Source: a candidate division WWE3 bacterium (GTDB lineage: Bacteria > Patescibacteriota > 4484-211 > GCA-002791395). Taken from it: DNA of 64,000 bases. Shown piece after piece: positions 1 through 64,000 of the stretch. The position numbers and the translations under genes are program-made. The number at the start of each line of letters is the position of its first letter. Within the stretch, counting starts at the first letter, position 1. The notes under the pieces are model-generated. The model did not search any database. It was not told the DNA's origin and saw only the letters and a list, made by a program, of their open reading frames with translations. Location of the stretch: assembly GCA_013335095.1 (NCBI GenBank), contig JAAXWF010000001.1, positions 86,797 to 150,796 on the forward strand. Direction: 5' to 3'.

Positions 1-470
1 GAATTGAGCAATCGGGGGGAAAGGATTACCAAATATCAATTAAATCAAAAAATATTGAATCGCAAATCAACAACGGCGTTGACCTTTCTACAAGTTCAAT
101 TGGATTCATTGATATCTTTACAGTTCTAGATAGGACACTATTTGCCCGTAATTATTGGAATACACCAACAGATTTTTTCGATCAACTTAAATCATTACAA
201 CTTAATCAACCTGAAGTCTTAGAAAGTGATTTAAGAATTAGATATGCGGAGTATACAAAAACAGCTGAAACGACCTTAAAAGGAAAAACATTTCTTACTT
301 TTTCGGTAAAACCCACCAAACAATCCGCCGTTGGTGCATATCCTAACTATTTTGCATACACTATGAATGGCGATAATTTAATTGTTTTATCGAATCAACA
401 GAATACCGATCTGGAACACAACCTTCCCTTATTCAAACAAATTGCGGCGACGTTTACTTTTGTTGAGTAA
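1..470 (+). CDS. 3' portion of a pilin-like surface protein, a paralog of the next gene (5' end outside window)
   Basis: An open frame runs to the window edge and ends at TAA 468-470. The last ~120 nt are nearly identical to 1099-1223 of the downstream gene, and the translated C-terminus ...NGDNLIVLSNQQNTDLEHNLPLFKQIAATFTFVE matches the downstream protein. Confidence 0.5.
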   Translation, partial: IEQSGGKDYQISIKSKNIESQINNGVDLSTSSIGFIDIFTVLDRTLFARNYWNTPTDFFDQLKSLQLNQPEVLESDLRIRYAEYTKTAETTLKGKTFLTFSVKPTKQSAVGAYPNYFAYTMNGDNLIVLSNQQNTDLEHNLPLFKQIAATFTFVE

Positions 471-497
471 AGGGAAAACCAGACTAACTTATAAATT

Positions 498-1223
498 ATG
501 GCAAATAAAAACGGATTTAGCGCAATCGAGATTTTAGCAATTATTTTAATCATTTCCCTCGTGGCTGGTGGTATTTATGTATTGAACTCCAGTAGAGATA
601 CTGTCATACCCATTCCTACTCAATCAGTAACTACAACAACTCCATCTGCAACAGTCGCTCCGACTGATGAATACAGCAATTGGGAAACATACACCAATCC
701 GACATTCGGATTTTCATTTAAATATCCCAAGGATGAAATATTTATGTTCGAGCAATCAAGTTCTATAGGCGGGAAAGACTATAACATAGCATTAATGTCA
801 AAAGAACTAGATAATAAAATAAAAAATGGAGTAGATTTAGCTTCCGCAGCGATCGCTAACATTGGAATCTATACCTCATTTGAAAGGAATGATATGGCAC
901 TTAAGAATTGGAAAACACCCAATGATTTTTTTGTAGCATTAACGTCGTTACAACTGAATATTCCAACGACGATCAAGAGTGACCTGGAACTTGAACCGAT
1001 ACAATATACAAAACTATCAGAAGATACCCTTAATAGCAGGAAAATCCTAACATTCTCGGCAAGCGTAATACCTGGTACACCGAGTGGTGCTTACTCAAAT
1101 TACTTTGTGTATACGCTGAATGGCGATAATTTAATTGTTTTATCGGACCAACCGAATACCGATCCGGAACACAACCTTTCCTTATTCAAACAAATTGCGG
1201 CAACGTTTACTTTTGTTGAGTAA
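498..1223 (+). CDS. type IV pilin/pseudopilin-like protein (prepilin N-terminal cleavage/methylation motif)
   Basis: The N-terminus MANKNGFSAIEILAIILIISLVAGG fits the class III signal pattern G|FxxxE followed by a hydrophobic helix. It is followed by a Thr/Pro-rich linker and a globular C-terminal domain. It is tandem with a paralog. Confidence 0.65.
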   Translation: MANKNGFSAIEILAIILIISLVAGGIYVLNSSRDTVIPIPTQSVTTTTPSATVAPTDEYSNWETYTNPTFGFSFKYPKDEIFMFEQSSSIGGKDYNIALMSKELDNKIKNGVDLASAAIANIGIYTSFERNDMALKNWKTPNDFFVALTSLQLNIPTTIKSDLELEPIQYTKLSEDTLNSRKILTFSASVIPGTPSGAYSNYFVYTLNGDNLIVLSDQPNTDPEHNLSLFKQIAATFTFVE

Positions 1224-1232
1224 AAAACGAAT

Positions 1233-2063
1233 TCATTCAGATGTATCAGCCAACGCTTTGAGGAAGTCCGTAATACGACCATGCCGATCAAAGTACGCTT
1301 TAACTCCGTCCGATATCACACGTTTAGTTCCGCCATCGATAGGAGTCGTCGACAACCATTCCGGCGTGGTTATGCAGTATTCAACTTCTAATCCTTTTTC
1401 ATAAAACACCCGAATCGCTTGTACCAATCCATAATCTTCTAACTGAGAACGAACAACAGGGCCAAACTTTGTTACCCAAGACTGATCGACGATAAAAAAC
1501 TGTGGATCTGTCGTAATAACCATCACGTCTACATCAGAATCGGACCGAGCTGTGCCACGGGCATGGGACCCGACAACCGCAATACATTCAACATGATCAA
1601 GTTTGCTCGCCCATTGAGTAAAAGCGGCAATAAAATCAGGATACTTATATGGTAAATGAGATTTATTAAACACCCGTCTCCACCTCAACACTAAGCTAAT
1701 AAACGTTACAAAACTAACACCAAGGCAAAATATGTCGACAACACCAAGTTGATCGGTTATCGATAACAGAGAATTACCAAAAGAAAGTACTACAGCACCT
1801 AAATAAATGATCTTAATGTTTCGCTTGATCCCCACATACCCAATCACGTATAAAACTGATTCTAAAAACAACAGCGACTGAATCAATCCATACCCCGATA
1901 AGTTAGGTGAAAGTAGCGCAAAAAGAATCGCAGCAATTAACCAAAACAACGCATTAAACCCGACTAAAAACAACGTTTTGTTTTCTAGAACTGTGCCAAT
2001 TCTTATAAATTGAGACTTCAACATCCCTGTATTATAAAAAATGTAAGACAAATCATGAAACAA
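1233..2063 (-). CDS. membrane-anchored nucleotidyltransferase-domain protein
   Basis: The N-terminal ~130 aa contain several hydrophobic helices. The C-terminal half has a pol-beta-type NTase signature, GSHARGTARSDSDVDVMVI (GS...DxD). An alternative start lies at 2024. Confidence 0.6.
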   Translation of the reverse strand: MFHDLSYIFYNTGMLKSQFIRIGTVLENKTLFLVGFNALFWLIAAILFALLSPNLSGYGLIQSLLFLESVLYVIGYVGIKRNIKIIYLGAVVLSFGNSLLSITDQLGVVDIFCLGVSFVTFISLVLRWRRVFNKSHLPYKYPDFIAAFTQWASKLDHVECIAVVGSHARGTARSDSDVDVMVITTDPQFFIVDQSWVTKFGPVVRSQLEDYGLVQAIRVFYEKGLEVEYCITTPEWLSTTPIDGGTKRVISDGVKAYFDRHGRITDFLKALADTSE

Positions 2064-2642
2064 TACCCTCCACTTTCACGTGAATTTTATGAACAAGAAA
2101 CAGTTGTCGTTGCTCAAATGCTACTAGGCAAAAACCTCGTAAGACAAACTGAGCAAGGCACAATGGTCACAAAAATCGTCGAAACCGAAGCATACTTAGG
2201 CGAAGATGATCCAGCATCACATGCTGCAGTTGGTAAAACATCTCGCACCCAAATATCATGGGGAGCGCCTGGCCACGCGTATGTATATTTAATTTATGGA
2301 ATGTATCATTGCCTGAATGTTGTTACACGGCCAGACGGGATATCAGGTTGTGTCTTAATTCGCGCACTTGAACCGATCATAGGAATAGATGTCATGCAAT
2401 CTTATCGTAGAGGAACATCAATACCTCAACTTACCAACGGTCCAGGAAAGTTGTGTCTGGCATTATCAATAACGCGACATCAAAACGGGGCTGATTTAAC
2501 AAATCCGCAGTCAGGACTATGGATAAGCGACCAACAGAACGAAACGTTTGTAATTGGTACAAGTGCCAGAATCGGTATAACAAAAGCCACCGATAAAGAA
2601 CTGCGTTTTTATATCCAACACAATTCTTTTGTGTCGAAGTAA
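2055..2642 (+). CDS. DNA-3-methyladenine glycosylase (MPG/AAG family)
   Basis: Motifs IVETEAYLGEDDPASHA, GHAYVYLIYGMYHCLNVV, VLIRALEPIIG and GPGKLCLAL are typical of the Mpg/AAG family. The start is chosen at MKQYPP (ATG 2055) rather than the ORF-track 2010. Confidence 0.8.
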   Translation: MKQYPPLSREFYEQETVVVAQMLLGKNLVRQTEQGTMVTKIVETEAYLGEDDPASHAAVGKTSRTQISWGAPGHAYVYLIYGMYHCLNVVTRPDGISGCVLIRALEPIIGIDVMQSYRRGTSIPQLTNGPGKLCLALSITRHQNGADLTNPQSGLWISDQQNETFVIGTSARIGITKATDKELRFYIQHNSFVSK

Positions 2643-2772
2643 TGGAATTTTTAAGTCGAAGTATCGGACTCATTTCGTGAAATAATTGCTTTTTGTTGAA
2701 AAATAAAACGTCAGCCGAGTGTGTCCCTAACACGTCCGAGTCGACCATTAGCGAGGATCGAATATATAGAGA

Positions 2773-3216
2773 TTATAACTTCTTTTCTGTCATAGCTTCT
2801 GGGCTTTTTTTATTTATATGAGGAATTCGAGGTATAACCACAACTGCAGCGGTAACGATTAATCCTATTGCATGGAAATTAAATCCAAATGCCATACCAA
2901 TTGCACCAGAGACCCAAATGCTTGCAGCTGTAGTAAGATTTCGAACATTCGATCCTTCTTTTAAAATCAAACCTGCACCCAAAAAACCAATTCCAGATAC
3001 AATTTGAGCCGCGATCCGAGACTTTGATGCAGGATCTACTACCGAGGATAAAAACGTAAATAGCATCGCTCCGGTTATCACCAGTGTATGGGTACTAATG
3101 CCGGCATCTTTTCCTCGAGCTTCCCTTTCTGAACCAATCGCAAAACCAGCCACAAGACTTAATAGTAAATCCTGAATTAGATGAATCTCATTTTGACCAA
3201 TGAATCCCGATAACAT
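2773..3216 (-). CDS. MgtC/SapB family membrane protein
   Basis: GFAIGSEREARGKDAGISTHTLV ... AAQIVSGIGFLGAGLI ... TTAASIWVSGAIGMAFG match the conserved MgtC core. Confidence 0.8.
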   Translation of the reverse strand: MLSGFIGQNEIHLIQDLLLSLVAGFAIGSEREARGKDAGISTHTLVITGAMLFTFLSSVVDPASKSRIAAQIVSGIGFLGAGLILKEGSNVRNLTTAASIWVSGAIGMAFGFNFHAIGLIVTAAVVVIPRIPHINKKSPEAMTEKKL

Positions 3217-3288
3217 GACCGTATTATACAGAAACAGTAACCGTTAGCAGCGAAAATCAATTTAGAATGAAATATGTCGAAAACAGGT

Positions 3289-3648
3289 TTATGATACAGA
3301 TTTTCGCAGTATCGCTTCCATCTTTTTTCCTTTGGCGAGTTCGTCGATGAGTTTATCGAGATAGCGGATCTCTTGCATAGTTGGTTCTTTGATCTCTTCG
3401 ACACGAATACCACAGATTGTTCCGGTTATAAGAGTTCGAGATGGGTTAAGCTGTGGCGCGTGAGCAAAAAAGGTTTCAAAGTCGGTCTGTTTTTCAAGCA
3501 ATTCATCAAGTTCTTGCTGACTATACCCGGTTAACCAACGGATGATCTCATCGACTTCGGCTTTACGTCGTCCTTTCTTTTCGACTTTGGCTATGTATAA
3601 AGGATATACTCTCGCAACGGACATGGTGTAGATTCGCGGTTTTGTCAT
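3289..3648 (-). CDS. DUF2200 family protein
   Basis: [42 protein letters not shown] resembles the DUF2200 N-terminal consensus. The start is preceded by an AGGAAGG RBS on the minus strand. Confidence 0.6.
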
Positions 3649-3732
3649 AGCACCTTCCTGTTTAGTAATTGTAGCATTTAGCACGTAAATGAGTTGCAAA
3701 GCTGAAAATGACAAGAATTAGCGTTTATTATT

Positions 3733-4236
3733 TTATTCGCCGGCTTTTCTGATGGTTTCGAGGTCGATCTTCTTCATTGGCATAAATGCAGCGGTTACGG
3801 CCTCGGCTTTTTGTGGGCTTTCTCTCATCATTTCATCCAAAATTCTTGGAACGATTTGCCACGTGACTCCAAATTTGTCGGTACACCATCCACATTGTTC
3901 CGCTTCTGGCACCGCTGAAAGTTTTTCCCAGAAAAAATCAATTTCTTCTTGTGTTTCGCACTCAACGATATAGGAAGTCGATCCATTTAGTTGGAATTGT
4001 TCAACCGGACCACCATTAAGAGCCATAAAGCTGATTCCATCGAGTTCGCATTCAGCGGTCAAAACAGATCCTTCGGGTCTACCGGATACTTCTTCGGATG
4101 CTTTAGGCGCTTTGGTGATATCGCCGATCTTAGCGTCATGATTACCTGGCGCTGATTTAAACGTGTCGATATAGTATTGAACGGCCTCTTCGCCATCGTT
4201 GTTGGCAAACCAAATGCAAGTAATAAGTCTACTCAT
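3733..4236 (-). CDS. VOC/glyoxalase-superfamily protein (PhnB / 3-demethylubiquinone-9 methyltransferase-like domain)
   Basis: N-terminal CIWFANNDGEEAVQYY and C-terminal CGWCTDKFGVTWQIVP match this domain family. Confidence 0.7.
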   Translation of the reverse strand: MSRLITCIWFANNDGEEAVQYYIDTFKSAPGNHDAKIGDITKAPKASEEVSGRPEGSVLTAECELDGISFMALNGGPVEQFQLNGSTSYIVECETQEEIDFFWEKLSAVPEAEQCGWCTDKFGVTWQIVPRILDEMMRESPQKAEAVTAAFMPMKKIDLETIRKAGE

Positions 4237-4355
4237 ATTTTTACTGTAACATATTGTGAGATTTTTTTAGTATTAATTTTGTAAGAATACGGACATTTAA
4301 TAATCAACGCATGAGGCTCTAGTCTAAACACCAAGAGAAATAATAAATAGGGATT

Positions 4356-4784
4356 TTATGTAGTTTCAGAATATTCGATGATCCACTCGATACCGTATTT
4401 GTCTCGGAACATACCTGCATACGATCCCCACGGACTTTCTCCGATAGGCCCCTCGACTTCGCCTCCAATTGAGAGTCCATTGAATAGTCGATCGGCCTCT
4501 TCTTTGCTATCGGTATTTACCAATATTTTGCTTCGATTTTCACGCTCATTTACGCGCCCCATGACTTCTGGAACATCATTGGCGATCAACAGAGCACCAT
4601 TACCAATCGGTAAAGCGATATACATTATTTTATCCTCTTCCTTTTCAGGCACCGAGAATTCATCACTCGCGAGATCTTTAAAGCGCACAACCTTGGTAAA
4701 CTCTCCCCCAAAAACGGATTTATAAAACATAAATGCTTCCTGCGCATTACCGTTGAAATTAATCCAAGGATTTAGTGTTGTCAT
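4356..4784 (-). CDS. VOC family protein (PhnB-like)
   Basis: INFNGNAQEAFMFYKSVFGG ... DKYGIEWII fit the same fold family as the adjacent gene; the two are tandem. Confidence 0.65.
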   Translation of the reverse strand: MTTLNPWINFNGNAQEAFMFYKSVFGGEFTKVVRFKDLASDEFSVPEKEEDKIMYIALPIGNGALLIANDVPEVMGRVNERENRSKILVNTDSKEEADRLFNGLSIGGEVEGPIGESPWGSYAGMFRDKYGIEWIIEYSETT

Positions 4785-4810
4785 ACGTTAATCATATCAA
4801 ATTAAAGAAT

Positions 4811-4858
4811 ATACACATGGGTCTGCGTGGTGAACGTAGTTAGAACTTATTTTAGCAC
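4811..4858. repeat. degenerate copy of the tRNA-Asn 3'-end/att-like repeat (distal island boundary)
   Basis: tgggtctgcgtggtgaacgtagttagaacttattttagcac aligns at about 32/40 with 9210-9250, tggctccgcgtgatagacgaagttagaactcttttaagcac. It also shares atacacatgg with 12651-12660. Confidence 0.4.
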
Positions 4859-4975
4859 TTCACCTCAAGTACCCACACAGAGTCATTAGTTGGCAGTTGA
4901 GAGCCGGGTACGTCGTCAAAACTACCTGGTTTTTCCATACATCCGACAATAATTAGTTTATAATTCATACCAGCT

Positions 4976-5443
4976 ATGATAAAAGACTTAACCGCTTCGA
5001 GAACTGACCGACAAAACATTCTTAATAATCATTTCGCTATAGAAATGATCCAAGATAATATCGGATATAGAGGAGTGCTCTTTGAGGGAGAATATCGCTA
5101 TACGAAAAGGCAACTGGCTCACTTCTTTGACGTAAGTATAGCCACTCTAGAACGTTATCTAGAGAAATATGAAAAGGAATTAAGGGAAAATGGGTATGAA
5201 GTGCTCACGGGGAAAAGGCTCAATGAAGCCAAGAAACACCATGTCACCCTCATCGGTGAGGGTGAGAAAAAAGCCCCTTCCTTAGGTGTGTTTAATTTTC
5301 GCGGATTTCTTAATTTAGCCATGTTATTAGTCGAAAGCGATAGAAAAAATAATACAGAACTATCCAGGCTATATCTATATCCCAGACTTAAGACCAAATT
5401 TCGCTCCAATTACCCTGGGAAAAATTTGTTAAAGTTGTTATGA
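4976..5443 (+). CDS. hypothetical protein, first gene of the island cassette (possible DNA-binding, ORF6N/KilA-N-like, low confidence)
   Basis: The segment YRGVLFEGEYRYTKRQLAHFFDVSIATLERYL is reminiscent of phage-associated DNA-binding domains. No strong RBS is present. Confidence 0.4.
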   Translation: MIKDLTASRTDRQNILNNHFAIEMIQDNIGYRGVLFEGEYRYTKRQLAHFFDVSIATLERYLEKYEKELRENGYEVLTGKRLNEAKKHHVTLIGEGEKKAPSLGVFNFRGFLNLAMLLVESDRKNNTELSRLYLYPRLKTKFRSNYPGKNLLKLL

Positions 5444-5462
5444 TTAGGTAGACGGTAAATAT

Positions 5463-6488
5463 ATGAGTACTCATGCAATCAACCAACAAATCAGAGACAG
5501 AATATTTAGGCTTAGTGGTAAAGAATTCCAACAATTAGTGTGGGATATTTTAATAAAAATTTATCCTGACCTTCAGACTCCAAAAATGAATCATGATCTA
5601 GGGAACGATGGTTACAGCATAAGCGAGAAAGCATTTTTTGCAGTTTATGCTCCAGAATTAGCTAAATACGATAATGAAACAACCAGAAAGAAGATTTCCA
5701 ATCCTACCCCTAATCAATCTGAAGAAGTCGGTGATTATGAGAAGTTTATAGCAAACTGGAAAGACAAGTTTGGATTTACCAAGTGGGCTTTCATTACAAA
5801 AGAAAACCTGATGGGAAATCCGCATCAGAAGATTGCCGAACTAAATCAAAACGGCGATGGTGTTGTTAAAGAGCATTGGGGCGTTGAGCAGCTAATTGAA
5901 AAGGTAATGGGGCTAGAGGAGAGTGTAATTCGTGGGCTGTTTGATTTGGAAGCCGATATCACTGTAAACCAGCTAAATCTAGGTATTGTTAATAACGGAA
6001 AGACACATGTCGAAAAACAAGCCCAAATGTATAATGAATACAACAATTACGGCACTAGTGAAGAAGATGAAAATACTGCAGTCGATGAGATTTTTGATTA
6101 CGTGATTTCCCAACTACCACAAACACCAACAATTACTCCAGCTGATGACAGACAAATGCAAGTTAAGGCTAAAATCAAGCTAAATTTCTCTGTCGAAAAA
6201 GAGCAACTCGAAGTCGAGAAATACTTTACCTCTGCTTATACGAAAACAAAATTGATTGAAAATAAACTACAAGCCTTGGACCCAACTATTCAGGGAGATA
6301 TACAACTACACATTTTGCAGAAATATAACGAGTTCAAAAGGAATAGCCAAACGAGTATTGAGATATTAGATAAACTATTCAGCTTTTTTACACCCAAGAA
6401 AAGAGAGAGAAATCCAACCTTTGCAGCAGTAATAAGGGCTTTCGTGCTTTTATATTTTGAAGACTGCTCAATTTTTGAGAAAGAATAA
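5463..6488 (+). CDS. candidate effector of a three-gene cassette (N-terminal restriction-endonuclease/Mrr-like region, alpha-helical C-terminus)
   Basis: FQQLVWDILIKIYPDL...DLGNDGYSISEKAFFAVYAPE resembles an Mrr-type nuclease core. Its stop is 1 nt before the next start. Confidence 0.5.
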   Translation: MSTHAINQQIRDRIFRLSGKEFQQLVWDILIKIYPDLQTPKMNHDLGNDGYSISEKAFFAVYAPELAKYDNETTRKKISNPTPNQSEEVGDYEKFIANWKDKFGFTKWAFITKENLMGNPHQKIAELNQNGDGVVKEHWGVEQLIEKVMGLEESVIRGLFDLEADITVNQLNLGIVNNGKTHVEKQAQMYNEYNNYGTSEEDENTAVDEIFDYVISQLPQTPTITPADDRQMQVKAKIKLNFSVEKEQLEVEKYFTSAYTKTKLIENKLQALDPTIQGDIQLHILQKYNEFKRNSQTSIEILDKLFSFFTPKKRERNPTFAAVIRAFVLLYFEDCSIFEKE

Positions 6489-6489
6489 A

Positions 6490-6714
6490 ATGATCATACC
6501 AACAAAACATGAGGACATCCAGAAAAGCTCTCTAGTTATTGGAGCTGAGGTTATAACTTATCTCAAGAAGAATGGCAGTGAAAATATCGAGAAGCTTTTT
6601 CAGTTATTCAAGAATAAAATTGGAATAGGCCTAAATCAATATCATAATGTTCTTACTGTGTTGTGGTTAGGTAAGATAATTACAATCAGGGAACATAGGA
6701 TTTATCTAGAATAA
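6490..6714 (+). CDS. small middle-component protein (~75 aa) of the three-gene cassette
   Basis: The start ATG 6490 lies 1 nt after the upstream stop, and the stop lies 1 nt before the ATPase start. Its size and position match the middle component of ABC-3C systems. Confidence 0.45.
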   Translation: MIIPTKHEDIQKSSLVIGAEVITYLKKNGSENIEKLFQLFKNKIGIGLNQYHNVLTVLWLGKIITIREHRIYLE

Positions 6715-6715
6715 T

Positions 6716-8476
6716 ATGTTATTAAAAAAATTGTATGCTGAACCAGCAGGATTGTTTGAACTAGTTGAATTCCGTGACGGCATTAACTTTATTTTTGGAG
6801 AGAAAAATGCAACCTCTGACCCTAAAGAATCATTAAACGGGATAGGTAAATCTACCTTGCTGGATCTTGTCGATTTTTGTCTTCTCTCTTCTTACACACA
6901 AAACCATAATCCGAGGCTGTTTTCAGCAAAAGATATCTTGGCAAGCCACCTTATTGTCTTAGAGTTCGAGGTAAATGACACAACCTACATCATAAAAAGG
7001 AGCGTTGAGACACCAAACTCTGTATTTTTTGGTACTACTGATTCCATAAAAGAATACTCGAGAAAAGAATTAGGCTCGATTCTTACAGACCTTGTGTTTA
7101 AAAAGGGAGACTATCCTGGAATTTATTCCGACAAATGGTGGAGAAAGTTAATCAACTTCTACCTCAAAGTTCAAAGTCAAAAGAAAGCGAAGTTTACAGA
7201 GCCAGTTAAATATATTGATGAACTAAGTGTTGCTGAATTAAATCAGTATCTCTTCTTCCTAATGGGATTGGACAACACCCTGGCATATAAAAATTTTGAC
7301 ATACAGTGGAATCTAAAAAAGCGTAATAAGGCGATAATAGAGGTAAAACAAATTGTAGAGGAAACTTATGGACTCAAAGATATCTCTGAAGCATCCAACC
7401 AAGTCGATAAACTAAGCCAAGAAGTTAAAGATATAGAAAACACTATCTCTCAGTTTAAGCTATCTACCCAGTATGAAGACGCTGAGAAACAAGCCAACAT
7501 ATTAACCGCGCAAATCAAAGAATTGTGGTTTCAAAACTTTTCAGACAGAAAGAAAACCGATGCATATAAGGACAGTTTAAAACTGGATGTTGATATTGAC
7601 ATAGCAAAGGTAAAAAGGGTCTATGAAGAGTTTAATCAACTCCTTGCAGATAAGGTGTCCGCAACCCTTGAACAAGCCATCCAGTTTAGAAAAAACCTGG
7701 TTAATTCAAGGAAGGACTTCATTAGTTCTGAGATAGAGTCGCTTGCCAAACAAATTAAAGACAGAGAGAGCAAAATTTCACAACTGGAAACAGACAGAGC
7801 CAAGCTGTTTTCGTTCTTATCCAACAAGGAGGCAATTAGTGATCTTTCAGACGCGTACTTGCATCTTAGTAGGAAAAAGGATCAGCAGGGAGAACTGACC
7901 GGTAAGGTTAGGCTATATAACGACCTACAGAAGGAAAAAGCAGATCTAAAAATTGAAGCAGCAAAAATTGAAAAATCAATGTATGACTTTATTGAAAAGA
8001 ATACGGATTCTGTTTCTGAGTTTAGAACAGTATTTCGAATGGTTTACAACGCTATATATCCAGATACCAAGGATGCTTCAATGTTCTCAATTGACATAAA
8101 GCCCAACACCGATGCAGTTATGAATATTGATATCACTTTTCCTGCAATGTATTCAAAAGGTAAAAATCAAGGAAGGACACTGGTTTTCGATTTAGCGGTT
8201 CTAGTAAACTCAATACAAAAGAGCCTACCTGGACCAAGGTTTGTGGTCCATGATGGCATTTTTGATGGCATGGACAAAGCACATTTTGTTTCACTGTATC
8301 AGTATCTAGAAGACCTTAAGACGAAAATGAGGTTTCAGTATATTGTTACGCTTAACGAAGAAGGTACTCTGAGCGAAAAATTCGGCGACGTGGATGAGCT
8401 AAGTCCTGAAAAAATTAAATCACATGCACTAATAGTGCTAACTCCAACGAGAAAACTCCTTAAAAGTGATTTCTAG
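6716..8476 (+). CDS. SMC-like ABC ATPase with central coiled coil (ABC-3C / Lamassu LmuB-like)
   Basis: The N-terminal P-loop is LNGIGKSTLLDLVDFCL. A coiled-coil region of ~220 aa follows. The C-terminus has Walker B/D-loop FVVHDGIFDGMD and an H-loop-like QYIVTLNEE. Confidence 0.75.
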   Translation: MLLKKLYAEPAGLFELVEFRDGINFIFGEKNATSDPKESLNGIGKSTLLDLVDFCLLSSYTQNHNPRLFSAKDILASHLIVLEFEVNDTTYIIKRSVETPNSVFFGTTDSIKEYSRKELGSILTDLVFKKGDYPGIYSDKWWRKLINFYLKVQSQKKAKFTEPVKYIDELSVAELNQYLFFLMGLDNTLAYKNFDIQWNLKKRNKAIIEVKQIVEETYGLKDISEASNQVDKLSQEVKDIENTISQFKLSTQYEDAEKQANILTAQIKELWFQNFSDRKKTDAYKDSLKLDVDIDIAKVKRVYEEFNQLLADKVSATLEQAIQFRKNLVNSRKDFISSEIESLAKQIKDRESKISQLETDRAKLFSFLSNKEAISDLSDAYLHLSRKKDQQGELTGKVRLYNDLQKEKADLKIEAAKIEKSMYDFIEKNTDSVSEFRTVFRMVYNAIYPDTKDASMFSIDIKPNTDAVMNIDITFPAMYSKGKNQGRTLVFDLAVLVNSIQKSLPGPRFVVHDGIFDGMDKAHFVSLYQYLEDLKTKMRFQYIVTLNEEGTLSEKFGDVDELSPEKIKSHALIVLTPTRKLLKSDF

Positions 8477-8664
8477 TCCCATGTGTTGGTTTGTGTGGCA
8501 CATTCGTGTCTGAAATGGCTAAGTCCACCGTTATTTAGCTTCAAACGGCTCGTTGAGGACGTTGTGAGCCGGTGTGAGCCAATGTCTTGAGTAGCTTCAC
8601 TTGGAGTTCAATAAACGCCACAAAAGACCGGAAAATAAAACGTTTGAGTGTTTTCATAGAAACC

Positions 8665-9156
8665 TTAACGCATGCGGGCCCTAGCGATGGGTCCTTCAAG
8701 CTCGTTGGAGAAGTTGATGAGTTGGCCACCGTTGGTAAAGGCAACACTCAGGCTAGGCTGCTCTGTGGATTCATAGACCTTGATACAAGGAACTCCATTA
8801 TCGTTAAGATATAAGGCAGGAGCGTTCTTGTCTAAGTCCTCACTACAAGTTTCGGTAGGTGGATCTAAATGGACAGTTCTGGCTTCTCCCTTCCAAATGA
8901 GGAAATAATTTACCCTACCACTTCCGCCATCTTTCTTGCCGGTCTCTAGTGTTAATTTTGAGAGATCGATGTTTCCCAAAGCCACTGAATGCTTGGTAAT
9001 AAAGTTACGACCCAACTGCTCGACTACTGCTTGGCTGTATTTGCCACTGTAGTCATATTGCTTTTGATCACTAAACCAACGTGAGCCATCGGCTTTATAT
9101 CCCCAGGTCCCAGGAGTCTCCTCAACCTTTATGATATGGTTTGTTACAGAATTCAC
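8665..9156 (-). CDS. hypothetical protein (island cargo)
   Basis: A 163-aa ORF with normal composition and no recognisable motifs. Confidence 0.5.
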   Translation of the reverse strand: MNSVTNHIIKVEETPGTWGYKADGSRWFSDQKQYDYSGKYSQAVVEQLGRNFITKHSVALGNIDLSKLTLETGKKDGGSGRVNYFLIWKGEARTVHLDPPTETCSEDLDKNAPALYLNDNGVPCIKVYESTEQPSLSVAFTNGGQLINFSNELEGPIARARMR

Positions 9157-9162
9157 AACAAA

Positions 9163-9219
9163 ATACGTAGAAAACTTTTTAATATGTTGGTAAATACAGA
9201 AGATAATAATGGCTCCGCG
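9163..9219. repeat. 57-bp perfect direct repeat copy 1 (contains the last 10 nt of tRNA-Asn plus 47 nt of its 3' flank): att-like junction
   Basis: It is identical to 12678-12734. It ends with tggctccgcg, which is the reverse complement of the tRNA-Asn 3' end including CCA. Confidence 0.8.
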
Positions 9220-9307
9220 TGATAGACGAAGTTAGAACTCTTTTAAGCACCGGCGACCCTAGGGATCGGACTTGAGTTTGATAGTTAGATAGCAGTATAA
9301 TTTTGGT

Positions 9308-9934
9308 ATGCGTTTGAAAGAAAACCGTGGAGACGTTAGCTTAGCCTTAATAATAGTTGTAGTAGTCCTTGTTTTGGGAGCAGGTGCATACTTATTCTTT
9401 AATGGAAGCCTTATAGATGGAAATGAAGTTACTCCTACACCAACAACCACTACCAACACCCCATCTCCCACAGTAAATAGCAATATGAAGCCCTACACTC
9501 AAGCTGGGGTAGATTTTAGTATTCCCACAGATTGGTATATTGCTAGTTTCTCCACAGACTCGCATCTATTTCTATATAGTTTTCCAGAGGATAAATCCAA
9601 TCCTGCACTCACATATGATAGTGTGCATCCCGCCCCTCAAGGAGAAGCTAAATTTGAGATACTAAATCGGTCAAAATCAAGCTCGATTGCTCTCGAAGAA
9701 TGGCTAAAAACTAGGGCGGATAATTATGACTATTTTGGGGATAGAAACTACTCAATATTTGAAAAAATCGAGATCGGAAATACATCAGGTTTCAAATTAG
9801 TTAGTAGCATGTCCAGCCAGCCTTTCTACGTTTTCCAAAATGGCTCAGGAGATAAGTACTTCATAATCTCAGGTAACGAAGATAGCGTATACAAACAGAC
9901 TCTAGAACAGCTTGTTTCTTCTGTAAAAGCTTAA
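9308..9934 (+). CDS. membrane-anchored secreted protein (signal anchor, Thr/Pro linker, globular domain)
   Basis: LALIIVVVVLVLGAGAYLF is followed by TPTPTTTTNTPSPT. The architecture parallels the 498-1223 protein but lacks the pilin G-F-x-x-x-E motif. Confidence 0.55.
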   Translation: MRLKENRGDVSLALIIVVVVLVLGAGAYLFFNGSLIDGNEVTPTPTTTTNTPSPTVNSNMKPYTQAGVDFSIPTDWYIASFSTDSHLFLYSFPEDKSNPALTYDSVHPAPQGEAKFEILNRSKSSSIALEEWLKTRADNYDYFGDRNYSIFEKIEIGNTSGFKLVSSMSSQPFYVFQNGSGDKYFIISGNEDSVYKQTLEQLVSSVKA

Positions 9935-10035
9935 GTAATTAATCTGTATTCTATATCATTGACTATAATCTGTTTATAGGTTAAGAAGATTAAGCGTAGT
10001 AGCAATCGGCATATTCACAATGGAAGAGGTGTATT

Positions 10036-12558
10036 ATGCGGGCATCGTATCGCAGGCGGTGGCAGCTGCTGTTTATACTCATGCTACTTTCTGCATGGGT
10101 ACCTTCAGCTGCACAGGCAACGGATCCTCCATCAAAGAGTTTTCGGTTTCCATGGACTGCTGGAGTGCCGTGGGTCTTCACAGGAGGGCCTCATGTTAGT
10201 GGCACTGGCAACACCATTCGCTCAGCTCTAGATTTTCAACCTAAAAACCAGGATCCCCGGGTACGCGCGGCGGATGGTGGAACTGTACTAAGCACGGATG
10301 ATGGTACTGGCAACATGTACATCGATCATGGAGGCGGATGGGTAACTTTTTACGCGCACATGGACAGCTTTACTGTCTCGGCTGGGAACCACGTCGATCG
10401 AGGCGATGTGGTTGGAGTGGCGGGTAGCAAAGGTACGAATAACATCCATTTGCACTTTGGCGTTCGTTACAACAGTCAGTGGCTAGAAATCGCTGGAGGT
10501 GGGGTCGATTTAGAAGGGTGGACGGTCGTAAAAGAGCCTGCAGTGTACTACGGATACCTCAAGAAAGGTTCCGCTCAGGTCTCAGCATGTTATGACTGTA
10601 CTCCCCTCCCTACTTTTGCGTCTGCGGAGTCGGATCCAGAGCAGGGTTACCCACGGTTAGACAGCACGGTGGAGCTTAGTCCCAATCCCGTAGTGGGGCA
10701 GGCTAACTTTTACCTGAGCTTCTGGCTGAAGAATGGCGGTGGTTCTGATTTTAGTGTCGGCGATGTAGTTATCTCTGGCACTTCGGCCAGCGGAGCGGCA
10801 TGGGATGCAGGTTGGAGTGGCACTCAAGTTATCGCTGCTGGTGATCGTAGATCGTTTCAACTCATCGGCACGGCGTATAACAATGACTTCGGAACGTGGT
10901 TGATTAAGAAGGAGATCAAGGTTAGAAGATCAGGATCTAACTCTTGGTACACGGCCTTACTGGGAAACTTCCCGTTCCCTGCAAGCTTCACTCACTCAGA
11001 TCCGACAGTACCACCTGTTCTAACGACCAACGTCCAGAACAGTCCAAGCAATCTGTGGGCTGGCGGTGAGCTGCAGTTCGCTTTCACTTTACAAAACCCT
11101 GGCTCAAGTGATTTTGATATCGAGGAGATCTTTATCAAAACCACTACTCCAGGCGGCGCGGAGTGGAAGTTTAACGCAACTCCAACTATCATCCCAGCAG
11201 GTCAGAGTCGTGACTTCGTGGCAAAGGCATCACTACCCAACGACTCACATGGCTGGTGGAACGTTACCAAGCGGATCGAGGTGAAAAAGCGTGGTGGTGG
11301 CTGGTACGGCATTGAGCAAGGACCGCATGCTTTCGCAGCAGAGTTCTATGTCAATCCGTACGACAGCACGGGACCAACGGTGTCCTTAACCCATCCCGTG
11401 GACAACTACTTCTACACCTACGAGATTCTGGCTACAGCCACTGCCTCAGATCAACAATCTGGGATCAAGCAGGTTGAGTTTCTCTTTAAGCTTGGTAACA
11501 CCTGGCAGACGCTGTGGGTCGACACGGATGGCACCGACGGATATAGCTTCAACTTCCCAGGGAACAGCTATGGCCCGCAATCTGATCTGTGGATTCTGGC
11601 CTATGCGGTTAACAACTCAGGAGTGCGAACGCAATCAGGTGCGGCGCGGTGGATAACCAACGTGGATACACAGAACCCTTCGGTGAGTGTCTACGGACCA
11701 TCGAGCGGCCAATCGTTTTCGGGTGACTACATCGACGTGTATGCTAATGCCAGCGATAACGTAGGAGTCGATCGTGTTACCTTCTACCTCGGCTATCCAG
11801 GCGGCGGCCCCGTCCCGATAACAGATGCCAATCCTGCTGACGGGTGGTCTGCTCGATTCGATATCCGTGACCTGCCCAATATGACCGGCATGTACGTCAA
11901 TGCCCATGCCTTTGACGCGAAGAACAACCGAGGCGATTCAGGCGCCATTAGCAGCTTGTCAATTGCTCGGTCGTGTCCTTGCTTCGAAGGTATTCGCACA
12001 GGGCAGGGATTTGGCAACACGATTGATGCTGTCTTAAACGTCCCGACCTCAGCAAACTGGGTAAACTTGTACCTGACCCCGCAAGGGCAAGGATTCAGAG
12101 GTGCTGGTGCTGTAAAGGGAGCTGACGGTAAGTGGCGAGCATCATGGAATGTGAGTGATTTGCCGGAAGGTGCAATACTCATGCTGGATGGTTGGATTGG
12201 TTATCCAAATGGCCAACAGCAGACACCAGTACTTACCGGTATGAAGATCGATCGGACAAATCCGACGATGCACCTTACGGGTCCAGGGTCTGGAGCGATC
12301 TTCAACAACACGGTTACGGTGACGGCTTCTGCAGAGGATCCGAACAACGGTAGCGGGGTCGAGAAGGTGGTATTCTACTTCGCATGGCCAGGGAATAGTC
12401 TCCCGGCAATTGTTGACTCGGACGGAAGTAACGGGTGGCAAGCGACCTTTGACACCTCAACGCTCGGACCGGGGAGCTACCGTCTCGATGCGTGGGTATA
12501 CGATAAAGCTGGAAAAGGAAGTCCATCACCTGAGGTCTGGTGGATAACTAAGAACTAG
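10036..12558 (+). CDS. secreted M23/LytM-family metallopeptidase with three C-terminal Ig-like (Big-type) domains
   Basis: The M23 core is HMDSFTVSAGNHVDRGDVVGVAGSKGTNNIHLHFGVRY, preceded by a signal peptide. Three repeated ~90-aa modules each contain ...P(S/T)(V/M)...G...SDxxSG(I/V)(K/E)xVxF(Y/L)... The region is visibly GC-rich. Confidence 0.8.
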   Translation: MRASYRRRWQLLFILMLLSAWVPSAAQATDPPSKSFRFPWTAGVPWVFTGGPHVSGTGNTIRSALDFQPKNQDPRVRAADGGTVLSTDDGTGNMYIDHGGGWVTFYAHMDSFTVSAGNHVDRGDVVGVAGSKGTNNIHLHFGVRYNSQWLEIAGGGVDLEGWTVVKEPAVYYGYLKKGSAQVSACYDCTPLPTFASAESDPEQGYPRLDSTVELSPNPVVGQANFYLSFWLKNGGGSDFSVGDVVISGTSASGAAWDAGWSGTQVIAAGDRRSFQLIGTAYNNDFGTWLIKKEIKVRRSGSNSWYTALLGNFPFPASFTHSDPTVPPVLTTNVQNSPSNLWAGGELQFAFTLQNPGSSDFDIEEIFIKTTTPGGAEWKFNATPTIIPAGQSRDFVAKASLPNDSHGWWNVTKRIEVKKRGGGWYGIEQGPHAFAAEFYVNPYDSTGPTVSLTHPVDNYFYTYEILATATASDQQSGIKQVEFLFKLGNTWQTLWVDTDGTDGYSFNFPGNSYGPQSDLWILAYAVNNSGVRTQSGAARWITNVDTQNPSVSVYGPSSGQSFSGDYIDVYANASDNVGVDRVTFYLGYPGGGPVPITDANPADGWSARFDIRDLPNMTGMYVNAHAFDAKNNRGDSGAISSLSIARSCPCFEGIRTGQGFGNTIDAVLNVPTSANWVNLYLTPQGQGFRGAGAVKGADGKWRASWNVSDLPEGAILMLDGWIGYPNGQQQTPVLTGMKIDRTNPTMHLTGPGSGAIFNNTVTVTASAEDPNNGSGVEKVVFYFAWPGNSLPAIVDSDGSNGWQATFDTSTLGPGSYRLDAWVYDKAGKGSPSPEVWWITKN

Positions 12559-12567
12559 ACCTACAGT

Positions 12568-12602
12568 GCGCTGATGATAGACCCCATCAGCGCTTTTTTA
12601 TT
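12568..12602 (+). terminator. rho-independent terminator after the M23 peptidase gene
   Basis: Hairpin gcgctgatg-atagacccc-catcagcgc followed by ttttttatttc. Confidence 0.6.
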
Positions 12603-12677
12603 TCTTGATAACCAATTTTCAATCATACAATTAAGTTAGTACTATTCAACATACACATGGATGGCAAAAAACTTTAT

Positions 12678-12734
12678 ATACGTAGAAAACTTTTTAATAT
12701 GTTGGTAAATACAGAAGATAATAATGGCTCCGCG
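12678..12734. repeat. 57-bp direct repeat copy 2 (overlaps the 3' end of intact tRNA-Asn)
   Basis: Identical to 9163-9219. Confidence 0.8.
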
Positions 12735-12800
12735 GGTAGGGCTCGAACCTACGACATCCTCGTTAACAGCGAGGCGCTCTACCGACTGAGCTACCGCGGA
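12725..12800 (-). tRNA. tRNA-Asn (anticodon GTT)
   Basis: The reverse complement folds as a cloverleaf: TCCGCGG acceptor stem, anticodon loop CTGTTAA, T-loop GGTTCGAGCC, and a 3' CCA. It closely resembles E. coli tRNA-Asn. Confidence 0.9.
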
Positions 12801-12946
12801 TCATTGAGAACAAAAACACTACTAAGTAGCGTCACGGGTATTGTATCACTCAAATGAAAGGCCTATCAAGGCGCTATGGCTACCAAACAAAAAAGGCCGG
12901 AAGGAAAACCCTCCGGCCCAATATTTACACCTTTTATTTTTTTAAA

Positions 12947-13474
12947 CTAACGCATCTTCTGCCGAATCCACGCGATAACCTCGCCCGGCACATCGCTCTC
13001 GGCATCGCATTCGAACGCATGTCCGAGCAATTCGCGGGCAATCGCAAGATCAAGCTCCATGCCATGCCCGACATCACCAACAACAAGCCCGGTCTCCGGA
13101 TCGCTAAACCGATATGCCGTAACAGTCGCATGGGACAGCCCCTTGGCATTGGGCTCACCCCATGTAATCTCCGGCTGAATCACCAGATACCCACGCATTG
13201 GCAAATAGCCATGCAATACATGGATACCATTGAACACCGGGTTACTGCTCACCCGATCACCAATACGGATTTGGTTGCGATGAACTGCAATCCAGTATTC
13301 GCCGACCATGATATCGGTTCGACGAGCTGCGACACCACGTTCACCACGCACAATCACTTCGCCGTGATGATACGACTGGATTAAGCTAGTCACGTCACCC
13401 GAGTGAAACCCGACAACCCGAAAAGTAGGACCCTCTAGCTGCACAGAATCCTGCGCTCCAACTGACGCGACCAT
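12947..13474 (-). CDS. hypothetical protein (GC-rich block)
   Basis: A 175-aa ORF with protein-like composition. The overlapping plus-strand ORF 12854-13384 is judged to be antisense. Confidence 0.45.
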   Translation of the reverse strand: MVASVGAQDSVQLEGPTFRVVGFHSGDVTSLIQSYHHGEVIVRGERGVAARRTDIMVGEYWIAVHRNQIRIGDRVSSNPVFNGIHVLHGYLPMRGYLVIQPEITWGEPNAKGLSHATVTAYRFSDPETGLVVGDVGHGMELDLAIARELLGHAFECDAESDVPGEVIAWIRQKMR

Positions 13475-13549
13475 AAAGCGCCTCCTGACTCATGGCCTAT
13501 AAAGCATCTCAATTATAAAATGAAAAAACAAAAGAATCAAACTATAGGA

Positions 13550-13768
13550 TTAGTAACCTAAATCGGTGCCTAATTGATTTGCTTTACGCTCTTCTAACTG
13601 AGTGAAAAAATCAGTCCGCAACGCCCCATCAAACGGTAATAACTGCTCTGGAGGCAATGCAATCGGCGTAGTATCAGCCTGGGTATGCATAACCTGAAAA
13701 ATAATAATTGCGACTAAGAAGACGCCTGTCGCAATCGATAAAATAAAGTAACGACTCTTTCCTTTCAT
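13550..13768 (-). CDS. small membrane protein, last gene of the pilN-pilO operon
   Basis: A single TM helix. Its start overlaps the upstream stop by 4 nt. Confidence 0.4.
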   Translation of the reverse strand: MKGKSRYFILSIATGVFLVAIIIFQVMHTQADTTPIALPPEQLLPFDGALRTDFFTQLEERKANQLGTDLGY

Positions 13769-14427
13769 TGTACGGTAGAACCTCCTTCATCAAAATAATA
13801 AAATGAACCTTCAACGACCAGCGTTAACTCTGAAGTTAAGTTACCACCATTATCCGAAGAATCTAGATTAATTGAAAGGGTATCAATCTTTGCGATACGT
13901 GGCATATTCTCCAAACGCTGAACAAAACCACGAACACCTGTATAATCTCCCATCAACTTTAAAGTAAACCCTAACGTCTTTTCACTACCCTTAGTTTTCG
14001 TTGTCGTAGTTGCAGTACTTTGCGACGATGTCGAACGAGTTTCGGTACGTGCAGATGCAATGCCACCGTAATCTAATGATTCAACGGTTAAATTATTCGT
14101 AGCAATCGCTAAATCGAGCTCATTAACAAAATTAACAGCTCGTCGGTCTCGCGGCACCGCGTTATCTGCTAACACCTGATTCGTGGTCTGTTGAGCTAAT
14201 GTCTGCTTGGCCTGTTCGATGGCAGCGACTTTTAGCTTTAATGCTTCTTCATTTTGGCGTGCTGTAGCAATCGCGGTCTGAGCACTCATCGCTCCACGAA
14301 AAGCCGGAACAAACCCAAGCCCAAACAACACCACAATCCACAATGCGGTAACACCAATACCAACATATCGTTGGCGCGGGTTCACACTTAACAATTCATC
14401 TCGGTAGCGATTTACGTATCCGTTCAT
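13765..14427 (-). CDS. pilO: type IV pilus assembly protein PilO-like
   Basis: N-terminal TM helix, a coiled-coil segment (ARQNEEALKLKVAAIEQAKQTLAQQ), then a C-terminal domain. Translationally coupled to pilN. Confidence 0.55.
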   Translation of the reverse strand: MNGYVNRYRDELLSVNPRQRYVGIGVTALWIVVLFGLGFVPAFRGAMSAQTAIATARQNEEALKLKVAAIEQAKQTLAQQTTNQVLADNAVPRDRRAVNFVNELDLAIATNNLTVESLDYGGIASARTETRSTSSQSTATTTTKTKGSEKTLGFTLKLMGDYTGVRGFVQRLENMPRIAKIDTLSINLDSSDNGGNLTSELTLVVEGSFYYFDEGGSTVQ

Positions 14428-15026
14428 TTCAAATTAATATCAAACGCAAACACGACCTGATCGGTCTGAAAATCATCGTTGGCATCCTGGGTTAAATTAC
14501 GTTCAACCTTTTTAAGTGTAACTGATTCCACTAAACTATGCTGTTCGAGAGACTTTTGCCATTGATTCACCGACAAATAATCATTGGTGAGTCCTTCAAC
14601 CGACATAACACCTTTTTCAATCGTTAAGCTTATTAAATTCGCTGGCTCGGGAATAGTTTGTTCAATCATTGCGAGCAGTTGATTACGTTCTTTATACCCA
14701 TCGAGCAATCCACCGATCGAAGAAAACTGTGATCGAACACTATCAAAGCTGGCAATAAACGCTTTATTTGATGCAACAACAGCCTGGTTATCCCGGATTG
14801 ATTTATTAATTTGTGAAAGCTGATATTCATTGAACCAACGGTACGCAAAAGCGCCAAGGACGGCAATATACGTGATAAATAAAAGATAAATTCCAGTTTG
14901 GAAGAACCAGAATACATATGGATTTTCAACGGTCTGCTTTAGCTCAGCTGACGGAATAAAGTTAATACCATTATTCTGTTGGGGCATGGTACTTACAGAG
15001 TAACACCGATCATAAAGCCGAGTCAA
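14424..15026 (-). CDS. pilN: type IV pilus assembly protein PilN
   Basis: Carries the conserved N-terminal INFIP (INLLP-like) motif followed by a TM helix. Confidence 0.65.
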   Translation of the reverse strand: MTRLYDRCYSVSTMPQQNNGINFIPSAELKQTVENPYVFWFFQTGIYLLFITYIAVLGAFAYRWFNEYQLSQINKSIRDNQAVVASNKAFIASFDSVRSQFSSIGGLLDGYKERNQLLAMIEQTIPEPANLISLTIEKGVMSVEGLTNDYLSVNQWQKSLEQHSLVESVTLKKVERNLTQDANDDFQTDQVVFAFDINLK

Positions 15027-15035
15027 GAAAAAAAA

Positions 15036-17573
15036 TTAATCAGATGAAGAGTTCGATAAATCAAACAGACTCACCTGCTGAGCCTTAACCGGTGCAATTA
15101 AACGAGCCTGGTGCGTAACATCTTTAAACACTTGTTCGGCTCTTTTAATCACATTTTTCGGAAGACCGGCAAACTTCGCCACTTGAATACCATAACTCTG
15201 TTGAGTTTTTCCGCGCTTTACTCGATACAAAAAGATTACATCATGACCTTCTTCGGCTACAGCTAAATGATAATTCACAACACCTGGATACATGGCTTCG
15301 AGTTCGGTTAACTCAAGATAATGCGTAGCAAACATAACCTTGGCATTACTCTGTTCAATCAGAAACTCAGAGATTGCCCAAGCGATTGATAATCCATCAT
15401 ACGTACTGGTACCACGTCCAACTTCATCCAAAATAACCAAGCTGCGATCGGTAACATTGTTTAAGATCGATGCAGTCTCGACCATTTCGACCATGAACGT
15501 CGAGAGTCCTTGGGCTAAATCATCCATCGCACCAATCCGCGTATGGATTTGATCAATAATACTAAGATTCATTGCCTGAGCGGGGACAAATGAACCCATC
15601 TGAGCCATGATTACCAGTAATGCGACCTGACGAATATACGTACTTTTACCAGCCATATTGGCTCCGGTCAAAACCATCAATCGCTCATCAGGGTTTAAAT
15701 TGATTGAGTTCGCAACAAACTGTGCATTCAAAATCCCTTCAATCACGGGGTGACGACCTTCTTCGATATGAAGCATATCTTCATCGATAAACAGGGGGCG
15801 GACATATCCTCGCTCACGCGCAACGCTCCCGAGTGAATTGAGTACATCAACCAAGGCCATCAGTGAAGCGACACGCTGATAGATCGTGACATCTTGCAAT
15901 ACCGTTGATACCACATTTCGGTATAACGAAAGCTCAAGCTGGACTGATTTTCCCTCTGAATCGAGCACCTGGTCTTCGTACTCTTTAAGGTCCGGAATTA
16001 TAAAACGTTCGGCATTGGCTAATGTTTGTCGACGAATATAATTATCGGGAACTTTTGATAACTGACTTTTCGAGATTTCAATGTAATATCCAAACACTTT
16101 GTTATAGCTAATCTTTAGATTTGAGATTCCAGTACGTTCTCGCTCACGCTGTTCTATCTGAACAAGAAACTGTTTCCCGCCATGACTGATCTGTCTTAAT
16201 CGATCAAGTTCAGCATTATAACCATCGCGAATATATCCCCCATCGGCAAATTGCAGTGGTGGTTCATCGACAATCGAATCTGAAATTAATCCACGAATCG
16301 CGCTGACCTGCTGCCAATTAATCTCGTTTAACGAATGAGTGATAATGTGCGGTAATTCAAGCTGACACAACATCGAATTAAGCATTTCGGCTTGCTCTAG
16401 GGTAGATCTAATACCAACTAAATCTCTAGGCGTGCCAATATTAATCGACAAACGACTCACATTCCGCTCGACATCAGACACCCGACGCAAAAGTGCTATT
16501 AGATTGGTGCTGAATTCAGTCTGATCTTTTATCCACGAGACCCCATCCAATCGATGATTAATTCGTTCAGGATTTAGAAGAGGTCGCAGCATCCACATCT
16601 TTAATAATCGAGCTCCCATCGACGTATTAGTCCGGTTTAGCACACCAAATAATGAAACATCATCGACACCGGTTCTCAGTGACGAAAATAATTCAAGATT
16701 TCGAATTGTTTGACCCGATAATGTTAAAAAGCCCTCGGGCAAGATTAACTGTGGCGGACGAATAAATCCAATCTCAGTTTTTTGAGTAGTACGGATATAA
16801 TCGAGCGCAGTCGCAAGTGCTACGACTCCAGCAGGTTTATCGTGCAAGCCATAGGCTTCGAGATTCAAAATACGATAATGAGTACGTACCATTTCCTGTG
16901 CATCCGTAAGTTTTGCATACGGTGTTTCATATCGAAACGGCATGGCCCCATTCCGGTGTAACACCCGTGGCCACTCCGAATCGTCATACCATTCAGGAGA
17001 TAGGAGAATTTCGGCAGGCTGGAAACGATTAATATATTCGATAATAATTCGCATCACTGATTCGGCATCGGATGCCTGTGACAATGATTCGGCCGCAACC
17101 AAGACTTCGCCAACTGATGCGGATAATAAGCAGATACCGAGAGACTTCCCGACAACGGAGAAAGTCATTAAATACGCAGTATTATTCGCCGTTTCATTTT
17201 CCTGGATTAATGTACTTGGAGTAACAACACGAATGACCTCTCGCTCTACAATAGTCTTGCCTTTTTGTGGTTCGGTCATTTGTTCAGCTATCGCAACTTT
17301 ATAACCACTCTTAACAAGTCGATTTAAATAACCTTCGGCGGCATGATACGGCACACCGGCCATTGGAGTTGCATTCGGTCCTTTATCACGAGACGTTAAA
17401 GTGATTCCCAAAATGCGGGCAGCAATTTCGGCGTCTTCTAAAAACATCTCATAAAAGTCTCCCATTCGGAAGAATAATATGGCATCCGGATGCTGTGCCT
17501 TGGCCTTCATATATTGTTGCATCATTGGGGTTAGCGATTCAGACGAATCAGACATAGAAGCATTATAAGGCAA
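15036..17573 (-). CDS. mutS: DNA mismatch repair protein MutS
   Basis: N-terminal TPMMQQYMKAKAQHPDAILFFRMGDFYEMF; Walker A GANMAGKSTY; about 845 aa. Confidence 0.95.
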   Translation of the reverse strand: MPYNASMSDSSESLTPMMQQYMKAKAQHPDAILFFRMGDFYEMFLEDAEIAARILGITLTSRDKGPNATPMAGVPYHAAEGYLNRLVKSGYKVAIAEQMTEPQKGKTIVEREVIRVVTPSTLIQENETANNTAYLMTFSVVGKSLGICLLSASVGEVLVAAESLSQASDAESVMRIIIEYINRFQPAEILLSPEWYDDSEWPRVLHRNGAMPFRYETPYAKLTDAQEMVRTHYRILNLEAYGLHDKPAGVVALATALDYIRTTQKTEIGFIRPPQLILPEGFLTLSGQTIRNLELFSSLRTGVDDVSLFGVLNRTNTSMGARLLKMWMLRPLLNPERINHRLDGVSWIKDQTEFSTNLIALLRRVSDVERNVSRLSINIGTPRDLVGIRSTLEQAEMLNSMLCQLELPHIITHSLNEINWQQVSAIRGLISDSIVDEPPLQFADGGYIRDGYNAELDRLRQISHGGKQFLVQIEQRERERTGISNLKISYNKVFGYYIEISKSQLSKVPDNYIRRQTLANAERFIIPDLKEYEDQVLDSEGKSVQLELSLYRNVVSTVLQDVTIYQRVASLMALVDVLNSLGSVARERGYVRPLFIDEDMLHIEEGRHPVIEGILNAQFVANSINLNPDERLMVLTGANMAGKSTYIRQVALLVIMAQMGSFVPAQAMNLSIIDQIHTRIGAMDDLAQGLSTFMVEMVETASILNNVTDRSLVILDEVGRGTSTYDGLSIAWAISEFLIEQSNAKVMFATHYLELTELEAMYPGVVNYHLAVAEEGHDVIFLYRVKRGKTQQSYGIQVAKFAGLPKNVIKRAEQVFKDVTHQARLIAPVKAQQVSLFDLSNSSSD

Positions 17574-17606
17574 CGAGGGAGGATGTGCTCCCCCGCTGCC
17601 CTGATC

Positions 17607-18086
17607 TTAGGCGATGTACACCACGAGAAACGGCGGCAGATTATGAGTGATCGACCAAATAATTGATTCGGTCGATAGGATCAAGATGCCGGCAACACCG
17701 ACCGACATACACATGGCCAGAATGCCCCAACCAATCAGCTGGAAATCCGCAATGGTTCGATTTGCCGACCGAGGGAGGACAAACCCCGGTGGGTTTGGCG
17801 GGAACAAACCTCGGTTTTGAAGTACCCGAATGCTGGTCATGGTCATGATGATTCCGACAATGCCAAGAATCAGCCGAACACCACACCACAGGATCCAGAA
17901 CCAACGTTGATCAACGCGATACAGCTGATCAACAGCATCGAGGATGTCGACCAAGAAGATCAATCCGATCAGATACGTACACCAAAGTAGGATGTACATA
18001 CAGATCATAAAGATTCCCCCTCCAATCCACGTTAAAAAGAAGAGCCAGAGCACTCGCTCCTCTTTTCCCGAAACTGGTACCGACAT
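17607..18086 (-). CDS. hypothetical integral membrane protein
   Basis: Four predicted TM helices. Confidence 0.45.
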   Translation of the reverse strand: MSVPVSGKEERVLWLFFLTWIGGGIFMICMYILLWCTYLIGLIFLVDILDAVDQLYRVDQRWFWILWCGVRLILGIVGIIMTMTSIRVLQNRGLFPPNPPGFVLPRSANRTIADFQLIGWGILAMCMSVGVAGILILSTESIIWSITHNLPPFLVVYIA

Positions 18087-18193
18087 TGCGTTACCTCCTT
18101 AAACGAAACACTCCGTTGCCACATCGGACATGATAATTATGCATAACGGTAAAAGCCCCATCTATATCTTTATTAATGCCGTATACTTGGTGT

Positions 18194-19495
18194 ATGCGGA
18201 TTGGAATCATCGGAGCCGGATTTACCGGGCTAGCTGCGGCAATCGAGGCACAAAAAAACGGGCATTCGGTAATCATATTTGAACAAAACAATTACGTTGG
18301 CGGTCTAGCCGCCGGAATGCGCGGACGAGTCGAAAACTATCCGACCGAATGGGAATGGGATTTAGAACAGTACTATCATCATTGGTTTACCAATGATGAA
18401 CACGTGTATGCTCTGGCCGAAGGGATTGGGGTAAAACACAAAATAATCATTAAGAATCCAGTTAGTTCAATTTTGTATAAGGATCAGATATATCCATTCG
18501 ATTCTCCATTTAATCTGTTAAGATTCCCTCACTTTAATCCGATCGAAAAAGCGCGAGTCTCATTTTTATTGGGAAAACTAAAATATCTTGAGAATGAAAC
18601 AACCAGTGCAAAGTTTGAAGCCGTCACTGCTCACGAATATATTCCACAGATCATCGGACAACGTCCGTATGAAGTGTTGTTTGAACCACTCCTGAAAGGA
18701 AAGTTTGGTCAACATTATCAAAAAATAACCATGCGTTGGTTCTGGGCGCGAATTTATAAACGGACATCGCAGCTGGCGTATTATCAAGGCGGATTTAGTG
18801 CCTTCGCTCAAGATTTGGCCAACTATATTGAAAGACATAATGGAAAAATACATGTTAGTACAGCAATAAAAAACATTGCATATAATCCCGATAAAACACT
18901 TACAATAACAATTGATCATTGTGTTGAGACTGTTGACCGGGTAATCGTCACGACCCCGCCCGCCGTTCTTCCAAAACTAATGCCATCATTGCCCACCGAG
19001 TATCTTGATTCACTCACCAAAGATCCTAGCTTGGCGGCGTATGTCGTTGTACTATCACTCCACCATCCGCTTATGGATAAAACATATTGGCTAAATATTA
19101 ATCAAGAAAACTGGCCATTTTTAGCGGCAGTCGAACATACCAACTTTATCGATAAAAAATACTACAATAACGAACACATACTTTATATCGGAAACTATGT
19201 TGAACCGAACCACCCCCATATGCACATGGACGTGAAAGATTTAGTTAAAGAATTTACTCCATTTATCAAAAGAATTAACCCACTGTTTTCCTCGGAATCG
19301 ATACGACGAATGTATCTGCTTAGAACAATACATGCTCAGCCGATTGTTACTAAAGAGTTTGCGAAACAAATTATACCGATAGATACTCCGATTCCAGAAC
19401 TCAAACTCGCTACAATGTCACAAGTATATCCTTGGGATCGCGGTACCAATTACGCAATCGAAATAGGACAGAAAGCGGTCCGTTCAATCATATAG
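18194..19495 (+). CDS. FAD/NAD(P)-dependent oxidoreductase (amine oxidase / phytoene desaturase-like)
   Basis: N-terminal Rossmann motif MRIGIIGAGFTGLAAA...FEQNNYVGG. Confidence 0.75.
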   Translation: MRIGIIGAGFTGLAAAIEAQKNGHSVIIFEQNNYVGGLAAGMRGRVENYPTEWEWDLEQYYHHWFTNDEHVYALAEGIGVKHKIIIKNPVSSILYKDQIYPFDSPFNLLRFPHFNPIEKARVSFLLGKLKYLENETTSAKFEAVTAHEYIPQIIGQRPYEVLFEPLLKGKFGQHYQKITMRWFWARIYKRTSQLAYYQGGFSAFAQDLANYIERHNGKIHVSTAIKNIAYNPDKTLTITIDHCVETVDRVIVTTPPAVLPKLMPSLPTEYLDSLTKDPSLAAYVVVLSLHHPLMDKTYWLNINQENWPFLAAVEHTNFIDKKYYNNEHILYIGNYVEPNHPHMHMDVKDLVKEFTPFIKRINPLFSSESIRRMYLLRTIHAQPIVTKEFAKQIIPIDTPIPELKLATMSQVYPWDRGTNYAIEIGQKAVRSII

Positions 19496-19507
19496 GGTGC
19501 ATGTACC

Positions 19508-19516
19508 TGATACAAT
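19508..19516 (+). promoter_or_regulatory. putative extended -10 element TGATACAAT
   Basis: The TGnTACAAT pattern lies ~45 nt upstream of ATG 19562, with a GGAGG RBS just before the start. Confidence 0.3.
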
Positions 19517-19561
19517 CAAGCGATACCCCCGACAACCGGAAATTCGATAAGGAGGCACACT

Positions 19562-20083
19562 ATGCCAAATCGGGACCTGAACGGGTTGTTCTTTTCTATT
19601 GCGTTTAACGACGCAGCGTTTGCCGGTCATATCCACGGCTGCTGCTTTGAAAGTAGTGGTCGCACAGTGGACGCGAAGATCGGCGTACCGCGTGAAGATG
19701 GGTTATATGACTATACCCCACTTTCGCAGACCGAAACCGACACCCCGTTTGATACCGGGATCAAAGGCGCAATCTTAATTGATCGCAAAGGTGGACACGA
19801 TCCTCGGGGAGTGGTCGTTGCTGCATCCGTCATCGCCGAAGCGCTCATCACCAAGCGTTTATCGCCGCGGCCATTCGCTGGAGCAATAGAGCGGGATGGG
19901 TATATCCAGATTCGGGTAACATTTGATCTGGATGTGCTTGTTGTTCGGATTTATCCGGACCATCACCCACTCATGTTGGGCGAAGTGCCCTTTAGTGAGA
20001 GGTGCCGCTGGTGGACCACCGATGCGGACTGGGTTCTCATCCCAAGCCCTTCGGAAGAAGAGCTCCGCAAGATGAGGTACTAG
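19562..20083 (+). CDS. hypothetical protein, tandem paralog A
   Basis: GVVVAASVIAEALITKRL ... RIYPDHHPLMLG parallels the downstream protein. Preceded by a strong RBS aaggagg. Confidence 0.55.
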   Translation: MPNRDLNGLFFSIAFNDAAFAGHIHGCCFESSGRTVDAKIGVPREDGLYDYTPLSQTETDTPFDTGIKGAILIDRKGGHDPRGVVVAASVIAEALITKRLSPRPFAGAIERDGYIQIRVTFDLDVLVVRIYPDHHPLMLGEVPFSERCRWWTTDADWVLIPSPSEEELRKMRY

Positions 20084-20162
20084 AACTTTATAGCCAAGTA
20101 CAATCTGGACGGCAGGGATCATTCTCTGCCGTCAATTCAACTCCAATCTTGAAACATTCACT

Positions 20163-20171
20163 TGATACAAT
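20163..20171 (+). promoter_or_regulatory. putative extended -10 element TGATACAAT (second copy)
   Basis: The same nonamer lies ~44 nt upstream of ATG 20215, with a GGGAGG RBS. Confidence 0.3.
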
Positions 20172-20214
20172 CTACATGGAAAAGTTGTTACGGCTGTATA
20201 ACGGGAGGCATCGT

Positions 20215-20757
20215 ATGCCAAGAACTAAAAGAGAATTATCCGGGAGGTATTTCTCGATAATTCGCGATGCAGGTGGTTTAGCAGGACGAATATTTGAGTG
20301 TCCGTTCGACATAAGCAGTCAGGCCGGTTGTAATCGATACGGGGAACCGCAAGAATCTGGTGATTACGAGTATTGCGACTATCGCCCTGGCTCAAGTACA
20401 ACATTCGAACACATAATTGCCGGAATAAGGGTGGATCGTCAAATCAGCGCGATTGAGCCATATGGGCTCATCATTGCGGCATCAGTAATTGCACAGGCGA
20501 TAGTCAGTCGTCAGCTAGATCCTGATGATTTCGCCGCCGCTGCAGAATGCCATGATTTCATTCTGTTGTGGCATTGGTTTGGCCAGATTAGGATGCCAAT
20601 TCGCATCTATTCCGACCATCATCACGCGATTGTACGCGGCGGATTATTTGCGCACCGAACCACCTGGGCTACGGTGAATTCGCAGTGGCAACGAATCCCG
20701 CCACCGGATGAAGAGAGGATGATCGTTTGTGGTAAAGCTGCCAGAGTTCCACAATAA
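20215..20757 (+). CDS. hypothetical protein, tandem paralog B
   Basis: It starts MPRTKREL, like paralog A's MPNRDL. It shares GLIIAASVIAQAIVSRQL ... RIYSDHHHAIVRG with paralog A. Confidence 0.55.
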   Translation: MPRTKRELSGRYFSIIRDAGGLAGRIFECPFDISSQAGCNRYGEPQESGDYEYCDYRPGSSTTFEHIIAGIRVDRQISAIEPYGLIIAASVIAQAIVSRQLDPDDFAAAAECHDFILLWHWFGQIRMPIRIYSDHHHAIVRGGLFAHRTTWATVNSQWQRIPPPDEERMIVCGKAARVPQ

Positions 20758-20807
20758 CGATAGGACATCATCGCGGTAGATATTTAAACTTTAGGGGCTA
20801 ATCGACA

Positions 20808-20841
20808 GGCCAGGAATATAAAAAATTCCTGGCCTTTTTAT
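20808..20841. terminator. bidirectional rho-independent terminator
   Basis: Hairpin ggccaggaat-ataaaaa-attcctggcc followed by tttttat. It sits between convergent genes. Confidence 0.65.
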
Positions 20842-20901
20842 ATTCATCATCGTCTAAAAATAATGCCAAGAGTTCCCCCTTGGCACATACAGATTGAGCG
20901 T

Positions 20902-21510
20902 CTAATTAACTGCGGGAACGATTGTCTGAGCAGAAACTGCCGTCGAGTCGACTCGAGGATCCTCCTCAAACAATGGCTGTCGTTTTTTGTCGAACAGTAC
21001 CCACTGCCGACCATTGGGTAGTGGATTGGATCGATCAGAAAAAACGATAACCGTAACGGTGCGCAGCTCATCCCGGGCAGGCAAAAGCGCCGCTAAGTCA
21101 ACTCGCATTAGCCATACCGTATCGTCATTCGGTGGTTCGCTTGCGTTAAGAAATGCATTTACGCTAATCGCCCCACAGGCGAGAAATCGTATCAAGGCAG
21201 ATGCGGATAGCATCATCACCGGCGGACGTTGAGCAAACTTCCGGAACGTTTGAACATATGCCCAAAAAGAGCGCCATTCTTCCTGGAATTGCGTCAGGTC
21301 TTCGACTGTGGCTTGAACATACTCATCCGAATCAGGATTCCAGACACCGACTATAACCTGATTCGGTGCAGTTTGGGTAAGGTCACATCCGAGTACCGAA
21401 ACGGTGAAAAGACCGTTTCGAGTGTCAAGTCTGTAGCGACTAAGTCGCCCAGTTAAAAATATCCGAGACACGGGGACCATAAACCCTCCGGTAAACATCC
21501 AATGCGACAA
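20902..21510 (-). CDS. hypothetical protein (GC-rich block)
   Basis: A 202-aa ORF with no motifs. Confidence 0.4.
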   Translation of the reverse strand: MSHWMFTGGFMVPVSRIFLTGRLSRYRLDTRNGLFTVSVLGCDLTQTAPNQVIVGVWNPDSDEYVQATVEDLTQFQEEWRSFWAYVQTFRKFAQRPPVMMLSASALIRFLACGAISVNAFLNASEPPNDDTVWLMRVDLAALLPARDELRTVTVIVFSDRSNPLPNGRQWVLFDKKRQPLFEEDPRVDSTAVSAQTIVPAVN

Positions 21511-21681
21511 TTACGTGAAACTGATTGTATCAAATCGAACAATTTGAGTGATGCAAGTGCGTACATTTATTCTAAAGCAAATATCTTTATCTCCGATAAG
21601 TCGAAGTATTGCTATTTCTGAGAGCCGAGATCCATAATTAGATCGTTGGTTTGAGAGTCACAAGACAATCAGCCGGCCAGA

Positions 21682-24618
21682 TTAATTACAAAATAGGGAG
21701 TACTCACATCCACGTTGGCAGAAAAATCCGTGATTACATTCAAAATTGCTGTTTTCAATGTGTTCACGAATACGTAATATTTCGGCTTTCGCTTCTTCGA
21801 TATCGGCTTGGGTTTTGGTTAGCGTTACCTTGTTACCCGTCTCAAGATAATAGAATGAAAACACCAGCTTATCGAGTGAAATATTCCAAAATTGCGGATG
21901 ATTAAGGGCAATCGCATAAATACACATTTGCAGACCTTTATCGCCTGTCTTTAATTCTCGATCCTCCGGCTGCTGGCCAGTCTTATAATCGAGAACCTCA
22001 TAACATCCATCAGCCATCAGATCAATTCGATCGATTCGTCCACCAAGTTGCAAATCTGGCGCGATTCGCACCGAAAATGGTTCTTCGAGTTTATGTATAG
22101 AAGGTGACATCGGCACATCTAAAGACAGCCACCGTTTCAACATCCCAAGCCCATCTTGGTATCGCTTTTGTTCATGAGCCTTGCTCGAATATCCGCTGCC
22201 GATCCAATTTTTCATAAACAATTCTTCCATTCGACCCATTATTTGATTTAAATCCTTTGAGACTTGTTCATTTTTTATGAGTGTATACACATCTCGAAGG
22301 GTGTTATGAACCGAATCGCCAAATGATAATGCAGCACTGGGGAGCTGGGGAATCTTTACAATATGAGAGAGTTTGTAGTGAAGCGGACATGTTTTGAAAG
22401 TCTCGATCTGGGAATAACTTAAATACGTAACCTTATGAGGCTCAATTACTTCGGTTGACATTGGAGAAATGGTTGGTTTGTATTGCAAGGAATACTGGCT
22501 AATATCGAACAAGCGATTTTCTTGAACAACTTCCCGACCGACAAGAAACTGCTCAATATTTTCACCTAATGCCTCCCGAACAAATGGACTTAACTTTTTT
22601 GGCCGTTTGGCATCATGATAAAATCTTGCGCCAGTTAAAAATAACTTTTTCCGGGCTCTGGTCATTCCGACATAAAAAAGTCGGCGTTCTTCACCAATGT
22701 GAGGATCTATAGTCGGTAACGGCTCATTCACTAAAGCTTCGGGAAGCGGAATCGTATCGGCACGGTTTACACTGGGAAATCGCAGATCGACCAAATTCAC
22801 CAAAAAAACATAATCAAATTCAAGTCCTTTAGAAGAATGCACGGTAAGAATACTGACGGCGTTTCCTCCCTGCCAATCAACTTCGGAAGCAACCGGAGCC
22901 TCACCGGCTTGAATAAGAAACTCAAGATAATTATTAAAATCACGTATTCGTGCATCGGTTCGTAATGTCTCAAATGCTTGGACTCTTTGGAAAAACGCAG
23001 AAATATTTTCGATCTGTTTAACATCGGCGTCATTTTGCGGATCTTTCATCAAGACAAGCATGCCGGTATCATTAAGATATTGGTACAAAACTTCCCCAGG
23101 AGTTGCATGTGGGACTAATTCTAAGTGTGCAAGGATCATCTCCAACAGCGATTGAATCTTTGATAATGATTCATCCGAAATCCCATGATCTTCAAAATCT
23201 TCACCATTAATCAACTTTTCCATCATCCGAAATACACTCGAGTTATCATGACGTGCTCGACCAACGATCATGTTAATTTCACGACCAGGAATACTAAATC
23301 GAGGATTCGAGATAACCTTATACATCGCCATGTCATTTTCGACGTTCTCCATTATTTTTAAGTACGCCATCAGTTCTCGAACTTCGGGTTGTTTGAATAA
23401 TCTTCCTGGCCCTAGAAATTGAAACGGAATCCCTTTACGACTAAGTGCCTGAGTAAACGCATCGGCGTGACTATTAGCGCGAATAAGAATCGCGACTTGA
23501 GAATACTCATCAAGGCTGAGTTGTTCGATTTGTTGTACCACACAATCAGCCTCATTTTCGACCGTATCTTCCCAAATTACACGAATTGGGTCGTTCACTG
23601 TTAACTCATCTGGACGTTGTGATAATAACTTTTTATTTACACCGGCTTTTGCCTCAAGCCGATCAGGATTATTGTTTTGGATTAACTGATACGACCTATC
23701 GAGAATGCGTTGATCCGATCGATAATTTCGAATCAGTGTCACGATTTTTGTCCCGGGAAAATGAGTCTGAAAATCCATCACGTTGTACACGGCAGCACCA
23801 CGCCAGCGATAAATTGACTGATCATCATCAGCAACCACGGTAATGTTTCTTTTTCCACCCGCAAGCATAATTGCTAACTGATTTTGGGCAAAGTTGGTAT
23901 CCTGGAATTCATCAATAAGAATATAGGGATGTTTTCGTTGGTAGCTTGATAATACATTTGGGCGCAATCGAAACAGTTTTAAAACGTTACTAATAAGATC
24001 CGCAAAATCCATTACCGATTCTTGAACTTTCAATTTCTCATAAAAATCATAAGCATAGGCTAACTCTTTATATTTATCGATTTCTTCCCGAGAATAATTT
24101 TGTTTTGATTCCAAGGTAGAAACCCACTCAATATATGCAGATGGAGAGATATCTTCATCTTTTAATCGCGAAAAGTGGGTCACAAGACCGGCTAAAAACT
24201 TAGTCGGATTTCCTTGAGGTCGATAATAGTTTAGATCAAATTCAAATAAGTGATCTCGAATTAATAATTGTGTTTCGGGTTCGGTCAGAATTTTAAAACC
24301 TGGATCGAGACCGATTTGTACCGCATCGGTTCGCAAGACTCGTTCACAAAAACCATGAAAGGTAAAAATACTCGTACTTGAATATCCCAAAGGCAAAGCA
24401 ACATCGACCCGGCTCTCCATTTCGGAAGCGGCCTTCTCGGTAAATGTAAGGGCAAGAATTTCTTCTGGTTTTACTCCATTTTCTTGAATCAACCACTTGA
24501 TTCGTTCAGTCACAACCGTAGTTTTACCGGTGCCAGCCCCCGCCACGATAAGTAGAGGCCCCCCCATATACGTAGCTGCTTCAAGTTGTTCTGGATTTAA
24601 ATTAACTGATGATCCCAT
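21682..24618 (-). CDS. UvrD/PcrA-like superfamily 1 helicase fused to a C-terminal RecB/Cas4-like PD-(D/E)xK nuclease with a Cys cluster
   Basis: Walker A AGAGTGKTTV at the N-terminus. Helicase motifs run through the body. The C-terminal nuclease region has LDYKTG and four Cys in CNHGFFCQRGCEYSLFC. Confidence 0.85.
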   Translation of the reverse strand: MGSSVNLNPEQLEAATYMGGPLLIVAGAGTGKTTVVTERIKWLIQENGVKPEEILALTFTEKAASEMESRVDVALPLGYSSTSIFTFHGFCERVLRTDAVQIGLDPGFKILTEPETQLLIRDHLFEFDLNYYRPQGNPTKFLAGLVTHFSRLKDEDISPSAYIEWVSTLESKQNYSREEIDKYKELAYAYDFYEKLKVQESVMDFADLISNVLKLFRLRPNVLSSYQRKHPYILIDEFQDTNFAQNQLAIMLAGGKRNITVVADDDQSIYRWRGAAVYNVMDFQTHFPGTKIVTLIRNYRSDQRILDRSYQLIQNNNPDRLEAKAGVNKKLLSQRPDELTVNDPIRVIWEDTVENEADCVVQQIEQLSLDEYSQVAILIRANSHADAFTQALSRKGIPFQFLGPGRLFKQPEVRELMAYLKIMENVENDMAMYKVISNPRFSIPGREINMIVGRARHDNSSVFRMMEKLINGEDFEDHGISDESLSKIQSLLEMILAHLELVPHATPGEVLYQYLNDTGMLVLMKDPQNDADVKQIENISAFFQRVQAFETLRTDARIRDFNNYLEFLIQAGEAPVASEVDWQGGNAVSILTVHSSKGLEFDYVFLVNLVDLRFPSVNRADTIPLPEALVNEPLPTIDPHIGEERRLFYVGMTRARKKLFLTGARFYHDAKRPKKLSPFVREALGENIEQFLVGREVVQENRLFDISQYSLQYKPTISPMSTEVIEPHKVTYLSYSQIETFKTCPLHYKLSHIVKIPQLPSAALSFGDSVHNTLRDVYTLIKNEQVSKDLNQIMGRMEELFMKNWIGSGYSSKAHEQKRYQDGLGMLKRWLSLDVPMSPSIHKLEEPFSVRIAPDLQLGGRIDRIDLMADGCYEVLDYKTGQQPEDRELKTGDKGLQMCIYAIALNHPQFWNISLDKLVFSFYYLETGNKVTLTKTQADIEEAKAEILRIREHIENSNFECNHGFFCQRGCEYSLFCN

Positions 24619-24660
24619 GCCGAATCATTGTACGAGAATTATTGATCCCAACAAGGTAGA

Positions 24661-24694
24661 CAAAAAAATAGGCGTAGCTTTTTAATGCTACGCC
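24661..24694 (-). terminator. rho-independent terminator (minus strand)
   Basis: On the minus strand, hairpin ggcgtagc-attaaaaa-gctacgcc is followed by tattttttt, just after the stop of 24719-25192. Confidence 0.55.
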
Positions 24695-24718
24695 CACAGC
24701 GATACATGCCGTCAATGA

Positions 24719-25192
24719 CTATTGAACTGGCGGATAGAATTTTGCTAGGATGGCCAGTCCCGCCATGATAGAACCGTTAAAGACATCATCGACCCAGCCG
24801 ATTTCGTCGGCTCGCCCCTCGGCAACGGCTTCAAGATAAACGATAGCCGAAGCGGCTGCCGCCATGAAGCTGATGCAAACGTGCCGTATTTCAGCGTTAT
24901 CTGGTTCTGATGCCTCAAGGAGACTCAGAAGTCGCTCCATATGACCGGTTGCTTCAAGCGTACGGTTAACCGCACGCCGACCGATCGTATCAGTACGCTG
25001 CCAATCCCAAGGGATATGCTCCGGTAGAGCAGCTATCGCGGCTCGAATAAGATTGGCATTCCCAAGCGAAATATCAGTGATCTCGACAAAACCCTGCCCA
25101 AGCAGCGTAAGCATACGGTGGGCTTCGACGAATAGCCCTGGATCAAAAACGACCAGATCCAGCGTTGCGACCGATGTGTCCGTGGTACTCAT
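24719..25192 (-). CDS. hypothetical protein (GC-rich block)
   Basis: A 157-aa ORF. Confidence 0.45.
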   Translation of the reverse strand: MSTTDTSVATLDLVVFDPGLFVEAHRMLTLLGQGFVEITDISLGNANLIRAAIAALPEHIPWDWQRTDTIGRRAVNRTLEATGHMERLLSLLEASEPDNAEIRHVCISFMAAAASAIVYLEAVAEGRADEIGWVDDVFNGSIMAGLAILAKFYPPVQ

Positions 25193-25337
25193 AATGGTGT
25201 ACCTCCAATTGGTAGTACCCAGCGGCGGATCAATTAGACTTCGTGATTATACCGAAATCCAACTATAGGCTCAAGCGTTCTTCGCCGTGCTATACTGGCA
25301 CTACGGTGTTGGCACAACGCAATAAAGTGAGGACGGT

Positions 25338-25817
25338 ATGGACCCGCAAGAAAAAGGAACCCAAGTAGATGGACAACAAGCGTTTGCAGTTGCCTCTTCA
25401 ACAGCGTTCTGCATCGTTTCGATAGCACTGGCGATAAGCGCCCTGGCCACATCCACGATGGTGTTTTGGCCAATTGTTGCGTTTTGTAATCTGATAATTG
25501 GAACTGCAGTATTGTTTGCAACAATACGATTTCCACTCTACGGTTACGCGTACATCAGTCTTAATATAGCGACCGGTGTTGCCGCGACGTTGCAACGGAT
25601 GCTGTACGATCTTCCACCGACATCTCCATACATGGTGATGCTCCAAGTGTTTGGAACCTGGGCGTTTTTAACGCTACTGTACTGCACGTTAATGGCGATC
25701 ACTCATCCCGGCTTCTGGCGAATGGAAGGTACAAAGCTCATTCAACGCCAACACACTATCCTACTGAGCTTTGCATTTGCGTCTATAGTGATCTTTGCAC
25801 TAACTGCATTGGTTTAA
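25338..25817 (+). CDS. hypothetical 159-aa integral membrane protein
   Basis: Four TM helices. Tandem with a same-sized membrane protein. Confidence 0.45.
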   Translation: MDPQEKGTQVDGQQAFAVASSTAFCIVSIALAISALATSTMVFWPIVAFCNLIIGTAVLFATIRFPLYGYAYISLNIATGVAATLQRMLYDLPPTSPYMVMLQVFGTWAFLTLLYCTLMAITHPGFWRMEGTKLIQRQHTILLSFAFASIVIFALTALV

Positions 25818-25935
25818 TACCCGGCCGCGGCAATACAAATCCGCGGCATTTTATTGGACACAGCATCGATTTCATCCTATAATAAATATATAGCACCTTA
25901 TCCGGATTATGTAGCTGAAAGGCAAGGAGGATCCG

Positions 25936-26415
25936 ATGGATCAGACGACACGCAAACTCACGGGGTTCGAGGCCATCTTTATGGTCGTGTTGCAGGCCCT
26001 AATGGCAGCGGCCTTCAACATCAACCTGGCACTGATCGCCGACCAGATTACCGGCAAAACGCCTGGAATCTTTATGGCGATCTTTATGATGGGCTTCTTC
26101 ATCGTCCCGGCGTTCCTGCTGATTGCGGCATTGCTGCCGCGCGGATGGGACGGGATGCTCATTCTGTTCGCAACAAGCGTGGTTGGCGTGTTCACGCTGA
26201 GATTTAGCGCATATGCGCACCTCAACGTAAATCCGAACGCCGTCGAGGCGGTGACGAAGAGCCTCACGCTCCTATTTGCGTGGGCCTTTATCGTCTACAT
26301 CTGCCTCCGCGGCTTCAGCTTCCTGCGGAACCGGATCGTCCGGTTTCCGCCGCGCTGGTACGACCCGATCGTCCTGATCGTAGGACTGATCGCGGTGTAC
26401 AGCACCCTGTGGTAA
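25936..26415 (+). CDS. hypothetical 159-aa integral membrane protein (possible paralog of the previous gene)
   Basis: Same length and topology as the upstream gene. Confidence 0.5.
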   Translation: MDQTTRKLTGFEAIFMVVLQALMAAAFNINLALIADQITGKTPGIFMAIFMMGFFIVPAFLLIAALLPRGWDGMLILFATSVVGVFTLRFSAYAHLNVNPNAVEAVTKSLTLLFAWAFIVYICLRGFSFLRNRIVRFPPRWYDPIVLIVGLIAVYSTLW

Positions 26416-26423
26416 GCGGCTAT

Positions 26424-26470
26424 GGCCGGGCTCTTCTCTCTTTCAGGGAGAGGACCCCGGCCCTTTTTGT
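26424..26470. terminator. bidirectional rho-independent terminator
   Basis: GC-rich imperfect hairpin ggccgggctcttctctc...gagaggaccccggcc followed by ctttttg. It sits between convergent genes. Confidence 0.6.
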
Positions 26471-26471
26471 A

Positions 26472-27641
26472 TTATTCCGAAAGAGAATTAATATCTATCG
26501 AGGTCTGGGTAGAAGCCGATTCTTGAATGGACTGAGTTTCTACAACCGTTTTTGACTCAATTTGTTCAACTTTCGCGCCGAATTTTCCTAGGAGTCGATT
26601 TGTATCTTCATATTTAGCAACCGCATTTGTTAAATGTTTTCCTAATACATCATAGGAATCACTAACTTTGGTGAAGTCAGTATTGAGTCGACTTAAATCA
26701 GCCAAAATTTCTTTAGCCCGCTCTTCTATTTGCATACCACGAAGACCTAATGCAACGGTCTGCAAATACACATACAAATTATTAGGTGATACGGGAATGA
26801 CCTTTTTCGAATATGCATATGAAAGGACGTCAAATTCCCCATCACCTTTGATAATCATCTCGTAATACACGTTTTCTGCTGGAATATACATTAAGGCAAA
26901 ATCCAAAGTTTTTTCGTCCGGCAAAATATATTTACTGGCAATTTCATCGATTCGTTTTTTTATGCTATTCAGAAACTCCTTTTTCGCAACTTTTCTCGCA
27001 GAATCATCTGAGGCATCGATCATTCGTTTAAAACTTTCTAAAGGAAATTTGGAATCGATAGAAACCATTAAGCTGTCACGTAAAAGTAATACAGCATCGA
27101 CGGTCTCCCCGCTTTTAAAGGTATATTGCATCTGGTATCGACTTGCTGGAAAAATTTGTCCTAATAAATCACCCAGAAAAAGTTCCCCCAAAGAACCACG
27201 TAATTTAGGCGCACGAAGGATTTCTTGTAAACTAGAGATGTCTTTACCTACTTCAAAAATTCGTTTATGAGCCTCCTCCATTTGGGCCAATTTTGCCGTA
27301 ACATCACGAATAGTTCGGGCATTATTCTCCATCGAATTTCGAATTTCATTTGAAGACTTCATCCACCCTTCATTATTGGTATGAAGTCGGGTATCTACTT
27401 GTTTCGTTGTTTCGTTTAGCTGTTTTAGAAGAGTGTCGGTTACCATCTGCAAATTTTCCCCGACATTACGGGTAAGATTATCGACCCGTTGGTTTAAATT
27501 TACGATTAAAGTATCTTGAGAATTATCTCTACCACGCTGGATTTCATCGAGTCGTTTAGAAAATGCCAGATAGAGGACATATCCGACGGCAGCGGTACTA
27601 ATAAGAGAAACTACTATGGTTAAAATTGTAGCGCTATCCAT
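26472..27641 (-). CDS. rmuC: DNA recombination protein RmuC
   Basis: N-terminal TM helix, a long coiled coil, and the conserved C-terminal segment GSLGELFLGDLL...MVSIDSKFPLESF...YIPAENVYYE. Confidence 0.8.
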   Translation of the reverse strand: MDSATILTIVVSLISTAAVGYVLYLAFSKRLDEIQRGRDNSQDTLIVNLNQRVDNLTRNVGENLQMVTDTLLKQLNETTKQVDTRLHTNNEGWMKSSNEIRNSMENNARTIRDVTAKLAQMEEAHKRIFEVGKDISSLQEILRAPKLRGSLGELFLGDLLGQIFPASRYQMQYTFKSGETVDAVLLLRDSLMVSIDSKFPLESFKRMIDASDDSARKVAKKEFLNSIKKRIDEIASKYILPDEKTLDFALMYIPAENVYYEMIIKGDGEFDVLSYAYSKKVIPVSPNNLYVYLQTVALGLRGMQIEERAKEILADLSRLNTDFTKVSDSYDVLGKHLTNAVAKYEDTNRLLGKFGAKVEQIESKTVVETQSIQESASTQTSIDINSLSE

Positions 27642-27671
27642 AAGAACTCATTTATACTTTAATATAGTATC

Positions 27672-28037
27672 ATGCGATATATTAACCTGCCCGCGATAAT
27701 TATTTCGTTATTAAGCATTTCCTTGCTTGGTTACTTAATTACTCATGTATCACCATATAACGGTAATGCCGTCCGATTAGAAATTCTGATCCTATTTTTT
27801 ATAAGCCTCATATTGGCGATATCCTCAAGCTTATTCACCATTTTATTCGCCTATCGCCGATGGAGATGGGAATTCATGCCGATAAAAGAAGCTGTGATGA
27901 TTAGCCTTCGCCAAGGTGTTATTTTCGCGCTATGCATCTGCACGTTAATGTCATTATCTCTAACCAGTACATTAAACATTTTGACCGGAATGCTCACAAT
28001 TGTTGTGTGTATCGCCCTCGAGCTAACGTTATCTTAA
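27672..28037 (+). CDS. hypothetical membrane protein
   Basis: Three to four TM helices. Confidence 0.4.
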   Translation: MRYINLPAIIISLLSISLLGYLITHVSPYNGNAVRLEILILFFISLILAISSSLFTILFAYRRWRWEFMPIKEAVMISLRQGVIFALCICTLMSLSLTSTLNILTGMLTIVVCIALELTLS

Positions 28038-28847
28038 TTGCTCTTGTAGTCGCGTCAGTTGATCTAAACTTAATTCGCCGGGTCGTGCAGTCGGTGTTAT
28101 TCCCGAGGCTATTAATATCTCTTGATCGAAAACGTACGAGATTTGCTTTCGAGGAAATTGAAACACCCGATGTAAAAAATCAGACCAGTTTTTCATCTCA
28201 TCTGCGGTACGATCTTGAGACCGAGTAACTCGAATAATACTCGAATCAACTCCGGGCATCGGCCAAAATGCATCTGGGCGAACAACACGCTGTAGTACTT
28301 CAACGTGGTATGCGAAATGAATAAAGTGATACCAATAATTGCCATGAGTTGGCCCCTGAACGATCTTCTCCATAACTTCTTTTTGCATCAGGAAAATACC
28401 TAAACTCCAATAATCATGGAAATCAATCATGAGCTTATGCAAAATTGGCGAAGTAATGCTATATGGCAGAGAGGCTATGATCTTATAGTTCCCTTCATCC
28501 ATCACATCCGCACCAGAAATTAAGTAATCGGCCTGCACGATAGTTATTTTTGACTCTAAGCCGATCTCTTTTATGAGTCCACTTAGGATGGGAGCCAATT
28601 TGGGATCAATTTCAAACACGGTCATAGCTCCAACATGCGGTGCGACTGCCAAAGTTATAGAACCGAGGCCGCCTCCGATTTCTATGACTCGATCATCTGC
28701 GGTAGGCATAAGTCCATCAACCATTAATTTTTTCATGGCAGGTTGAATAAGAAAATTTTGTCCCCACCGTTTACTTGGTCGAACATCAAACCGCTGAAAT
28801 AATGCTTTAATATCACCAACATTGAGCCGGTTGTATACGTTATCCAT
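28029..28847 (-). CDS. rsmA: 16S rRNA (adenine1518/1519-N6)-dimethyltransferase RsmA/KsgA
   Basis: Carries the GQNFL motif, then the SAM-binding IEIGGGLGSIT, and has KsgA length. Confidence 0.9.
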   Translation of the reverse strand: MDNVYNRLNVGDIKALFQRFDVRPSKRWGQNFLIQPAMKKLMVDGLMPTADDRVIEIGGGLGSITLAVAPHVGAMTVFEIDPKLAPILSGLIKEIGLESKITIVQADYLISGADVMDEGNYKIIASLPYSITSPILHKLMIDFHDYWSLGIFLMQKEVMEKIVQGPTHGNYWYHFIHFAYHVEVLQRVVRPDAFWPMPGVDSSIIRVTRSQDRTADEMKNWSDFLHRVFQFPRKQISYVFDQEILIASGITPTARPGELSLDQLTRLQEQLR

Positions 28848-28876
28848 GCTATAATTTTACCGTACCGAGTCTGACA

Positions 28877-29827
28877 ATGAACGCTTCAAATTGGGCCTTA
28901 ATACTGCCTCGCATTGCTATTATCACTACACTCGTTCTTTTTATAGTATCAACGACATCGATGCCCCGCATCATGATGAAGGACTCTGTACTCATCAATG
29001 GGAAAAGACTTTTTACCGAAAGAAACTCACTCAGTATTAATGATATTACTCCGATTGCCTACCCCATCTCTATAAGCACAGAAGAGGTCCCCTCAATAAA
29101 AGGTACGAATGCCATAGTTGTTGATATACCCTCACGAAGCATTCTGTATCAAAAGTCGGCAAATGAGCGACGATCCCCGGCCTCAACAACTAAAATAATT
29201 ACCGCTCTGGCCATACTATCTCAAACAAATATCGAAGAATGGGTAAAAGTTCCGTCAAATTTATACGAAAAGATAAGTGGAAGTATGATGAAATTAGCCC
29301 CGGGTGATGAGCTTAGCCGCAAAGATTTACTGTGGGGAATGTTGATAAATTCTGGAAATGATGCTGCATATACCTTGGCACAAACATATCCCAACGGAGA
29401 ACAAGCTTTACTATCTTCGATGAATTCAATCATGCAATCGCTCCATTTAAACGACTCAAACTTTACGAATCCCGTCGGGTTTGATGATCCCAATCATTAC
29501 ACCAGCGCTTTTGACCTTGCCCAAGTTACACTAGAAGCATTACATAATCCCCTTTTTCAACAAATAGTTGCGACTTCGCATATGAATATTGTGTCGCCTT
29601 CCCATCCTTCAATTAGCTACAACCTAACAAACACCAATGAATTACTCACCGACACTCCGGGGGTCTTAGGAGTAAAAACAGGTTGGACCGAAGAGGCCCA
29701 GGGGGTACTCGTAACTTTAATAAATCGAAGCGGGCATCCAATACTTGTGGTAGTGATGAACAGCCCCCAACGCGAAAAAGACTCACTAGCCTTATTGGAA
29801 TGGGTATATCGCACACATACTTGGTAA
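28877..29827 (+). CDS. D-alanyl-D-alanine carboxypeptidase (peptidase S11, PBP5-like)
   Basis: SxxK motif SPASTTKI, SGN motif NSGNDAA, and an N-terminal signal anchor. Confidence 0.85.
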   Translation: MNASNWALILPRIAIITTLVLFIVSTTSMPRIMMKDSVLINGKRLFTERNSLSINDITPIAYPISISTEEVPSIKGTNAIVVDIPSRSILYQKSANERRSPASTTKIITALAILSQTNIEEWVKVPSNLYEKISGSMMKLAPGDELSRKDLLWGMLINSGNDAAYTLAQTYPNGEQALLSSMNSIMQSLHLNDSNFTNPVGFDDPNHYTSAFDLAQVTLEALHNPLFQQIVATSHMNIVSPSHPSISYNLTNTNELLTDTPGVLGVKTGWTEEAQGVLVTLINRSGHPILVVVMNSPQREKDSLALLEWVYRTHTW

Positions 29828-29848
29828 CCTGAGTTACAATAAAACGTT

Positions 29849-30580
29849 ATGGTCCAAATCTTTATATCCTTTTTATATCAACCGTTTTTAAATATTCTCG
29901 TCATTATCTATTCATATATGAATCAATTTTTTGGCGACACCGATATGGGTGCTGCGGTAATCGCGTTTACTTTTTTAATACGCTTACTTTTATTCCCTTT
30001 AACGGTACTTTCAACTGAAAGTGAAAAAGAACGTATCGAGATACAACATTCGTTCGAACAAATTGTTAAAAACTATAATGGTGAACCAATACGGCTCCGA
30101 CAAGAAAAGAATCGACTGATTAAAAAACACCAAGGGACAATTCGATTTGAGCTATTAAACCTATTGATTCAGTTTTTTATTGCCCTTATTCTTTGGAGAA
30201 TATTCGGTCGAGGATTAAAAGGCGAAGATCTTTATCTACTCTACAGCTGGGTACCACATTTCCCCATGCCGATTGATCTCATGTTCATGGATCGAATAAA
30301 TTTAGCCGAACCCAATGTAACGATGAATGTGTTAAGTGCCGTACTTTTATTTATAGTGGAAACGCTAACACTAACTTTCTCGGTGCTACCAGCGTCTCAC
30401 CAAGATCGGATTATTCAATTTATCCTTCCGATCGCTGCATATCTATATATGTCATCGATGCCTGCTGGAAAGGCACTATTTTTAATTACCACATTAAGTA
30501 TTAGTGTCGTTATTATTTTAACGATAGAAATAAGTCGACTTTTAACGATGATGAATAGGAAAAATGCCCCGACGACCTAA
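29849..30580 (+). CDS. YidC/Oxa1-family membrane protein insertase (short form)
   Basis: The PFLNILVIIY...GAAVIAFTFLIRLLLFPL pattern and its position next to cell-envelope genes suggest this. Moderate confidence. Confidence 0.5.
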   Translation: MVQIFISFLYQPFLNILVIIYSYMNQFFGDTDMGAAVIAFTFLIRLLLFPLTVLSTESEKERIEIQHSFEQIVKNYNGEPIRLRQEKNRLIKKHQGTIRFELLNLLIQFFIALILWRIFGRGLKGEDLYLLYSWVPHFPMPIDLMFMDRINLAEPNVTMNVLSAVLLFIVETLTLTFSVLPASHQDRIIQFILPIAAYLYMSSMPAGKALFLITTLSISVVIILTIEISRLLTMMNRKNAPTT

Positions 30581-30595
30581 ATAAGTAAACCTCTT

Positions 30596-31330
30596 TTAAT
30601 CAATTAGCAGATACACGTCGGTATAACGCGCACTCCACCAACCTGATTTGACGTTTTCAAATCCTAAATCAATTTTGTTACCTTTTATCGCTCCACCGGT
30701 ATCTTCGGCATGGCATTCACCATATCCCGGGATATAAAGCCGTGAACCGAGTGGAATTACGCGAGGATCAACTGCGCATACGCCGAATTTAACGGATGTC
30801 CCAGTAGCGGTTCTGCCAGAACAACCGACACAGTTCCCATCATAGCTTGTTGCCCACATTCGAAACGACTGAGAATATAAAATAGCACCATTAGGTGTAT
30901 TCAACTGGTCTATCTTAATTTTAGTTCCAACTCGAACGACACGATTGACGGGCTCGGTCTGACGCGAAGTAATCAAAGTTCGTTCGTATTCGGTGCTATT
31001 CCATGATGAAACCCTATATTCTTTTGTAAGAACACCATTTTCACCTTCGCGAACGACTTGTTGTTCTCCAACATATAAATCATCCGTGAGTTCTTCCTGG
31101 GTTTCGTACGGAATTGACTCCTGCACTTGGTCGATTATTTCGGTAAAAGGAGATGCGGTTAACGGCGAACGCTCAGTGTTTGAAAATTCCAAGATAAGAT
31201 CAGATCCTTGCACAAAATCAGATACGCCCATCACACTCGGGGAAGCTAAGGAACGATCCGGCATAATAACATATGACGCCAGAATAATTGTAATTAATGC
31301 ACAGAATCCAACGGTATGTGGTCGTTGCAT
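30596..31330 (-). CDS. G5 domain + 3D domain protein (YabE/RpfB-like cell-wall protein)
   Basis: The C-terminal 3D domain reads ATSYDGNCVGCSGRTATGTSVKFGVCAVDPRVIPLGSRLYIPGYGECHAEDTGGAIKGNKIDL. The central G5-like segment is GEQQVVREGENGVLTKEY. The start is chosen at MQRPH to avoid overlap with rnpB. Confidence 0.75.
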   Translation of the reverse strand: MQRPHTVGFCALITIILASYVIMPDRSLASPSVMGVSDFVQGSDLILEFSNTERSPLTASPFTEIIDQVQESIPYETQEELTDDLYVGEQQVVREGENGVLTKEYRVSSWNSTEYERTLITSRQTEPVNRVVRVGTKIKIDQLNTPNGAILYSQSFRMWATSYDGNCVGCSGRTATGTSVKFGVCAVDPRVIPLGSRLYIPGYGECHAEDTGGAIKGNKIDLGFENVKSGWWSARYTDVYLLID

Positions 31331-31338
31331 AAATGGTT

Positions 31339-31815
31339 GGCATTGACTGGTAGGCAAGTAATAAGCCAAATTCTGTTACCCCTTGAGCCATCAATGATGG
31401 CTACAAAAGTTGGTAATCATCTATCTATGCCTTCTCTTGTGAACGCTTCATTCTATCCATGGGGTTACCATGGGAAAAATGAATCGGCTGGGAAACCTGA
31501 TGGCGTCCGATTCGGAAGTTGCTCCAGGTGGGATTCCCACCTAAATCTTGCTAGGCAAAATTTAGTCGATGTTAATTCATCGCGTTTCATACCCCAGTCA
31601 TGCATAAAGCGAAAACCGGAGATCGTCTCTGTGGGTCTCAAGAGAAGTCGATTCTTCCCTTGTTTCCGGTACTTTTCAGTACGGAACACCAGCGCTTCCT
31701 GACCTTGGTTTATAAAAACAAAGTCGAGTACACGTCGGGGCTTACACCCCGTCCCCTTCCCTGTGGAGTTTGGACTTTCCTCCCATTTACATGGGCGATT
31801 ACCTGCTTACCTACC
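31339..31815 (-). ncRNA. rnpB: RNase P RNA (bacterial type)
   Basis: The minus strand reads ...GGGAGGAAAGUCCAAACUCCACAGGG..., which is the P4 5' strand with the conserved bulged U. The complementary 3' strand is ACAGAAUUUGGCUUA, showing AAA/UUU covariation relative to E. coli GGG/CCC. It also has GGUGGGAAUCCCACCUGGAGCAAC (E. coli: GGUAAACUCCACCCGGAGCAAG) and a 10-bp P1 between GGUAGGUAAG and CUUGCCUACC. Length is about 477 nt. Confidence 0.8.
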
Positions 31816-31903
31816 AGATATGAGACTAATTATACCTTTTGGCGTAAATTCAAACAAATAAACATAAGCCCGATACAGAGCCGATGTCGTATACTAAGAG
31901 CAC

Positions 31904-33589
31904 ATGCACGGTTACATTAACAAACTACACCAACGACACGTTATTATTCTTTTAACACTTATCGGAATTGGTGCGGTTCTGAGATTTCATAATATCCTTT
32001 GGGATGAGGGCTATTTTTTCCACCCCGATGAACGCAATATTGGATACGCAATTAGTAAGCTTAATTTTTCTACTAAAGAATTTAATCCACAATTCTGGGC
32101 ATATGGCTCCCTCCCAATCTACACAATTTATCTGATTGCCGCCTCATTTGAATTCCTTACTCATACCGCGTGGTTGCGGTTTGAATCATACCTGACAATT
32201 GGCCGGTATATATCGGCGCTGTGCTCTGTCATGTTGATTCCGCTGACATATTTAATTACCCGCTGGATCTCGAAAAAAAACGATTGGTCTATTTCGGCCT
32301 CGCTCATAGCGGCGTTATGGGTAACGTTTTTGCCGGGTATGATCCAGTTCGCCCACTTTACTACGTTTGAAACATTTCTAACCTTACAGTATGTGCTGCT
32401 ACTGTATCTATGTTTTGAAATCGCCAGATCAGGGAAACGCCAGTTTTATATCTTGGCTGGAATCGTTCTAGGATTAAGTGTCGGCACAAAGATTATCTCA
32501 GCTATGTTAGCTCCGATGATTATACTCAGCCACTTCTTTGCGACATATCACAAAAATAATAGCTCGTTCAAATTAGTACAACTATTCTCAATTAATCTGA
32601 TTATTGCAGGCGTTGTAACAATTCTTGCCGCAGTTGGATCATCTCCTTTTCATGTCCTCGATTGGGAGGGATTTAAAAATTCAATGGAGTATGAAGGAGG
32701 CGTTGCCAATGGCACACTTCAAGTGTTTTATACGCAACAGTTCATTGGCACTATACCTGGATTGTATCAACTATTGCATGTATTCCCTTACATCTTAACC
32801 ATACCGTTAACTATTATCAGTTTCATCGCAATAAGCTATTGGGGAATTAAATTGACACCTAAGTTATTTTTGGTAGTCAAACAGAAAAAGACAATTTCGC
32901 CATTCGATCAGCGAATCGTATTAACAATCCTACTCATAGTCCTCTATCTCGCATTTAATTTGTCATTATTCGTAAAATGGACCCGCTATATGGTTCCGTT
33001 ACTCCCGTTCCTCGTAATCCTTTCGAGCATTTTCATATTTACCTTAAAAATTACCTCCGTTTACTACAAAAAATTATTACTAGCCATCACATCTGGGTGG
33101 GTAATTTTAGCTGGTCTAAGTTTTTGGCAAATCTATTCGAGGCCCGATCCAAGAACAACCGCCGCTGACTGGGTATCGCAGCACATTGATCCATCGACTT
33201 CAATAACATCTGAAATCTATGACCTTGGCATCACCGCATTTTCAAGCATCCCTCAATCGAGTATCTATTTAGCTCCCCTCTATGATCTAGAAAATGTACC
33301 CAACAGAGACACCATAATCAAACAAATTAATCAGTCTGATTATTTTATTATTCTCAGTGAGCGGTTATGGCGCAATCGACTTGAGCATGAAGATCGATAC
33401 CCGTACGGCTCATATTTGTATCGATTATTACTTCAATCCGACCAATGGAAAACGCTCTTTGCATCACATACCAGGAACGTAGATTGTGGATTATGGACCC
33501 TGTATTGTATGGGCGGTAACATTCTTCCAGATGAAACCTTTTTCGTTTTTGACCACCCATCCTTGTATATTTTGCAAAACCGTTTTTAA
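31904..33589 (+). CDS. GT-C-type polytopic membrane glycosyltransferase-like protein (GT39/ArnT-like)
   Basis: About 12 TM helices. The first extracytoplasmic loop carries LRFHNILWDEGYFFHPDERN (a DE motif). Confidence 0.6.
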   Translation: MHGYINKLHQRHVIILLTLIGIGAVLRFHNILWDEGYFFHPDERNIGYAISKLNFSTKEFNPQFWAYGSLPIYTIYLIAASFEFLTHTAWLRFESYLTIGRYISALCSVMLIPLTYLITRWISKKNDWSISASLIAALWVTFLPGMIQFAHFTTFETFLTLQYVLLLYLCFEIARSGKRQFYILAGIVLGLSVGTKIISAMLAPMIILSHFFATYHKNNSSFKLVQLFSINLIIAGVVTILAAVGSSPFHVLDWEGFKNSMEYEGGVANGTLQVFYTQQFIGTIPGLYQLLHVFPYILTIPLTIISFIAISYWGIKLTPKLFLVVKQKKTISPFDQRIVLTILLIVLYLAFNLSLFVKWTRYMVPLLPFLVILSSIFIFTLKITSVYYKKLLLAITSGWVILAGLSFWQIYSRPDPRTTAADWVSQHIDPSTSITSEIYDLGITAFSSIPQSSIYLAPLYDLENVPNRDTIIKQINQSDYFIILSERLWRNRLEHEDRYPYGSYLYRLLLQSDQWKTLFASHTRNVDCGLWTLYCMGGNILPDETFFVFDHPSLYILQNRF

Positions 33590-33592
33590 TGA

Positions 33593-35272
33593 TTAATTGC
33601 TAAATATTCTACGGAGCGTTTCAGAAGTAGATATTTTTTGATTTTTTTGAAAGATCAGTACCGGAGGATGGTCGTAGCTTTGGAATGATTCGTCTGCAGA
33701 ATCGGTGTTTAATTGGTGTTTTGCAATACCTGGATATTGGGTAAATGAAGCGACAAGCTGATAACCAAGATTACCAGCAAAGAGTTGCTGATAAAATTGC
33801 ACCGTCACTGGGTAAAGTTCAGGATTTCGCAAAATAGAATAGTACACCCGACGACTCGATAAAACGATATAATCGGCATTTTCTAATTGTGTACCGATCT
33901 TTTCCCACTTAGCTTGAGATTCAGGATTATAGACCTCCATTTGTTCGACCGAACGCGATTCATGAAAATCTTTAAGCATTAATGGCAACGGGTCGTCCCA
34001 GTGTTCTCCGAGAATAAGTGATGACCGTGGAACGTGTTGATAAATCCATTCTGAGGCTCGAATTCGTGTATGTTCTCCCTGGTAAATTCGCATAAAAGCC
34101 ACGGCGAATAAAAATTGAATAAACAGAACCCCAACAATAATCGAACGTTGGGATGTTTCCTTATATTGTTTAATAAATTCTAAAAGTGTAATGCTTCCGA
34201 GTAATGCAAAGTATGGCAGCAGGGGTATCAAATATCGACTAAATTTAGCATACCAGGCCCCACTTACGGCAAAATATGCAGTAGGCCAAATTAGTATCAT
34301 GAAGAAGAAATAAGATCTTCTTTTCCAAGCAAGATAGGCAACATATCCCCAACTAAATAAAAGAAATGGGGCGATAACAAATGAAGTTTGCCACGGTAAT
34401 ATCGAGGTTAAATAGTATAAATACTTTGTGGTTCCTTCATAAATTATGACAAAAGGCGGCTTAGTATCGCCCTTTATTACTGCTTGCATATAGGATTGTT
34501 GTTGCCAGAACTCTTCTCTCGCTATCAGACTATATGGAGAGATAGCAACATAGGTTAAAACAATAACAAGGCCAAGAAGCACACCAACACCCACCCAAGT
34601 GAAAAAACTTTTATATTTGTACCCTCGCCACGTCGACCATAAGGCCGGAATCAACGCCACGGCTGGTATAACGGCGTATGAGATGCCGACAATCTTAGTT
34701 GCAGCAGCGCATCCGACTAAAATCGCCGAGATAACGAACCAAAACCAATTAAACTTTCGATACAATTGCAGCGAAGAAAATAATATGGCAGAACTAAAAA
34801 ACAGTAGGAAAGATTCAGTCGTGTTGAAATGGGCAACTTGAATTGCTCCTGGGAAAAAAGCCAATAACCCAACCGCAAGCAGTGCTGTTTTACGATCAAA
34901 AAATACATACGCAAGTCGGGCCAACAATATTAATGAAAAAATATTAAATAGCGCTGAGGTAAACCGTGAAGTTAATAACAGAGATGAAGCCGTACCGTAT
35001 GCATGGATCGTGGTAACTATCCAATCCATAAATTTATACATGTATAAAGGAAATGTTCCGTAATAAAACATGTGCGGATTTAGCGGCGAATTAGGAGATA
35101 AAAGGGATTCTAGAGATTTTGGCCAAGAGATATTCGACGCATTGATATATAAACGTTCATCTGGATGCAAAAAATATCCCTGATCCCAATCTAAATGAGA
35201 TATCCGAAATAATGCGCCGATGATTATGAGGGCGCTTAACCAATAAAACCAATGTTTGTGCTGATTTTTCAT
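33593..35272 (-). CDS. GT-C-type polytopic membrane glycosyltransferase-like protein, paralog of 31904-33589
   Basis: The same N-terminal motif FRISHLDWDQGYFLHPDERL. The two genes are convergent, with 3 nt between their stops. Confidence 0.6.
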   Translation of the reverse strand: MKNQHKHWFYWLSALIIIGALFRISHLDWDQGYFLHPDERLYINASNISWPKSLESLLSPNSPLNPHMFYYGTFPLYMYKFMDWIVTTIHAYGTASSLLLTSRFTSALFNIFSLILLARLAYVFFDRKTALLAVGLLAFFPGAIQVAHFNTTESFLLFFSSAILFSSLQLYRKFNWFWFVISAILVGCAAATKIVGISYAVIPAVALIPALWSTWRGYKYKSFFTWVGVGVLLGLVIVLTYVAISPYSLIAREEFWQQQSYMQAVIKGDTKPPFVIIYEGTTKYLYYLTSILPWQTSFVIAPFLLFSWGYVAYLAWKRRSYFFFMILIWPTAYFAVSGAWYAKFSRYLIPLLPYFALLGSITLLEFIKQYKETSQRSIIVGVLFIQFLFAVAFMRIYQGEHTRIRASEWIYQHVPRSSLILGEHWDDPLPLMLKDFHESRSVEQMEVYNPESQAKWEKIGTQLENADYIVLSSRRVYYSILRNPELYPVTVQFYQQLFAGNLGYQLVASFTQYPGIAKHQLNTDSADESFQSYDHPPVLIFQKNQKISTSETLRRIFSN

Positions 35273-35877
35273 GACTTAACCCCCACTATCGTAACATGGG
35301 GATACGGTCTCCATGTAGGATGGGGATGGATGCTCACCGATAAACCACGAGATTGTAAAATACTAGCCCATTCTCCAGATGATCGATACAGTAACCGATC
35401 ACCACGGGTCATAACATAATCATGCAAAAAATTAAACCAATATTTCCACGAAGGTCGCAAATCAATCTCTTTTAGGATAATCACTCCTTTGGGGGCTAAA
35501 TGCTCGATATAGGATTCAATCACCGGTATTTGCTGCTGCGGATTTATATGATGAAGAACGTCAAAAAAAATGATTGCATCTGATGATGGAACAACGCCAG
35601 GAGTTTCGGCAGTCCCAACTCTAAACTCCAAATTGGGAAATGAATAACGTTTTTTTGCAGCGAGGACACGATCAGGTTCAGGCTCAATACCGATAATATG
35701 AAGATCGGGATATCGAGTCGCCAGACTATATGTCATCTGTCCAAATCCACATCCAACATCAACGAGTACTCCGCGTGCTGGAATATATGGATCAATTTGG
35801 TGAAAATCAGCAATCAGTTCACGCAAAAAATTATATAGTTTAGTCGGAATTACTAAATGACGATCGCCCCGTGTCAT
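35269..35877 (-). CDS. class I SAM-dependent methyltransferase
   Basis: Motif I VLVDVGCGFGQMT. Its stop overlaps the upstream gene start by 4 nt. Confidence 0.75.
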   Translation of the reverse strand: MTRGDRHLVIPTKLYNFLRELIADFHQIDPYIPARGVLVDVGCGFGQMTYSLATRYPDLHIIGIEPEPDRVLAAKKRYSFPNLEFRVGTAETPGVVPSSDAIIFFDVLHHINPQQQIPVIESYIEHLAPKGVIILKEIDLRPSWKYWFNFLHDYVMTRGDRLLYRSSGEWASILQSRGLSVSIHPHPTWRPYPHVTIVGVKS

Positions 35878-35936
35878 AGCTGTTAGAATTGAAGTATACC
35901 ACTGATACTAACGAGAAAAAGGGATAGTATGCTAAA

Positions 35937-38252
35937 ATGTGGGATAATTTGGCTTCCGTTTTAGCTACATGTATGACCGATATAACAGCGAGTATTTACT
36001 ACCTACTGACAATAGAACTTTTGGGACTGATGGCTTGGCCATTTGCCCGTAGAATTTTAAAGGATCTTCCAGATCAGGGCTGGGCATTTGCCAAAATTTT
36101 AGGAATCCTCATGGTTTCGTGGTTAATGTGGTTACTCGCTTCACTCCATGTGCTAAGTTTTTCATACACAAATTTAGTTGTAGTAACACTGGCGGTTGCC
36201 CTCTTTTCTATATTCATAGGTAACACAAAAATAACATTTGGGGATGTACGAAAAGTATGGGCGTGGCTTCTAATCGAAGAAATTTTATTTATCACAATGT
36301 TTGGCCTATGGACATATGTGAGAGGATTTAGTCCAGCGATAAACGGCTTAGAAAAGTTCATGGATTATGGATTTATGGTTTCAGCGTATAGATCTGAATA
36401 CTTTCCACCGCTAGATCACTTTTTAGCCCGGGAGACAATAAATTATTACTACTTTGGTCATTATATTGCGGCGATGCTCTCAAAATTATCACGAGTACCA
36501 ACTGAGTTCGCCTACAACTTACAAATGTCTGCAATTATGGCATTAACGTTAATTCAGGCGTTTGCCCTGGCTGCGAGCCTATTCTGGTTCAATATGACCG
36601 ACGAGTTCAAACGAATCCCGTGGAGAAGTTGGTTCAGTGGAATCATAGCCGCAATCGCAGTCACCTTATTTGGAAACCTGCATGCAGCATTTTATCTTTA
36701 TCAGCAAGGTGAAAAATATTGGTATCCCGATGCTACCAGATTCATCGAATACACTATCCATGAATTTCCAATCTACAGTTTTATTGTTAATGATCTTCAC
36801 GGACATGTTAGTGATATCCCAACCGTTCTGCTCGTTTTAGCCTTACTTCTGGTCATGTTTCGCCATTTATTTGATTCTATTGCGGAACGACGAAAGAACA
36901 ACCAGGAAACTCTTCTACAGCTAATCACCATGAATATGCCAGTAGCTTTCATCACATTGGCTTGGCTAATTGGTACAACGTATACGACAAATGCTTGGGA
37001 CTTTGCCATATATCTTGTGGTATCGGGTTGCCTGATATGGGGATGGAGAGCGAGTGAACTTAAGCAACCTCAAAATTTATTCTCACGTCTGTTTCAGGTG
37101 GACGTTCTTATGAAGACTGCTATAAATTCAATCTTTTTGATGTCGTTCGCGATTCTCTTGTACTTACCTTTTTGGCGGCATTTAGTTCCGATTAGTCAAG
37201 GTATTGGAATTGTTCCACCAAATGGACGATCACCACTATGGCAACTTGGAATATTATGGGGAGTACATCTGCCTATCGTACTTATATTTTTATTATGGTT
37301 GTTTGAAATACGCCTTGAAAAAATAAAATTCACCGAAAAGATCGTTGCATTTTTTGCAAATATTCTCCAGGTAAAAATAACAATAGAAAAAGAGAAAACC
37401 ACGGAGCACATCCATACGACGAACCCACACCTCATAACGTTATTAGGTAAAGAACTGACATCTACCGATTTCATAATCTTAATTATGATCCTGGTAAGTC
37501 TGTTGTTAATTATTGCACCTGAATTTATTTTTATACGGGATATTTATCCACAGCATTACCGGGCCAATACAATGTTTAAGTTTTACTATCAGGCATGGAT
37601 AATGCTCGGGACGGTGTTTGGATTCGCAATAATTCGTTTATGGGCACATTTTAATAGGCATCCGAGCATTTATGGTTACTTGTTTAAATTACTGAGCCTT
37701 GTACTTATCTACTCAGCGTTAATGTATCCGTATAAAGCTATCAACCAAGGGTTCTCGCTCAAAACACCACGCTTATCAATAAACGGAATAACGTATTTAA
37801 CGATGAATCACTATGGCGATTCTCTAGCGATTAAATGGATTAATGAGCACATAAAAGGTCAACCGACTATGCTTGAGGGCGTTGGTGATAGCTATACAGA
37901 CTATGCCCGTATTGCATCTAACACTGGATTACCAACCGTAATGGGATGGCCGGTCCATGAATGGTTGTGGCGTGGAACATATGGTGAATCAATTGTTCCC
38001 AAAACTTATATAGAGAAAAAAACAGGTCAGGTAGACACGGTTGGTAATCGAGTAGATCAAGTAAAGCTAATCTATGAGGGCACAGACCTGAATGAAACAC
38101 GGCAATTACTCGGCAAATACGAAGTAAATTATGTATATGTTGGTGACTTGGAAAGGCAAAAATATCCATCAATGAATGAAAATAAATTCAGCGAAATGGG
38201 TTTACCGGTAGTATATGATAAAGAAAATGTTAAAATTTATTTAGTCCAATGA
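35937..38252 (+). CDS. large polytopic membrane protein (DUF2298 / YYY-type, GT-C-associated)
   Basis: 771 aa with about 15 TM helices and a large C-terminal extracytoplasmic domain. The family assignment is tentative. Confidence 0.45.
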   Translation: MWDNLASVLATCMTDITASIYYLLTIELLGLMAWPFARRILKDLPDQGWAFAKILGILMVSWLMWLLASLHVLSFSYTNLVVVTLAVALFSIFIGNTKITFGDVRKVWAWLLIEEILFITMFGLWTYVRGFSPAINGLEKFMDYGFMVSAYRSEYFPPLDHFLARETINYYYFGHYIAAMLSKLSRVPTEFAYNLQMSAIMALTLIQAFALAASLFWFNMTDEFKRIPWRSWFSGIIAAIAVTLFGNLHAAFYLYQQGEKYWYPDATRFIEYTIHEFPIYSFIVNDLHGHVSDIPTVLLVLALLLVMFRHLFDSIAERRKNNQETLLQLITMNMPVAFITLAWLIGTTYTTNAWDFAIYLVVSGCLIWGWRASELKQPQNLFSRLFQVDVLMKTAINSIFLMSFAILLYLPFWRHLVPISQGIGIVPPNGRSPLWQLGILWGVHLPIVLIFLLWLFEIRLEKIKFTEKIVAFFANILQVKITIEKEKTTEHIHTTNPHLITLLGKELTSTDFIILIMILVSLLLIIAPEFIFIRDIYPQHYRANTMFKFYYQAWIMLGTVFGFAIIRLWAHFNRHPSIYGYLFKLLSLVLIYSALMYPYKAINQGFSLKTPRLSINGITYLTMNHYGDSLAIKWINEHIKGQPTMLEGVGDSYTDYARIASNTGLPTVMGWPVHEWLWRGTYGESIVPKTYIEKKTGQVDTVGNRVDQVKLIYEGTDLNETRQLLGKYEVNYVYVGDLERQKYPSMNENKFSEMGLPVVYDKENVKIYLVQ

Positions 38253-38668
38253 GATTTCAATTTAATACCGCTCTTATTATCAGGTTTTTTACTATTTTAT
38301 CGGCCATTTCAATGATTATATCCCCAGTTGCGTCAGCCAATGCATTTGGCGTTGCGTGTCCAAAAGAATCTGAGGTTTATATTGCTCTATTTGATTCATG
38401 TTTAAGCTTTGGTCCAGCGATAAGCCTGACAATTAGTTGGTCGCTTGCTATTGGTACGGTACTCGCGTTAGCCAAGCTTGCCATTGGAGCAATTCAATTT
38501 TCATTCTCTACTGGGGAACCAGGTAAATTGGCAAATGCTCGAGCTACCTTAACCGATGCCTTCCTCGGCATCATTTTGATTGCATCAGCATGGATTATCT
38601 TTCGATTTATTTCCGGCTCACTTCCGGATCAATGGGATATTGATCTTCTCTTTTTCGATTTAAGTTAA
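38249..38668 (+). CDS. two-helix pilin-like protein (VirB2/TrbC-like domain), paralog 1
   Basis: A signal peptide, then hydrophobic helix 1, loop STGEPGKLANARATLTD, and helix 2 AFLGIILIASAWIIFRFISG. Its start overlaps the stop of the 771-aa gene. Confidence 0.5.
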   Translation: MRFQFNTALIIRFFTILSAISMIISPVASANAFGVACPKESEVYIALFDSCLSFGPAISLTISWSLAIGTVLALAKLAIGAIQFSFSTGEPGKLANARATLTDAFLGIILIASAWIIFRFISGSLPDQWDIDLLFFDLS

Positions 38669-38677
38669 TCGTTACCG

Positions 38678-39748
38678 ATGAAAAATATTAGTCATTTATT
38701 TATACCAGTTAAACATAACGATCATAGGCCGTACTTAACCCGCCATCCGGCATTAGCGCTATTTCTTCTTTTAATAATGACAGTTCAAACAACACTTAAT
38801 ATATTTACCTCAACAAGACCTCAGATCCTTGGATTTGCGACAAGTATCTATCAACAAGAGATCATCAGCTATACAAATCAGGAAAGAGAAAAAGATGGTT
38901 TGCCTGCATTAGTACATAACGCAAAGCTTGATGAAGCGGCAAAATTAAAAGCCCAAGATATGTTTGCCAAAAACTATTGGGCTCATGTTTCGCCAGATGG
39001 TATTGATCCGTGGCATTGGTTTGCCATGGTAAATTATGACTATACATCGGCTGGAGAGAATTTAGCCCAAGGTTTTGATACTTCGCGCGGAGTTATAAGT
39101 GGATGGATGGCTTCCCCATCACACCGAGAAAACATCTTATATAACAAATTTACTGAAATAGGAGTTGCGATCTTAAACGGCAATTTAGAAGGTGAAGATA
39201 CAACGTTGGTAGTTCAATTATTCGGAACCCCACCTGCTACAGCACCCGCCGTCGTCGCCCAAGCCCAACCGACAATAAAACCTACTGTAATAGCAACAAA
39301 AGCGCCTACACAAAAACCAGCTCCTACCGTTCAACTAATTCCGACAGATATCCCAGCATCCCCTACCGCAACGAGTACACCGTCCTCTCTGCAACAAGAG
39401 CTAGCAGTCCAGCCGACCAATTTACCGACACAAATAACTACAATAACAGACAACACACCAACCCCGAATCCAGAAGTCATAGTTGGCCCAAGTGGTGACT
39501 TCACGAATACTCCCCCCTCAAGACTGACAATGGTAATGGCGGCTGTAAGCGATTTACGAAACCTCAGTCCTGCCCGAATTTTTACCATAATAATGATTTC
39601 GTTTATTGTTATTCTTTTTCTGATAGATTCTATCGTGCTGTGGTACAAAAAAGTACACCGCCAAAATGCACACCGATTAATTTACGCCAGTATTCTGGTA
39701 ATCGCACTAATTAATATTATTTATTCGTCGGTTGGACTAGTATTGTAA
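38678..39748 (+). CDS. CAP (SCP/PR-1, YkwD-like) domain protein with Pro/Thr linker and C-terminal TM anchor
   Basis: EREKDGLPALVHNAKLDEAAKLKAQDMFAKNYWAHVSPDG...GENLAQGF...GWMASPSHRENIL matches the CAP domain. Confidence 0.75.
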   Translation: MKNISHLFIPVKHNDHRPYLTRHPALALFLLLIMTVQTTLNIFTSTRPQILGFATSIYQQEIISYTNQEREKDGLPALVHNAKLDEAAKLKAQDMFAKNYWAHVSPDGIDPWHWFAMVNYDYTSAGENLAQGFDTSRGVISGWMASPSHRENILYNKFTEIGVAILNGNLEGEDTTLVVQLFGTPPATAPAVVAQAQPTIKPTVIATKAPTQKPAPTVQLIPTDIPASPTATSTPSSLQQELAVQPTNLPTQITTITDNTPTPNPEVIVGPSGDFTNTPPSRLTMVMAAVSDLRNLSPARIFTIIMISFIVILFLIDSIVLWYKKVHRQNAHRLIYASILVIALINIIYSSVGLVL

Positions 39749-39749
39749 T

Positions 39750-40004
39750 ATGTATCATTTTATAAAACACCATATTTTTCAATACGCCATAATATTATTA
39801 TTATTCAGTGTCACTGTTACAAGTTTGTCGTCTAATATTGCTATTGGATATAAATTCCTGTTCTCTGGTATTGCGGTTGGAGTCTATTTCTTTTGGGCAA
39901 TATGGCATCACTGGGAGGATCATAAACTATCTTCAAAGACAATTCTAGAATATGCACTTTTGGTAACCCTCCTTCTTTGGCTGCTTTTGAATCTAGCAGT
40001 TTAA
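39750..40004 (+). CDS. small hypothetical membrane protein
   Basis: Two TM helices. Confidence 0.35.
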   Translation: MYHFIKHHIFQYAIILLLFSVTVTSLSSNIAIGYKFLFSGIAVGVYFFWAIWHHWEDHKLSSKTILEYALLVTLLLWLLLNLAV

Positions 40005-41212
40005 TCAACCGATAACGAAGATCTATCAAGATGTTCTAAATACTTACGTAATACAAACCCAGCCGCAAGTATGCTCATACCAAAGACAACCTGAAATAGT
40101 TGAGCAATTAACTTGTTATTTGAACCGATTCCAGTCTCTGGGAGCCGCTGAGCATCAGTACCTAATACAGCTGGCTTAATCAGGTTAGCGGGTGTTGAAA
40201 CAGCCGCTAGGACTTTTTCTGTCAATGTCTGTAGCGGTTGAATAATAGATTCTTGAAGTACTGTATTGTTATCACGTTCCTCAGATTCATTTTGCCGTCC
40301 TCCAATAGGTACCGAAGTTGGATAAACACTAATTCCAGGGTTTGGAGTAGGGCTTACAATGGCATTTGAGCTAACGTTATTTTCAACACGTGTCACCGCA
40401 GAGATCGAACCAGTTCTAATCATGCAACCCACATTATCGTTACAGTGATTATTTCCGGTATTTTGTATTTTATTAATCTGATTGGAAATTTCGATATTAT
40501 TAGTTTGATAAGCGGTTATAGAGCTCGACAGATTAACAAGAATGTTATTATTACTGCCATTCCCATTATTACTATTTGCCATATTCAATACTCCGTCTTC
40601 AAAACTTATAGGCAATGCCACATTTCTGCCCATATCATTGGTGACACTAACCTCATCGTAAATATTCCCTGTTGATATAACAACGTCACCTGAACTCCAC
40701 AAAGCACTATTATTACCCGTATTTGCATCGATATCCAGTGCATTACTTACAATTGAATTATTTGACTGCCCCCAATAGGGCTCGTTGTTAATATCGGCAC
40801 TAATAATATTTGTCGAAAAAGAACCATTATTGTCATTAGTAGAAGCAATATTACCTGCGTTATTATTTGTAACCTGGAGAGTATTAACATCACCCTCAGA
40901 ATTAACCAGAACAGAAGAATTAATATCTCCAGTTTCGAGTTTATTTTGACCATTATTATTTTGGATCACATTATCACCGGAGTTCAATAATTGATTGATA
41001 TCATTATTAATCGTCGTAGTATTTGATTGTAAAGCGCTCTGACTGCTTGTAATACTTACACTAGCACCATTAACACTATCAAGGCTATTAGAACTATTCG
41101 AGATAATTACGTTAGCATAAATAGGATTAACATATATAAGAGAAGATAAGGTCATACAGACCAACAGCTTCGGGGCAGTGACAGTCGTAGTAATCATTGA
41201 CCGACACTTCAT
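40001..41212 (-). CDS. N/S/T-rich secreted surface protein with LPxTG sortase sorting signal
   Basis: Signal peptide, low-complexity N/S/T-rich body with ANTGNN and NTGNNH repeats. The C-terminus is RLPETGIGS followed by a hydrophobic stretch and an RKYLEH tail. Confidence 0.7.
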   Translation of the reverse strand: MKCRSMITTTVTAPKLLVCMTLSSLIYVNPIYANVIISNSSNSLDSVNGASVSITSSQSALQSNTTTINNDINQLLNSGDNVIQNNNGQNKLETGDINSSVLVNSEGDVNTLQVTNNNAGNIASTNDNNGSFSTNIISADINNEPYWGQSNNSIVSNALDIDANTGNNSALWSSGDVVISTGNIYDEVSVTNDMGRNVALPISFEDGVLNMANSNNGNGSNNNILVNLSSSITAYQTNNIEISNQINKIQNTGNNHCNDNVGCMIRTGSISAVTRVENNVSSNAIVSPTPNPGISVYPTSVPIGGRQNESEERDNNTVLQESIIQPLQTLTEKVLAAVSTPANLIKPAVLGTDAQRLPETGIGSNNKLIAQLFQVVFGMSILAAGFVLRKYLEHLDRSSLSVD

Positions 41213-43512
41213 ATTGAGAGTAAAAACTTTTTTCGGATTACAAAGAATCCAGCAACCAATAAACTACTTATTAATATACCGACCTTCCACGGATTCAATT
41301 TTGGCCACTCAACTCGAGCACCCGCAACCTGAATATCAGAAGAACTATCATCTGTTGAAGAAGTCGCAGCGATCCGTTTAACTTTTAGTTTATCCGAAGT
41401 ATTACTGTTATCATTGTTAGAATCATTCTTAACAGACGCTCCTAATACAGATACTATAGACTTGCGAGAAGTGCCATTTATCGAGCTATTCTTACCCGTT
41501 GCATTTCGTTCAGGAGCCTTCACTGCATCATTATCTAGCACGGGGTGATTAGAAGAAGACTCAGTAGTACCAATTACTTCTAAAGCGATTGGCGTTGGGA
41601 AGGCTTGCACTTCTGAAGAAGAGTCCACAGCAACTTCGACAGAGACTTGCTGCTGATTTCCGATATTTTCATTGTTTGTATTGTTATCGTTATTCTCATG
41701 AGCGACTTCCTGCGCTTTATTAGTAAATTTACCCGTCCATTTCCCAAACAAATCATTGACTATGGTAAATACAACTCGTCCTCCTGCAAAATTGTTATTC
41801 AAAAAGTTCGTTATTGAGCTAACGATATTTACATCACCGGTGTTAATGCTTGTACTACCATCAAGATTATCCGCAATCTTGTTACCTCCAGTATTCGCAT
41901 TAATATTTATCGTATTATTAACGACAGCTTCATTAACTTGATTAATTGTGGTTGAATCTTCACGATTTACTACACCAGCATTCTCCGAATCTGTACCGTT
42001 ATTTGAATTATTAACATCAGATGAAATCTCGACAAGATCACCCGCACGATTTATATAATACGCTTTCAACTGTCCCCCTTGATTTAAGAATATTACATTC
42101 AAATCATCGCCAATAAAGTTTTGATTAGCAACAGTATTAACCTCGGCCGAAGTATTAACAGCTCCTGTTGTTATCGAATTTCCTTGCCCATCTCCATTAA
42201 TGTTATCTGATAATTTGTTTGACCCAGTGTTTGCGTCAATAACTAAAGTATTATTTATTGTGGCATTATTCTGTTGGTTGATTAATGTGTTTGATGAATC
42301 AGAGATTGTTCCATTATTAATTGAATTAGAGCCGTTACCTGAGTTATTAATTGCATAACTAGGATCAGCACTCTTTAATGGACTTTGATCAGGTAATACT
42401 ATATTGCCAGCAAAATCACCTAAAATATTTACGGTATTCACAACTAAGTCCGTGAGTGCAACAAAACTATTGTTGAGAAAATTAAATATATTCGCAACGA
42501 CGTTTGCATTACCAGTATTAATACTTGAATCACCAACGCTATCGGAAATCGTATTGGATCCTGTTTCTACGTCAATATTAATACTATTATCTACCTGTGA
42601 AAAATTATCAGTAGTAATAAATAAATTATTTCCACTTTGTATAATTCCAGAATTCACGCTGGATGATCCATTATTATCATTATTCACGCTTGCATCACCA
42701 TCACACGGGTTTATAGCGCTACAATTACTTGAGCCTGCGCTCAAAATAATATCTCCTGATTGATCGTCGGCTACATTAAACTCACTAGAAGAGATATCTG
42801 CACCCGTTAAATTAGTATTCGCAAAGTTGAAAATATTAACCGCACTTGTTACGTCTCCTGAATTAATAGTGCTACTACCACCTAGGTTATCGTGTATCTT
42901 ATTATCTCCAGTAACATAATCAACATTCACGCTGTTGTTAATATCTGTTTGATTCAATACATCGACAGTAGTGTCCGAAGCACCAGTTATGCTGCCGTTA
43001 TTCTCTGAACTCGCCTCATTTTGGATATTTGATACGCTAGTGTCTCCTCCATTTGAACCATCAAACAAACTCTGATTGTTATTCACATCATTATTGGTAT
43101 TAATAGATCCGTCAATAGAGCCGCTGTCGATTAAAGCGCTTCCTGAAAGATTATCATTATTATTCTGACCGCCATTAATTTGAGAATCGGGGTTATTCTG
43201 ACCACTATTTACAACTGTTGGAATTGGAGTCGGAGTTTTTGTTGGCTTTGGAGTCTTGGTTGGGATTGGTGTGTTAGAAATCTGGGTAACAGTAGGAACA
43301 CTTTGTGGCGTTGCCGTTGGTTGAATTGCTTGAGTCGGGGTTTGTGGAGGAGTCGGCATAGTCCAAACCGTAGTTGGCATAGCTGGTGGAGTAGGTATTG
43401 TTAAGGCTGGTGTTGGAGAAACATTAGTAACAGCGAAAGATAGTACTGGATTTACGATACTATATGCAATTTGTATTGTTATAAATGATTTTATTAATGT
43501 TTTGTTCATCAT
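41209..43512 (-). CDS. large N/T/S/G-rich secreted surface protein with Pro/Thr N-terminal linker and C-terminal TM anchor
   Basis: Signal peptide, PT-rich region, and repeated IDANTGSNKLSDN / INANTGGNKIADN motifs. ATGA overlaps the downstream gene. Confidence 0.6.
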   Translation of the reverse strand: MMNKTLIKSFITIQIAYSIVNPVLSFAVTNVSPTPALTIPTPPAMPTTVWTMPTPPQTPTQAIQPTATPQSVPTVTQISNTPIPTKTPKPTKTPTPIPTVVNSGQNNPDSQINGGQNNNDNLSGSALIDSGSIDGSINTNNDVNNNQSLFDGSNGGDTSVSNIQNEASSENNGSITGASDTTVDVLNQTDINNSVNVDYVTGDNKIHDNLGGSSTINSGDVTSAVNIFNFANTNLTGADISSSEFNVADDQSGDIILSAGSSNCSAINPCDGDASVNNDNNGSSSVNSGIIQSGNNLFITTDNFSQVDNSINIDVETGSNTISDSVGDSSINTGNANVVANIFNFLNNSFVALTDLVVNTVNILGDFAGNIVLPDQSPLKSADPSYAINNSGNGSNSINNGTISDSSNTLINQQNNATINNTLVIDANTGSNKLSDNINGDGQGNSITTGAVNTSAEVNTVANQNFIGDDLNVIFLNQGGQLKAYYINRAGDLVEISSDVNNSNNGTDSENAGVVNREDSTTINQVNEAVVNNTININANTGGNKIADNLDGSTSINTGDVNIVSSITNFLNNNFAGGRVVFTIVNDLFGKWTGKFTNKAQEVAHENNDNNTNNENIGNQQQVSVEVAVDSSSEVQAFPTPIALEVIGTTESSSNHPVLDNDAVKAPERNATGKNSSINGTSRKSIVSVLGASVKNDSNNDNSNTSDKLKVKRIAATSSTDDSSSDIQVAGARVEWPKLNPWKVGILISSLLVAGFFVIRKKFLLSI

Positions 43513-43593
43513 ATTTTTTCCTTCTACAAAAGGGTTTACCGCAGGAGAGAATAACTCCTCTCCTGACGGAAAACGCTCTTGCTTCTTTGCACA

Positions 43594-44799
43594 CTAACTG
43601 AGGAGATGCATTAGCATCATTAAAATGCTTGCACCATTCCAATCACCACTTAAATCATGAAGATCTGAGGTGGTGTCACCAATCACGTTTTGTCCTGCGG
43701 TATTATGTACCTCGACATCTGAATCTACGTCACCGGTATTCATATCATCTGAATTGTTATCAGAGATTTGATTATCTCCAGTGGCACCGTGTTGGTCTGC
43801 ATTATTATCGAAGGAGAGTTCATCATTGAACTGTTGGAACAGATCAGCAAAAGATAGTTCGAGACCAGCTTCGTTTTCTGTATCACGACCATTCTTTTCA
43901 TTAAGAACCTCAACATCGACATCACACATACAATCTCCTGCTGCAAGTACATTAGCACCAGCAGTATTGGCAATCTTGGCAGTCTGATCGACTGAGCCAG
44001 TTTCGGCAGCAGCTCCGCCTAGGTTATCCTTTGCGTCGTTGTCACCAGTGTTTGCATGTTGATCTAAATTGTTATCAACATCAACTTCATTTGATTGCAC
44101 CGCAACATTGGAGTGATTCACATTAGCGAAAACGCTATTTTCTGAATCTCGACCATTTGTTGAATTGGTTAAGGAGAATGAGCTAGATCCACCATTTCGT
44201 GAACCTAAGACAGCATGATTACCACCTGAGAGTGTTTCAACACTAGCATCTTGGTCAACATCTCCTGTTTGTACCGAGACTTCGGTATCAGAATTGTTGT
44301 CTTTCAAAGCATTATCGCCAGTATTAGCGTTTTGCTTAAGCTTGTTATTTACATCGACATTATTGGTTTGCATTAATGAAGATGCTTGTGTAGCGTTAAA
44401 TGCTGCAGTGTTTTCTGAATCTCGACCATTCTTTTCGTTAACGATCTCAACATCATAATCACAATCGCATTGTTGTAATTGCGCGACATTTTCACCAGCA
44501 TTGTTTACAACGCTTGCTTCCTGGTTTACATCACCAGTTTTAACATCGACACCTCCCAAATTGTCTTGTACTTTATTATCACCTGTATTAGCGTTTTGAT
44601 TGATATTGTTATCAATCTGAACATTATTAGTCTGATATACGCTAGATTCACGATTAATTTGAATCGTGCCTGAATTCTGGCTATCTCGACCGTTGGTGGA
44701 ATTCGTAATAGTATAAGTCGCAGCAAAAGCTGGTTGGGCCATTTGGAGCAGTAAAGCTCCGGTAGCTACTCCGGTTGCAATTTTTTGTGTTATTTTCAT
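43594..44799 (-). CDS. secreted repeat protein (four ~95-aa repeats with CDCD motifs)
   Basis: Signal peptide MKITQKIATGVATGALLLQMAQPAFA. The repeats contain NSTNGRDSQNS ... QNANTGDNKVQDN ... KTGDV ... CDCDYDVEIVNEKNGRDSEN. An AGGAGG RBS precedes the start. Confidence 0.6.
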   Translation of the reverse strand: MKITQKIATGVATGALLLQMAQPAFAATYTITNSTNGRDSQNSGTIQINRESSVYQTNNVQIDNNINQNANTGDNKVQDNLGGVDVKTGDVNQEASVVNNAGENVAQLQQCDCDYDVEIVNEKNGRDSENTAAFNATQASSLMQTNNVDVNNKLKQNANTGDNALKDNNSDTEVSVQTGDVDQDASVETLSGGNHAVLGSRNGGSSSFSLTNSTNGRDSENSVFANVNHSNVAVQSNEVDVDNNLDQHANTGDNDAKDNLGGAAAETGSVDQTAKIANTAGANVLAAGDCMCDVDVEVLNEKNGRDTENEAGLELSFADLFQQFNDELSFDNNADQHGATGDNQISDNNSDDMNTGDVDSDVEVHNTAGQNVIGDTTSDLHDLSGDWNGASILMMLMHLLS

Positions 44800-44861
44800 T
44801 CTATTCACCTCCTTTCGCAATTAGTCCCTTGTATAAGTGTTATCTTTATTTAACTAGGGCT

Positions 44862-45443
44862 TTAAAACTTAACTGATAAATTATCTTTATTTCCATCGAG
44901 CTCTCCAATTTGAATTGCAAAATCTTTAGCATCGTGCTCTACAATAAACCCAAAGTTACTCTTTTTAGTTGACTGAGGACGGACCTCGACATTACCTTGA
45001 TGAACTTGAGGTGCAACTTTGCCACCATCAGATTCAACAAGTCTCACTAAATCAAGAGGATTAAGATAGAGCACTTGATTACTGTCGTTCTTCAATGAAA
45101 CTTCAAATATTAAAAAAGCTTTACCATTTCTTGCTGTTGCACGATTACCTTTTACTAAAACTTCTTCCTGTTTTTGAACCGTAGTAATTTTTAGGTTTAT
45201 ATTTGCATCAGTAAAGTAGCCTTGTGCATCTCGAGCGATAAAATTATATTCTTTATTCAGAGTCTTTGAAGCTATGACACCTTCGGCATCATTTGTTTTT
45301 GATTTTGAAATAAAATAACTTCGAATACCTATCCCCATACCCACGACGACAATTATCATAACTAGCAAAAATATTTTATTTGAGATGAGTGATTTCATGA
45401 GTGGTTTTGACTGATTTGTTGTTTTCATATTTTTTGTATTCAT
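44862..45443 (-). CDS. membrane-anchored DUF4352-like protein
   Basis: N-terminal TM helix followed by a beta-rich domain. Confidence 0.4.
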   Translation of the reverse strand: MNTKNMKTTNQSKPLMKSLISNKIFLLVMIIVVVGMGIGIRSYFISKSKTNDAEGVIASKTLNKEYNFIARDAQGYFTDANINLKITTVQKQEEVLVKGNRATARNGKAFLIFEVSLKNDSNQVLYLNPLDLVRLVESDGGKVAPQVHQGNVEVRPQSTKKSNFGFIVEHDAKDFAIQIGELDGNKDNLSVKF

Positions 45444-45444
45444 A

Positions 45445-45498
45445 TCAAAAAAGGCACGGAATATTTAACAAATAAGTAGTTGTTAAATATTCCGTGCC
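45445..45498 (-). terminator. rho-independent terminator with a perfect 19-bp stem
   Basis: ggcacggaatatttaacaa-ataagtag-ttgttaaatattccgtgcc. On the minus strand it is followed by ttttttga, just downstream of the YezD-like gene. Confidence 0.6.
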
Positions 45499-45574
45499 TC
45501 CGATTGCGGTCAGCTTTGTTTGTTAGATTGTTTACATAATTTAACAATCCCAATTCCTAATGTCAATAACTATT

Positions 45575-45781
45575 TCATTTACTATCGGTAGATTGCCTTT
45601 TATCCGGCAAAACACCACTATTGGGATCTAGTTTTTTTATTGTTCGCTCAGTAATTTGGGTAACCTGATAATCTTGTATATAGATTTCAACACTCCCATA
45701 AGATTTATTCTTAATAGCATCAGTGATTGCCTCAAGCAGCTCAGAGCTAATACTCTTGGTTGAAAAATTATATTTAGCCAT
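45575..45781 (-). CDS. YezD/DUF2292 family small protein
   Basis: AITDAIKNKSYGSVEIYIQDYQVTQITERTIKKL matches the GSVEIxIxDxxVVQI core. Confidence 0.55.
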   Translation of the reverse strand: MAKYNFSTKSISSELLEAITDAIKNKSYGSVEIYIQDYQVTQITERTIKKLDPNSGVLPDKRQSTDSK

Positions 45782-45944
45782 AGCTATATTAAAAAACAAT
45801 GGTCAGTGAGGAAAATCGCAGCCTTGAGTTGTAGGCTGTTCACAATTATAGGGAGAGCTTATTTAGTGTCAATAGGATCGTCAATTAATCCCTTTGTAGA
45901 AGTTCAAATTGACATCAATACTTTTTGGCCGTATTATTCGCTTT

Positions 45945-47111
45945 ATGTCGAGACGAACAAATATCCAATACAAGAAAGCATTCGTTACGCTTTTTTTAAC
46001 AATGGTATTCTCTACTAAATTTGCAACTCATGTTACGGCAGCAACCTTTATAGCTGAAAATGCTCCTAAATTAAATAAAGAAGAAACCGTCGATGGGAAC
46101 TTCTATTCCCGTGGCAATCTAGTATCTGTCAATGGCACAATCCACGGAAATGCATATATAGCAGGCCAAACAGTAACAATTACTGGAAAAATCGATAAAG
46201 ACTTAACCGTTGCGGGACAAAACATCATACTTGATGAAGCATCAATATCAGGTGATGTGCGTTTATTTGGTGGCGAGGTCACGATACGAAAATCAGAAAT
46301 AGGAGACGAAGTAATTGTAGCTGCGGCAAAATTAAATATAGGTAAGGATACAAAAATTAACGGAACTACCATGGTAGCATCTGGAGAGTCCGTTATTGAT
46401 GCAAGCATTGGCGAGGATCTTATTACGGCATCAGGGTCACTTTCAAGTTCGGCAATTATTAACGGATCAGTATACATTGGAGGACGAAGTATTTCATTGT
46501 CTCCTGAAGCCCAGGTTCAAGGAGATATTTTCTACTCCTCAGACAACAAAGCACAAATAGATCCATCCACGAAGATTACGGGACAAGTCCACCAATTTCC
46601 ACCACTTCAAAGCGCACCTTCCAATAATCACATTCGCCTCACTATTTGGGGAATATTAACGTCACTAGTTTTAGGCTTTACCATCATTAGCCTTTTTTAC
46701 CATAAAACTTATGAACTATCCCAAATACTTATAGAGAGGACTTGGAGTTCATTTGGATGGGGGTTTGCAACGATTATACTTACTCCGATAATTAGTGTGT
46801 TATTAATCACTACGTTAATAGGATTACCATTAGGTATTATTACATTATTTTTCTATATACTTGCCATTTATATCAGTCGCATTTTTATGGCATATACACT
46901 AGGTCGATTATTTATCGGTCGTGGCAACACCGATACTTCACAGAGACGATGGTATACTCTCGGTGCTGGTATTCTCGCGTACTTCATAATCACCTCTATT
47001 CCATTTATAGGGCCTATATTCACCCTGTTTAGTATTACATTAGTCTTAGGGGCGATGTTTATTGAAGGTCGCCATTGGTTTATTTCTAGAAATGTCAAAG
47101 AAAACAACTAA
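45945..47111 (+). CDS. secreted beta-helical repeat protein (YvlB/DUF4097 or bactofilin-like repeats) with C-terminal multi-TM anchor
   Basis: Repetitive G-x-hydrophobic periodicity (VNGTIHGNAYIAGQTVTITGKIDKDLTVAGQNIILD...), then four TM helices. Confidence 0.45.
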   Translation: MSRRTNIQYKKAFVTLFLTMVFSTKFATHVTAATFIAENAPKLNKEETVDGNFYSRGNLVSVNGTIHGNAYIAGQTVTITGKIDKDLTVAGQNIILDEASISGDVRLFGGEVTIRKSEIGDEVIVAAAKLNIGKDTKINGTTMVASGESVIDASIGEDLITASGSLSSSAIINGSVYIGGRSISLSPEAQVQGDIFYSSDNKAQIDPSTKITGQVHQFPPLQSAPSNNHIRLTIWGILTSLVLGFTIISLFYHKTYELSQILIERTWSSFGWGFATIILTPIISVLLITTLIGLPLGIITLFFYILAIYISRIFMAYTLGRLFIGRGNTDTSQRRWYTLGAGILAYFIITSIPFIGPIFTLFSITLVLGAMFIEGRHWFISRNVKENN

Positions 47112-48180
47112 AATCACAACCGAAGCACTTCCCACTCAACCCCAATCACAACATGCACTTTCTGTGTATATATTCTGCGGCAGCCTAACACTCATTTCTA
47201 GTCTCGGTTTTTGGTTAGGTCTCAACGCTTCACTAAAATATCCATATGTCGCTATTCAAGGATCGTCTAATTTTTATTGGAATGATATTGGATTAATGGC
47301 AATTTCGTATCTAACTATTTTTACCATGATTGTATTCATATCTGGGTTGGTAAAAAATCCACTAGTCCGTCGTAGCCTTCTGGCAATTATCCCACTTACA
47401 ATATCTATATTTGCAATGAGGTTTATATTTACTCTAGGCTTAACATTTCTTCTCCTTCTTGTCATCCTAGCAGTAGATTATTTCAGCCATAAAGATATTA
47501 GTAACCAGGTTATCCCTAATCTACGACAGATTTACATGACTCGCCTATCCTGGATAAGCACAGTGTTTGCATTAATAATCGCAATACTAGTTTATTATAG
47601 TGGACCATCAAACCTAGATAAAATTCATTTATCTGTCCCGTCTTCGTTCTTTGACCAAGCAGCAAACGTATCGCGACCACTCTTAGAAGAACAGATTAAG
47701 CAACAACAGAACAAATTAATAGATAAAATAATTCTTCAGCTCGAAACGCAGTTCCCTGGATTAAAAGAGGTTAATTATCAGGATAAAGTCGAATTGCTTT
47801 CGGGTACAATTACGCCAGAAGTTCGTAAGGCGCTCTCTTCACAAGGATTTTCAGACAACCAAATAGAACAGATTGCGACGCAACTAAAGGAAAACATGCC
47901 TCAAGAAACATCACAGCCACAAGTAAACATCATTAATGAAACCATTGATCAGGCTAAAAAAGATCTCCAAAGTATTGTCAATAATTTCATTGATCAAAAT
48001 ATCAACATGGTACCTGGTATTTTATCTGCGACAATTTTCCTATTTTTCAATTTTATTGGAATACTATTTAACTTAGTTGCAGTTGGGCTGGCAATAATTT
48101 TTATAAGAATTCTCAAGAGATTTGGCTGGATAAGAATTGAAACCAAGCAGATTGATGCGCAGACCTATACAATAGCCTGA
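47092..48180 (+). CDS. hypothetical polytopic membrane protein
   Basis: Multiple TM helices flanking a central hydrophilic region. Confidence 0.45.
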   Translation: MSKKTTKITTEALPTQPQSQHALSVYIFCGSLTLISSLGFWLGLNASLKYPYVAIQGSSNFYWNDIGLMAISYLTIFTMIVFISGLVKNPLVRRSLLAIIPLTISIFAMRFIFTLGLTFLLLLVILAVDYFSHKDISNQVIPNLRQIYMTRLSWISTVFALIIAILVYYSGPSNLDKIHLSVPSSFFDQAANVSRPLLEEQIKQQQNKLIDKIILQLETQFPGLKEVNYQDKVELLSGTITPEVRKALSSQGFSDNQIEQIATQLKENMPQETSQPQVNIINETIDQAKKDLQSIVNNFIDQNINMVPGILSATIFLFFNFIGILFNLVAVGLAIIFIRILKRFGWIRIETKQIDAQTYTIA

Positions 48181-48190
48181 AAACAATCAC

Positions 48191-48430
48191 ATGATTTGGT
48201 TACCCATCAGACATCGGCTACAATCAGAACTTATAAAAAGAGGATATTGTGTCGGATGTGCACATTCCCTGGCTAATGAACTCCGCGAGGAACATCCTCA
48301 AAAAACTAATATGCACATAGTGTATTGTAATTGTGGAAGAATATATTTATACGATCTACGGATAAACCAATACCGGCGTGCATTACCAGAAGAAGTTCCA
48401 ACAAATAGTCCCCAAAAACATGGTGAATAA
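48191..48430 (+). CDS. small zinc-ribbon-like protein (uncertain)
   Basis: Two Cys pairs, CVGC...CNCG. It overlaps the truB start. Confidence 0.3.
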   Translation: MIWLPIRHRLQSELIKRGYCVGCAHSLANELREEHPQKTNMHIVYCNCGRIYLYDLRINQYRRALPEEVPTNSPQKHGE

Positions 48431-49145
48431 CGGCATTCTACTAATAGATAAACCAAGCGGTATAACAAGTCATGATGTAGTTGATCGTATCCGTAAGATA
48501 ACAAACGAGAAAAAGGTTGGACACGCAGGTACACTAGATCCACTAGCTACCGGACTCCTAATAATTTTAGTCGGTAAGCAAGCAACTCGATTAAGCCAAA
48601 AATTAATTGGCTATGATAAACGATACTTGATTACAACTGCACTTGGTTTTACAACAAATACACTTGATACAGAAGGAATAATGACGGATCAGTTGGATCC
48701 TATGTCTGATCGAATCAAAACGGCAGCCCGCAAATTTAAAGAGGCAGCACATTCGTTCATTGGAAAGTACGAACAGGAAGTGCCCTCATTTAGTGCTGTC
48801 AAAATAGGTGGTAACAAACTATACGATCTAGCTCGAAAAAAACCAGAAGAATTACAAAAAATCACATTACCTAAGCGAGAAGTAACTATTTACGCAATTG
48901 AAACGACATCTTCTCCACCTACGCAAGAAGGTTATCCCCAAGTAATAATAGACTGTACAGTCAGCAGCGGGACATACACCCGCGCCTTAGTTCGTGATAT
49001 ATCTCAAAAGCTTGAAATACCAATGGTCCAGACAGCCTTACGTCGAATTCGTATTGGAAATTTTGATATATCTCAAGCCAAAACCCTAGAAGATGTAACT
49101 CCAAGTGACATCATTCCCCTTTCGTCTTTGCAGATTAACGACTAA
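48420..49145 (+). CDS. truB: tRNA pseudouridine(55) synthase TruB
   Basis: GILLIDKPSGITSHDVVDRIRKI...KVGHAGTLDPLATGLLIILVGKQATRL includes the catalytic Asp motif. Confidence 0.9.
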   Translation: MVNNGILLIDKPSGITSHDVVDRIRKITNEKKVGHAGTLDPLATGLLIILVGKQATRLSQKLIGYDKRYLITTALGFTTNTLDTEGIMTDQLDPMSDRIKTAARKFKEAAHSFIGKYEQEVPSFSAVKIGGNKLYDLARKKPEELQKITLPKREVTIYAIETTSSPPTQEGYPQVIIDCTVSSGTYTRALVRDISQKLEIPMVQTALRRIRIGNFDISQAKTLEDVTPSDIIPLSSLQIND

Positions 49146-49217
49146 AGTACCGATAGTATCTGTCCTTGTCGATACAACTCTACTGAGTTATAATACTCAC
49201 GCATACAAACCCATTAA

Positions 49218-49293
49218 GGCGGGTTCGTCTAGGGGACCAGGACGGCGGGTTCTCAGTCCGCAAACACGGGTTCGAATCCCGTACCCGCTACCA
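49218..49293 (+). tRNA. tRNA-Glu (anticodon CTC)
   Basis: GGCGGGTTCGTCTAGGGGACCAGGACGGCGGGTTCTCAGTCCGCAAACACGGGTTCGAATCCCGTACCCGCTACCA folds as a cloverleaf and resembles E. coli tRNA-Glu. Anticodon loop TTCTCAG. Confidence 0.85.
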
Positions 49294-49402
49294 TACACAA
49301 AAAATATGGAAACAGAAATTGTTACAAAATACTTAAAAAAGGATCTAACTCGGCTAGCGATAGCAACGGCCCTAAATTTTTTAATCTTGGGGTTACTCTT
49401 CT

Positions 49403-50236
49403 TTAAAGTGATACCGCTTTAATTAATTCTCCGACAGCAATATAACGTTGATGATCAAATCCCGGTGGTATACAAGTCATAAGCGTTAACATTTTCTTAT
49501 TCGACGGTTGATTCGTAATAAATACATCCTTTGGAGTAACAACGCCAGTTTGGCTAATCTGATAAGTATACTCGGTTCCCATATAAATAACGCGTACGAC
49601 ATCGCCTGCCTTTATTTTTGGTAAATCAGTAAAAATAGATTCATAGTCATTTGATGCCAGTAGGGGTAACTTAGAGTGACCAAATAGGAATGAGTTCCCA
49701 TTTTGGCCCGGTAATGCAGATCCTTTTAGATGGGCGACGGCTCGAGTTAGTACCCGATCATAAATGTGTTCGTCTGTCCCATTCACATTCAGCTCAACTT
49801 TACGATTGTCGATTCCTAGCGCCGGGACAGATACGAAGACTTCACTATCAATCTTTTCTGAAAGTACGCTTCCAAGTGGTGATGAATCTTGCCGAAGAAT
49901 CGAAAGAGAGGAACCCGGGGTTGGTGAAGGTATCATTTTTGTCGGTGAAGGTGTTGATTTATTGGGGTTTAATAATAAATTTCCAAAGCCGGTACGAATA
50001 TCTATTGTTGTGCCATCCTCCGAATTCATCTGGACAGCAGAAATCACAGACGGAGTATCGACGGTAAATAACGCGGTGTTATCGAATTTCGGTAATGTAT
50101 TGCTCCATATGAAATAGATCCAACCCAAATATACTAATCCAACTCCCCCTACAGTTATCAGGGCAGCTCCTATCAAACGGGGAAAATGATATCTGTATTC
50201 AAGGACGATCGGTTCCATTCTGTTCGTCGTTTCCAC
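49403..50236 (-). CDS. sortase family transpeptidase
   Basis: N-terminal TM anchor. Catalytic His in FLFGHS. Cys in the TLxTC motif LTLMTCIPPG, followed by a conserved Arg. Confidence 0.8.
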   Translation of the reverse strand: METTNRMEPIVLEYRYHFPRLIGAALITVGGVGLVYLGWIYFIWSNTLPKFDNTALFTVDTPSVISAVQMNSEDGTTIDIRTGFGNLLLNPNKSTPSPTKMIPSPTPGSSLSILRQDSSPLGSVLSEKIDSEVFVSVPALGIDNRKVELNVNGTDEHIYDRVLTRAVAHLKGSALPGQNGNSFLFGHSKLPLLASNDYESIFTDLPKIKAGDVVRVIYMGTEYTYQISQTGVVTPKDVFITNQPSNKKMLTLMTCIPPGFDHQRYIAVGELIKAVSL

Positions 50237-51146
50237 GGATCTGTCGGCGAACTAAGCTCCGCATTTCTTGATGCTTACGCCATTGATTTATTTTCTGAAT
50301 TACTATGTATGCTAATGCACTAAAAAATGCTACGACACCGACAATCAACAAATAAATCCAAATAGTTGTAGCCTGTTTTAAATAGACATCAACAGCAACC
50401 GAGGCATTTTTTATTTCAACGACATCTGTAACCTGTTTATAATAACCAACTTTATTAATTTCAACATAATATTGACCCGCGGGTACAAAAAACTGATATT
50501 GGCCAAAGACATCTGAGGTGTATGGGTTTCTCTGGTTATCAAATGTTTGAGCCGGCCAGACCTCCCAACGGCCATTGTTTAGCCAATACAAGGTAACTTC
50601 AACCCCTGCTAATATAGTATGTTCACTTAACGTTCTAACTTTACCCGAAAGCTGAACTAATGAATTGGGATCAACAGTGGCTGTTGTAGCAACCGTTGGA
50701 GTCGGGACCTCTTGAGTGCTTTGTTCTTGGGCATATACGCTGGTGGGCTTAAAATACGAAAAGATATCAATATTAAACGGCTGGGTAAAGGTTCGAAGTA
50801 ATATATATGCGCTTCCTGCAAGAATTAAACCAAAAATACTATATGTGATAGTTGCCCGGGCTTGTTCTTGTTGCCGTGTATCATCCTGAGCGGTGACATA
50901 CAGATATCCAGCATAAATCATAAATGCCAACGATGCTATAACGGCTGTTATAACTGACATATTAAACATATAAATTGCTAAAACGGGTAGTTGGCGAACC
51001 GCACACGATGGAACTAAAAGAGGATTCGCTAGTGAATCACAGGGTATACGAGTTGGATACGGCGTGGTTGCATGAACATGAGCAGGTACGACCAAAAATA
51101 CGGCTAAAATAACAAAGATAAAAATAGAATGCTTAATAAATCTCAT
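50199..51146 (-). CDS. two-helix pilin-like domain (paralog 2) fused to a carboxypeptidase-regulatory-like beta-sandwich domain and C-terminal TM
   Basis: Signal peptide; hydrophobic helix 1 VITAVIASLAFMIYAGYLYV; loop TAQDDTRQQEQARATITYS; helix 2 IFGLILAGSAYILLRTF. Then VEVTLYW...FVPAGQYYVEINKVGYY. Its 3' end overlaps the sortase gene by 38 nt. Confidence 0.5.
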   Translation of the reverse strand: MRFIKHSIFIFVILAVFLVVPAHVHATTPYPTRIPCDSLANPLLVPSCAVRQLPVLAIYMFNMSVITAVIASLAFMIYAGYLYVTAQDDTRQQEQARATITYSIFGLILAGSAYILLRTFTQPFNIDIFSYFKPTSVYAQEQSTQEVPTPTVATTATVDPNSLVQLSGKVRTLSEHTILAGVEVTLYWLNNGRWEVWPAQTFDNQRNPYTSDVFGQYQFFVPAGQYYVEINKVGYYKQVTDVVEIKNASVAVDVYLKQATTIWIYLLIVGVVAFFSALAYIVIQKINQWRKHQEMRSLVRRQIRGNDEQNGTDRP

Positions 51147-51253
51147 AGTACGTCAAAATGCCCTATTACCACAAATACAATCCTAACATTGACAAATACG
51201 ACTGTCAACGGAATTTCCTGATAATATAAAGAAAATCCGATATTATTATTAAC

Positions 51254-51931
51254 ATGTCCTATGTAAAAACAACATTACTTATATTTGGTTGTGTCTCAAT
51301 AATAGCATTCACCTATCCCCATAATGTGAATGCGCTAGTCAATAGTAGTATCGAACCCGCACAGGCAACAGTACCTACAGATTCGCTATCTTCATTTAAA
51401 TTATCAATTATTCCAGAATACGAGTCGATTAATCGGATCTATTTGTTACTTCATTATTCTCCTACCTTAGTGGAAATTCAAAGCATTCAAACGGACAATA
51501 GCTTTATTGACTTTTGGTATCAAATACAAGTAAACAAGGTGGATGGCATAATTATTCTTGAGGGTGGTAAAGGACAGAGTAATCAAACTAAGTCCCCATA
51601 TCCAATCGCACAGTTCAACTTTATTCCTAAAAAAGAGGGTAAAATAGAATTTTCAATATCTCACACCAGTAAGATGTACGCTCAAAACGGAGATGAGCTT
51701 GGCGTAAGTTTTGATACGAAGGCTCTATATGCAGCAATAAAGCAAGAGATACTCACGCCAAGAATAAAAAACTCAGTGCAACCGACTAAATTAATAGAAA
51801 AAGTAGAGCCAAATATCTACCAGATTGAGAAACCCGTTGATTTTGCCCAATCGAACCTACACTATAGAAGTATTCTTTATACAGGCATAGTCGCATTCTT
51901 GATTGGATTGTTTATACTGAAAAAGACATGA
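51254..51931 (+). CDS. hypothetical secreted protein with C-terminal TM anchor
   Basis: Signal peptide and C-terminal hydrophobic helix. Confidence 0.4.
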   Translation: MSYVKTTLLIFGCVSIIAFTYPHNVNALVNSSIEPAQATVPTDSLSSFKLSIIPEYESINRIYLLLHYSPTLVEIQSIQTDNSFIDFWYQIQVNKVDGIIILEGGKGQSNQTKSPYPIAQFNFIPKKEGKIEFSISHTSKMYAQNGDELGVSFDTKALYAAIKQEILTPRIKNSVQPTKLIEKVEPNIYQIEKPVDFAQSNLHYRSILYTGIVAFLIGLFILKKT

Positions 51932-52338
51932 AAATCACATATAAAATTTTATTATCCTTTATTGCCCTAATATGTATTATCACCATGCCCATGCTGGTAT
52001 ATAGATCTAAATCAAATAAACAAACCCAAATCAGTGAACCTACATCGACCCCGTCACCCACACCAACGCCTCCATATTTATCCTATTTAGAGAGACAAGC
52101 AGATTATACAGGAACAGTAGAATCAGTTAAGCTGCCTAATGAAATCACACTAGCGGCTTTAAACCAAAGCAAGTTGGAACTTCAACTAGAACCCAATATT
52201 CCTATTTATATATCTAAAGAAATGTCCAGCGGTTCCCATGACATCACAGTAACAACAGTAAATGATATACAGATTGGGATGACTTTAAGCGTATACACGA
52301 AAGATCATAATATATTAGCGATCTTTATTACTAAATAA
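51928..52338 (+). CDS. hypothetical membrane-anchored protein
   Basis: N-terminal TM and a PTSTPSPTPTPP linker. ATGA overlaps the upstream gene. Confidence 0.4.
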   Translation: MKITYKILLSFIALICIITMPMLVYRSKSNKQTQISEPTSTPSPTPTPPYLSYLERQADYTGTVESVKLPNEITLAALNQSKLELQLEPNIPIYISKEMSSGSHDITVTTVNDIQIGMTLSVYTKDHNILAIFITK

Positions 52339-52341
52339 TCT

Positions 52342-53220
52342 ATGGAAAATTTATCGGTGTGTATTGAAAAAACGTTAATATATTTTCGATTATTTAATTT
52401 TGCGCCTACGATAAACCAACTTTTTCGTTATCTCATAACTTCCCAACCGATACCCGAACAACTTCTTATTAGCAATCTACCTGCGTGCAGTAATGTCATT
52501 ACACAAGACAAGAGATATTACCTTAGCCGAAATAATATGGGGAATGAGATGCAAAACGAAACCAGATCATGGGAGCTCATAGCGTGCGCCCAGTCACAAA
52601 TGAAGACGATCTTTAACCTTATGCCTTTTATACATACTATCGCAATATCAGGTAGCACAGCGGCTTTAAATGCTGATGAATCAAGCGATATAGACATAAT
52701 GATTATTTGCCGTCCTGACGCAGGTTGGATTACCCGATTACTCTTAATACTAATCTTAACTATTCGTGGTCAAAGAATTCATTTAGGTGAAGATGGCAAT
52801 CGAAATTTGGGAAAGTATTGTGTTAATTTAATCATTGAAGATAATCCCATTACGTTATTAGCTGACCATCAAGATTTATACACGGCAAGCGAAATTGCCC
52901 ACCTTAAGGTGATAGCAAATCGAAATAATGGCTTTGAACACTTTTTATATGCGAATAGTTGGATGCAACAATATTTAGGAAATTCTTGGTCGCAACTTTC
53001 AAGTGAATGGGAATCCCCGAAAATAAAAGAAATAACGTCAAGATCTTTATTTCTTAAAACAATAAATAAACTATCACTTCTAATCCAACAACACATGTAT
53101 CAGGCAAAACATAAACGTCCTCTAACACTCTCAAAGACTTGGACAATTGACTATCGCACTAAAACATTACAGCTATTTGAAGATTCGTGGGAAATATGGG
53201 TTGATCAACGCCCAGCTTGA
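52342..53220 (+). CDS. nucleotidyltransferase-domain protein
   Basis: GS...DxD NTase signature IAISGSTAALNADESSDIDIMII. Confidence 0.6.
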   Translation: MENLSVCIEKTLIYFRLFNFAPTINQLFRYLITSQPIPEQLLISNLPACSNVITQDKRYYLSRNNMGNEMQNETRSWELIACAQSQMKTIFNLMPFIHTIAISGSTAALNADESSDIDIMIICRPDAGWITRLLLILILTIRGQRIHLGEDGNRNLGKYCVNLIIEDNPITLLADHQDLYTASEIAHLKVIANRNNGFEHFLYANSWMQQYLGNSWSQLSSEWESPKIKEITSRSLFLKTINKLSLLIQQHMYQAKHKRPLTLSKTWTIDYRTKTLQLFEDSWEIWVDQRPA

Positions 53221-54563
53221 TCCAAAACTTGTTGAACAATACCCGCAGCCTGGTCCAATTCCTTCTGTACATCGGCACCCTTTGCTACGTTTTCGACCAT
53301 AGTCGAAAATGCCGATACGATTCTTTCATTTAACTCAGTATTATACGTACCCGATGCTAGATACCAGGTAGTGTAGCTATCGCCTTGGTTAACATAAGGC
53401 TGAGTGTAGGTCTCACCGGTCAACGTTGATGCTAAGTCCTTACGAGAATACGGCTCACCAAAAGGTCTAACCTGACTGGCCGCACGATATGCACTAGTCA
53501 TCTGCTCCTTATCAGATAACCATTTTAGGAATTTCCATGCCTCTTTTGAATTCGGAGATATCTTGGAAACTGATTCTACCCAATAATTTGCCCAATTCAC
53601 GCTCTCACTTGCAGAACTAACACTCGGAAGCTGCGGTGCTTCAGCAACACCAATTTGGAATTTTGGGTTCTTAGACAAGACTTCCAGAATACGGTGATTT
53701 GGTAAAAGTACCATACCTACATTTCCGGCGGCAAATTCAATGGTACTATTGCCAAATGTTGGATTCCAACTCTTCTCTGAAGTACCAAAGAGTGCATAAA
53801 AACTCGCCGCTTCAACACCTAAATTGCGGCCTTCTGGGGATATCGATTTATTAAAATTGACTTTACCTTTATCGTCTACAAATTTAACTCCATTCTGAGC
53901 GAACATTAAACCTAAAATATCAGCAAAGTAATCTATATTTGTCGCATACCCGAGTGCGGCGCCTGCTTGAGTTATCTCGCCCGAAGAGTTCTTTTTCGTG
54001 ATTCGACCGGCTATATCTCGAAATTCATTCCATGTTTTTGGCGGGGATGCAATACCTTCTTTATTAAAGATATCTTGGTTGTACACCAGAGCCACGCCAT
54101 CTACCATGAATGGGATGCCATAATAGCTATCTTTTTGCTTAAGGAATACTTTATTAACAGGATAGAACGTCTGTTCATACTGATCAGTAGTCATAACATC
54201 CTTCGGAATAGGTGCTAAGTTGTTCACCAGATACGGCAACCAACTCGCATGAATACGGATAATATCTGGAGCGCCTTCACTTCCGAGACGCGACTTAACT
54301 GTCTGGTAATGATTTTCTGGACTACGCTGCTGATACTCAATCGTTATATTAGGATTTTGACGTTGATATTCATCCAATAACGGCTGAATTACTTCCCGAG
54401 GCTCCCACATACCCCAGTATGTTAATGTTACTTGGCCATTATTGCTTCCACCCAAGAAGGGTAAGCGTTGAATAATATCTGACCTGACATTGGGAAATAT
54501 AAACCACCCTGCAACTCCAAGTAAAATAAGTCCTAGAGCCGCAAAAAGTACGATTTTGCGCAT
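53205..54563 (-). CDS. ABC transporter extracellular solute-binding protein (family 1, sugar type)
   Basis: Signal anchor, then TLTYWGMWEPREVIQPLLDEYQRQNPNITI... with SBP-like length and composition. Confidence 0.75.
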   Translation of the reverse strand: MRKIVLFAALGLILLGVAGWFIFPNVRSDIIQRLPFLGGSNNGQVTLTYWGMWEPREVIQPLLDEYQRQNPNITIEYQQRSPENHYQTVKSRLGSEGAPDIIRIHASWLPYLVNNLAPIPKDVMTTDQYEQTFYPVNKVFLKQKDSYYGIPFMVDGVALVYNQDIFNKEGIASPPKTWNEFRDIAGRITKKNSSGEITQAGAALGYATNIDYFADILGLMFAQNGVKFVDDKGKVNFNKSISPEGRNLGVEAASFYALFGTSEKSWNPTFGNSTIEFAAGNVGMVLLPNHRILEVLSKNPKFQIGVAEAPQLPSVSSASESVNWANYWVESVSKISPNSKEAWKFLKWLSDKEQMTSAYRAASQVRPFGEPYSRKDLASTLTGETYTQPYVNQGDSYTTWYLASGTYNTELNERIVSAFSTMVENVAKGADVQKELDQAAGIVQQVLDQAGR

Positions 54564-54634
54564 ACCTGCAATAGTAGCACTATAACCTATATATGGTCAA
54601 TAAAATCCTCCATTAGTACGATACAATAAGAAAC

Positions 54635-55696
54635 ATGCATATTTTTACTACAGACCAAATTGTACCTTTTATAATAAGTTTTCTAATCTCATTATCATTC
54701 ACACCAATAATCAGATCTTTGGCAATTAGATTTAGCCTCGTCGATATGCCAGCACGCCCACACCCTGCGGTACTGCACTCTACACCAATACCTCGAGCAG
54801 GTGGCGTTGCTATGTACTTGTCATTTTTGATTTGCGCCCTATTATTTGCACGCTTTGATGCTTTATTAATTGGAATATTACTTGGAGGTGGGTTAAATGT
54901 CTTCGTCGGAACACTTGATGATAAATATGATATCTCTCCCTACATCCGACTAGGAACCCAAATAGTATCGGCAATCATTGCCATTATTGCTGGAGTATCA
55001 ATCTTCACGACAAACCCGTTTGGTCAAGGGATCTGGTATTTTGATCAAATAAAATTAGCATTTCCGTATATCGCAGGAGGAGAGATTGTGATTCCAGCAG
55101 ATATTATTCTTATATTTTGGATAGTCTGGCTCATGAATACCGCAAATTGGACAAAAGGAGTTAGCCAATTACCTGGAGTTGCGGTCATAGCCTTTCTCAC
55201 CATAACTGGCGTTGCGCTAACTTATCAAAGCGGAAACCCATATCAATTACAGACCGCCCTTTTATCTGCGATCTCGGCAGGTGCAGTATTAGCTTTCGTA
55301 CCATTCAACTTTCCGCCAGAAAAGATGTTCCCAGGATTTGGAGCGAGCACATGGATCGGATTTAATTTAGCCGTATTTTCAGTATTATCCGGAGGGAAAG
55401 TAATTGCACTTCTCATTGTATTGGCAATTCCTATCATTGATGCGCTACTCGTTGGATGCAAACGAATTTTAACCGGTCATAATCCATTCATTCATGATAG
55501 AGAGCATCTGTATCATTTTTTGCTTGATTCAGGATTTAGTAAACGACAAATTATATATTTCTATTGGATAACTGCAGCTATATTTGGTTTCGCAGCGGTC
55601 GCATTCTCTAGACCAGTTAAATACTTTACGATACTGCTTCTTACAATAATAATCTCAGTTTTCTTTGTATTCCTATATTACAAAAATAAAAAATAA
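54635..55696 (+). CDS. glycosyltransferase family 4 polyprenyl-phosphate sugar-1-phosphate transferase (WecA/TagO/MraY-like)
   Basis: About 10 TM helices. Cytoplasmic loop FVGTLDDKYDISP (the DDxxD-type motif). Confidence 0.75.
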   Translation: MHIFTTDQIVPFIISFLISLSFTPIIRSLAIRFSLVDMPARPHPAVLHSTPIPRAGGVAMYLSFLICALLFARFDALLIGILLGGGLNVFVGTLDDKYDISPYIRLGTQIVSAIIAIIAGVSIFTTNPFGQGIWYFDQIKLAFPYIAGGEIVIPADIILIFWIVWLMNTANWTKGVSQLPGVAVIAFLTITGVALTYQSGNPYQLQTALLSAISAGAVLAFVPFNFPPEKMFPGFGASTWIGFNLAVFSVLSGGKVIALLIVLAIPIIDALLVGCKRILTGHNPFIHDREHLYHFLLDSGFSKRQIIYFYWITAAIFGFAAVAFSRPVKYFTILLLTIIISVFFVFLYYKNKK

Positions 55697-55901
55697 AATA
55701 GGCGTTCAAAATCAATCCTTATACTAAATAATTCATCAAACTGAATTTCCTTAAATTAAGTATATCTTCACGCCAGAAGGTTACTTTTTATCTTTAATAG
55801 AATTAGAAGGTACAGTTGAAAAGATACTTTAAATTTCTTTAGGATTTAGCTTAAAAACACGCGCTCTATTAATGCCTGCATACGTCTCGAGATGATTATG
55901 A

Positions 55902-58900
55902 TCAATCGTCATCAAGCGCCTTATACTTTCGAGCCTCACGTAATATACCTGCCCGTTGTTCAGGATCAAGAGTATCTAGTCGGCGCAGGAACTCTGGCAA
56001 GCTGACTTTCTTTCCGGATGTGTTATCAGTTATTAAGTCCTTCAATGTGGCATCTCCAGCTTGACCATCAAGATGCTCCAAACCTGTACGTTTCTGGCCT
56101 GTCCTCTTATCGATCGCCAAATCTTGCTTGGATATCTTCTGATTCTGCATGTCAAAGATAGGTAGTGTTTGTGGCATTTGATCATGTACTGTTTCTGCCT
56201 TAGGTAGGTCAGCAAAATTAACATTTTTAATCTCAGGATGTTTATTGAGCCAGAGTCGGAATCTCTCGGCTTGTGCTTTTCGACGACCAATAACTGTAGT
56301 CTTATCTTGTGCTTTACGCTGAAGCATGCGCATACCTTCCTTACTACCAGCCTTAGAACCTCTCTTACCCGCTTCAAGGGCTTTATCTCGTGCAGTTTTA
56401 GCATCCTCAGCGGCCATTTGGAACTGCTCTGTCATAGCACCACCAGCTCCAAGAGTCGCAACACTAAATGCACGGCTACCGAAGTTTGATACTCCACGGC
56501 GCATTTTCTCTAATCGAGATGGAGGTACTAATTTATCCTGAGCATCTTGTTCGGCAGATTTTCGTGTTCGATAAGCTAAGCTGGCATTACGACGAGCAGC
56601 GGTATCCTTACTAAACTTAGCTGCAGCATTTGCTAATCCGGCCGCAGATGTCGGAATTGCCAAACCATCAACGTTTATCATCTTTTGAGGTAATTTGACA
56701 CCAAACCAAAGTGTAATCATCGCAATCAATGACGAGCCAAATCCAGCAAACATTGATTTTTCGTCAGCACCAATAGTTAGAAGTAATATGCCGACACAAA
56801 GAACAGCAGCAACAGCAGTCTGAACAAATGTTATACCAACGATAGCACTAAACCATTTAGAACGGAGACCATCAAACCAGGGCATGACACTGAATGCAAA
56901 TATTGCAGGGGCAACAATTACTGCGAGCCAAATAATCGCATATCGGGCAAAGAATAGTAATAGTAATAACATAACCTGCATAAAGATGATTCCGATGAAT
57001 ATGACCGCGAACAAAATAATACCGATCAGAGCGCCACCACCAGTTGCTGCAACTAATGACATGAGGCCCATGACTGCGGTAACAGCCGCTGAGGCAAAAC
57101 TACCCATAACCGCAACACCAGCACCTACACCAGCTACGCCCACGACAGCCTTATTTCCTGCAGCAGTAAATGACTGCTGTAAAATTTCTTGAGTGAATTG
57201 GAATAGAGCCATTGAGAGGAAGTTGTTTATATCCAATAATGCTTGGACGATTATCAAGCTGAAGTTAGCCAATACAACACCCATCAATAACTGAGGTAAT
57301 ATTACCGAAATATGCCACTGTTCAGGTTGATATCGCAATATCGTCATTACTCCGATAACGACAAAGATTAGAACAAATAATACGTTTACTACATTTCTAA
57401 TGATGTCGTAGATACTGATAATTGCTTGATCTTGTGTTAAAGCTCGTGTCTGAAGACCGTACTTGAAGATAGCACTCATGACACCAGGAACATGCTTAGC
57501 AAACTGATCACCAACGGCACAAGCTGCACCAGCAGCAAGTCCATTAATTTGAGCACCTATATCTAAATTTAGATTGATATCATTAGAGCTACCACCACCA
57601 GGAACCGCAATCGTGACCATCTTACCACTCTGATCATTAGCAACTTTGCGAGCAAATGCTTCACAATTAAACTCAAGGTCAATGGTTACCTGAGGAGGAC
57701 TGACAGTACCAGACGAGTCAATTGAAATACGACGCGATTGATTAACAGGCTGCCCATCGATATCTCCCTCAACTACTATTTCATAAGTATTTGTAGCAAT
57801 ACCAATATCGGTTAATGCATCACAATATATCGGAGCACCCGAAGCATCTGTACAGATTTGGCCGACCTGTGAGCCATCAACAGGAGCAGGCAAAGATACG
57901 ATAAAACTTCCAGATGCAGGAACAACACCTAATTGCCCATCCACTGTAGGTTCATCTGACAATAGATCCGTTCCATTTGATTGGAATAATATGCAGTCGT
58001 TTACGATGTCACATTGTACGGCAACATCATTAGTGACCTGATAAACATTGACATTAACACGTCCATCCACTTGAGACTGACCTGGGATCTTAACGGTAAC
58101 GCCCACTGGTGAGCGTAATCCAGGAGTCGCCGCAAGTGCACTTTGGGGAGTTGCAGCGTCTTTAATCCAGTTCAATAGTGCAAGATTATATGTATCGGGC
58201 CCCTTAGATGCAGTTTGCAGACCGCCGACATTCACGCGATGGAAAGAACCTTGAGCGTAATCAACAGATTCTAAGCCGGCATATTGGTTATATCGAACAA
58301 GTACATTGAGCCCTAGGTTACCACTTGCAGCAGCAGGCGCTCCAGGTCTCGTAATAGGCCGCAAGTCAGCAGGAGGAATGTGGACTTGCCCAATACGGTT
58401 TGTATAGTAGAGATTATTTTCTGCAGGGACATCGATGCCCTCAGACCCAACTTCAGCAACTGTTACCCGAGCACCTGGTGCATATTGTGTACCACCAGGA
58501 CCAGGCACATTAATTAACAAACCCTCATCAAATCCTTCATTACCGGTTGCAGATTCATGCGCAACAACATCGATTCGACGAGGTCCATCAGTCGATCTAA
58601 ACAATCCAGTCCCTGACGCTGCCCGGTCAAATCGAGATAGATCAGCAACACTATTATCTAATATAACAGTAACATCATCACTACGAGCGACAGTACCACT
58701 ACCTGCAACCATATTTGAACCGAATTGATAAATACCCCGAACAGCAATACCTTGATTTCCTGTACCTGTTGAAGGTAAGTATACATATCTAACATTTTGA
58801 TCATCATTATTTGAACCTGAATAATCAATGCCCAGATCACTTTCAACTAATAACCGAGCATTAGGCATACGAACAAGACTTGGGCCAGAAACCGTCAATT

Positions 58901-60143
58901 GTCGCGAGCTTAATAAACTACCAAATTCATTTGTAATAGTACCCCATACAATTAAACGATTATCAGGATATATAATTTGATACGAAGTTACTGGTGGAAC
59001 ATCTATATTCAACATTCGACGCCAGTCCGACGATTGTTCAAATGACATATCGTTCTCAACAACCCATACCTGTCCGACTCCATGGCTATGCGAATTCAAT
59101 GCAGACTGTCCATCCCAGTCAGAATATGAAGGGCTACTACTTTCACGTCTCCACACAATTATTTCATAAAATCCTTCTGGAGCAAAAGCCTGAAAAGAAA
59201 ATGTACTAGTTGTACTGCCATTTGCCGGATCTACAGATTCAACATTCCGGATTGCTCGTCCTTTGATAATTGGAAAGTCTAATACCCCAGCTAATTGCCC
59301 CGAAGCCGGGCCTGTAGTTGCCAGAGTCCGAGTTACCCGTTGAGCCCAGATTTCGTACTGACTACCACTAGGTTCCTTAGCACTAATACTTATACGAAGC
59401 GTGTCGTTTGGAACGACAGGAAATGTGTTTATGTTATTACTAATATCAAGTTCATTACGTGTTGTAACAAAGGCATGACGGACTGCTATTTGTTCAAAAT
59501 TGCGGCTAGCTCCAGTAACTTCGACCTGAGAATCTACAACCTTTACTTGACTATCGGGCAAATAGTTTGCTTTATAGGAGAACACATCTAGAATTTTATC
59601 GTCGTTCTCAGGCATTCTAAATGACCAATCGCGTTGTATCCCGCTAGAAGTACGGCAAGGATTTGTGGGTGTATCGGTAGTATCGTTTGCAGCGGGCGCA
59701 AATGAAGCGCTGGTACATTCGACACGGCTGACAGTACCGCCATTTAAAATAAAGGGAAAGTAAACACCATAATATGAACCAGCTGGCAATCCCTGGACTT
59801 GGAAACTGCCGTCTGTTCTAATCTGAGTACGTACCGCTAAGTTTGAATTTATCCAAGATTCACTCGTAAATACACCTTGCTCGTTAAACCCAGCCCAAAA
59901 GTCAAAGGTGAAAACGTATACAGGAAGCCCAGCCAGCTCAGCAAACGCCTGAGTAGGATCGTACGCTTCGCCAATGAAGGCAGGGATTATTCTTCCAGTG
60001 AAGATATCCGCATTGGTTGGTCGGTTTACCGCCTCGGCTGCCGGGGCTTGACTAAGTAGTACACAGGCTACTAATGCAATAGTCAAGGACCCCCCGACAA
60101 ACCTTAGCATTTTTCGTATATTCATCTTTCTCAACTCGCTCAT
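55902..60143 (-). CDS. giant (1413 aa) surface protein: signal peptide, ~880-aa extracellular region, VirB6/TrbL-like polytopic domain, basic cytoplasmic tail
   Basis: Signal peptide ...ALVACVLLSQAPAAEA. A 6-8 TM bundle spans aa ~905-1155. A ~260-aa Lys/Arg-rich tail follows. This architecture is typical of VirB6-like proteins in monoderm type IV secretion systems. Confidence 0.5.
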   Translation of the reverse strand: MSELRKMNIRKMLRFVGGSLTIALVACVLLSQAPAAEAVNRPTNADIFTGRIIPAFIGEAYDPTQAFAELAGLPVYVFTFDFWAGFNEQGVFTSESWINSNLAVRTQIRTDGSFQVQGLPAGSYYGVYFPFILNGGTVSRVECTSASFAPAANDTTDTPTNPCRTSSGIQRDWSFRMPENDDKILDVFSYKANYLPDSQVKVVDSQVEVTGASRNFEQIAVRHAFVTTRNELDISNNINTFPVVPNDTLRISISAKEPSGSQYEIWAQRVTRTLATTGPASGQLAGVLDFPIIKGRAIRNVESVDPANGSTTSTFSFQAFAPEGFYEIIVWRRESSSPSYSDWDGQSALNSHSHGVGQVWVVENDMSFEQSSDWRRMLNIDVPPVTSYQIIYPDNRLIVWGTITNEFGSLLSSRQLTVSGPSLVRMPNARLLVESDLGIDYSGSNNDDQNVRYVYLPSTGTGNQGIAVRGIYQFGSNMVAGSGTVARSDDVTVILDNSVADLSRFDRAASGTGLFRSTDGPRRIDVVAHESATGNEGFDEGLLINVPGPGGTQYAPGARVTVAEVGSEGIDVPAENNLYYTNRIGQVHIPPADLRPITRPGAPAAASGNLGLNVLVRYNQYAGLESVDYAQGSFHRVNVGGLQTASKGPDTYNLALLNWIKDAATPQSALAATPGLRSPVGVTVKIPGQSQVDGRVNVNVYQVTNDVAVQCDIVNDCILFQSNGTDLLSDEPTVDGQLGVVPASGSFIVSLPAPVDGSQVGQICTDASGAPIYCDALTDIGIATNTYEIVVEGDIDGQPVNQSRRISIDSSGTVSPPQVTIDLEFNCEAFARKVANDQSGKMVTIAVPGGGSSNDINLNLDIGAQINGLAAGAACAVGDQFAKHVPGVMSAIFKYGLQTRALTQDQAIISIYDIIRNVVNVLFVLIFVVIGVMTILRYQPEQWHISVILPQLLMGVVLANFSLIIVQALLDINNFLSMALFQFTQEILQQSFTAAGNKAVVGVAGVGAGVAVMGSFASAAVTAVMGLMSLVAATGGGALIGIILFAVIFIGIIFMQVMLLLLLFFARYAIIWLAVIVAPAIFAFSVMPWFDGLRSKWFSAIVGITFVQTAVAAVLCVGILLLTIGADEKSMFAGFGSSLIAMITLWFGVKLPQKMINVDGLAIPTSAAGLANAAAKFSKDTAARRNASLAYRTRKSAEQDAQDKLVPPSRLEKMRRGVSNFGSRAFSVATLGAGGAMTEQFQMAAEDAKTARDKALEAGKRGSKAGSKEGMRMLQRKAQDKTTVIGRRKAQAERFRLWLNKHPEIKNVNFADLPKAETVHDQMPQTLPIFDMQNQKISKQDLAIDKRTGQKRTGLEHLDGQAGDATLKDLITDNTSGKKVSLPEFLRRLDTLDPEQRAGILREARKYKALDDD

Positions 60144-60170
60144 TCCAAACTAAATCAACTACCCGTTTAT

Positions 60171-60506
60171 TTAGAAGCCGAAAACGGCGCCCACATTTAA
60201 CAGGCCAGCTAATAATCGGAAGATAACGAATGCTGATGCGATAATAATCAACCCAATAACTGCGTTTGTAATAGTGCCACGAGCACCTTCAGCTTTACCG
60301 GAGTCATCACCAGCGGTAACGTAGTTAAAACCACCGATCAGAATAAAGATCAAACAAACTAATGCACCTAAAGCGATAGCCCAGTTAATTAACGTTGCGA
60401 CTAATTCTCCAAAATTACCAGTAAAACCTGCCGTTGGAGTTGGAACGACTAGACTAGAGGGCAAGGGTTGCTGTGCTTGAACTTTATTTACTAAAAAATT
60501 AAGCAT
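60171..60506 (-). CDS. two-helix pilin-like protein (VirB2/TrbC-like), paralog 3
   Basis: Signal sequence; helix 1 LINWAIALGALVCLIFILIGGFNYV; loop TAGDDSGKAEGARGTITN; helix 2 AVIGLIIIASAFVIFRLLAG. A strong AGGAGG RBS precedes it. It lies immediately upstream of the giant VirB6-like gene. Confidence 0.55.
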   Translation of the reverse strand: MLNFLVNKVQAQQPLPSSLVVPTPTAGFTGNFGELVATLINWAIALGALVCLIFILIGGFNYVTAGDDSGKAEGARGTITNAVIGLIIIASAFVIFRLLAGLLNVGAVFGF

Positions 60507-60693
60507 ACTATTTGCTCACCTCCTTAAAAAATAATGTAGATGTTGTTAAACTCATTTTAAATCAGTTTATCTTTCAATGATCACTGAAATACCGATATGT
60601 ATAAGTAAATCATACACGCATAATCAATGTCAAGAGTAGTCTGCGATCACTTTTTAACAGGACATTATATCAGACTTTAGTAACGATCCCACC

Positions 60694-62250
60694 CTACTTT
60701 AGTCTCCAAACACCATTCAACTTACTGATCTCTTCAGAGTCGTTTTCTTTTGACGAAAGAGATGTAACACGGATATAATTTGTTGATAGATATTCATTAA
60801 AAACAGTTAACTGCTGTTCGGGCAGTGGTTTATACGTAGGGGTGTAAAAGACTGTTTCAATAGAACGATCTTTTAACGTATTAATCAATTCGTTTTCGTA
60901 TTTCGGGTCAAGAAACTCTGGCCCCGTAGATATCATTTTTGTTGGATTTGATAAATCGAACCAAAAATATACTTCTCCAAGCCACGGACCAATATACAAG
61001 GATTGAACTAACAAAGGTTCTTCGTCTAATATGTTTTTAAGTTCGTTGATATTATTACCCCACTCCTTATCGACCCAGACTCCACCCCTTGGAGTAGTTA
61101 TTCTTATCGTATCTATAAAATAGTAATACTTAATCTTGCTTAATAAACAAATGAATAACAATAAACCGCAAAAGATCAACACCATCGATAGAAATAAATT
61201 GCTGCTTAGGTTTTTAAAAGAGCTCCAATCAAATCGGCCCTTTTTAATAACACTATCCTTAATGGTATTGAGCCAATCGACTCTACGTATCACAGAATAG
61301 AATACATTTGAGTTAAAGGCAAAAGTAAGTCCTACGTGACCTAATGTTGGTGACATCAAGGTAAACAGCAAAAATACCGTACCGAAAATTGATACAACAA
61401 ACAAATCATCTTGCTTGCGGCCTTCATGCCACCATTGCTTCCAAAATACGATTAAGACTATAAAGGTGGCTACCCACAAAGGGCTTAAAAGCTGTAATCC
61501 GTTTCCCGGTAAATAATGGTAAAAGGGGAAAAGGATCGTAGACGATAAAAAATCAAAGAGCCGGCCATTAAAAAGAAAAAAAGCGACCCAAGCCAATGGG
61601 ACAAGGATAGACCCAACGGTTAGTATGAACGATAGATATAGTGATCTTCGGCTAAATCTGTAATTTGTCCAAATTAATATTATTAATGATACAAAGACGG
61701 CCGCCCCCTGCCATAAAATAATACTGGCAACGATTCCGGTTAATGTCCCAATAATGAGCCAACCCAATTCGGTGTTAGTAAACCTTTTATAATAAAGAAT
61801 TACCCATACAACAATTACCGATGCCAGTATTCCGGTCCAATTATGGTTATACATAGACGTAATACTGACACAATTATAAATGAGTAAAGAGATAGATGCA
61901 GAAAAGACTGATTTAAGACATTTGTACGATATTAAGAATACGAGAACTCCAGACAACAGGGTGATAATTGTGACGAGCGTAGCAAACGCAGTTGTTGTCA
62001 CGCCCCAAATACTAAACCAAACTAACAATAAATAATAATTTACTGGCATCCAGAATTGATAAAAATCTACATATAACTTGCCTCCTTTTAACATTTGCTG
62101 TACAGCTCCAATCGCCACGTCACCATCTCCATGCCAATCGACTTTAATACCTAATAGAAGAGTTAACCAAAGCACGAATAATAGGACTGCGATAGAAAAT
62201 AAGGTTCGTATGAATATAGCGGTAGAAAAAAAAGATCGCATAAAATACAA
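60694..62250 (-). CDS. hypothetical polytopic membrane protein
   Basis: About 10 TM helices and a soluble C-terminal domain. Confidence 0.45.
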   Translation of the reverse strand: MYFMRSFFSTAIFIRTLFSIAVLLFVLWLTLLLGIKVDWHGDGDVAIGAVQQMLKGGKLYVDFYQFWMPVNYYLLLVWFSIWGVTTTAFATLVTIITLLSGVLVFLISYKCLKSVFSASISLLIYNCVSITSMYNHNWTGILASVIVVWVILYYKRFTNTELGWLIIGTLTGIVASIILWQGAAVFVSLIILIWTNYRFSRRSLYLSFILTVGSILVPLAWVAFFLFNGRLFDFLSSTILFPFYHYLPGNGLQLLSPLWVATFIVLIVFWKQWWHEGRKQDDLFVVSIFGTVFLLFTLMSPTLGHVGLTFAFNSNVFYSVIRRVDWLNTIKDSVIKKGRFDWSSFKNLSSNLFLSMVLIFCGLLLFICLLSKIKYYYFIDTIRITTPRGGVWVDKEWGNNINELKNILDEEPLLVQSLYIGPWLGEVYFWFDLSNPTKMISTGPEFLDPKYENELINTLKDRSIETVFYTPTYKPLPEQQLTVFNEYLSTNYIRVTSLSSKENDSEEISKLNGVWRLK

Positions 62251-62299
62251 TACACTCCAAGCTTTAGAAAAAAGCTACAACTAGTTATAATTATTACAT

Positions 62300-62647
62300 A
62301 TGATTAAAAAAAGTATATTTTTACTCCTCGCACTAATAATCTACTTCCTGTTCTTAGGTGGATTCGCTTTGTTAGGGTATGGAATATCATTGTTCTTTAC
62401 GTCGATGAGTTTGAATGGAACAGTACCACAACTATTTTTTGAAAAGCTAGTCCTATTTGATCGGATAACGTGGTCAGTACTGTGTGCGCCTATTTCATTT
62501 CTATTCAGTTACCCACTCAATGGGTTTATCGGCCATAAACTAGATCAACGGGACTGGGATCTGGGTAGCTACTCAAACAGCCTGCTGACAATTATTGCGT
62601 TACCGCTCATTCCCCTATTAGTTGTGATGCTTTTAAGACTTATTTAA
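62300..62647 (+). CDS. small hypothetical membrane protein
   Basis: Three TM helices. Confidence 0.35.
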   Translation: MIKKSIFLLLALIIYFLFLGGFALLGYGISLFFTSMSLNGTVPQLFFEKLVLFDRITWSVLCAPISFLFSYPLNGFIGHKLDQRDWDLGSYSNSLLTIIALPLIPLLVVMLLRLI

Positions 62648-62877
62648 ACCGACACATCAACCTATAGCATTGACTTTCGCCTTTACATATGATAAGTTTA
62701 TCGCATAATAATAGCCCAAATTCTGGGCTATTCTGTTCTTTAACAATCTAATTGTAGAACTAAAAGTCTTTCTCCACACAATCAACTCAATCGCAATGCA
62801 TGAGGTACCGGTACAAGCTAAACGGTACCGGTGTCTCAGCCATCGCGGTTGAGATAGCTTGATATGAGGAGGACCGT

Positions 62878-63825
62878 ATGAATCTGCCAGGAGGTGGACT
62901 CGGCCGTGTAGGCGCCGTCGCAATATTTGCGGCGGTCGTTGCACTAATGCTGGCATTTATCTGGCCAGCAGTGCAACAGTACGCACTGTTTGGAACAGCG
63001 ATCCTGATCCTATTCGCATTGGCGGGCGTCGCTGCCTGGCAAAGCAAAATGGGATGGGCGGCAACACTTGCCGTAGCTGGGATTGTCCTGTGGTGGGCCC
63101 TTTCGCAAGGAACCATCAATCTCGGTATTTGGACAGGAGAATCAACCGTAGGCAGTCCGGCACAAATGCTGACCGCCGATGGAAAGGTTGAGAATGCGCG
63201 ACGACCCGGGTGGGTTGCCGTTCAATACGACAAAAGAGTGAACGGCCAATCCTTCCAACCCATACGCATCATCGGCAACAACCTAGGAACTGCGCAACTT
63301 GTTCTGCTACGCGCAAATCGGCAGGGTAGCCTTCTGCTGGACGGTGGACGCCCAGTACAAGTGTATTCCTGCCTCGGTACGACATCTCTGATCGACAGAG
63401 CAAAGGCACTGGGGCAACTCATTGCAGCTGCTGGTGATACCACATGGCAGTGCTCGACACTCATCGGCGGAGGGTACGCAAATCGCTATGCGATGTACCT
63501 AGTATTGGGCGACGGACGCCGAATGCATGTAGGCTACTTCGACATCCTCGGCTACGGTGGCACGGATCCATCTATGGAATCGCTTCCGGCCGCAAAGCCG
63601 GGCGAAACGGTTGACGGTTGGCCAGCAGCGGTGCTACCTACCCATATCCCCGAAATGCCCAAGTTTGAGGCTAAGCCAGGAGCACTACCGCCAGAATACT
63701 CCACAGGAGTTCTTGACGGTAGCAGCACCGCGGCTACGGTTGGCCCAACAACGGGAGCACCGGGAAGCATCTTCCAAGTGACGCCCACTGTCACACTGAC
63801 TGCAACTCCGACCTCTGGCGATTAG
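62878..63825 (+). CDS. hypothetical membrane-anchored protein (GC-rich block)
   Basis: Three N-terminal TM helices, a globular domain, and a Thr/Pro-rich C-terminus. Confidence 0.45.
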   Translation: MNLPGGGLGRVGAVAIFAAVVALMLAFIWPAVQQYALFGTAILILFALAGVAAWQSKMGWAATLAVAGIVLWWALSQGTINLGIWTGESTVGSPAQMLTADGKVENARRPGWVAVQYDKRVNGQSFQPIRIIGNNLGTAQLVLLRANRQGSLLLDGGRPVQVYSCLGTTSLIDRAKALGQLIAAAGDTTWQCSTLIGGGYANRYAMYLVLGDGRRMHVGYFDILGYGGTDPSMESLPAAKPGETVDGWPAAVLPTHIPEMPKFEAKPGALPPEYSTGVLDGSSTAATVGPTTGAPGSIFQVTPTVTLTATPTSGD

Positions 63826-64000
63826 AGGTAATACGCCGTCAGGTCCGGGCAAAGTAACCCGGACCTGGCTAGCTTATATGGAGCATGTACTATGGATGAA
63901 TTCCTAGCAAGGTTCTTTCTACTCTTCGTCTGTATCTTTGTCGGGGCACTAGCTTTCGCAGCTAGTACCGGATCACTGACCGGCACGAGAAGGTCCATAA

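Follow-up and report, generated by a model that had tools for sequence, protein, structure and literature searches.

What left two stacked foreign segments beside a tRNA-Asn gene in a WWE3 bacterium, an uncultured member of the candidate phyla radiation (CPR), when neither of them carries an integrase? Genomic islands at tRNA genes are textbook knowledge and are credited almost wholly to tyrosine integrases. We analysed the locus within a stretch of 64 kb (the window, meaning the whole of the DNA under study) and conclude that the 8-kb stretch in question probably consists of two recombinase-less remnants of elements that use large serine recombinases (LSRs) to enter the 3' end of tRNA genes. 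The evidence comprises the anatomy of the junctions, complete relatives that bear LSRs, truncated genes and the lack of a recombinase throughout the window. As regards the window alone this is a modest outcome, two islands in decay that make up an ordinary type of genomic scar.

The tRNA-Asn gene and its displaced 3' ends

The target of integration is an intact tRNA-Asn(GTT) gene at 12725-12800 on the minus strand, called in the first-pass annotation and borne out by ARAGORN and by Rfam (tRNA, 71.3 bits). The perfect 57-bp repeat described along with it, which takes in the last 10 nt of the tRNA, also stands. The tRNA-proximal copy (12678-12734) has the 3' end of the intact tRNA as its final 10 nt, the distal copy (9163-9219) matches it perfectly, and with up to three mismatches allowed these were the only two copies in 64 kb, with none in shuffled sequences. 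The final 10 nt of the repeat, TGGCTCCGCG, are the reverse complement of the tRNA 3' end, CGCGGAGCCA; they lie at 9210-9219 and 12725-12734, with a decayed copy at 4818-4827. In the distal copy this decamer is preceded by a 37-nt spacer (9173-9209) and, before that, by 10 nt (9163-9172) of a truncated gene in the neighbouring segment A. Those first 10 nt of the repeat (reverse complement TTCTACGTAT) extend the reading frame of the truncated gene by Ser-Thr-Tyr and differ from the related locus L092, described below, at synonymous sites only. Because they belong to that frame, the 57-bp repeat is not the core of the att site; the true core is 10 nt long, and the other 47 nt, which are not common to the related element in L096, are secondary and specific to the tRNA-Asn locus.

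At the far end of segment A lies a third junction, in which the same parts follow one another in register: a flank (F', 4800-4817) that repeats, in degenerate form, what lies immediately 3' of the tRNA and is identical to 9192-9209 at 12 of 18 positions, a decayed copy of the final 10 nt of tRNA-Asn (O', 4818-4827, TGGGTCTGCG, 8/10), and a 31-nt motif on the plus strand that forms the distal end of the segment (armA, 4828-4858, TGGTGAACGTAGTTAGAACTTATTTTAGCAC). Identity between 4800-4858 and 9192-9250 is 75% over 59 nt, a score that no shuffle reached, and the degenerate third copy of the tRNA 3' end proposed earlier is thereby upheld, spanning 4800-4858. The decamer ATACACATGG, which had been taken to mark both outer boundaries, is indeed present at both, but the local match is not significant (p ~0.08) and has no counterpart in related elements, and we rejected it as a boundary and ascribe it to chance. 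An inverted 17-mer (4824-4840 and 13334-13350) was put down to chance as well; it falls within a coding, GC-rich ORF and shows no extension.

Complete relatives carry large serine recombinases

The relative L094/L096 has the same gene order as the window (MutS, PilN, PilO, a small ORF, tRNA-Asn), and in L096 a complete element of 13.9 kb occupies the same tRNA-Asn site. Its distal junction consists of TGGCTCCGCG at 4010-4019 followed by TGATAGATGAAGTTCGAACTTATTT, which is identical at 21 of 25 positions to the distal end motif of segment B in the window (armB, 9220-9250, plus strand, TGATAGACGAAGTTAGAACTCTTTTAAGCAC), a score reached by none of 500 shuffles. The second TGGCTCCGCG, at 17944-17953, is the tRNA end, and the direct repeat is exactly 10 nt long. 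This element encodes an LSR with the Pfam domains Resolvase, Recombinase and Zn_ribbon_recom; the last 15 nt of its gene lie inside the tRNA, and the gene is interrupted, in two samples. Locus L092 holds an intact LSR of 548 aa with the same three domains, which matches the solved A118, SPbeta and TP901-1 integrases. Its gene runs into a class-II tRNA, a tRNA-Ser, and the distal junction of the element (7453-7495) shows a decayed tRNA end (p ~0.01) followed, in the same register, by the arm-like GAAGCTGGAACTTTATTAGC (p ~0.04). Locus L091, at a tRNA-Trp gene, is a second two-part array with the same arm and no recombinase.

The complete element at the same site in L096 and the L092-like cargo of segment A support the proposal that elements are stacked at the 3' end of tRNA-Asn; the recombinase family would be large serine rather than the classic tyrosine type. 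Classical tyrosine-integrase islands that later lost their integrase genes would carry a similar mark, given that a tRNA gene with a displaced 3' fragment is their standard signature (Islander, PMC4383910) and that 44.5% of tyrosine-integrase elements sit at tRNA genes, against 4.9% for serine integrases (PMC7192596). However, in both complete elements with this junction architecture the recombinase at the tRNA end is an LSR, and a tyrosine recombinase is lacking; the core measures only 10 nt, and the arm shows a 5-bp shift typical of LSR sites. Together these points make a tyrosine-integrase origin very improbable.

The flanks beyond the islands show no homology between the window, L087 and L096, and in L087 synteny is kept up to the tRNA-Asn, yet no repeats lie downstream. 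Searches of viral contigs returned no relatives of the L096 and L092 LSRs and no match to the 57-bp repeat or the arm. A scan of species-representative genomes with MutS gave nothing above 44% identity, and among 5.8 billion proteins the best MutS match reached 66% and the next 51-54%; the collections searched held no genome of the same species.

A conserved arm echoes the tRNA T-arm

At the start of each segment stand ~10 nt from the tRNA 3' end, and a conserved arm of ~30 nt comes next. The motif GTTAGAACTnnTTTnAGCAC occurs in the window only at 4839 and 9231, and among 1.5 Mb of fetched loci a relaxed form of it was found only in the window (n = 2) and in L091 (n = 2, beside tRNA-Trp). At five independent junctions, involving three different tRNAs, the arm directly abuts the tRNA-end fragment in the same register. 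All distal junctions have GAAC at +16-19 from the decamer, and the tRNA side has it at +11-14; in L096 the 7-mer TTCGAAC is shared at an offset of +5, the best of 21 offsets tested. The motif bound to the zinc-ribbon domain of LSRs is known to lie 5 bp nearer the centre in attB than in attP (Rutherford et al. 2013, PMC3783163). On this sequence evidence the arm with its outward-shifted T-arm motif, armA included, is a putative attP-type half-site of an LSR, and the T-arm side of the tRNA (12735 onward) would serve as the attB half-site. The left-hand half-sites (P' and B') showed no convincing shared motif.

Several other identities of the junctions were considered. The junctions fold no better than shuffles into integron attC-type hairpins (z -1.2 to +2.1) and no tyrosine recombinase (IntI) is present, and an integron cassette array was rejected on these grounds. 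Rfam reported only tRNAs at the junctions; neither ARAGORN nor Rfam matched the arm, which was rejected as a decayed tRNA, and a Xer/dif site was dropped when the dif-like 11-6-11 pattern proved unconvincing by eye. If no mobile element were involved at all, the repeats would have arisen by local duplication, and the arm would serve the resident genes as a regulatory motif or terminator; in L091 the arm copies do have convergent genes on either side and T-runs after them, and the 47 extra nt of the window repeat resemble a local duplication. Against this, the junctions have no significant hairpin, the arm keeps its register with the tRNA end across all five junctions and three tRNAs, the L096 arm marks where an LSR element of 13.9 kb, whose 10-nt repeat is perfect, has its far end, and an otherwise unrelated contig contains DNA 91% identical to the segment A cargo. 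This explanation is already largely refuted, and we give it next to no weight.

Cargo of the two segments

Segment A (4828-9162) has truncated genes at both borders. On the left, a 155-aa ORF (4976-5443, plus strand) matches profile positions 1-123 of 338 of a PDC-M59A-like protein, its N-terminal third, and is cut at 5349, where homology to L092 starts. The block that follows (5349-8533, plus strand) shares 91.3% DNA identity with the interior of the serine-recombinase element of L092 (8634-11816 in that locus) and holds the gene trio of a probable ABC-3C (ABC three-component) conflict system. The first (5463-6488, plus strand) encodes a presumed effector of 341 aa with no recognised effector domain and only a weak match to PDC-M68A. 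The second (6490-6714, plus strand) encodes a putative 74-aa middle component, MC6 (E 1.9e-5), at 25.0 bits just below the gathering score of 27.2. The third (6716-8476, plus strand) encodes a 586-aa, LmuB-like ABC ATPase (PADLOC PDC-M68B, 6.6e-72) with AAA_23 and with the DUF2326 feature of ABC-3C systems (PF10088, 9.9e-21, above its cut-off). Farther right, 8483-9172 is 87.2% identical to L092 12704-13393 and ends in the second truncated gene (8665-9172, minus strand), which retains the C-terminal 163 codons and 5 further upstream codons of a gene for a 300-aa secreted or membrane-anchored protein; its N-terminal ~130 codons are absent, as are from the window the 6.6 kb that in L092 lead on to the LSR. 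That 300-aa protein was considered as a hidden recombinase and rejected, since its N terminus carries a membrane anchor or signal and it matches no family, and we regard it as cargo. Segment A had no match in plasmid and phage collections. The element with an ATPase cassette of the first-pass annotation is thus right as to its cargo, an ABC-3C system, which sits in a mosaic with two truncated genes and not in one intact cassette. By these alignments the cargo of segment A is the truncated interior of another LSR element, like that of L092.

Segment B (9220-12677) is 3.5 kb long, with two genes and 264 nt of non-coding DNA. The first gene (9308-9934, plus strand) encodes a 208-aa protein that has a hydrophobic anchor at its N terminus, matches no family and is without relatives at 90% identity; the second (10036-12558, plus strand) encodes a secreted M23 metallopeptidase of 840 aa that bears three Ig-like domains (Big_7). 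The segment had been described as GC-rich with M23 peptidase cargo, which holds for the M23 gene (51-56% GC) but not for the gene of the 208-aa protein, which is host-like (37-41%). Homologues of the M23 gene have high GC in other contexts as well, and the GC content is therefore a trait of the gene family rather than of the element. The inner right end of segment B (12559-12677) is 119 nt of non-coding DNA without similarity to recombinase genes, and neither this end nor the 47-nt extension resembles the 3' end of the L096 LSR gene. An integrase split across the ends of segment B, as in SSV, was rejected, because the 264 nt of non-coding DNA that would join in a circle of B leave no room for it.

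The missing recombinase

Pfam and PADLOC searches over both segments found no integrase or recombinase, Phage_integrase included, and tblastn with the L092 and L096 LSRs, at E up to 10, found no remnant anywhere in the 64-kb window. The earlier statement that neither segment encodes an integrase or recombinase is accordingly confirmed by three kinds of search. As no remnant is detectable in either segment, loss of the LSR gene is something that we infer rather than see, and because they lack a recombinase we file the segments as remnants of the LSR family, not as working members.

Could the segments, B especially, like cis-mobilizable elements (CIMEs) or pseudo-SCC elements, still be moved in trans by an LSR encoded elsewhere in the cell, or in cis with a neighbour, the tRNA anchoring a cassette array? 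Segment B is small, has perfect repeats on both sides and an intact junction of core and arm, and the array at tRNA-Trp in L091 is likewise in two parts, with the same arm and no recombinase. About half of the Dehalococcoides ssrA islands have no integration module, and cis-mobilization has been proposed for them (PMC3146451), and the definition of a CIME (PMC5704250) fits B, both of its junctions being intact and no recombinase present, whereas it fits A only in part, the far junction being decayed (8/10 in the core, 75% in the arm). However, the 64-kb window holds no LSR and no functional neighbouring element, homologues of the B cargo occur in unrelated contexts with neither tRNA nor arm, and neither a second copy of B nor an empty site was found in collections that lack a same-species genome. 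To our knowledge, canonical LSRs recombine attP with attB only, and the site beside the tRNA is a hybrid. Continued movement of this kind seems unlikely, though it deserves to be kept in mind.

The deposited assembly itself might mislead, if segment B were a free circle of 3,515 bp (B plus one copy of the repeat), or a state of part of the population, threaded into the chromosome by the assembler. In the Logan k=31 assembly of run SRR11449211 the contigs break exactly at the repeat, and the contig of B corresponds to window 9190-12707, one period plus the k-mer overlap; these breaks are equally compatible with a circle and an unoccupied site. The deposited 536-kb contig, on the other hand, runs unbroken through both junctions, and the 57 nt that the circle would have in common with the chromosome include 10 nt of the truncated chromosomal gene; such a circle must derive from the integrated form, a state that therefore exists or has existed. 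We consider the circle a quite improbable account of the data.

A scheme for the origin of the array

On our preferred reading, two remnants of LSR elements, the LSR gene of such an element lies at its tRNA-proximal end, running into the tRNA, and crossover would take place within or beside the final decamer of the tRNA gene. The element supplies a replacement for these 10 nt, and the tRNA therefore stays intact, while the displaced 10 nt would land at the far junction, directly before the conserved 30-nt arm. In this arm the T-arm motif (T)TnGAAC lies 5 bp farther from the crossover than in the tRNA. Segment A would be an old mosaic made up of a decayed junction, a truncated gene, a recently shared ABC-3C system and a second truncated gene, the part expected to hold its LSR having been deleted. 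Segment B, with its membrane-anchored protein and secreted M23 peptidase, would be the more recent arrival. That LSRs made both junctions of the window is a deduction, as are this order of events and the origin of the extra 47 nt.

Simple LSR integration yields a 10-nt repeat, as in L096, and does not explain the 47 additional identical nt around segment B, whose 57-bp flanks comprise the 10-nt core and 47 nt outside the att site of the family. These 47 nt may have been copied from the A junction when B lost its recombinase end, or, in a variant of this route, a circle of B may have re-entered by homologous recombination. Alternatively, they may be element ends of identical sequence, the junction on the A side then being the product of a microhomology-mediated deletion.

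Wider meaning

Use of tRNA genes by LSRs is rarely documented, and here three tRNAs (Asn, Ser and Trp) in CPR contigs share one junction architecture. Two of the elements are complete with LSRs, their att core is defined to the nucleotide, and the end motif appears to obey the 5-bp rule, which offers a concrete and testable att-site pair for a tRNA-targeting serine integrase. It is tempting to speculate, as a tentative joint reading, that a clade of CPR LSRs uses the tRNA T-arm as an attB half-site, with element ends that mimic it, switching between targets through the decamer, and arrays built in trans. If so, the element end would mimic the T-arm half-site 5 bp farther out, with crossover ~10 nt from the CCA end; a switch between tRNA-Asn, tRNA-Ser and tRNA-Trp would take a change of the acceptor-side decamer alone; and recombinase-less segments with core and arm (B, and two in L091) would be mobilised in trans into cassette-like arrays. 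The T-arm is conserved across life, and such a system would therefore be a lead for integrase engineering. Mobile elements of CPR bacteria are poorly known, and the present loci show movement of defence genes (ABC-3C, GmrSD) and of cell-wall hydrolases among these bacteria.

Comparison with known systems

In staphylococci, the CcrAB and CcrC LSRs of SCCmec and pseudo-SCC elements insert at the 3' end of a conserved gene, which is kept active. SCC arrays are composite, with short repeats between their members, and recombinase-less members, movable in trans, are common. The target of SCCmec is a protein gene, rlmH, its recombinases belong to another clade and its att sequences are different, and the segments of the window, known from sequence alone, give no sign of present mobility.

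The SCC analogy has also been drawn for the ssrA islands of Dehalococcoides (serine recombinase DsiB, PMC3146451), which share several features with the elements described here. They insert into a small stable-RNA gene at its 3' end and restore the gene, with a short direct repeat of that end at the far edge; their LSR lies at the target-proximal edge, as in our complete relatives; and they form tandem stacks downstream of the gene, with about half of them devoid of the integration module (PMC3146451). The Dehalococcoides target is a tmRNA gene and the core 20 nt long, against a tRNA gene and 10 nt here, and we see no DsiA/ParB/Mom-type integration module. Unlike those islands, the present elements reside in CPR hosts and have a conserved arm that recurs at tRNA-Asn, tRNA-Ser and tRNA-Trp.

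CIMEs and tandem accretion at streptococcal tRNA-Lys and other sites likewise combine retained att sites with loss of integration and transfer genes, and newer elements join the stack where the target end has been regenerated (PMC5704250). They depend on tyrosine integrases and conjugative helpers, whereas the family here is that of serine recombinases and no transfer functions were seen. The islands at tRNA and tmRNA genes found by Islander resemble the present ones in that an intact tRNA, restored by the element, bounds one side and a displaced 3' fragment, directly oriented, bounds the other (PMC4383910). The Islander authors wrote that no serine integrase was known to use a tRNA gene as its target, and they required a tyrosine integrase (PMC4383910), and neither segment of the window would be called by their method, as neither has one. 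In a later survey just 14 of 297 predicted cases had a serine integrase at a tRNA gene, and its authors called for proof by experiment (PMC7192596).

The att sites of the phages A118/LI, Bxb1 and phiC31 provide a parallel for the geometry of the junctions, with a short shared core, half-sites of ~20-25 bp and an outer zinc-ribbon-domain motif 5 bp farther from the centre in attP than in attB (PMC3783163). For these phages attB is found within protein genes or in intergenic DNA, whereas the attB half-site of the elements described here would be the conserved T-arm of a tRNA.

Anatomy of the island at tRNA-Asn

An intact tRNA-Asn(GTT) lies on the minus strand at 12725-12800, as the first-pass annotation had placed it, and two segments, A (4828-9162) and B (9220-12677), are stacked beside it. 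The perfect 57-bp direct repeat described there was recovered at 9163-9219 and 12678-12734; it occurs twice in the window and is absent from shuffled sequences. The final 10 nt of the repeat, TGGCTCCGCG, represent the 3' terminus of the tRNA (CGCGGAGCCA, CCA included), after which one copy runs into the tRNA body (GGTAGGGCTCGAACC) and the other into TGATAGACGAAGTTAGAACTCTTTTAAGCAC, the conserved distal end motif of segment B (armB, 9220-9250). A degenerate third copy had also been proposed, and 4800-4858 indeed aligns with 9192-9250 at 75%: 18 nt of flank-like sequence are followed by a decayed decamer, TGGGTCTGCG (4818-4827), and then by armA (4828-4858), the end motif of segment A. A separate decamer, ATACACATGG, put forward as marking both outer boundaries, did not reach significance (p about 0.08). 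Neither segment encodes a recombinase, in agreement with the reported absence of an integrase, and recombinase genes are absent from the window.

Proteins encoded by the island match NTV30451-NTV30459 (HGA91_00530 to 00570) at NCBI with full identity; these entries come from a 536,166-bp contig of a 'candidate division WWE3 bacterium'. Run SRR11449211 yields the same sequences in its Logan assembly. Two Logan contigs (k = 31), corresponding to window 12705-24427 (L082) and 9190-12707 (L083), end exactly where the 57-bp repeat must break the de Bruijn graph. These breaks confirm that the repeat sequence flanks B on both sides in the reads, and they fit an integrated B or a circle plus an unoccupied site alike. 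Logan contigs of this run are also broken inside segment A, at ~5999-6025 and 8663, where the window holds no repeat, possibly because strains differ within the ABC-3C block. In its gene content the window is consistent with a CPR bacterium. The best relative of its MutS is 66% identical and the next are 51-54% identical, with none above 44% among 185,579 species-representative genomes; sampling of the lineage is thin.

A complete element at the same tRNA

On contig Ga0606628_0000352 from JGI (L094/L096), the order MutS-PilN-PilO-small ORF-tRNA-Asn is kept as in the window, and a large serine recombinase (LSR) gene adjoins the tRNA-Asn, its stop codon lying 15 nt inside the tRNA (...EWLRG*). 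In two samples this gene (L096 16495-17958, L094 4537-6033) reads as a short N-terminal ORF, which carries the catalytic serine, plus a 415-aa ORF, and represents either a pseudogene or a recoding site. The decamer TGGCTCCGCG recurs 13.9 kb from the tRNA in L096, followed by TGATAGATGAAGTTCGAACTTATTT, which is identical to armB at 21 of 25 positions, a score reached by 0 of 500 shuffles. Because the flanks diverge at once, the direct repeat of this complete relative is exactly 10 nt, the core. The L096 junction links the arm with the distal end of serine-recombinase elements using precisely this tRNA position, and comparison with the complete element backs the claimed architecture of integrative elements marked by tRNA-end copies. 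Among the cargo of L096 (4020-17943) are a GmrSD-type restriction enzyme, an EcoRI-type methylase, an HTH_17 (excisionase-like) gene, an AAA_14/DUF4143 ATPase and an MvdD-like ATP-grasp gene. Elements of this family carry defence genes.

Segment A and its relative

Segment A encodes a PDC-M59A-like fragment of 155 aa, an ABC-3C trio made up of a 341-aa protein, an MC6-like middle component (74 aa) and a DUF2326 ABC ATPase (PADLOC PDC-M68), and a 163-aa ORF on the minus strand. These proteins have relatives of at least 90% identity on another contig, L092, where window 5349-8533 corresponds to 8634-11816 (91.3% at the DNA level) and window 8483-9172 to 12704-13393 (87.2%); outside these blocks the flanks are unrelated. 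Both border genes of segment A are truncated, the 155-aa ORF being cut at 5349 and the 163-aa ORF corresponding to the C-terminal portion of an anchored protein of 300 aa. To the right of the 300-aa gene, a further 6 kb of L092 lead to an intact 548-aa LSR (Resolvase, Recombinase and Zn_ribbon_recom domains), which is matched by the solved A118, SPbeta and TP901-1 integrases and whose reading frame enters a class-II tRNA on the opposite strand. In the complete elements the recombinase gene lies at the tRNA end. A candidate far junction at L092 7453-7495 holds a decayed end of this class-II tRNA (p about 0.01) and then GCTGGGAGGAAGCTGGAACTTTATTAGC, which is arm-like (p about 0.04) and in the same register as the arms; the element would then span ~12.6 kb. 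Segment A is the truncated, mosaic inside of a serine-recombinase element.

L092 carries an extra aminoglycoside phosphotransferase (APH) gene between the two shared blocks, bracketed by a ~55-nt direct repeat of 73% identity (11762-11816 and 12698-12754), of which the window has one copy (8483-8540), without hairpin structure. It makes a second instance in which a long local repeat brackets a gene. The 300-aa protein (fragment at 8665-9156, minus strand) belongs to a cluster of at least 90% identity that includes MAGs labelled Shapirobacteria (CPR) and Nanoarchaeota (DPANN), which points either to a very recent transfer by mobile DNA or to mis-binning.

Composition of the 57-bp repeat

The homology between the window and L092 extends 10 nt into the 57-bp repeat, and the Ser-Thr-Tyr frame of the truncated gene is continued by both the window (TTCTACGTAT) and L092 (TTCCACCTAT). 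The repeat is therefore made up of 10 nt from the truncated A gene, 37 nt of spacer and the 10-nt core. Plain serine-recombinase integration would duplicate the core alone, as in L096, leaving 47 nt over, for which two origins remain. In the first, the tRNA-side 47 nt would have been copied from the A junction, either by repair primed on the 10-nt core upon loss of the recombinase end of B, or through excision of a B circle with adjoining DNA and its re-entry by homologous recombination. In the second, the tRNA-proximal ends of A and B would have been identical, with a 10-nt microhomology at the end point of the deletion in A. The two differences between TTCTACGTAT and TTCCACCTAT are both synonymous, a pattern that mildly favours descent from the gene and would fit either origin.

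Arms at another tRNA and geometry of the half-sites

An exact-pattern scan of JGI metagenomes for the arm returned a single contig, L091, whose motif AGTGAACGAAGTTAGAACTTTTTTTAGCAC matches armA at 27 of 29 positions. It lies 525 bp past the 3' end of a tRNA-Trp and is oriented relative to the tRNA as in the window. The sequence before it, TAGCAGGGCA, is similar to the end of the tRNA-Trp, TGGCAGG(C)GC. A second arm-like site (22/29) follows 2.1 kb further on. Across 1.5 Mb of fetched DNA, a relaxed motif was confined to the window and L091, and L091 contains no recombinase gene. This CPR-like contig also has a near-threshold SAM riboswitch match (4774-4867, minus strand; 41.8 bits versus a gathering score of 44.4) upstream of an S-adenosylmethionine synthetase gene.

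In each of the five far junctions, GAAC stands 16-19 nt away from the boundary of the decamer; on the tRNA side the T-loop GAAC stands at 11-14 nt. In L096 the two sides share the 7-mer TTCGAAC at an offset of +5, the best among offsets from -10 to +10. At serine-integrase sites, the motif for the zinc-ribbon domain has been shown to be 5 bp nearer the centre in attB than in attP (Rutherford et al. 2013, PMC3783163). By this rule the arms resemble attP-type half-sites and the tRNA T-arm resembles an attB half-site. The other half-sites showed no clear shared motif.

Segment B and other loci

Segment B encodes a 208-aa anchored protein and an 840-aa M23 peptidase with Big_7 domains. Its description as GC-rich holds for the M23 gene and fails for the rest of the segment. 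Since both homologues of this gene are also GC-rich relative to their own flanks, at loci of which neither has a tRNA, high GC is a trait of the gene family and not a mark of the element. One homologue is a 54% identical M23/Big_7 paralogue just left of the window start (locus: L086, where 3259-3800 equals window 1-542, and window 498-1223), at which the Logan graph branches too; it is followed by tandem 243/241-aa paralogues with a pilin-like N-terminal methylation motif.

Five orphan ORFs with 52-56% GC, in a genome of 35-42% GC, gave no family match: 12947-13474 (-), 19562-20757 (+), 20902-21510 (-), 24719-25192 (-) and 62878-63825 (+). The first occupies the space separating the small ORF from tRNA-Asn, which in the relatives L087 and L096 measures only about 90-200 nt, and it has its own strong hairpin terminator (12886-12918); it thus resembles an insertion upstream of the tRNA.

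Relation to known systems

We propose that elements of this LSR family integrated twice at tRNA-Asn, the newer one (B) beside the tRNA, and that the recombinase modules of A and B were both lost; B may still move with a recombinase acting in trans. What lies in the window is an ordinary array of decayed islands. The family itself is a rarely documented variant, in which LSRs target tRNA 3' ends in CPR and the element carries a conserved end that mimics the T-arm. Serine integrases were stated not to be known as users of tRNA genes proper (PMC4383910); a later survey predicted them at tRNA genes in 14 of 297 cases and noted that 'experimental proof will be required' (PMC7192596). Among described systems, the ssrA islands of Dehalococcoides come closest: the serine recombinase DsiB sits at their edge, the end of ssrA is repeated over 20 bp, and the islands form tandem arrays. 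Roughly half of them have no integration module, and a cis-mobilizable status has been proposed for these (PMC3146451). Further analogues are the SCCmec and pseudo-SCC elements and the streptococcal CIMEs (PMC5704250).

Follow-up and report, generated by a model that had tools for sequence, protein, structure and literature searches.

The window analysed here, a stretch of 64,000 nt from a CPR bacterium (WWE3), carries three closely spaced genes on the plus strand at 5463-6488 (341 aa), 6490-6714 (74 aa from ATG) and 6716-8476 (586 aa), which together form a cassette of 3.1 kb. Read base by base, the first junction consists of TAA (6486-6488), a single A (6489) and ATG (6490-6492) and the second of TAA (6712-6714), a single T (6715) and ATG (6716-6718), in agreement with the 1-nt spacing of both gaps claimed in the first-pass annotation. 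A mechanical ORF list gives TTG 6457 as the start of the middle gene. The sequence MLIPTKHEN is, however, the consensus N-terminus of 52 proteins at the orthologous position, and this fits a start at ATG 6490. The features of the cassette are the following.

5349..5462, plus strand: conserved upstream region, putative promoter or 5' leader; homology with a second cassette copy (L068) starts at 5349
5463..5942, plus strand: effector head, aa 1-160, restriction-endonuclease (PD-(D/E)xK) fold with the non-canonical motifs Q23, D45, D49, A60-x-Y62, K77 and D91
5958..6059, plus strand: disordered linker, aa 166-199, pLDDT <50, its length varying across homologs
6051..6488, plus strand: C-terminal helical domain, aa ~197-341, a CTD10-like putative docking or oligomerisation domain (CTD10 and PDC-M68A matches)
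6490..6714, plus strand: middle component of 74 aa, ABC-3C MC6 family (Pfam MC6, E 1.9e-5), putative LmuC-equivalent adaptor
6716..8476, plus strand: LmuB-like coiled-coil ABC ATPase of the DUF2326 clade, 586 aa
6836-6856, plus strand: ATPase Walker A
7277-8056, plus strand: ATPase coiled-coil hairpin
8240-8275, plus strand: ATPase Walker B/D-loop

The 114-nt upstream region overlaps the 3' tail of ORF 4976-5443 and is 93% identical to the L068 copy, whereas the genes show a synonymous divergence of ~0.45. A scan for consensus promoters and terminators returned counts at shuffle level and was uninformative, co-transcription included. Two flanking ORFs were considered as a possible fourth gene and rejected. 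The upstream ORF 4976-5443, which encodes a PDC-M59A N-module, has no homology to the genes upstream of the Nealsonbacteria or L068 copies, and the minus-strand ORF downstream is present only in the close relative L068. Neither is part of the system.

The cassette had been placed in an AT-rich island bounded by tRNA-Asn 3'-end repeats, and this holds only in part. The GC content of the cassette is lower than that of the window (0.363 vs 0.411) and there is an exact 57-nt direct repeat at 9163-9219 and 12678-12734, just 10 nt of which derive from the tRNA-Asn 3' end, the other 47 nt being downstream flank. The left 'copy' (4800-4858), however, is a degenerate 59-nt match to 9192-9250 (44/59 identical, alignment score 29), and no ORF of the window was noted as an integrase. 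Searched separately against positions 1-9100, a 54-nt query taken from the right copy reached a score of 24, where 100 shuffles gave at most 15. A pseudo-tRNA at the repeat junctions was sought and rejected, ARAGORN and Rfam (E <= 1) finding the intact tRNA-Asn only. The island has decayed and lacks an integrase. Most genes around the cassette are ordinary accessory genes, not defence genes, and the neighbourhood is no classical defence island.

The 586-aa protein has the split ABC head that had been proposed for it. Walker A and Walker B/D-loop are both conserved in 33 homologs, with N41, G44 and K45 invariant in the former ('NGIGKST') and H512, D513, G514, F516 and G518 invariant in the latter ('FVVHDGIFDGMD'), where D517 and D520 are conserved in at least 90%. 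An AlphaFold2 model of the protein (pLDDT 84, pTM 0.70) contains a long helical hairpin, residues 188-447, between the head halves. A coiled coil is therefore present where it was predicted, although its length in the model is ~260 aa rather than the ~220 estimated earlier. A check for absent ABC motifs or an absent coiled coil thus found both in place, and a head split into an N-terminal part with Walker A and a C-terminal part with signature, Walker B and D-loop, parted by a coiled coil, is the architecture of an ABC-3C ATPase. The protein scores 74.4 bits against Pfam DUF2326 (cut-off 28.7) and 241 bits (E 6.6e-72) against PADLOC PDC-M68B; the PADLOC LmuB model also aligns over its full length (E 7.4e-15), at 53 bits far under the PDC-M68B score. 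A phage protein family is matched as well. Solved LmuB is the structure nearest to the model, while a profile of the ATPase found no match among PDB sequences at E <= 0.01. The Glu that follows the Walker B Asp is absent: H-D-G is invariant in the 33 homologs, and in an Agrobacterium homolog of 23% identity it is H-D-S. This E-to-G change has a counterpart in the E-to-Q change typical of LmuB. There are no cysteines at the coiled-coil apex and hence no zinc hook, and the apex must differ in build from that at which LmuA and LmuC dock in the solved complexes.

The ~75-aa middle protein of the first-pass annotation is 74 aa long. Against Pfam MC6 it scores 25.0 bits and so falls 2.2 bits short of the cut-off (27.2); of the 52 proteins that take its place in homologous loci, 51 match MC6, with a best E of 9.6e-12. 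On the strength of these profile matches the protein is assigned to ABC-3C Middle Component 6, and its position between effector and ATPase is that of the small middle component of such systems.

An Mrr/restriction-endonuclease-like N-terminus and a helical C-terminal half had been suggested for the 341-aa protein, and its structure model agrees with both. The linker between the two (residues 166-199) is an indel-rich block in the alignment of homologs. The tail aligns with PADLOC PDC-M68A over aa 222-340 (E 7e-5) and with Pfam CTD10 over aa 226-339 (E 0.07), at 14 bits far below the cut-off of 28.1. When the window protein and 49 positional homologs were searched at E <= 0.01, CTD10 was matched by 10 of the 50 and CTD11 by 3. 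BLAST links all 50 effectors through the tail region, whilst the heads differ. As judged from these alignments the tail is clearly a related C-terminal domain, CTD10-like, with a CTD10 match under the Pfam threshold.

The head (residues 1-160) is modelled as an alpha/beta domain at a pLDDT of ~90 and has the alpha-beta-beta-beta-alpha-beta core fold of the PD-(D/E)xK superfamily. It matches no Pfam family; the PDC-M68A profile gave no alignment to it, the match being confined to residues 222-340, and a Foldseek search of the two-domain model against the PDB returned nothing significant. The canonical D ... (D/E)xK catalytic motif is not present in the head, although its first Asp (D49) is. The residues of strand 3 are A60-V61-Y62 in the window protein, with [Q/A]-x-[Y/H] as the pattern of the superfamily; the strand was mapped onto the canonical motif by secondary-structure order and hairpin register, not by residue-level superposition. 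The nuclease activity of the head is not assured, since strand 3 lacks a canonical (D/E)xK. This head type was found in 7 of the 50 effectors. It is the sole uncatalogued part of the cassette, no protein-family database covering the nuclease-like domain.

Among the 53 homologous loci that were usable, drawn from 60 genomes, 50 carry the trio of effector, middle component and ATPase, and these 50 span CPR bacteria, archaea, Bacteroidota, Ignavibacteria, Planctomycetota and Proteobacteria. The flanks of these loci differ across many phyla, so that a check for conserved core synteny found the homologous trios in unrelated surroundings, and one copy of the cassette is 91% identical within unrelated flanks. 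The effector heads are swapped among loci (Pfam matches are to SMEK_N and, weakly, to HNH_2 and Mrr_cat_2) while the tail is conserved. Homologs are borne by 80 plasmids, 35 of them conjugative, and on a Ti plasmid an HNH-MC6-DUF2326 trio adjoins AbiEii. The cassette is mobile and intact. Relative to the 91%-identical copy, values of dN/dS across the three genes are 0.049, 0.013 and 0.026, that of the 74-aa gene being 0.013, and the cassette is under strong purifying selection. A sporadic mobile operon with head swapping is what is expected of an ABC-3C system.

Taken with the family assignments, these findings suggest that the cassette is probably a functional anti-phage or anti-plasmid system of the ABC-3C / Lamassu superfamily, of a DUF2326-ATPase / MC6 / CTD10-like type. 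By analogy its role is most likely one of Lamassu-like abortive infection. From the solved Lamassu complexes, on which each of the following steps is modelled, we infer how the complex may form, what may trigger it and how nuclease activity might give rise to a defence phenotype. A dimer of the ATPase together with the 74-aa protein would bind the helical C-terminal domain of the effector and hold it as an inactive monomer. The ATPase heads and the middle protein may then meet aberrant replication DNA of a phage or plasmid (free ends, hairpins), upon which ATP-dependent engagement of the heads would open the complex and release the effector. Once freed, the effector could self-associate via its C-terminal domain, bringing the restriction-endonuclease-fold heads together as an active nuclease, and this would degrade nucleic acid indiscriminately and abort the infection.

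The same architecture might operate with a head that is not a DNA endonuclease. Such a head could be a catalytically dead restriction-endonuclease fold serving in nucleic-acid binding or sensing, or else an enzyme whose chemistry is of another kind (a metal-independent RNase, a tyrosine-dependent nuclease), and killing or interference would not proceed as in canonical Lamassu. We consider this unlikely. Six polar positions of the head are near-universal in 148 divergent representatives (D49 100%, Q/E23 99%, D91 93%, Y/H62 93%, K77 91%, D45 88%), which favours an active site over a dead scaffold. Going by secondary-structure order, D49 and Q/E23 appear to lie at the sequence positions expected for the metal-binding residues of an Mrr-like fold. 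Furthermore, ABC-3C proteins and TPR + PIN proteins alike carry the domain at the N-terminal effector position, at which enzymes are the rule. It is possible, if doubtful, that the head represents an uncatalogued enzyme family derived from the restriction endonucleases, with the catalytic Lys replaced by Tyr/His and the residues Q/E23, D45, D49, Y/H62, K77 and D91 as its constellation, perhaps with non-standard chemistry (RNA cleavage, a covalent tyrosine intermediate), and deployed by ABC-3C systems and giant TPR + PIN conflict proteins alike. This same tentative proposal would make the DUF2326 clade a Lamassu-like sensor without a zinc hook or the Walker B catalytic residue, with a structurally distinct manner of effector sequestration and release.

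A different question is whom the cassette serves. That its chief beneficiary should be the mobile DNA on which it travels (by way of competition between elements, exclusion of plasmids or post-segregational addiction), and not a host under attack by phage, seems to us quite improbable. Its movement between unrelated contexts is consistent with such a role, as are the plasmid-borne homologs and the phage protein family, and the Lamassu system DdmABC of V. cholerae was originally discovered as a module that eliminates plasmids. The cassette of the window is, however, chromosomal, the window shows no integrase and no transfer or replication genes in its vicinity, and the Lamassu-family systems that have been tested protect against phage. 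The two roles are in any case compatible and do not exclude one another. Least probable is that the ATPase is of a housekeeping type active in DNA repair or chromosome maintenance (Rad50/SbcC, RecN, RecF) and accompanied by two accessory proteins. Against it stand a patchy distribution over unrelated phyla, non-syntenic flanks and swapped upstream partners; there is no partner of the Mre11/SbcD type, the Walker B Glu is missing, and the NCBIfam scores of 21-31 bits are far under cut-offs of 350-1000. On distribution, context and fold ranking this reading is rejected, and it is effectively refuted.

With the preferred reading, that of a Lamassu-like defence system, the Lamassu / ABC-3C superfamily reaches a CPR bacterium of the WWE3 group, where little is known of phage immunity. 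The cassette is also compact enough to serve as a case in which to test the DUF2326 / MC6 clade, a clade with a wide distribution in Bacteroidota, CPR bacteria, archaea and plasmids, for no member of which did a literature search find an experimental test. Should the non-canonical head prove active, a nuclease family would be added to the effector catalogue and better annotation would follow for several hundred proteins now called 'hypothetical'. The current picture of how Lamassu / ABC-3C systems work is unchanged.

Of the type IIS and Mrr-like domains compared with the head (the FokI cleavage domain, N.BspD6I / R.BspD6I and AF1548), none has detectable sequence similarity to it; hhalign against an approximate FokI sequence gave E 0.55. 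Strand 3 is (D/E/Q)-x-K in those domains and [Q/A]-x-[Y/H] in the head, which has the conserved K77 and D91 in the helices that follow. The existence of Lamassu-Mrr and Lamassu-PDDEXK has been established (Millman et al., 2022), and one Lamassu-Mrr system protects by abortive infection. Type II Lamassu, with the order LmuA-LmuC-LmuB, is represented by DdmABC of Vibrio cholerae and LmuACB of Salmonella enterica, and structure preprints on Lamassu describe effector sequestration, DNA-end sensing and an LmuA tetramer. LmuB, as type I/II Lamassu is modelled in PADLOC, is a DUF3732 protein, usually with a zinc hook and a Walker B E-to-Q change, whereas the window ATPase is a DUF2326 protein with E-to-G and without zinc-hook cysteines. 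The LmuA proteins studied combine a Cap4/DUF4297 nuclease with CTD7, whereas the window effector combines a different restriction-endonuclease-fold family with a CTD10-like tail, and neither the 341-aa nor the 74-aa protein matches PADLOC LmuA or LmuC at E <= 1.

The closest known relatives are the ABC-3C systems, which are counted within the Lamassu superfamily. These ABC-three-component systems were reportedly set out by Krishnan, Burroughs, Iyer and Aravind in NAR in 2020, and are said to comprise middle components MC1-MC8/9 and effectors with a variable N-domain joined to one of CTD1-CTD12. The type with DUF2326, MC6 and CTD10/CTD11 corresponds to PADLOC PDC-M68, an entry with the status of a candidate system only, and has the same order of effector, small middle protein and coiled-coil ATPase. 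The ATPase corresponds to DUF2326 and PDC-M68B, the middle protein to MC6 and the CTD10-like tail to PDC-M68A; the window cassette differs in that its head lies outside the PDC-M68A profile and Pfam and its middle component and C-terminal domain score below the Pfam cut-offs. The NCBI pipeline likewise places 'ABC-three component system middle component 6' beside 'DUF2326 domain-containing protein' on plasmids, and names some homologs 'ABC-three component system protein'. The ABC-3C / Lamassu-family assignment of the first-pass annotation accordingly holds for all three proteins, whereas its suggestion that the trio might be an undescribed relative does not, as the trio is already covered by Pfam, the NCBI annotation pipeline and PADLOC. 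The system type is already known, and the cassette is an additional member of it.

The system type to which the cassette belongs is already described by Pfam (DUF2326, MC6, CTD10), by the NCBI annotation pipeline and by PADLOC (candidate PDC-M68). The cassette and the features beside it are laid out as follows:

4976-5443, + strand: ORF of 155 aa, matching the first 123 of the 338 positions of the PADLOC candidate PDC-M59A (E 1e-38)
5463-6488, + strand: effector gene, ORF of 341 aa
6490-6714, + strand: middle-protein gene, ORF of 74 aa
6716-8476, + strand: ATPase gene, ORF of 586 aa
8665-9156, - strand: ORF of 163 aa, aligning at 92% identity with the last 169 residues of a 300-aa protein of L068, a metagenomic contig with a second cassette copy
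12725-12800, - strand: tRNA-Asn

Both gene junctions reported in the first-pass annotation were recovered by base-by-base reading, with TAA-A-ATG at 6486-6492 between the effector and middle-protein genes and TAA-T-ATG at 6712-6718 between the middle-protein and ATPase genes. On sequence comparison, the start of the middle-protein gene is the ATG at 6490 and not a TTG further upstream proposed by the ORF lister, because the consensus of 52 same-position proteins from related loci begins MLIPTKHEN, matching the N-terminus MIIPTKHED. Within the cassette the antisense ORFs reach only 51-66 aa, and nothing was found that supports them. In sequence the window is identical to a contig from a candidate division WWE3 bacterium, a member of the CPR, on which the locus tags HGA91_00530 and HGA91_00535 are assigned.

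The middle protein matched Pfam MC6 ('ABC-3C system Middle Component 6') with an E of 1.9e-5 and 25.0 bits, just under the cut-off of 27.2 bits. MC6 was matched by 51 of 52 same-position proteins from homologous loci (best E 9.6e-12), and 15 of the 52 additionally matched MC7. Judged from these profile matches, its assignment to MC6 as a family is secure.

The ATPase scored 74 bits against Pfam DUF2326 (cut-off 28.7), with a weak match to AAA_23, and matched PADLOC PDC-M68B with an E of 6.6e-72. The PADLOC model of LmuB, the Lamassu ATPase, aligns with it over its full length (E 7.4e-15). The only NCBIfam matches, to Rad50 and TrlF, fell far below threshold, and one PHROG family of unknown function was matched. 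A sequence profile of the ATPase family found no PDB chain at E <= 0.01; no close relative has been solved. An AlphaFold2 model (pLDDT 84, pTM 0.70) has a Rad50/SMC-type head, the two halves of which are joined by a helical hairpin (residues 188-447) with its turn near 288-307. The sole conserved cysteine is at position 55, in the head, and the ATPase is therefore without a zinc hook. Among 33 homologs of 45-80% identity the invariant positions include N41, G44 and K45 of the Walker A, a degenerate signature 'SKGKNQGRTL', the motif 'QYIxTLNEEG' and a Walker B and D-loop of the form 'F-x-x-H-D-G-I-F-D-G-x-D' (residues 509-520, window 8240-8275). A glycine invariably follows the Walker B aspartate, so the protein lacks the glutamate that is catalytic in ABC ATPases. 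A homolog from an Agrobacterium plasmid (23% identical; L070 4004-5749) has H-D-S in place of H-D-G, and the glutamate was missing from every DUF2326 ATPase examined (the 33 homologs and that from Agrobacterium). The H-loop histidine position reads T-L-N. In LmuB proteins an E-to-Q replacement is typical at the position after the Walker B aspartate. As the glutamate is replaced in both, slow or absent ATP hydrolysis looks like a shared property, and the DUF2326 clade probably binds ATP yet hydrolyses it poorly, like LmuB.

Only 29 close homologs of the effector were found among 5.8 billion sequences; all that bear an organism name are from CPR bacteria, and none of the 29 contains a Pfam domain. 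In their alignment a strongly conserved N-terminal region of approximately 160 residues is followed by a linker rich in indels and then by one of two alternative C-terminal domains, as would be expected from the modular build of ABC-3C / LmuA effectors. AlphaFold2 predicted residues 1-160 with a pLDDT of about 90; in the model the linker (166-199) is disordered and the C-terminal domain helical. The tail weakly matched Pfam CTD10 (E 0.07), and a match to PADLOC PDC-M68A (E 7e-5) was confined to residues 222-340. Sequence-based searches detected nothing in the head (residues 1-160). An exhaustive profile search returned 368 cluster representatives of a head superfamily at E <= 1e-3, including proteins of about 300 aa with CTD10 or CTD11 tails, proteins carrying a DUF2806 domain, and proteins of 800-1300 aa with TPR repeats and a 'PIN-TPR-GreABC' PIN domain (e.g. 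P0181, P0186, P0188, P0199). The head is therefore a module that recurs at the N-terminus of conflict-system proteins. The giant TPR and PIN proteins are a further class of conflict system in which this uncatalogued REase-fold head is reused.

Across 148 representatives of the head, conservation was found at F22 (96%), Q/E23 (99%), D45 (88%), D49 (100%), G50 (97%), Y/H62 (93%), P64, K77 (91%), D91 (93%) and N/K113. The 'G-D-x-G-N-D-G' strand resembles the 'D-G-G-I-D' motif of Mrr. Where Mrr-type enzymes have (Q/E)-x-K, the next strand in the superfamily reads [Q/A]-x-[Y/H] (A60-V61-Y62 in the window protein). From a mapping by topology and not by superposition, we infer that the active site of the head is real but non-canonical; K77 and D91, which lie in the helices that follow, may compensate.

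In 185,579 species genomes a pattern scan found 60 loci, 53 of them examinable. These 60 loci lie in CPR phyla, Methanosarcina, Methanobacteriaceae, Bacteroidota, Ignavibacteria, Planctomycetota, Gammaproteobacteria, Omnitrophica and Nitrospinota, among others. At 50 of the 53, a protein of 171-365 aa, one of about 75 aa and then the ATPase are encoded in tight succession. A common C-terminal region connects all 50 upstream proteins and the heads vary: seven have the window's head, four SMEK_N, two a weak HNH_2 and one a weak Mrr_cat_2, with no Pfam match for the head of many. Around the closest effector homologs the trio is kept and the flanks are unrelated, with serine recombinases, a type I restriction helicase subunit and acetyltransferases among the genes found there. 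Homologs are carried by 80 plasmids. On one of these, an Agrobacterium Ti plasmid, an HNH - MC6 - DUF2326 trio adjoins an AbiEii toxin, and NCBI labels its middle protein 'ABC-three component system middle component 6'.

On contig L068 the same cassette lies amid entirely different genes, with DNA homology to the window over 5349-8533 (91% identity) and 8483-9172 (87%). At a dS of about 0.45, the effector had a dN/dS of 0.049, the middle protein 0.013 and the ATPase 0.026, indicating strong purifying selection on all three genes. The leader 5' of the first gene is conserved as well, with 93% identity over 114 nt. At the left boundary, 5349, the match of ORF 4976-5443 to PDC-M59A (residues 2-125) also ends. 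Because this match ends at nt about 5350, where L068 homology starts, the last 30 or so codons of the ORF may derive from the cassette leader. Its homologs (105-263 aa) have only the N-terminal module in common, and neither of the other two copies used for comparison (L001, L068) has this ORF 5' of the trio. At the right boundary, 9172, the minus-strand gene is cut off, which leaves it with the last 169 of 300 residues. The full-length L068 counterpart is membrane-anchored and encoded beside the cassette; the window ORF matches no Pfam family, and none of the loci other than L068 has it. L068 also has, at 11833-12684 between the ATPase gene and the minus-strand gene downstream, a gene for a 283-aa APH-family (aminoglycoside phosphotransferase-like kinase) protein that is missing from the window.

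The right boundary also abuts an exact 57-nt direct repeat (9163-9219 and 12678-12734). The cassette had been proposed to lie in an AT-rich island bounded by tRNA-Asn 3'-end repeats. It is modestly AT-rich (GC 0.363 vs 0.411 for the window), and its neighbours are not typical of a defence island, the others being glyoxalase-family, DUF2200, MgtC, DNA glycosylase and nucleotidyltransferase genes. Only 10 nt of the repeat belong to the 3' end of the tRNA, the other 47 nt being downstream flank. Between its copies, the 3.5-kb segment 9220-12677 (GC 0.488 vs 0.411) codes for a protein of 208 aa and for an M23 peptidase of 840 aa that has Big_7 domains. No integrase was noted among this stretch's ORFs, and the segment is likely a horizontally acquired insertion without one. 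With a degenerate 59-nt copy at 4800-4858 (44/59 identical), the arrangement looks like two decayed insertions adjoining tRNA-Asn. At 12882-12964 (- strand) the ribosomal protein L20 leader of Rfam is matched weakly (28.7 bits vs a gathering score of 58.7, E 0.02), probably by chance. Elsewhere, a 140-nt direct repeat (332-471 and 1085-1224, 88% identical) is placed upstream of ORF 498-1223 (241 aa) and across its 3' end. The N-terminus of this ORF resembles a type IV pilin-like signal; the repeat suggests tandem duplication of related genes or gene ends.

Published work places ABC-3C systems inside the Lamassu superfamily, in which REase-fold heads, Mrr or PDDEXK, are already known. What is new here is the host lineage and an uncatalogued head family with an altered motif. 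A literature search found no experimental work on the DUF2326 / MC6 clade. In tested Lamassu-family systems all three components were required, and in liquid culture a Lamassu-Mrr system protected via abortive infection. In solved complexes an LmuA monomer has its C-terminal oligomerisation domain sequestered by LmuC and a dimer of LmuB. Release is triggered by DNA ends, and LmuA, once free, assembles into a tetramer that is active as a nuclease. The parts of the cassette map one-to-one onto LmuA, LmuC and LmuB, and this scheme was adopted as the best explanation. By analogy, the ATPase dimer and the 74-aa protein would hold an effector monomer by its C-terminal domain, and DNA ends would trigger its release and oligomerisation into an active nuclease. 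Three differences from the known systems may matter: the zinc hook, the docking region in the solved complexes, is lacking from the cassette ATPase; the Walker B replacement is E-to-G and not the E-to-Q of LmuB; and the nuclease-like head is non-canonical.

Follow-up and report, generated by a model that had tools for sequence, protein, structure and literature searches.

Three short genes scattered through a contig of a candidate division WWE3 bacterium encode proteins with the two-helix architecture of secretion-system pilins, and each lies beside a different gene. The question raised by this locus is whether these proteins belong to a recognised pilin family and whether they serve one apparatus or several. 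It is addressed here across the window, the 64-kb stretch of DNA that was analysed, and in related loci of other Patescibacteria.

Three paralogous pilins of the PF18895 family

The original prediction described open reading frames at 38249-38668 (+ strand, copy 1), 50199-51146 (- strand, copy 2) and 60171-60506 (- strand, copy 3), and all three were found there, with the quoted second-helix cores and a shared loop motif reading AR(A/G)T(I/L)T(D/Y/N). A signal peptide had been assigned to every copy; Sec-type signal peptides are present in copies 1 and 2, whereas copy 3 lacks a hydrophobic one. Alignment of the copies by BLASTP with composition correction gave significant similarity for each pair, namely 37% over 73 aa for copies 1 and 3 (E 4e-16), 33% over 73 aa for copies 2 and 3 (E 2e-14) and 24% over 121 aa for copies 1 and 2 (E 2e-5). 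As judged from their sequences, this similarity is far above chance and the three are true paralogs. A pilin family HMM was run on every stop-to-stop frame of 35 aa or more in the whole window (787 frames) and matched only the three copies, the best match after them reaching only E 0.4, and the copies are spread across 22 kb of the window with no tandem array.

Profile comparisons place all three copies in the known T4SS pilin family PF18895 (T4SS_pilin), the family by which "VirB2-like pilins" are called in Patescibacteria. Set against a gathering threshold of 26.6 bits, copy 3 matches at E 9.4e-12 (45.3 bits) and copy 1 just over the cut-off (E 5.6e-6, 26.8 bits), while copy 2, at 26.5 bits, misses it by 0.1 bit; PF18895 is also listed for copy 2 and its homologs in precomputed annotation. 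The copies carry the family hallmarks, two hydrophobic helices and a polar loop G-G-x-x-Y-x-T/S-x-G-D ... A-R/K-x-T-I-T-N-A-V-I-G-L, and, in the numbering of copy 3, A74, R75, T79 and G84 do not vary across the pilin alignment. To our knowledge, a pilus of the PF18895 family has never been visualised, and a PDB sequence search with copy 3 returned nothing meaningful.

The copies had been predicted to be VirB2/TrbC-type pilins, and the assignment to a T4SS pilin family stands for all three, but none of them matches PF04956 (TrbC/VirB2) at E<=1 in a Pfam HMM search. When compared by hhalign with eight annotated VirB2/TrbC proteins, an alignment of 13 pilin sequences gave a probability of 2%, and one of 75 sequences gave 44%, with a pairwise E of 2.4e-4 and an alignment collinear over 64 columns, spanning the whole mature pilin. 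Agrobacterium VirB2 and RP4 TrbC share with the copies a small two-helix hairpin, a short polar loop and an adjacent VirB6-type gene, and the signal peptide is common to them and copies 1 and 2, while copy 3 is without a leader. In contrast, the loop of the copies is longer and more acidic (GDD..K.E.AR), and the monoderm host implies that, unlike the Agrobacterium and RP4 systems, there is no outer-membrane core complex. Weak matches were also obtained from all three copies (17-30 bits, below the family cut-off of 40 bits) to NF045849, the Mbov_0395 family of pilin-like proteins in Mycoplasma ICEs, with copy 3 aligning at E 2.9e-7 across 72 of the 80 model positions. Small size, two transmembrane helices and a monoderm, MPF-FATA-type T4SS are shared with this family, but the genes described here are not on an ICE.

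It is scarcely credible that the copies share no more than a generic transmembrane hairpin, similar by composition and unrelated to T4SS pilins in any specific way. The proteins are indeed short and hydrophobic, spurious weak matches to other transmembrane families (MscL, DctQ, DUF2839) occur and shallow alignments give no significant hhalign result against VirB2, but this explanation is effectively refuted by composition-corrected pairwise E-values as low as 4e-16, by a polar loop motif (GD...AR.T.T) invariant across the family, by a specific PF18895 match at 45 bits and by the repeated adjacency of pilin genes to VirB6-like and VirB4 genes.

A giant VirB6-like protein beside copy 3

Copy 3 (111 aa, PF18895 domain at aa 29-99, 60210-60422) is preceded by a strong ribosome-binding site, AAGGAGG, and its frame can be extended upstream by three codons only, its orthologs beginning likewise. 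It is the first gene of an operon with a gene for a giant protein of 1413 aa (55902-60143, - strand), the 27-nt gap between them indicating one operon with no overlap. The giant comprises a signal peptide and an ectodomain of ~860 aa (57444-60026), a polytopic domain of six to seven predicted transmembrane helices (aa ~905-1150, 56694-57431) and a predicted charged cytoplasmic tail of ~260 aa (55905-56693).

That the giant is VirB6-like, as originally proposed, is borne out by several lines of evidence, which mark it as a VirB6/TrbL-like protein of extended form. Its sequence has diverged too far to be recognised by Pfam directly, with no match of the full-length protein to PF04610 (TrbL/VirB6) at E<=1 and no Pfam TrbL threshold reached. 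As hydrophobic candidates crowded a word-indexed protein search with the transmembrane domain, which yielded one match only, an exhaustive protein search was needed, and this recovered 2593 relatives. Ten of 40 sampled relatives match PF04610 (best E 7e-9) and no other membrane-protein family was matched by the sample, with one member also matching DUF3223; P0011, which carries PF04610, matches the transmembrane domain at E 1.5e-8. The top four PDB fold matches of the AF2 model in Foldseek are R388 TrwI/VirB6 (PDB 7O3V, 8RT9), at values which are weak in absolute terms (probability 0.66-0.95, E 0.09-0.6, TM 0.35-0.45), while PDB sequence searches with the transmembrane domain and its 25-sequence profile found nothing meaningful. 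Reciprocally, VirB6-like ORFs flanking VirB4 in Saccharibacteria loci find no match in the window other than the giant (E 1e-14). The giant shares a polytopic domain of at least five helices and large hydrophilic extensions with the extended VirB6 paralogs of the Rickettsiales Rvh system (PMC12857230), and differs from the Rvh and TrwI proteins in that its large extension is the N-terminal, signal-peptide-led ectodomain, in addition to the charged C-terminal tail.

PF18895 is present in every homolog of copy 3, and a gene for a giant of 1396-1445 aa follows each of them, in a conserved chromosomal setting with SecDF/RecJ on one side and GT4/SBP/GroESL on the other. No match to the giant transmembrane domain was obtained by tblastn among 72,556 plasmids, so the region is no recognisable plasmid or ICE conjugation module. 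A VirB6-like gene lies within 10 kb in 11 of the 24 Patescibacteria loci found by the pilin profile. In one related locus, L121, two pilin genes and a full-length orthologous giant (E 1e-81) are followed directly, in divergent orientation, by VirB4 (domains DUF87/AAA_10/P-loop_TraG), a TraC-like gene, a gene for a CarboxypepD_reg protein and PrgI; in another, L120, orthologs of copy 1 (E 9e-22) and copy 3 (E 1e-32) precede a giant in one operon. VirB4 was also confirmed beside pilin arrays in L018 and L025, which have the VirB6-like gene as well, and L019 is near-identical to L018. The different partners of the copies had been taken to indicate independent modules and not one system, a view weakened by the joint operon of L120 and by the L121 operon abutting VirB4, TraC-like and PrgI genes. 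Because of these two arrangements, the three genes most likely serve one T4SS-type apparatus, the genes of which are dispersed here, and not three separate modules. With a probability of roughly 70%, they are paralogous PF18895 "VirB2-like" subunits of a Patescibacteria-type (monoderm, MPF-FATA-derived) type IV secretion apparatus.

The T4SS partners of the pilins in the window are limited to the VirB6-like gene beside copy 3, as no VirB4, VirD4, VirB11, PrgI or TraC-like gene occurs in the 64 kb, and no T4SS ATPase, PrgI or TraC-like gene was found on the extra ~13 kb of a 38.6-kb Logan contig. VirB4 is likewise absent within 10 kb of the pilin and giant pair in the WWE3-type loci L002, L004, L009, L011, L013 and L014, and the literature and supplements yielded no report of VirB4 in WWE3 or Katanobacteria. 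An ATPase within reach in none of seven WWE3-type loci examined, the conserved housekeeping context of the pilin and giant pair and the giant's ectodomain, which suggests a role in surface interaction, would fit a remnant in which the ATPase was lost or never linked and the pilin and extended VirB6 were repurposed as a static, VirB4-independent membrane or adhesion complex. This is unlikely, given that VirB4 occurs in 2,417 of 3,035 Patescibacteria genomes (~80%) and in 18 of 20 classes, that the pilins are far from virB4 in ~40% of the genomes having both (PMC12102498), that the orthologous operon adjoins VirB4 in L121 and that all four genes, for the three pilins and the giant, are intact and conserved.

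Copies 1 and 2 and their neighbours

Copy 1 (139 aa) begins with a signal peptide (aa 1-32, 38249-38344), and the PF18895 hairpin (aa 64-121, 38438-38611) follows after a short N-terminal stretch that contains Cys. Upstream lies a gene for a DUF2298 polytopic membrane protein of 771 aa (35937-38252, + strand; PF10060, E 6e-96), the stop codon of which is overlapped by the copy 1 start by 4 nt (ATGA). Copy 1 on its own retrieved no relative in a metagenome scan, and relatives of this locus were obtained with the DUF2298 query. One ortholog (L046) lies downstream of a DUF2298 gene, the L120 ortholog lies upstream of a copy-3-type pilin and giant, and a pilin follows the DUF2298 gene in only one of 80 related DUF2298 loci. 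The DUF2298 protein is probably a neighbour and not part of the apparatus.

Copy 2 is a fusion of 315 aa in which the signal peptide (51069-51146) and pilin hairpin (aa 47-124, 50775-51008) are joined by a disordered T/P/Q-rich linker to a transthyretin/CarboxypepD_reg/CnaB-like β-sandwich (aa 164-256, 50379-50657), followed by a transmembrane helix with an Arg/Lys-rich tail (50202-50369). This architecture is kept in two relatives, P0013 (71% identity) and P0014 (36% identity). The predicted fusion to a carboxypeptidase-regulatory-like domain was upheld: the match to CarboxypepD_reg (PF13620; E 8e-7, 29.7 bits) falls under the Pfam cut-off of 32.3, and the domain is confirmed by its modelled fold. 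In an AF2 model built from a 15-sequence alignment (pLDDT 74; 76-91 in the β-sandwich), Foldseek matched the sandwich to the transthyretin-like domains of carboxypeptidases N and D (2nsm, 5aq0; E ~1e-5, TMt at most 0.84) and also to CnaB domains of sortase pilins. It has no significant similarity to the giant ectodomain or to the CarboxypepD_reg protein of L121.

The adjacent sortase gene (49403-50218, - strand; PF04203, E 5.8e-22) starts at an ATG (50218) lying 20 nt within the 3' end of copy 2 and encodes 271 aa, and the overlap recurs in the relative at 71% identity. The claim that each copy is translationally linked to a different gene thus applies to the 4-nt and 20-nt overlaps of copies 1 and 2, and fails for copy 3 and its giant. 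No sortase occurs near the pilins in 24 other Patescibacteria loci, and the association of copy 2 with the sortase may be functional. An LPXTG-type motif is absent from copy 2, which does have the hydrophobic helix and R/K tail, preceded by a conserved (K/E)QA(T/S) sequence (KQATT/EQASE); LPETG is carried by a 403-aa protein near the sortase. A TTGACA-17-TAGGAT site lies 34 nt upstream of copy 2 and is not evidence of a promoter, the sites counted in a promoter/terminator scan being at chance level (39 observed, 38.2 expected).

Copy 2 shares with the sortase-assembled pilins SpaA, RrgA and PilB the CnaB/transthyretin-like β-sandwich, the C-terminal hydrophobic helix and basic tail, and a translationally coupled sortase. 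It differs from them in having neither an LPXTG-type motif nor evidence of a pilin-motif lysine, and at the N-terminus, where it has a T4SS-type hairpin and those pilins have only a cleaved signal peptide. It is a long shot that copy 2 represents a hybrid pilus type, in which a VirB2-like hairpin, the β-sandwich and a sorting-signal-like C-terminus are combined and processed by the sortase at a non-LPXTG site, and that the PF18895 hairpin is more broadly a widespread Patescibacterial adhesin anchor. Were it so, sortase processing of copy 2 would link a T4SS-derived filament or platform covalently to the cell wall or to other subunits, and PF18895 anchors would display adhesin ectodomains (Big_5, TIG, fn3; as long as 2 kaa) on a host-gripping structure built by the T4SS.

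In other Patescibacteria, PF18895 is fused N-terminally to Big_5, TIG and fn3 ectodomains (up to 2058 aa), which suggests that the hairpin is used modularly as an anchor. Together with the tight linkage of every copy to a different gene and the recurrence of the copy 2-sortase overlap and copy 1-DUF2298 adjacency in the closest relatives, these fusions raise the possibility, rated as quite improbable, that the hairpin is a general-purpose module and each copy serves its own neighbour in three T4SS-independent surface systems. The DUF2298 and sortase pairings are, however, seen in near relatives only, with a pilin at one of 80 DUF2298 loci and neither gene near the pilins in the 24 loci; a copy 1 ortholog lies inside the giant operon of L120, the L121 operon abuts VirB4, and a canonical LPETG substrate for the sortase is encoded close to it, whereas copy 2 has no LPXTG.

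A probable dispersed T4SS-type apparatus

In the favoured reading of a single dispersed apparatus, each pilin would form a membrane hairpin with both termini outside, and the short loop GD...AR-T-I-T-N would face the cytoplasm. Copy 2 fits this predicted topology without contradiction, as its β-sandwich has to be exposed outside and its Arg/Lys tail has to face inwards. Copy 3, co-transcribed with the giant, would be the principal pilin, and copy 1, which shares an operon with the copy 3 ortholog and giant in relatives, a second pilin type. Copy 2 would be a lineage-specific variant with a surface-displayed β-sandwich and an additional C-terminal anchor. The giant would form a membrane platform or channel from which the pilins are drawn out and built into a filament or conduit, powered by a VirB4 ATPase with PrgI/VirB3 and TraC-like partners encoded outside the window, and the resulting structure may function in contact or exchange with host cells.

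Pilins of the PF18895 family are reported in 1,948 Patescibacteria assemblies, lying near virB4 in 1,135 of these, and in arrays of 2-11 divergent pilins (PMC12102498). In Southlakia epibionticum, the one genetically tractable Patescibacterium, epibiotic growth requires both the VirB2-like pilin array (locus SEML1_0006-0019 in strain ML1) and the T4SS (PMC10633639). The genes described here resemble such arrays in family, in the presence of several divergent paralogs per genome, in their monoderm lineage and in their chromosomal location with no relaxase nearby and a VirB6-like gene adjacent. They differ in their dispersal and in virB4 not being within the window, in a VirB6-like partner of the 1.4-kaa "extended" form missed by Pfam TrbL, and in one copy with an added β-sandwich and a further membrane anchor, whose gene overlaps that of a sortase. 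Membership of PF18895 and the VirB6-like neighbour point to a dispersed copy of a machine already described in ultrasmall bacteria, and not to a new kind of system.

The window adds a WWE3-class example of dispersed T4SS parts, including a sortase-coupled pilin with a displayed β-sandwich. The escape of the extended VirB6 from standard profiles may explain why VirB6 has appeared "scarce" in some classes. While the current picture of these systems is unchanged, such details are useful for the annotation of CPR genomes and for the choice of structural targets.

Pilin-like proteins and their family affiliation

Three pilin-like hairpin proteins are encoded at 38249-38668 (+; copy 1, 139 aa), 50199-51146 (-; copy 2, 315 aa) and 60171-60506 (-; copy 3, 111 aa), and the second-helix cores given in the original prediction, as well as the loop end AR(A/G)T(I/L)T(D/Y/N), were confirmed in all three. 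In BLASTP comparisons with composition-based statistics, copy 3 aligns with copy 1 (37% over 73 aa, E 4e-16) and with copy 2 (33% over 73 aa, E 2e-14), while copies 1 and 2 align at 24% over 121 aa (E 2e-5). Among the 787 stop-to-stop frames of the window, a family HMM matched these three alone (next E 0.4), and chance composition does not explain their resemblance. The signal peptide proposed for all three does not extend to copy 3, which lacks a hydrophobic signal peptide; no more than three further codons are available upstream in its frame, and its orthologs use the same start. In copy 3-type pilins (60171-60506 (-) and the orthologs P0001-P0007), a short conserved K(V/A)xA motif at the N-terminus precedes a Pro-rich stretch and helix 1, and this region may represent a short cleaved leader. 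Translational linkage to the neighbouring gene was likewise retained only in part: copy 1 overlaps the DUF2298 stop codon (ATGA) and the sortase start (ATG) falls 20 nt within copy 2, but copy 3 and the gene for the giant VirB6-like protein are 27 nt apart without overlap. Copy 1 corresponds to NTV30482.1 (HGA91_00685) and the giant to NTV30499.1 (HGA91_00775), and copy 2 is 100% identical to NTV30493.1 ("candidate division WWE3 bacterium"); all three are encoded on one 536,166-bp contig.

In support of their designation as T4SS pilin-like proteins, all three copies match Pfam family PF18895, "Type IV secretion system pilin", with 45.3 bits (E 9e-12) for copy 3, 26.8 bits for copy 1 and 26.5 bits for copy 2 against a cut-off of 26.6 bits. 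Sub-threshold matches to NCBIfam NF045849, a pilin-like conjugal-transfer protein of Mycoplasma ICEs, were also obtained for each (copy 3, E 2.9e-7). The more specific assignment to TrbC/VirB2 was not borne out by the PF04956 profile, which matched none of the copies. A VirB2 profile was also built from an A. tumefaciens VirB2 sequence, 99% identical to annotated VirB2 genes, aligned with seven annotated TrbC/VirB2 proteins. Comparison with a shallow alignment of 13 sequences gave no signal (probability 2%), and comparison with a profile of 75 Patescibacterial pilins gave a probability of 44% and a pairwise E of 2.4e-4, with the whole mature pilin collinear. On these sequence comparisons, membership of PF18895 can be regarded as established and homology to classical VirB2 as plausible.

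The giant VirB6-like protein

The giant (55902-60143 (-), 1413 aa) comprises a signal peptide, an ectodomain of ~860 aa, 6-7 TM helices (aa ~905-1150) and a charged tail of ~260 aa. No direct match was found in a Pfam search, and a word-indexed protein search returned a single match (E 1.5e-8), which bears PF04610/TrbL. When 1.84 billion representatives were searched exhaustively with phmmer, 2,593 relatives of the TM domain were recovered at E<=1e-3; ten of 40 sampled relatives match PF04610 (best E 7e-9), and apart from DUF3223 in one member, no further family was matched in this sample. The four top PDB matches of the AlphaFold model of the TM domain (pLDDT 75) are R388 TrwI/VirB6 chains, with probabilities of 0.66-0.95 and weak absolute scores (E 0.09-0.6, TM 0.35-0.45). 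Reciprocally, when VirB6-like ORFs flanking bona fide VirB4 genes in Saccharibacteria loci were used as queries, the giant was the sole match in the window (E 1e-14), and the pairing of pilin and giant is kept in relatives within identical housekeeping synteny. The predicted VirB6-like nature of the giant is thus upheld by five lines of evidence, namely the PF04610-bearing match, the PF04610 relatives, the TrwI fold, the reciprocal matches and the conserved pilin pair, which make it an "extended VirB6" of the VirB6/TrbL superfamily.

Gene order and the T4SS apparatus in other genomes

When the pilin profile was run against species-representative genomes, 24 loci were obtained. They are compatible with an origin in Patescibacteria MAGs, although the automatic labels of several records differ (for example "uncultured Gammaproteobacteria"). 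The pilin genes occur in tandem arrays of 2-7, with a VirB6-like gene <=10 kb away in 11 of the 24 loci. In two loci (L018 and L025), VirB4 is followed by two small proteins, VirB6-like gene(s) and a divergent pilin array; a third (L019) has the same layout with a putative VirB4, the ATPase scan having covered L018 and L025. This picture agrees both with a Patescibacteria survey, where PF18895 pilins were found in 1,948 assemblies (near virB4 in 1,135 of these), in arrays of 2-11 divergent pilins, and VirB4 in 2,417 of 3,035 genomes (PMC12102498), giving a prior of about 80% for an ATPase in the present genome, and with the pilin array of Southlakia epibionticum, which is essential (PMC10633639; review PMC12857230). 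Three tandem PF18895-like domains occur in single ORFs at L015:8349-9773 (474 aa) and L028:1772-3256 (494 aa), which represent either true tandem-pilin fusions or an artefact of ORF calling or genetic code.

The most informative loci were two that were located through relatives of the giant. In L120, a single operon combines orthologs of copy 1 (E 9e-22, including its distinctive C-terminal tail) and copy 3 (E 1e-32) with the giant. In L121, two pilin genes precede a full-length giant ortholog (E 1e-81, both ectodomain and TM domain matching), and adjoining it divergently are genes for VirB4 (DUF87/AAA_10/P-loop_TraG), a TraC-like protein, a CarboxypepD_reg protein and PrgI. The third of these (L121:9693-10994 (-), 433 aa), between the TraC-like and PrgI genes, combines a coiled coil with a C-terminal CarboxypepD_reg domain; it belongs to the same β-sandwich family as copy 2 without specific sequence similarity to it. 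Within the 64-kb window, Pfam searches found no VirB4, VirD4, VirB11, PrgI or TraC-like gene, and phmmer searches with Saccharibacterial and L121 T4SS proteins found no such ATPase, PrgI or TraC-like gene. The original prediction of several independent systems finds no support in the L120 and L121 operons. The simplest reading of their gene orders is that copy 1, copy 3 and the giant would derive from one T4SS operon, from which copy 1 would have been displaced by 22 kb in this genome.

Surface domains and neighbouring genes

The fusion of copy 2 to a carboxypeptidase-regulatory-like domain was confirmed by its fold, with a CarboxypepD_reg HMM match under Pfam's threshold, and the architecture is retained down to 36% identity (homolog P0014). 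In the AlphaFold model (pLDDT 74), a signal helix is followed by a helical hairpin (aa 47-124), and a disordered linker leads to a β-sandwich (aa 164-256) and then to a long C-terminal helix. For the β-sandwich, matches were obtained to transthyretin-like domains in carboxypeptidases N and D (E ~1e-5), as well as to CnaB-type domains of sortase-assembled Gram-positive pilins. We infer an internally consistent topology with an N-out/C-out hairpin, an extracellular β-sandwich and a cytoplasmic Arg/Lys-rich tail. Elsewhere in Patescibacteria, ORFs of 413-2058 aa with an N-terminal PF18895 hairpin, a large ectodomain and no second TM anchor occur in eight loci (L016, L020, L022, L023, L027, L030-L032). 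In the seven of these loci that were scanned, Big_5, TIG or fn3 domains were detected C-terminal to the hairpin in L022, L023, L027, L030 and L032, and L016 and L020 gave no ectodomain match. Because of these fusions, the modular reading is supported in the sense of a hairpin commonly carrying surface domains, though not of independent systems; the Patescibacteria T4SS papers PMC10633639 and PMC12102498 do not treat fusions of this kind.

Among 80 metagenomic loci with relatives of the DUF2298 protein, a pilin gene lies downstream only in the closest (L046, 52% identity), where it is a copy-1 ortholog, and the overlap of copy 2 with the sortase gene recurs in a relative with 71% identity. No sortase, DUF2298 or CAP-domain gene was found near the pilins in the 24 other loci, and the pairings are therefore lineage-specific, their functional meaning being putative. 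Directly upstream of copy 1 is an envelope-glycosylation-type cluster (31904-38252) with two PMT_2 GT-C glycosyltransferases, a methyltransferase and DUF2298, while a membrane-anchored CAP-domain protein (38678-39748) follows it. Three Asn/Asp/Ser/Thr-rich proteins of 403, 767 and 408 aa, which have repeats of the 'GDN..DN.GG' type and are not matched by Pfam, are encoded at 40001-44820 (-). The C-terminus of the 403-aa protein is a classical sortase sorting signal (RLPETG, then a hydrophobic segment and RK), whereas copy 2 has no LPXTG, its conserved sequence being KQATT. The 403-aa protein is the more obvious sortase substrate, and probably the one on which the sortase at 49403-50218 really acts.

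The window is ordinary chromosome, encoding MutS, an AddA-type helicase, KsgA, YidC and TruB, among others. Type IV pilus genes at 498-1223 (+) and 13765-15026 (-), for an N_methyl-motif prepilin-like protein and PilO-like and PilN-like proteins, show that T4P components coexist with T4SS-type pilins. A 586-aa DUF2326 and AAA_23 protein preceded by two uncharacterised ORFs (5463-8476 (+)) may form a defence-type three-gene module. A stretch of 53% GC, against ~39% around it, encodes an M23 peptidase of 840 aa (10036-12558 (+)) that bears three Big_7 Ig domains and may have been horizontally acquired. A 400-aa protein (45909-47111 (+)) combines a weak bactofilin-like N-terminal domain with four C-terminal TM helices, and is also assigned DUF8173 by precomputed annotation.

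The family-level prediction of T4SS pilin-like proteins, a VirB6-like giant and a β-sandwich fusion is thus right, and a single Patescibacteria-type T4SS apparatus whose genes are dispersed is the reading that the evidence favours. The window is a further example of an already known apparatus type, in which two details are worth noting: the extended VirB6 that is invisible to profiles, and the sortase-coupled fusion of pilin, β-sandwich and anchor.
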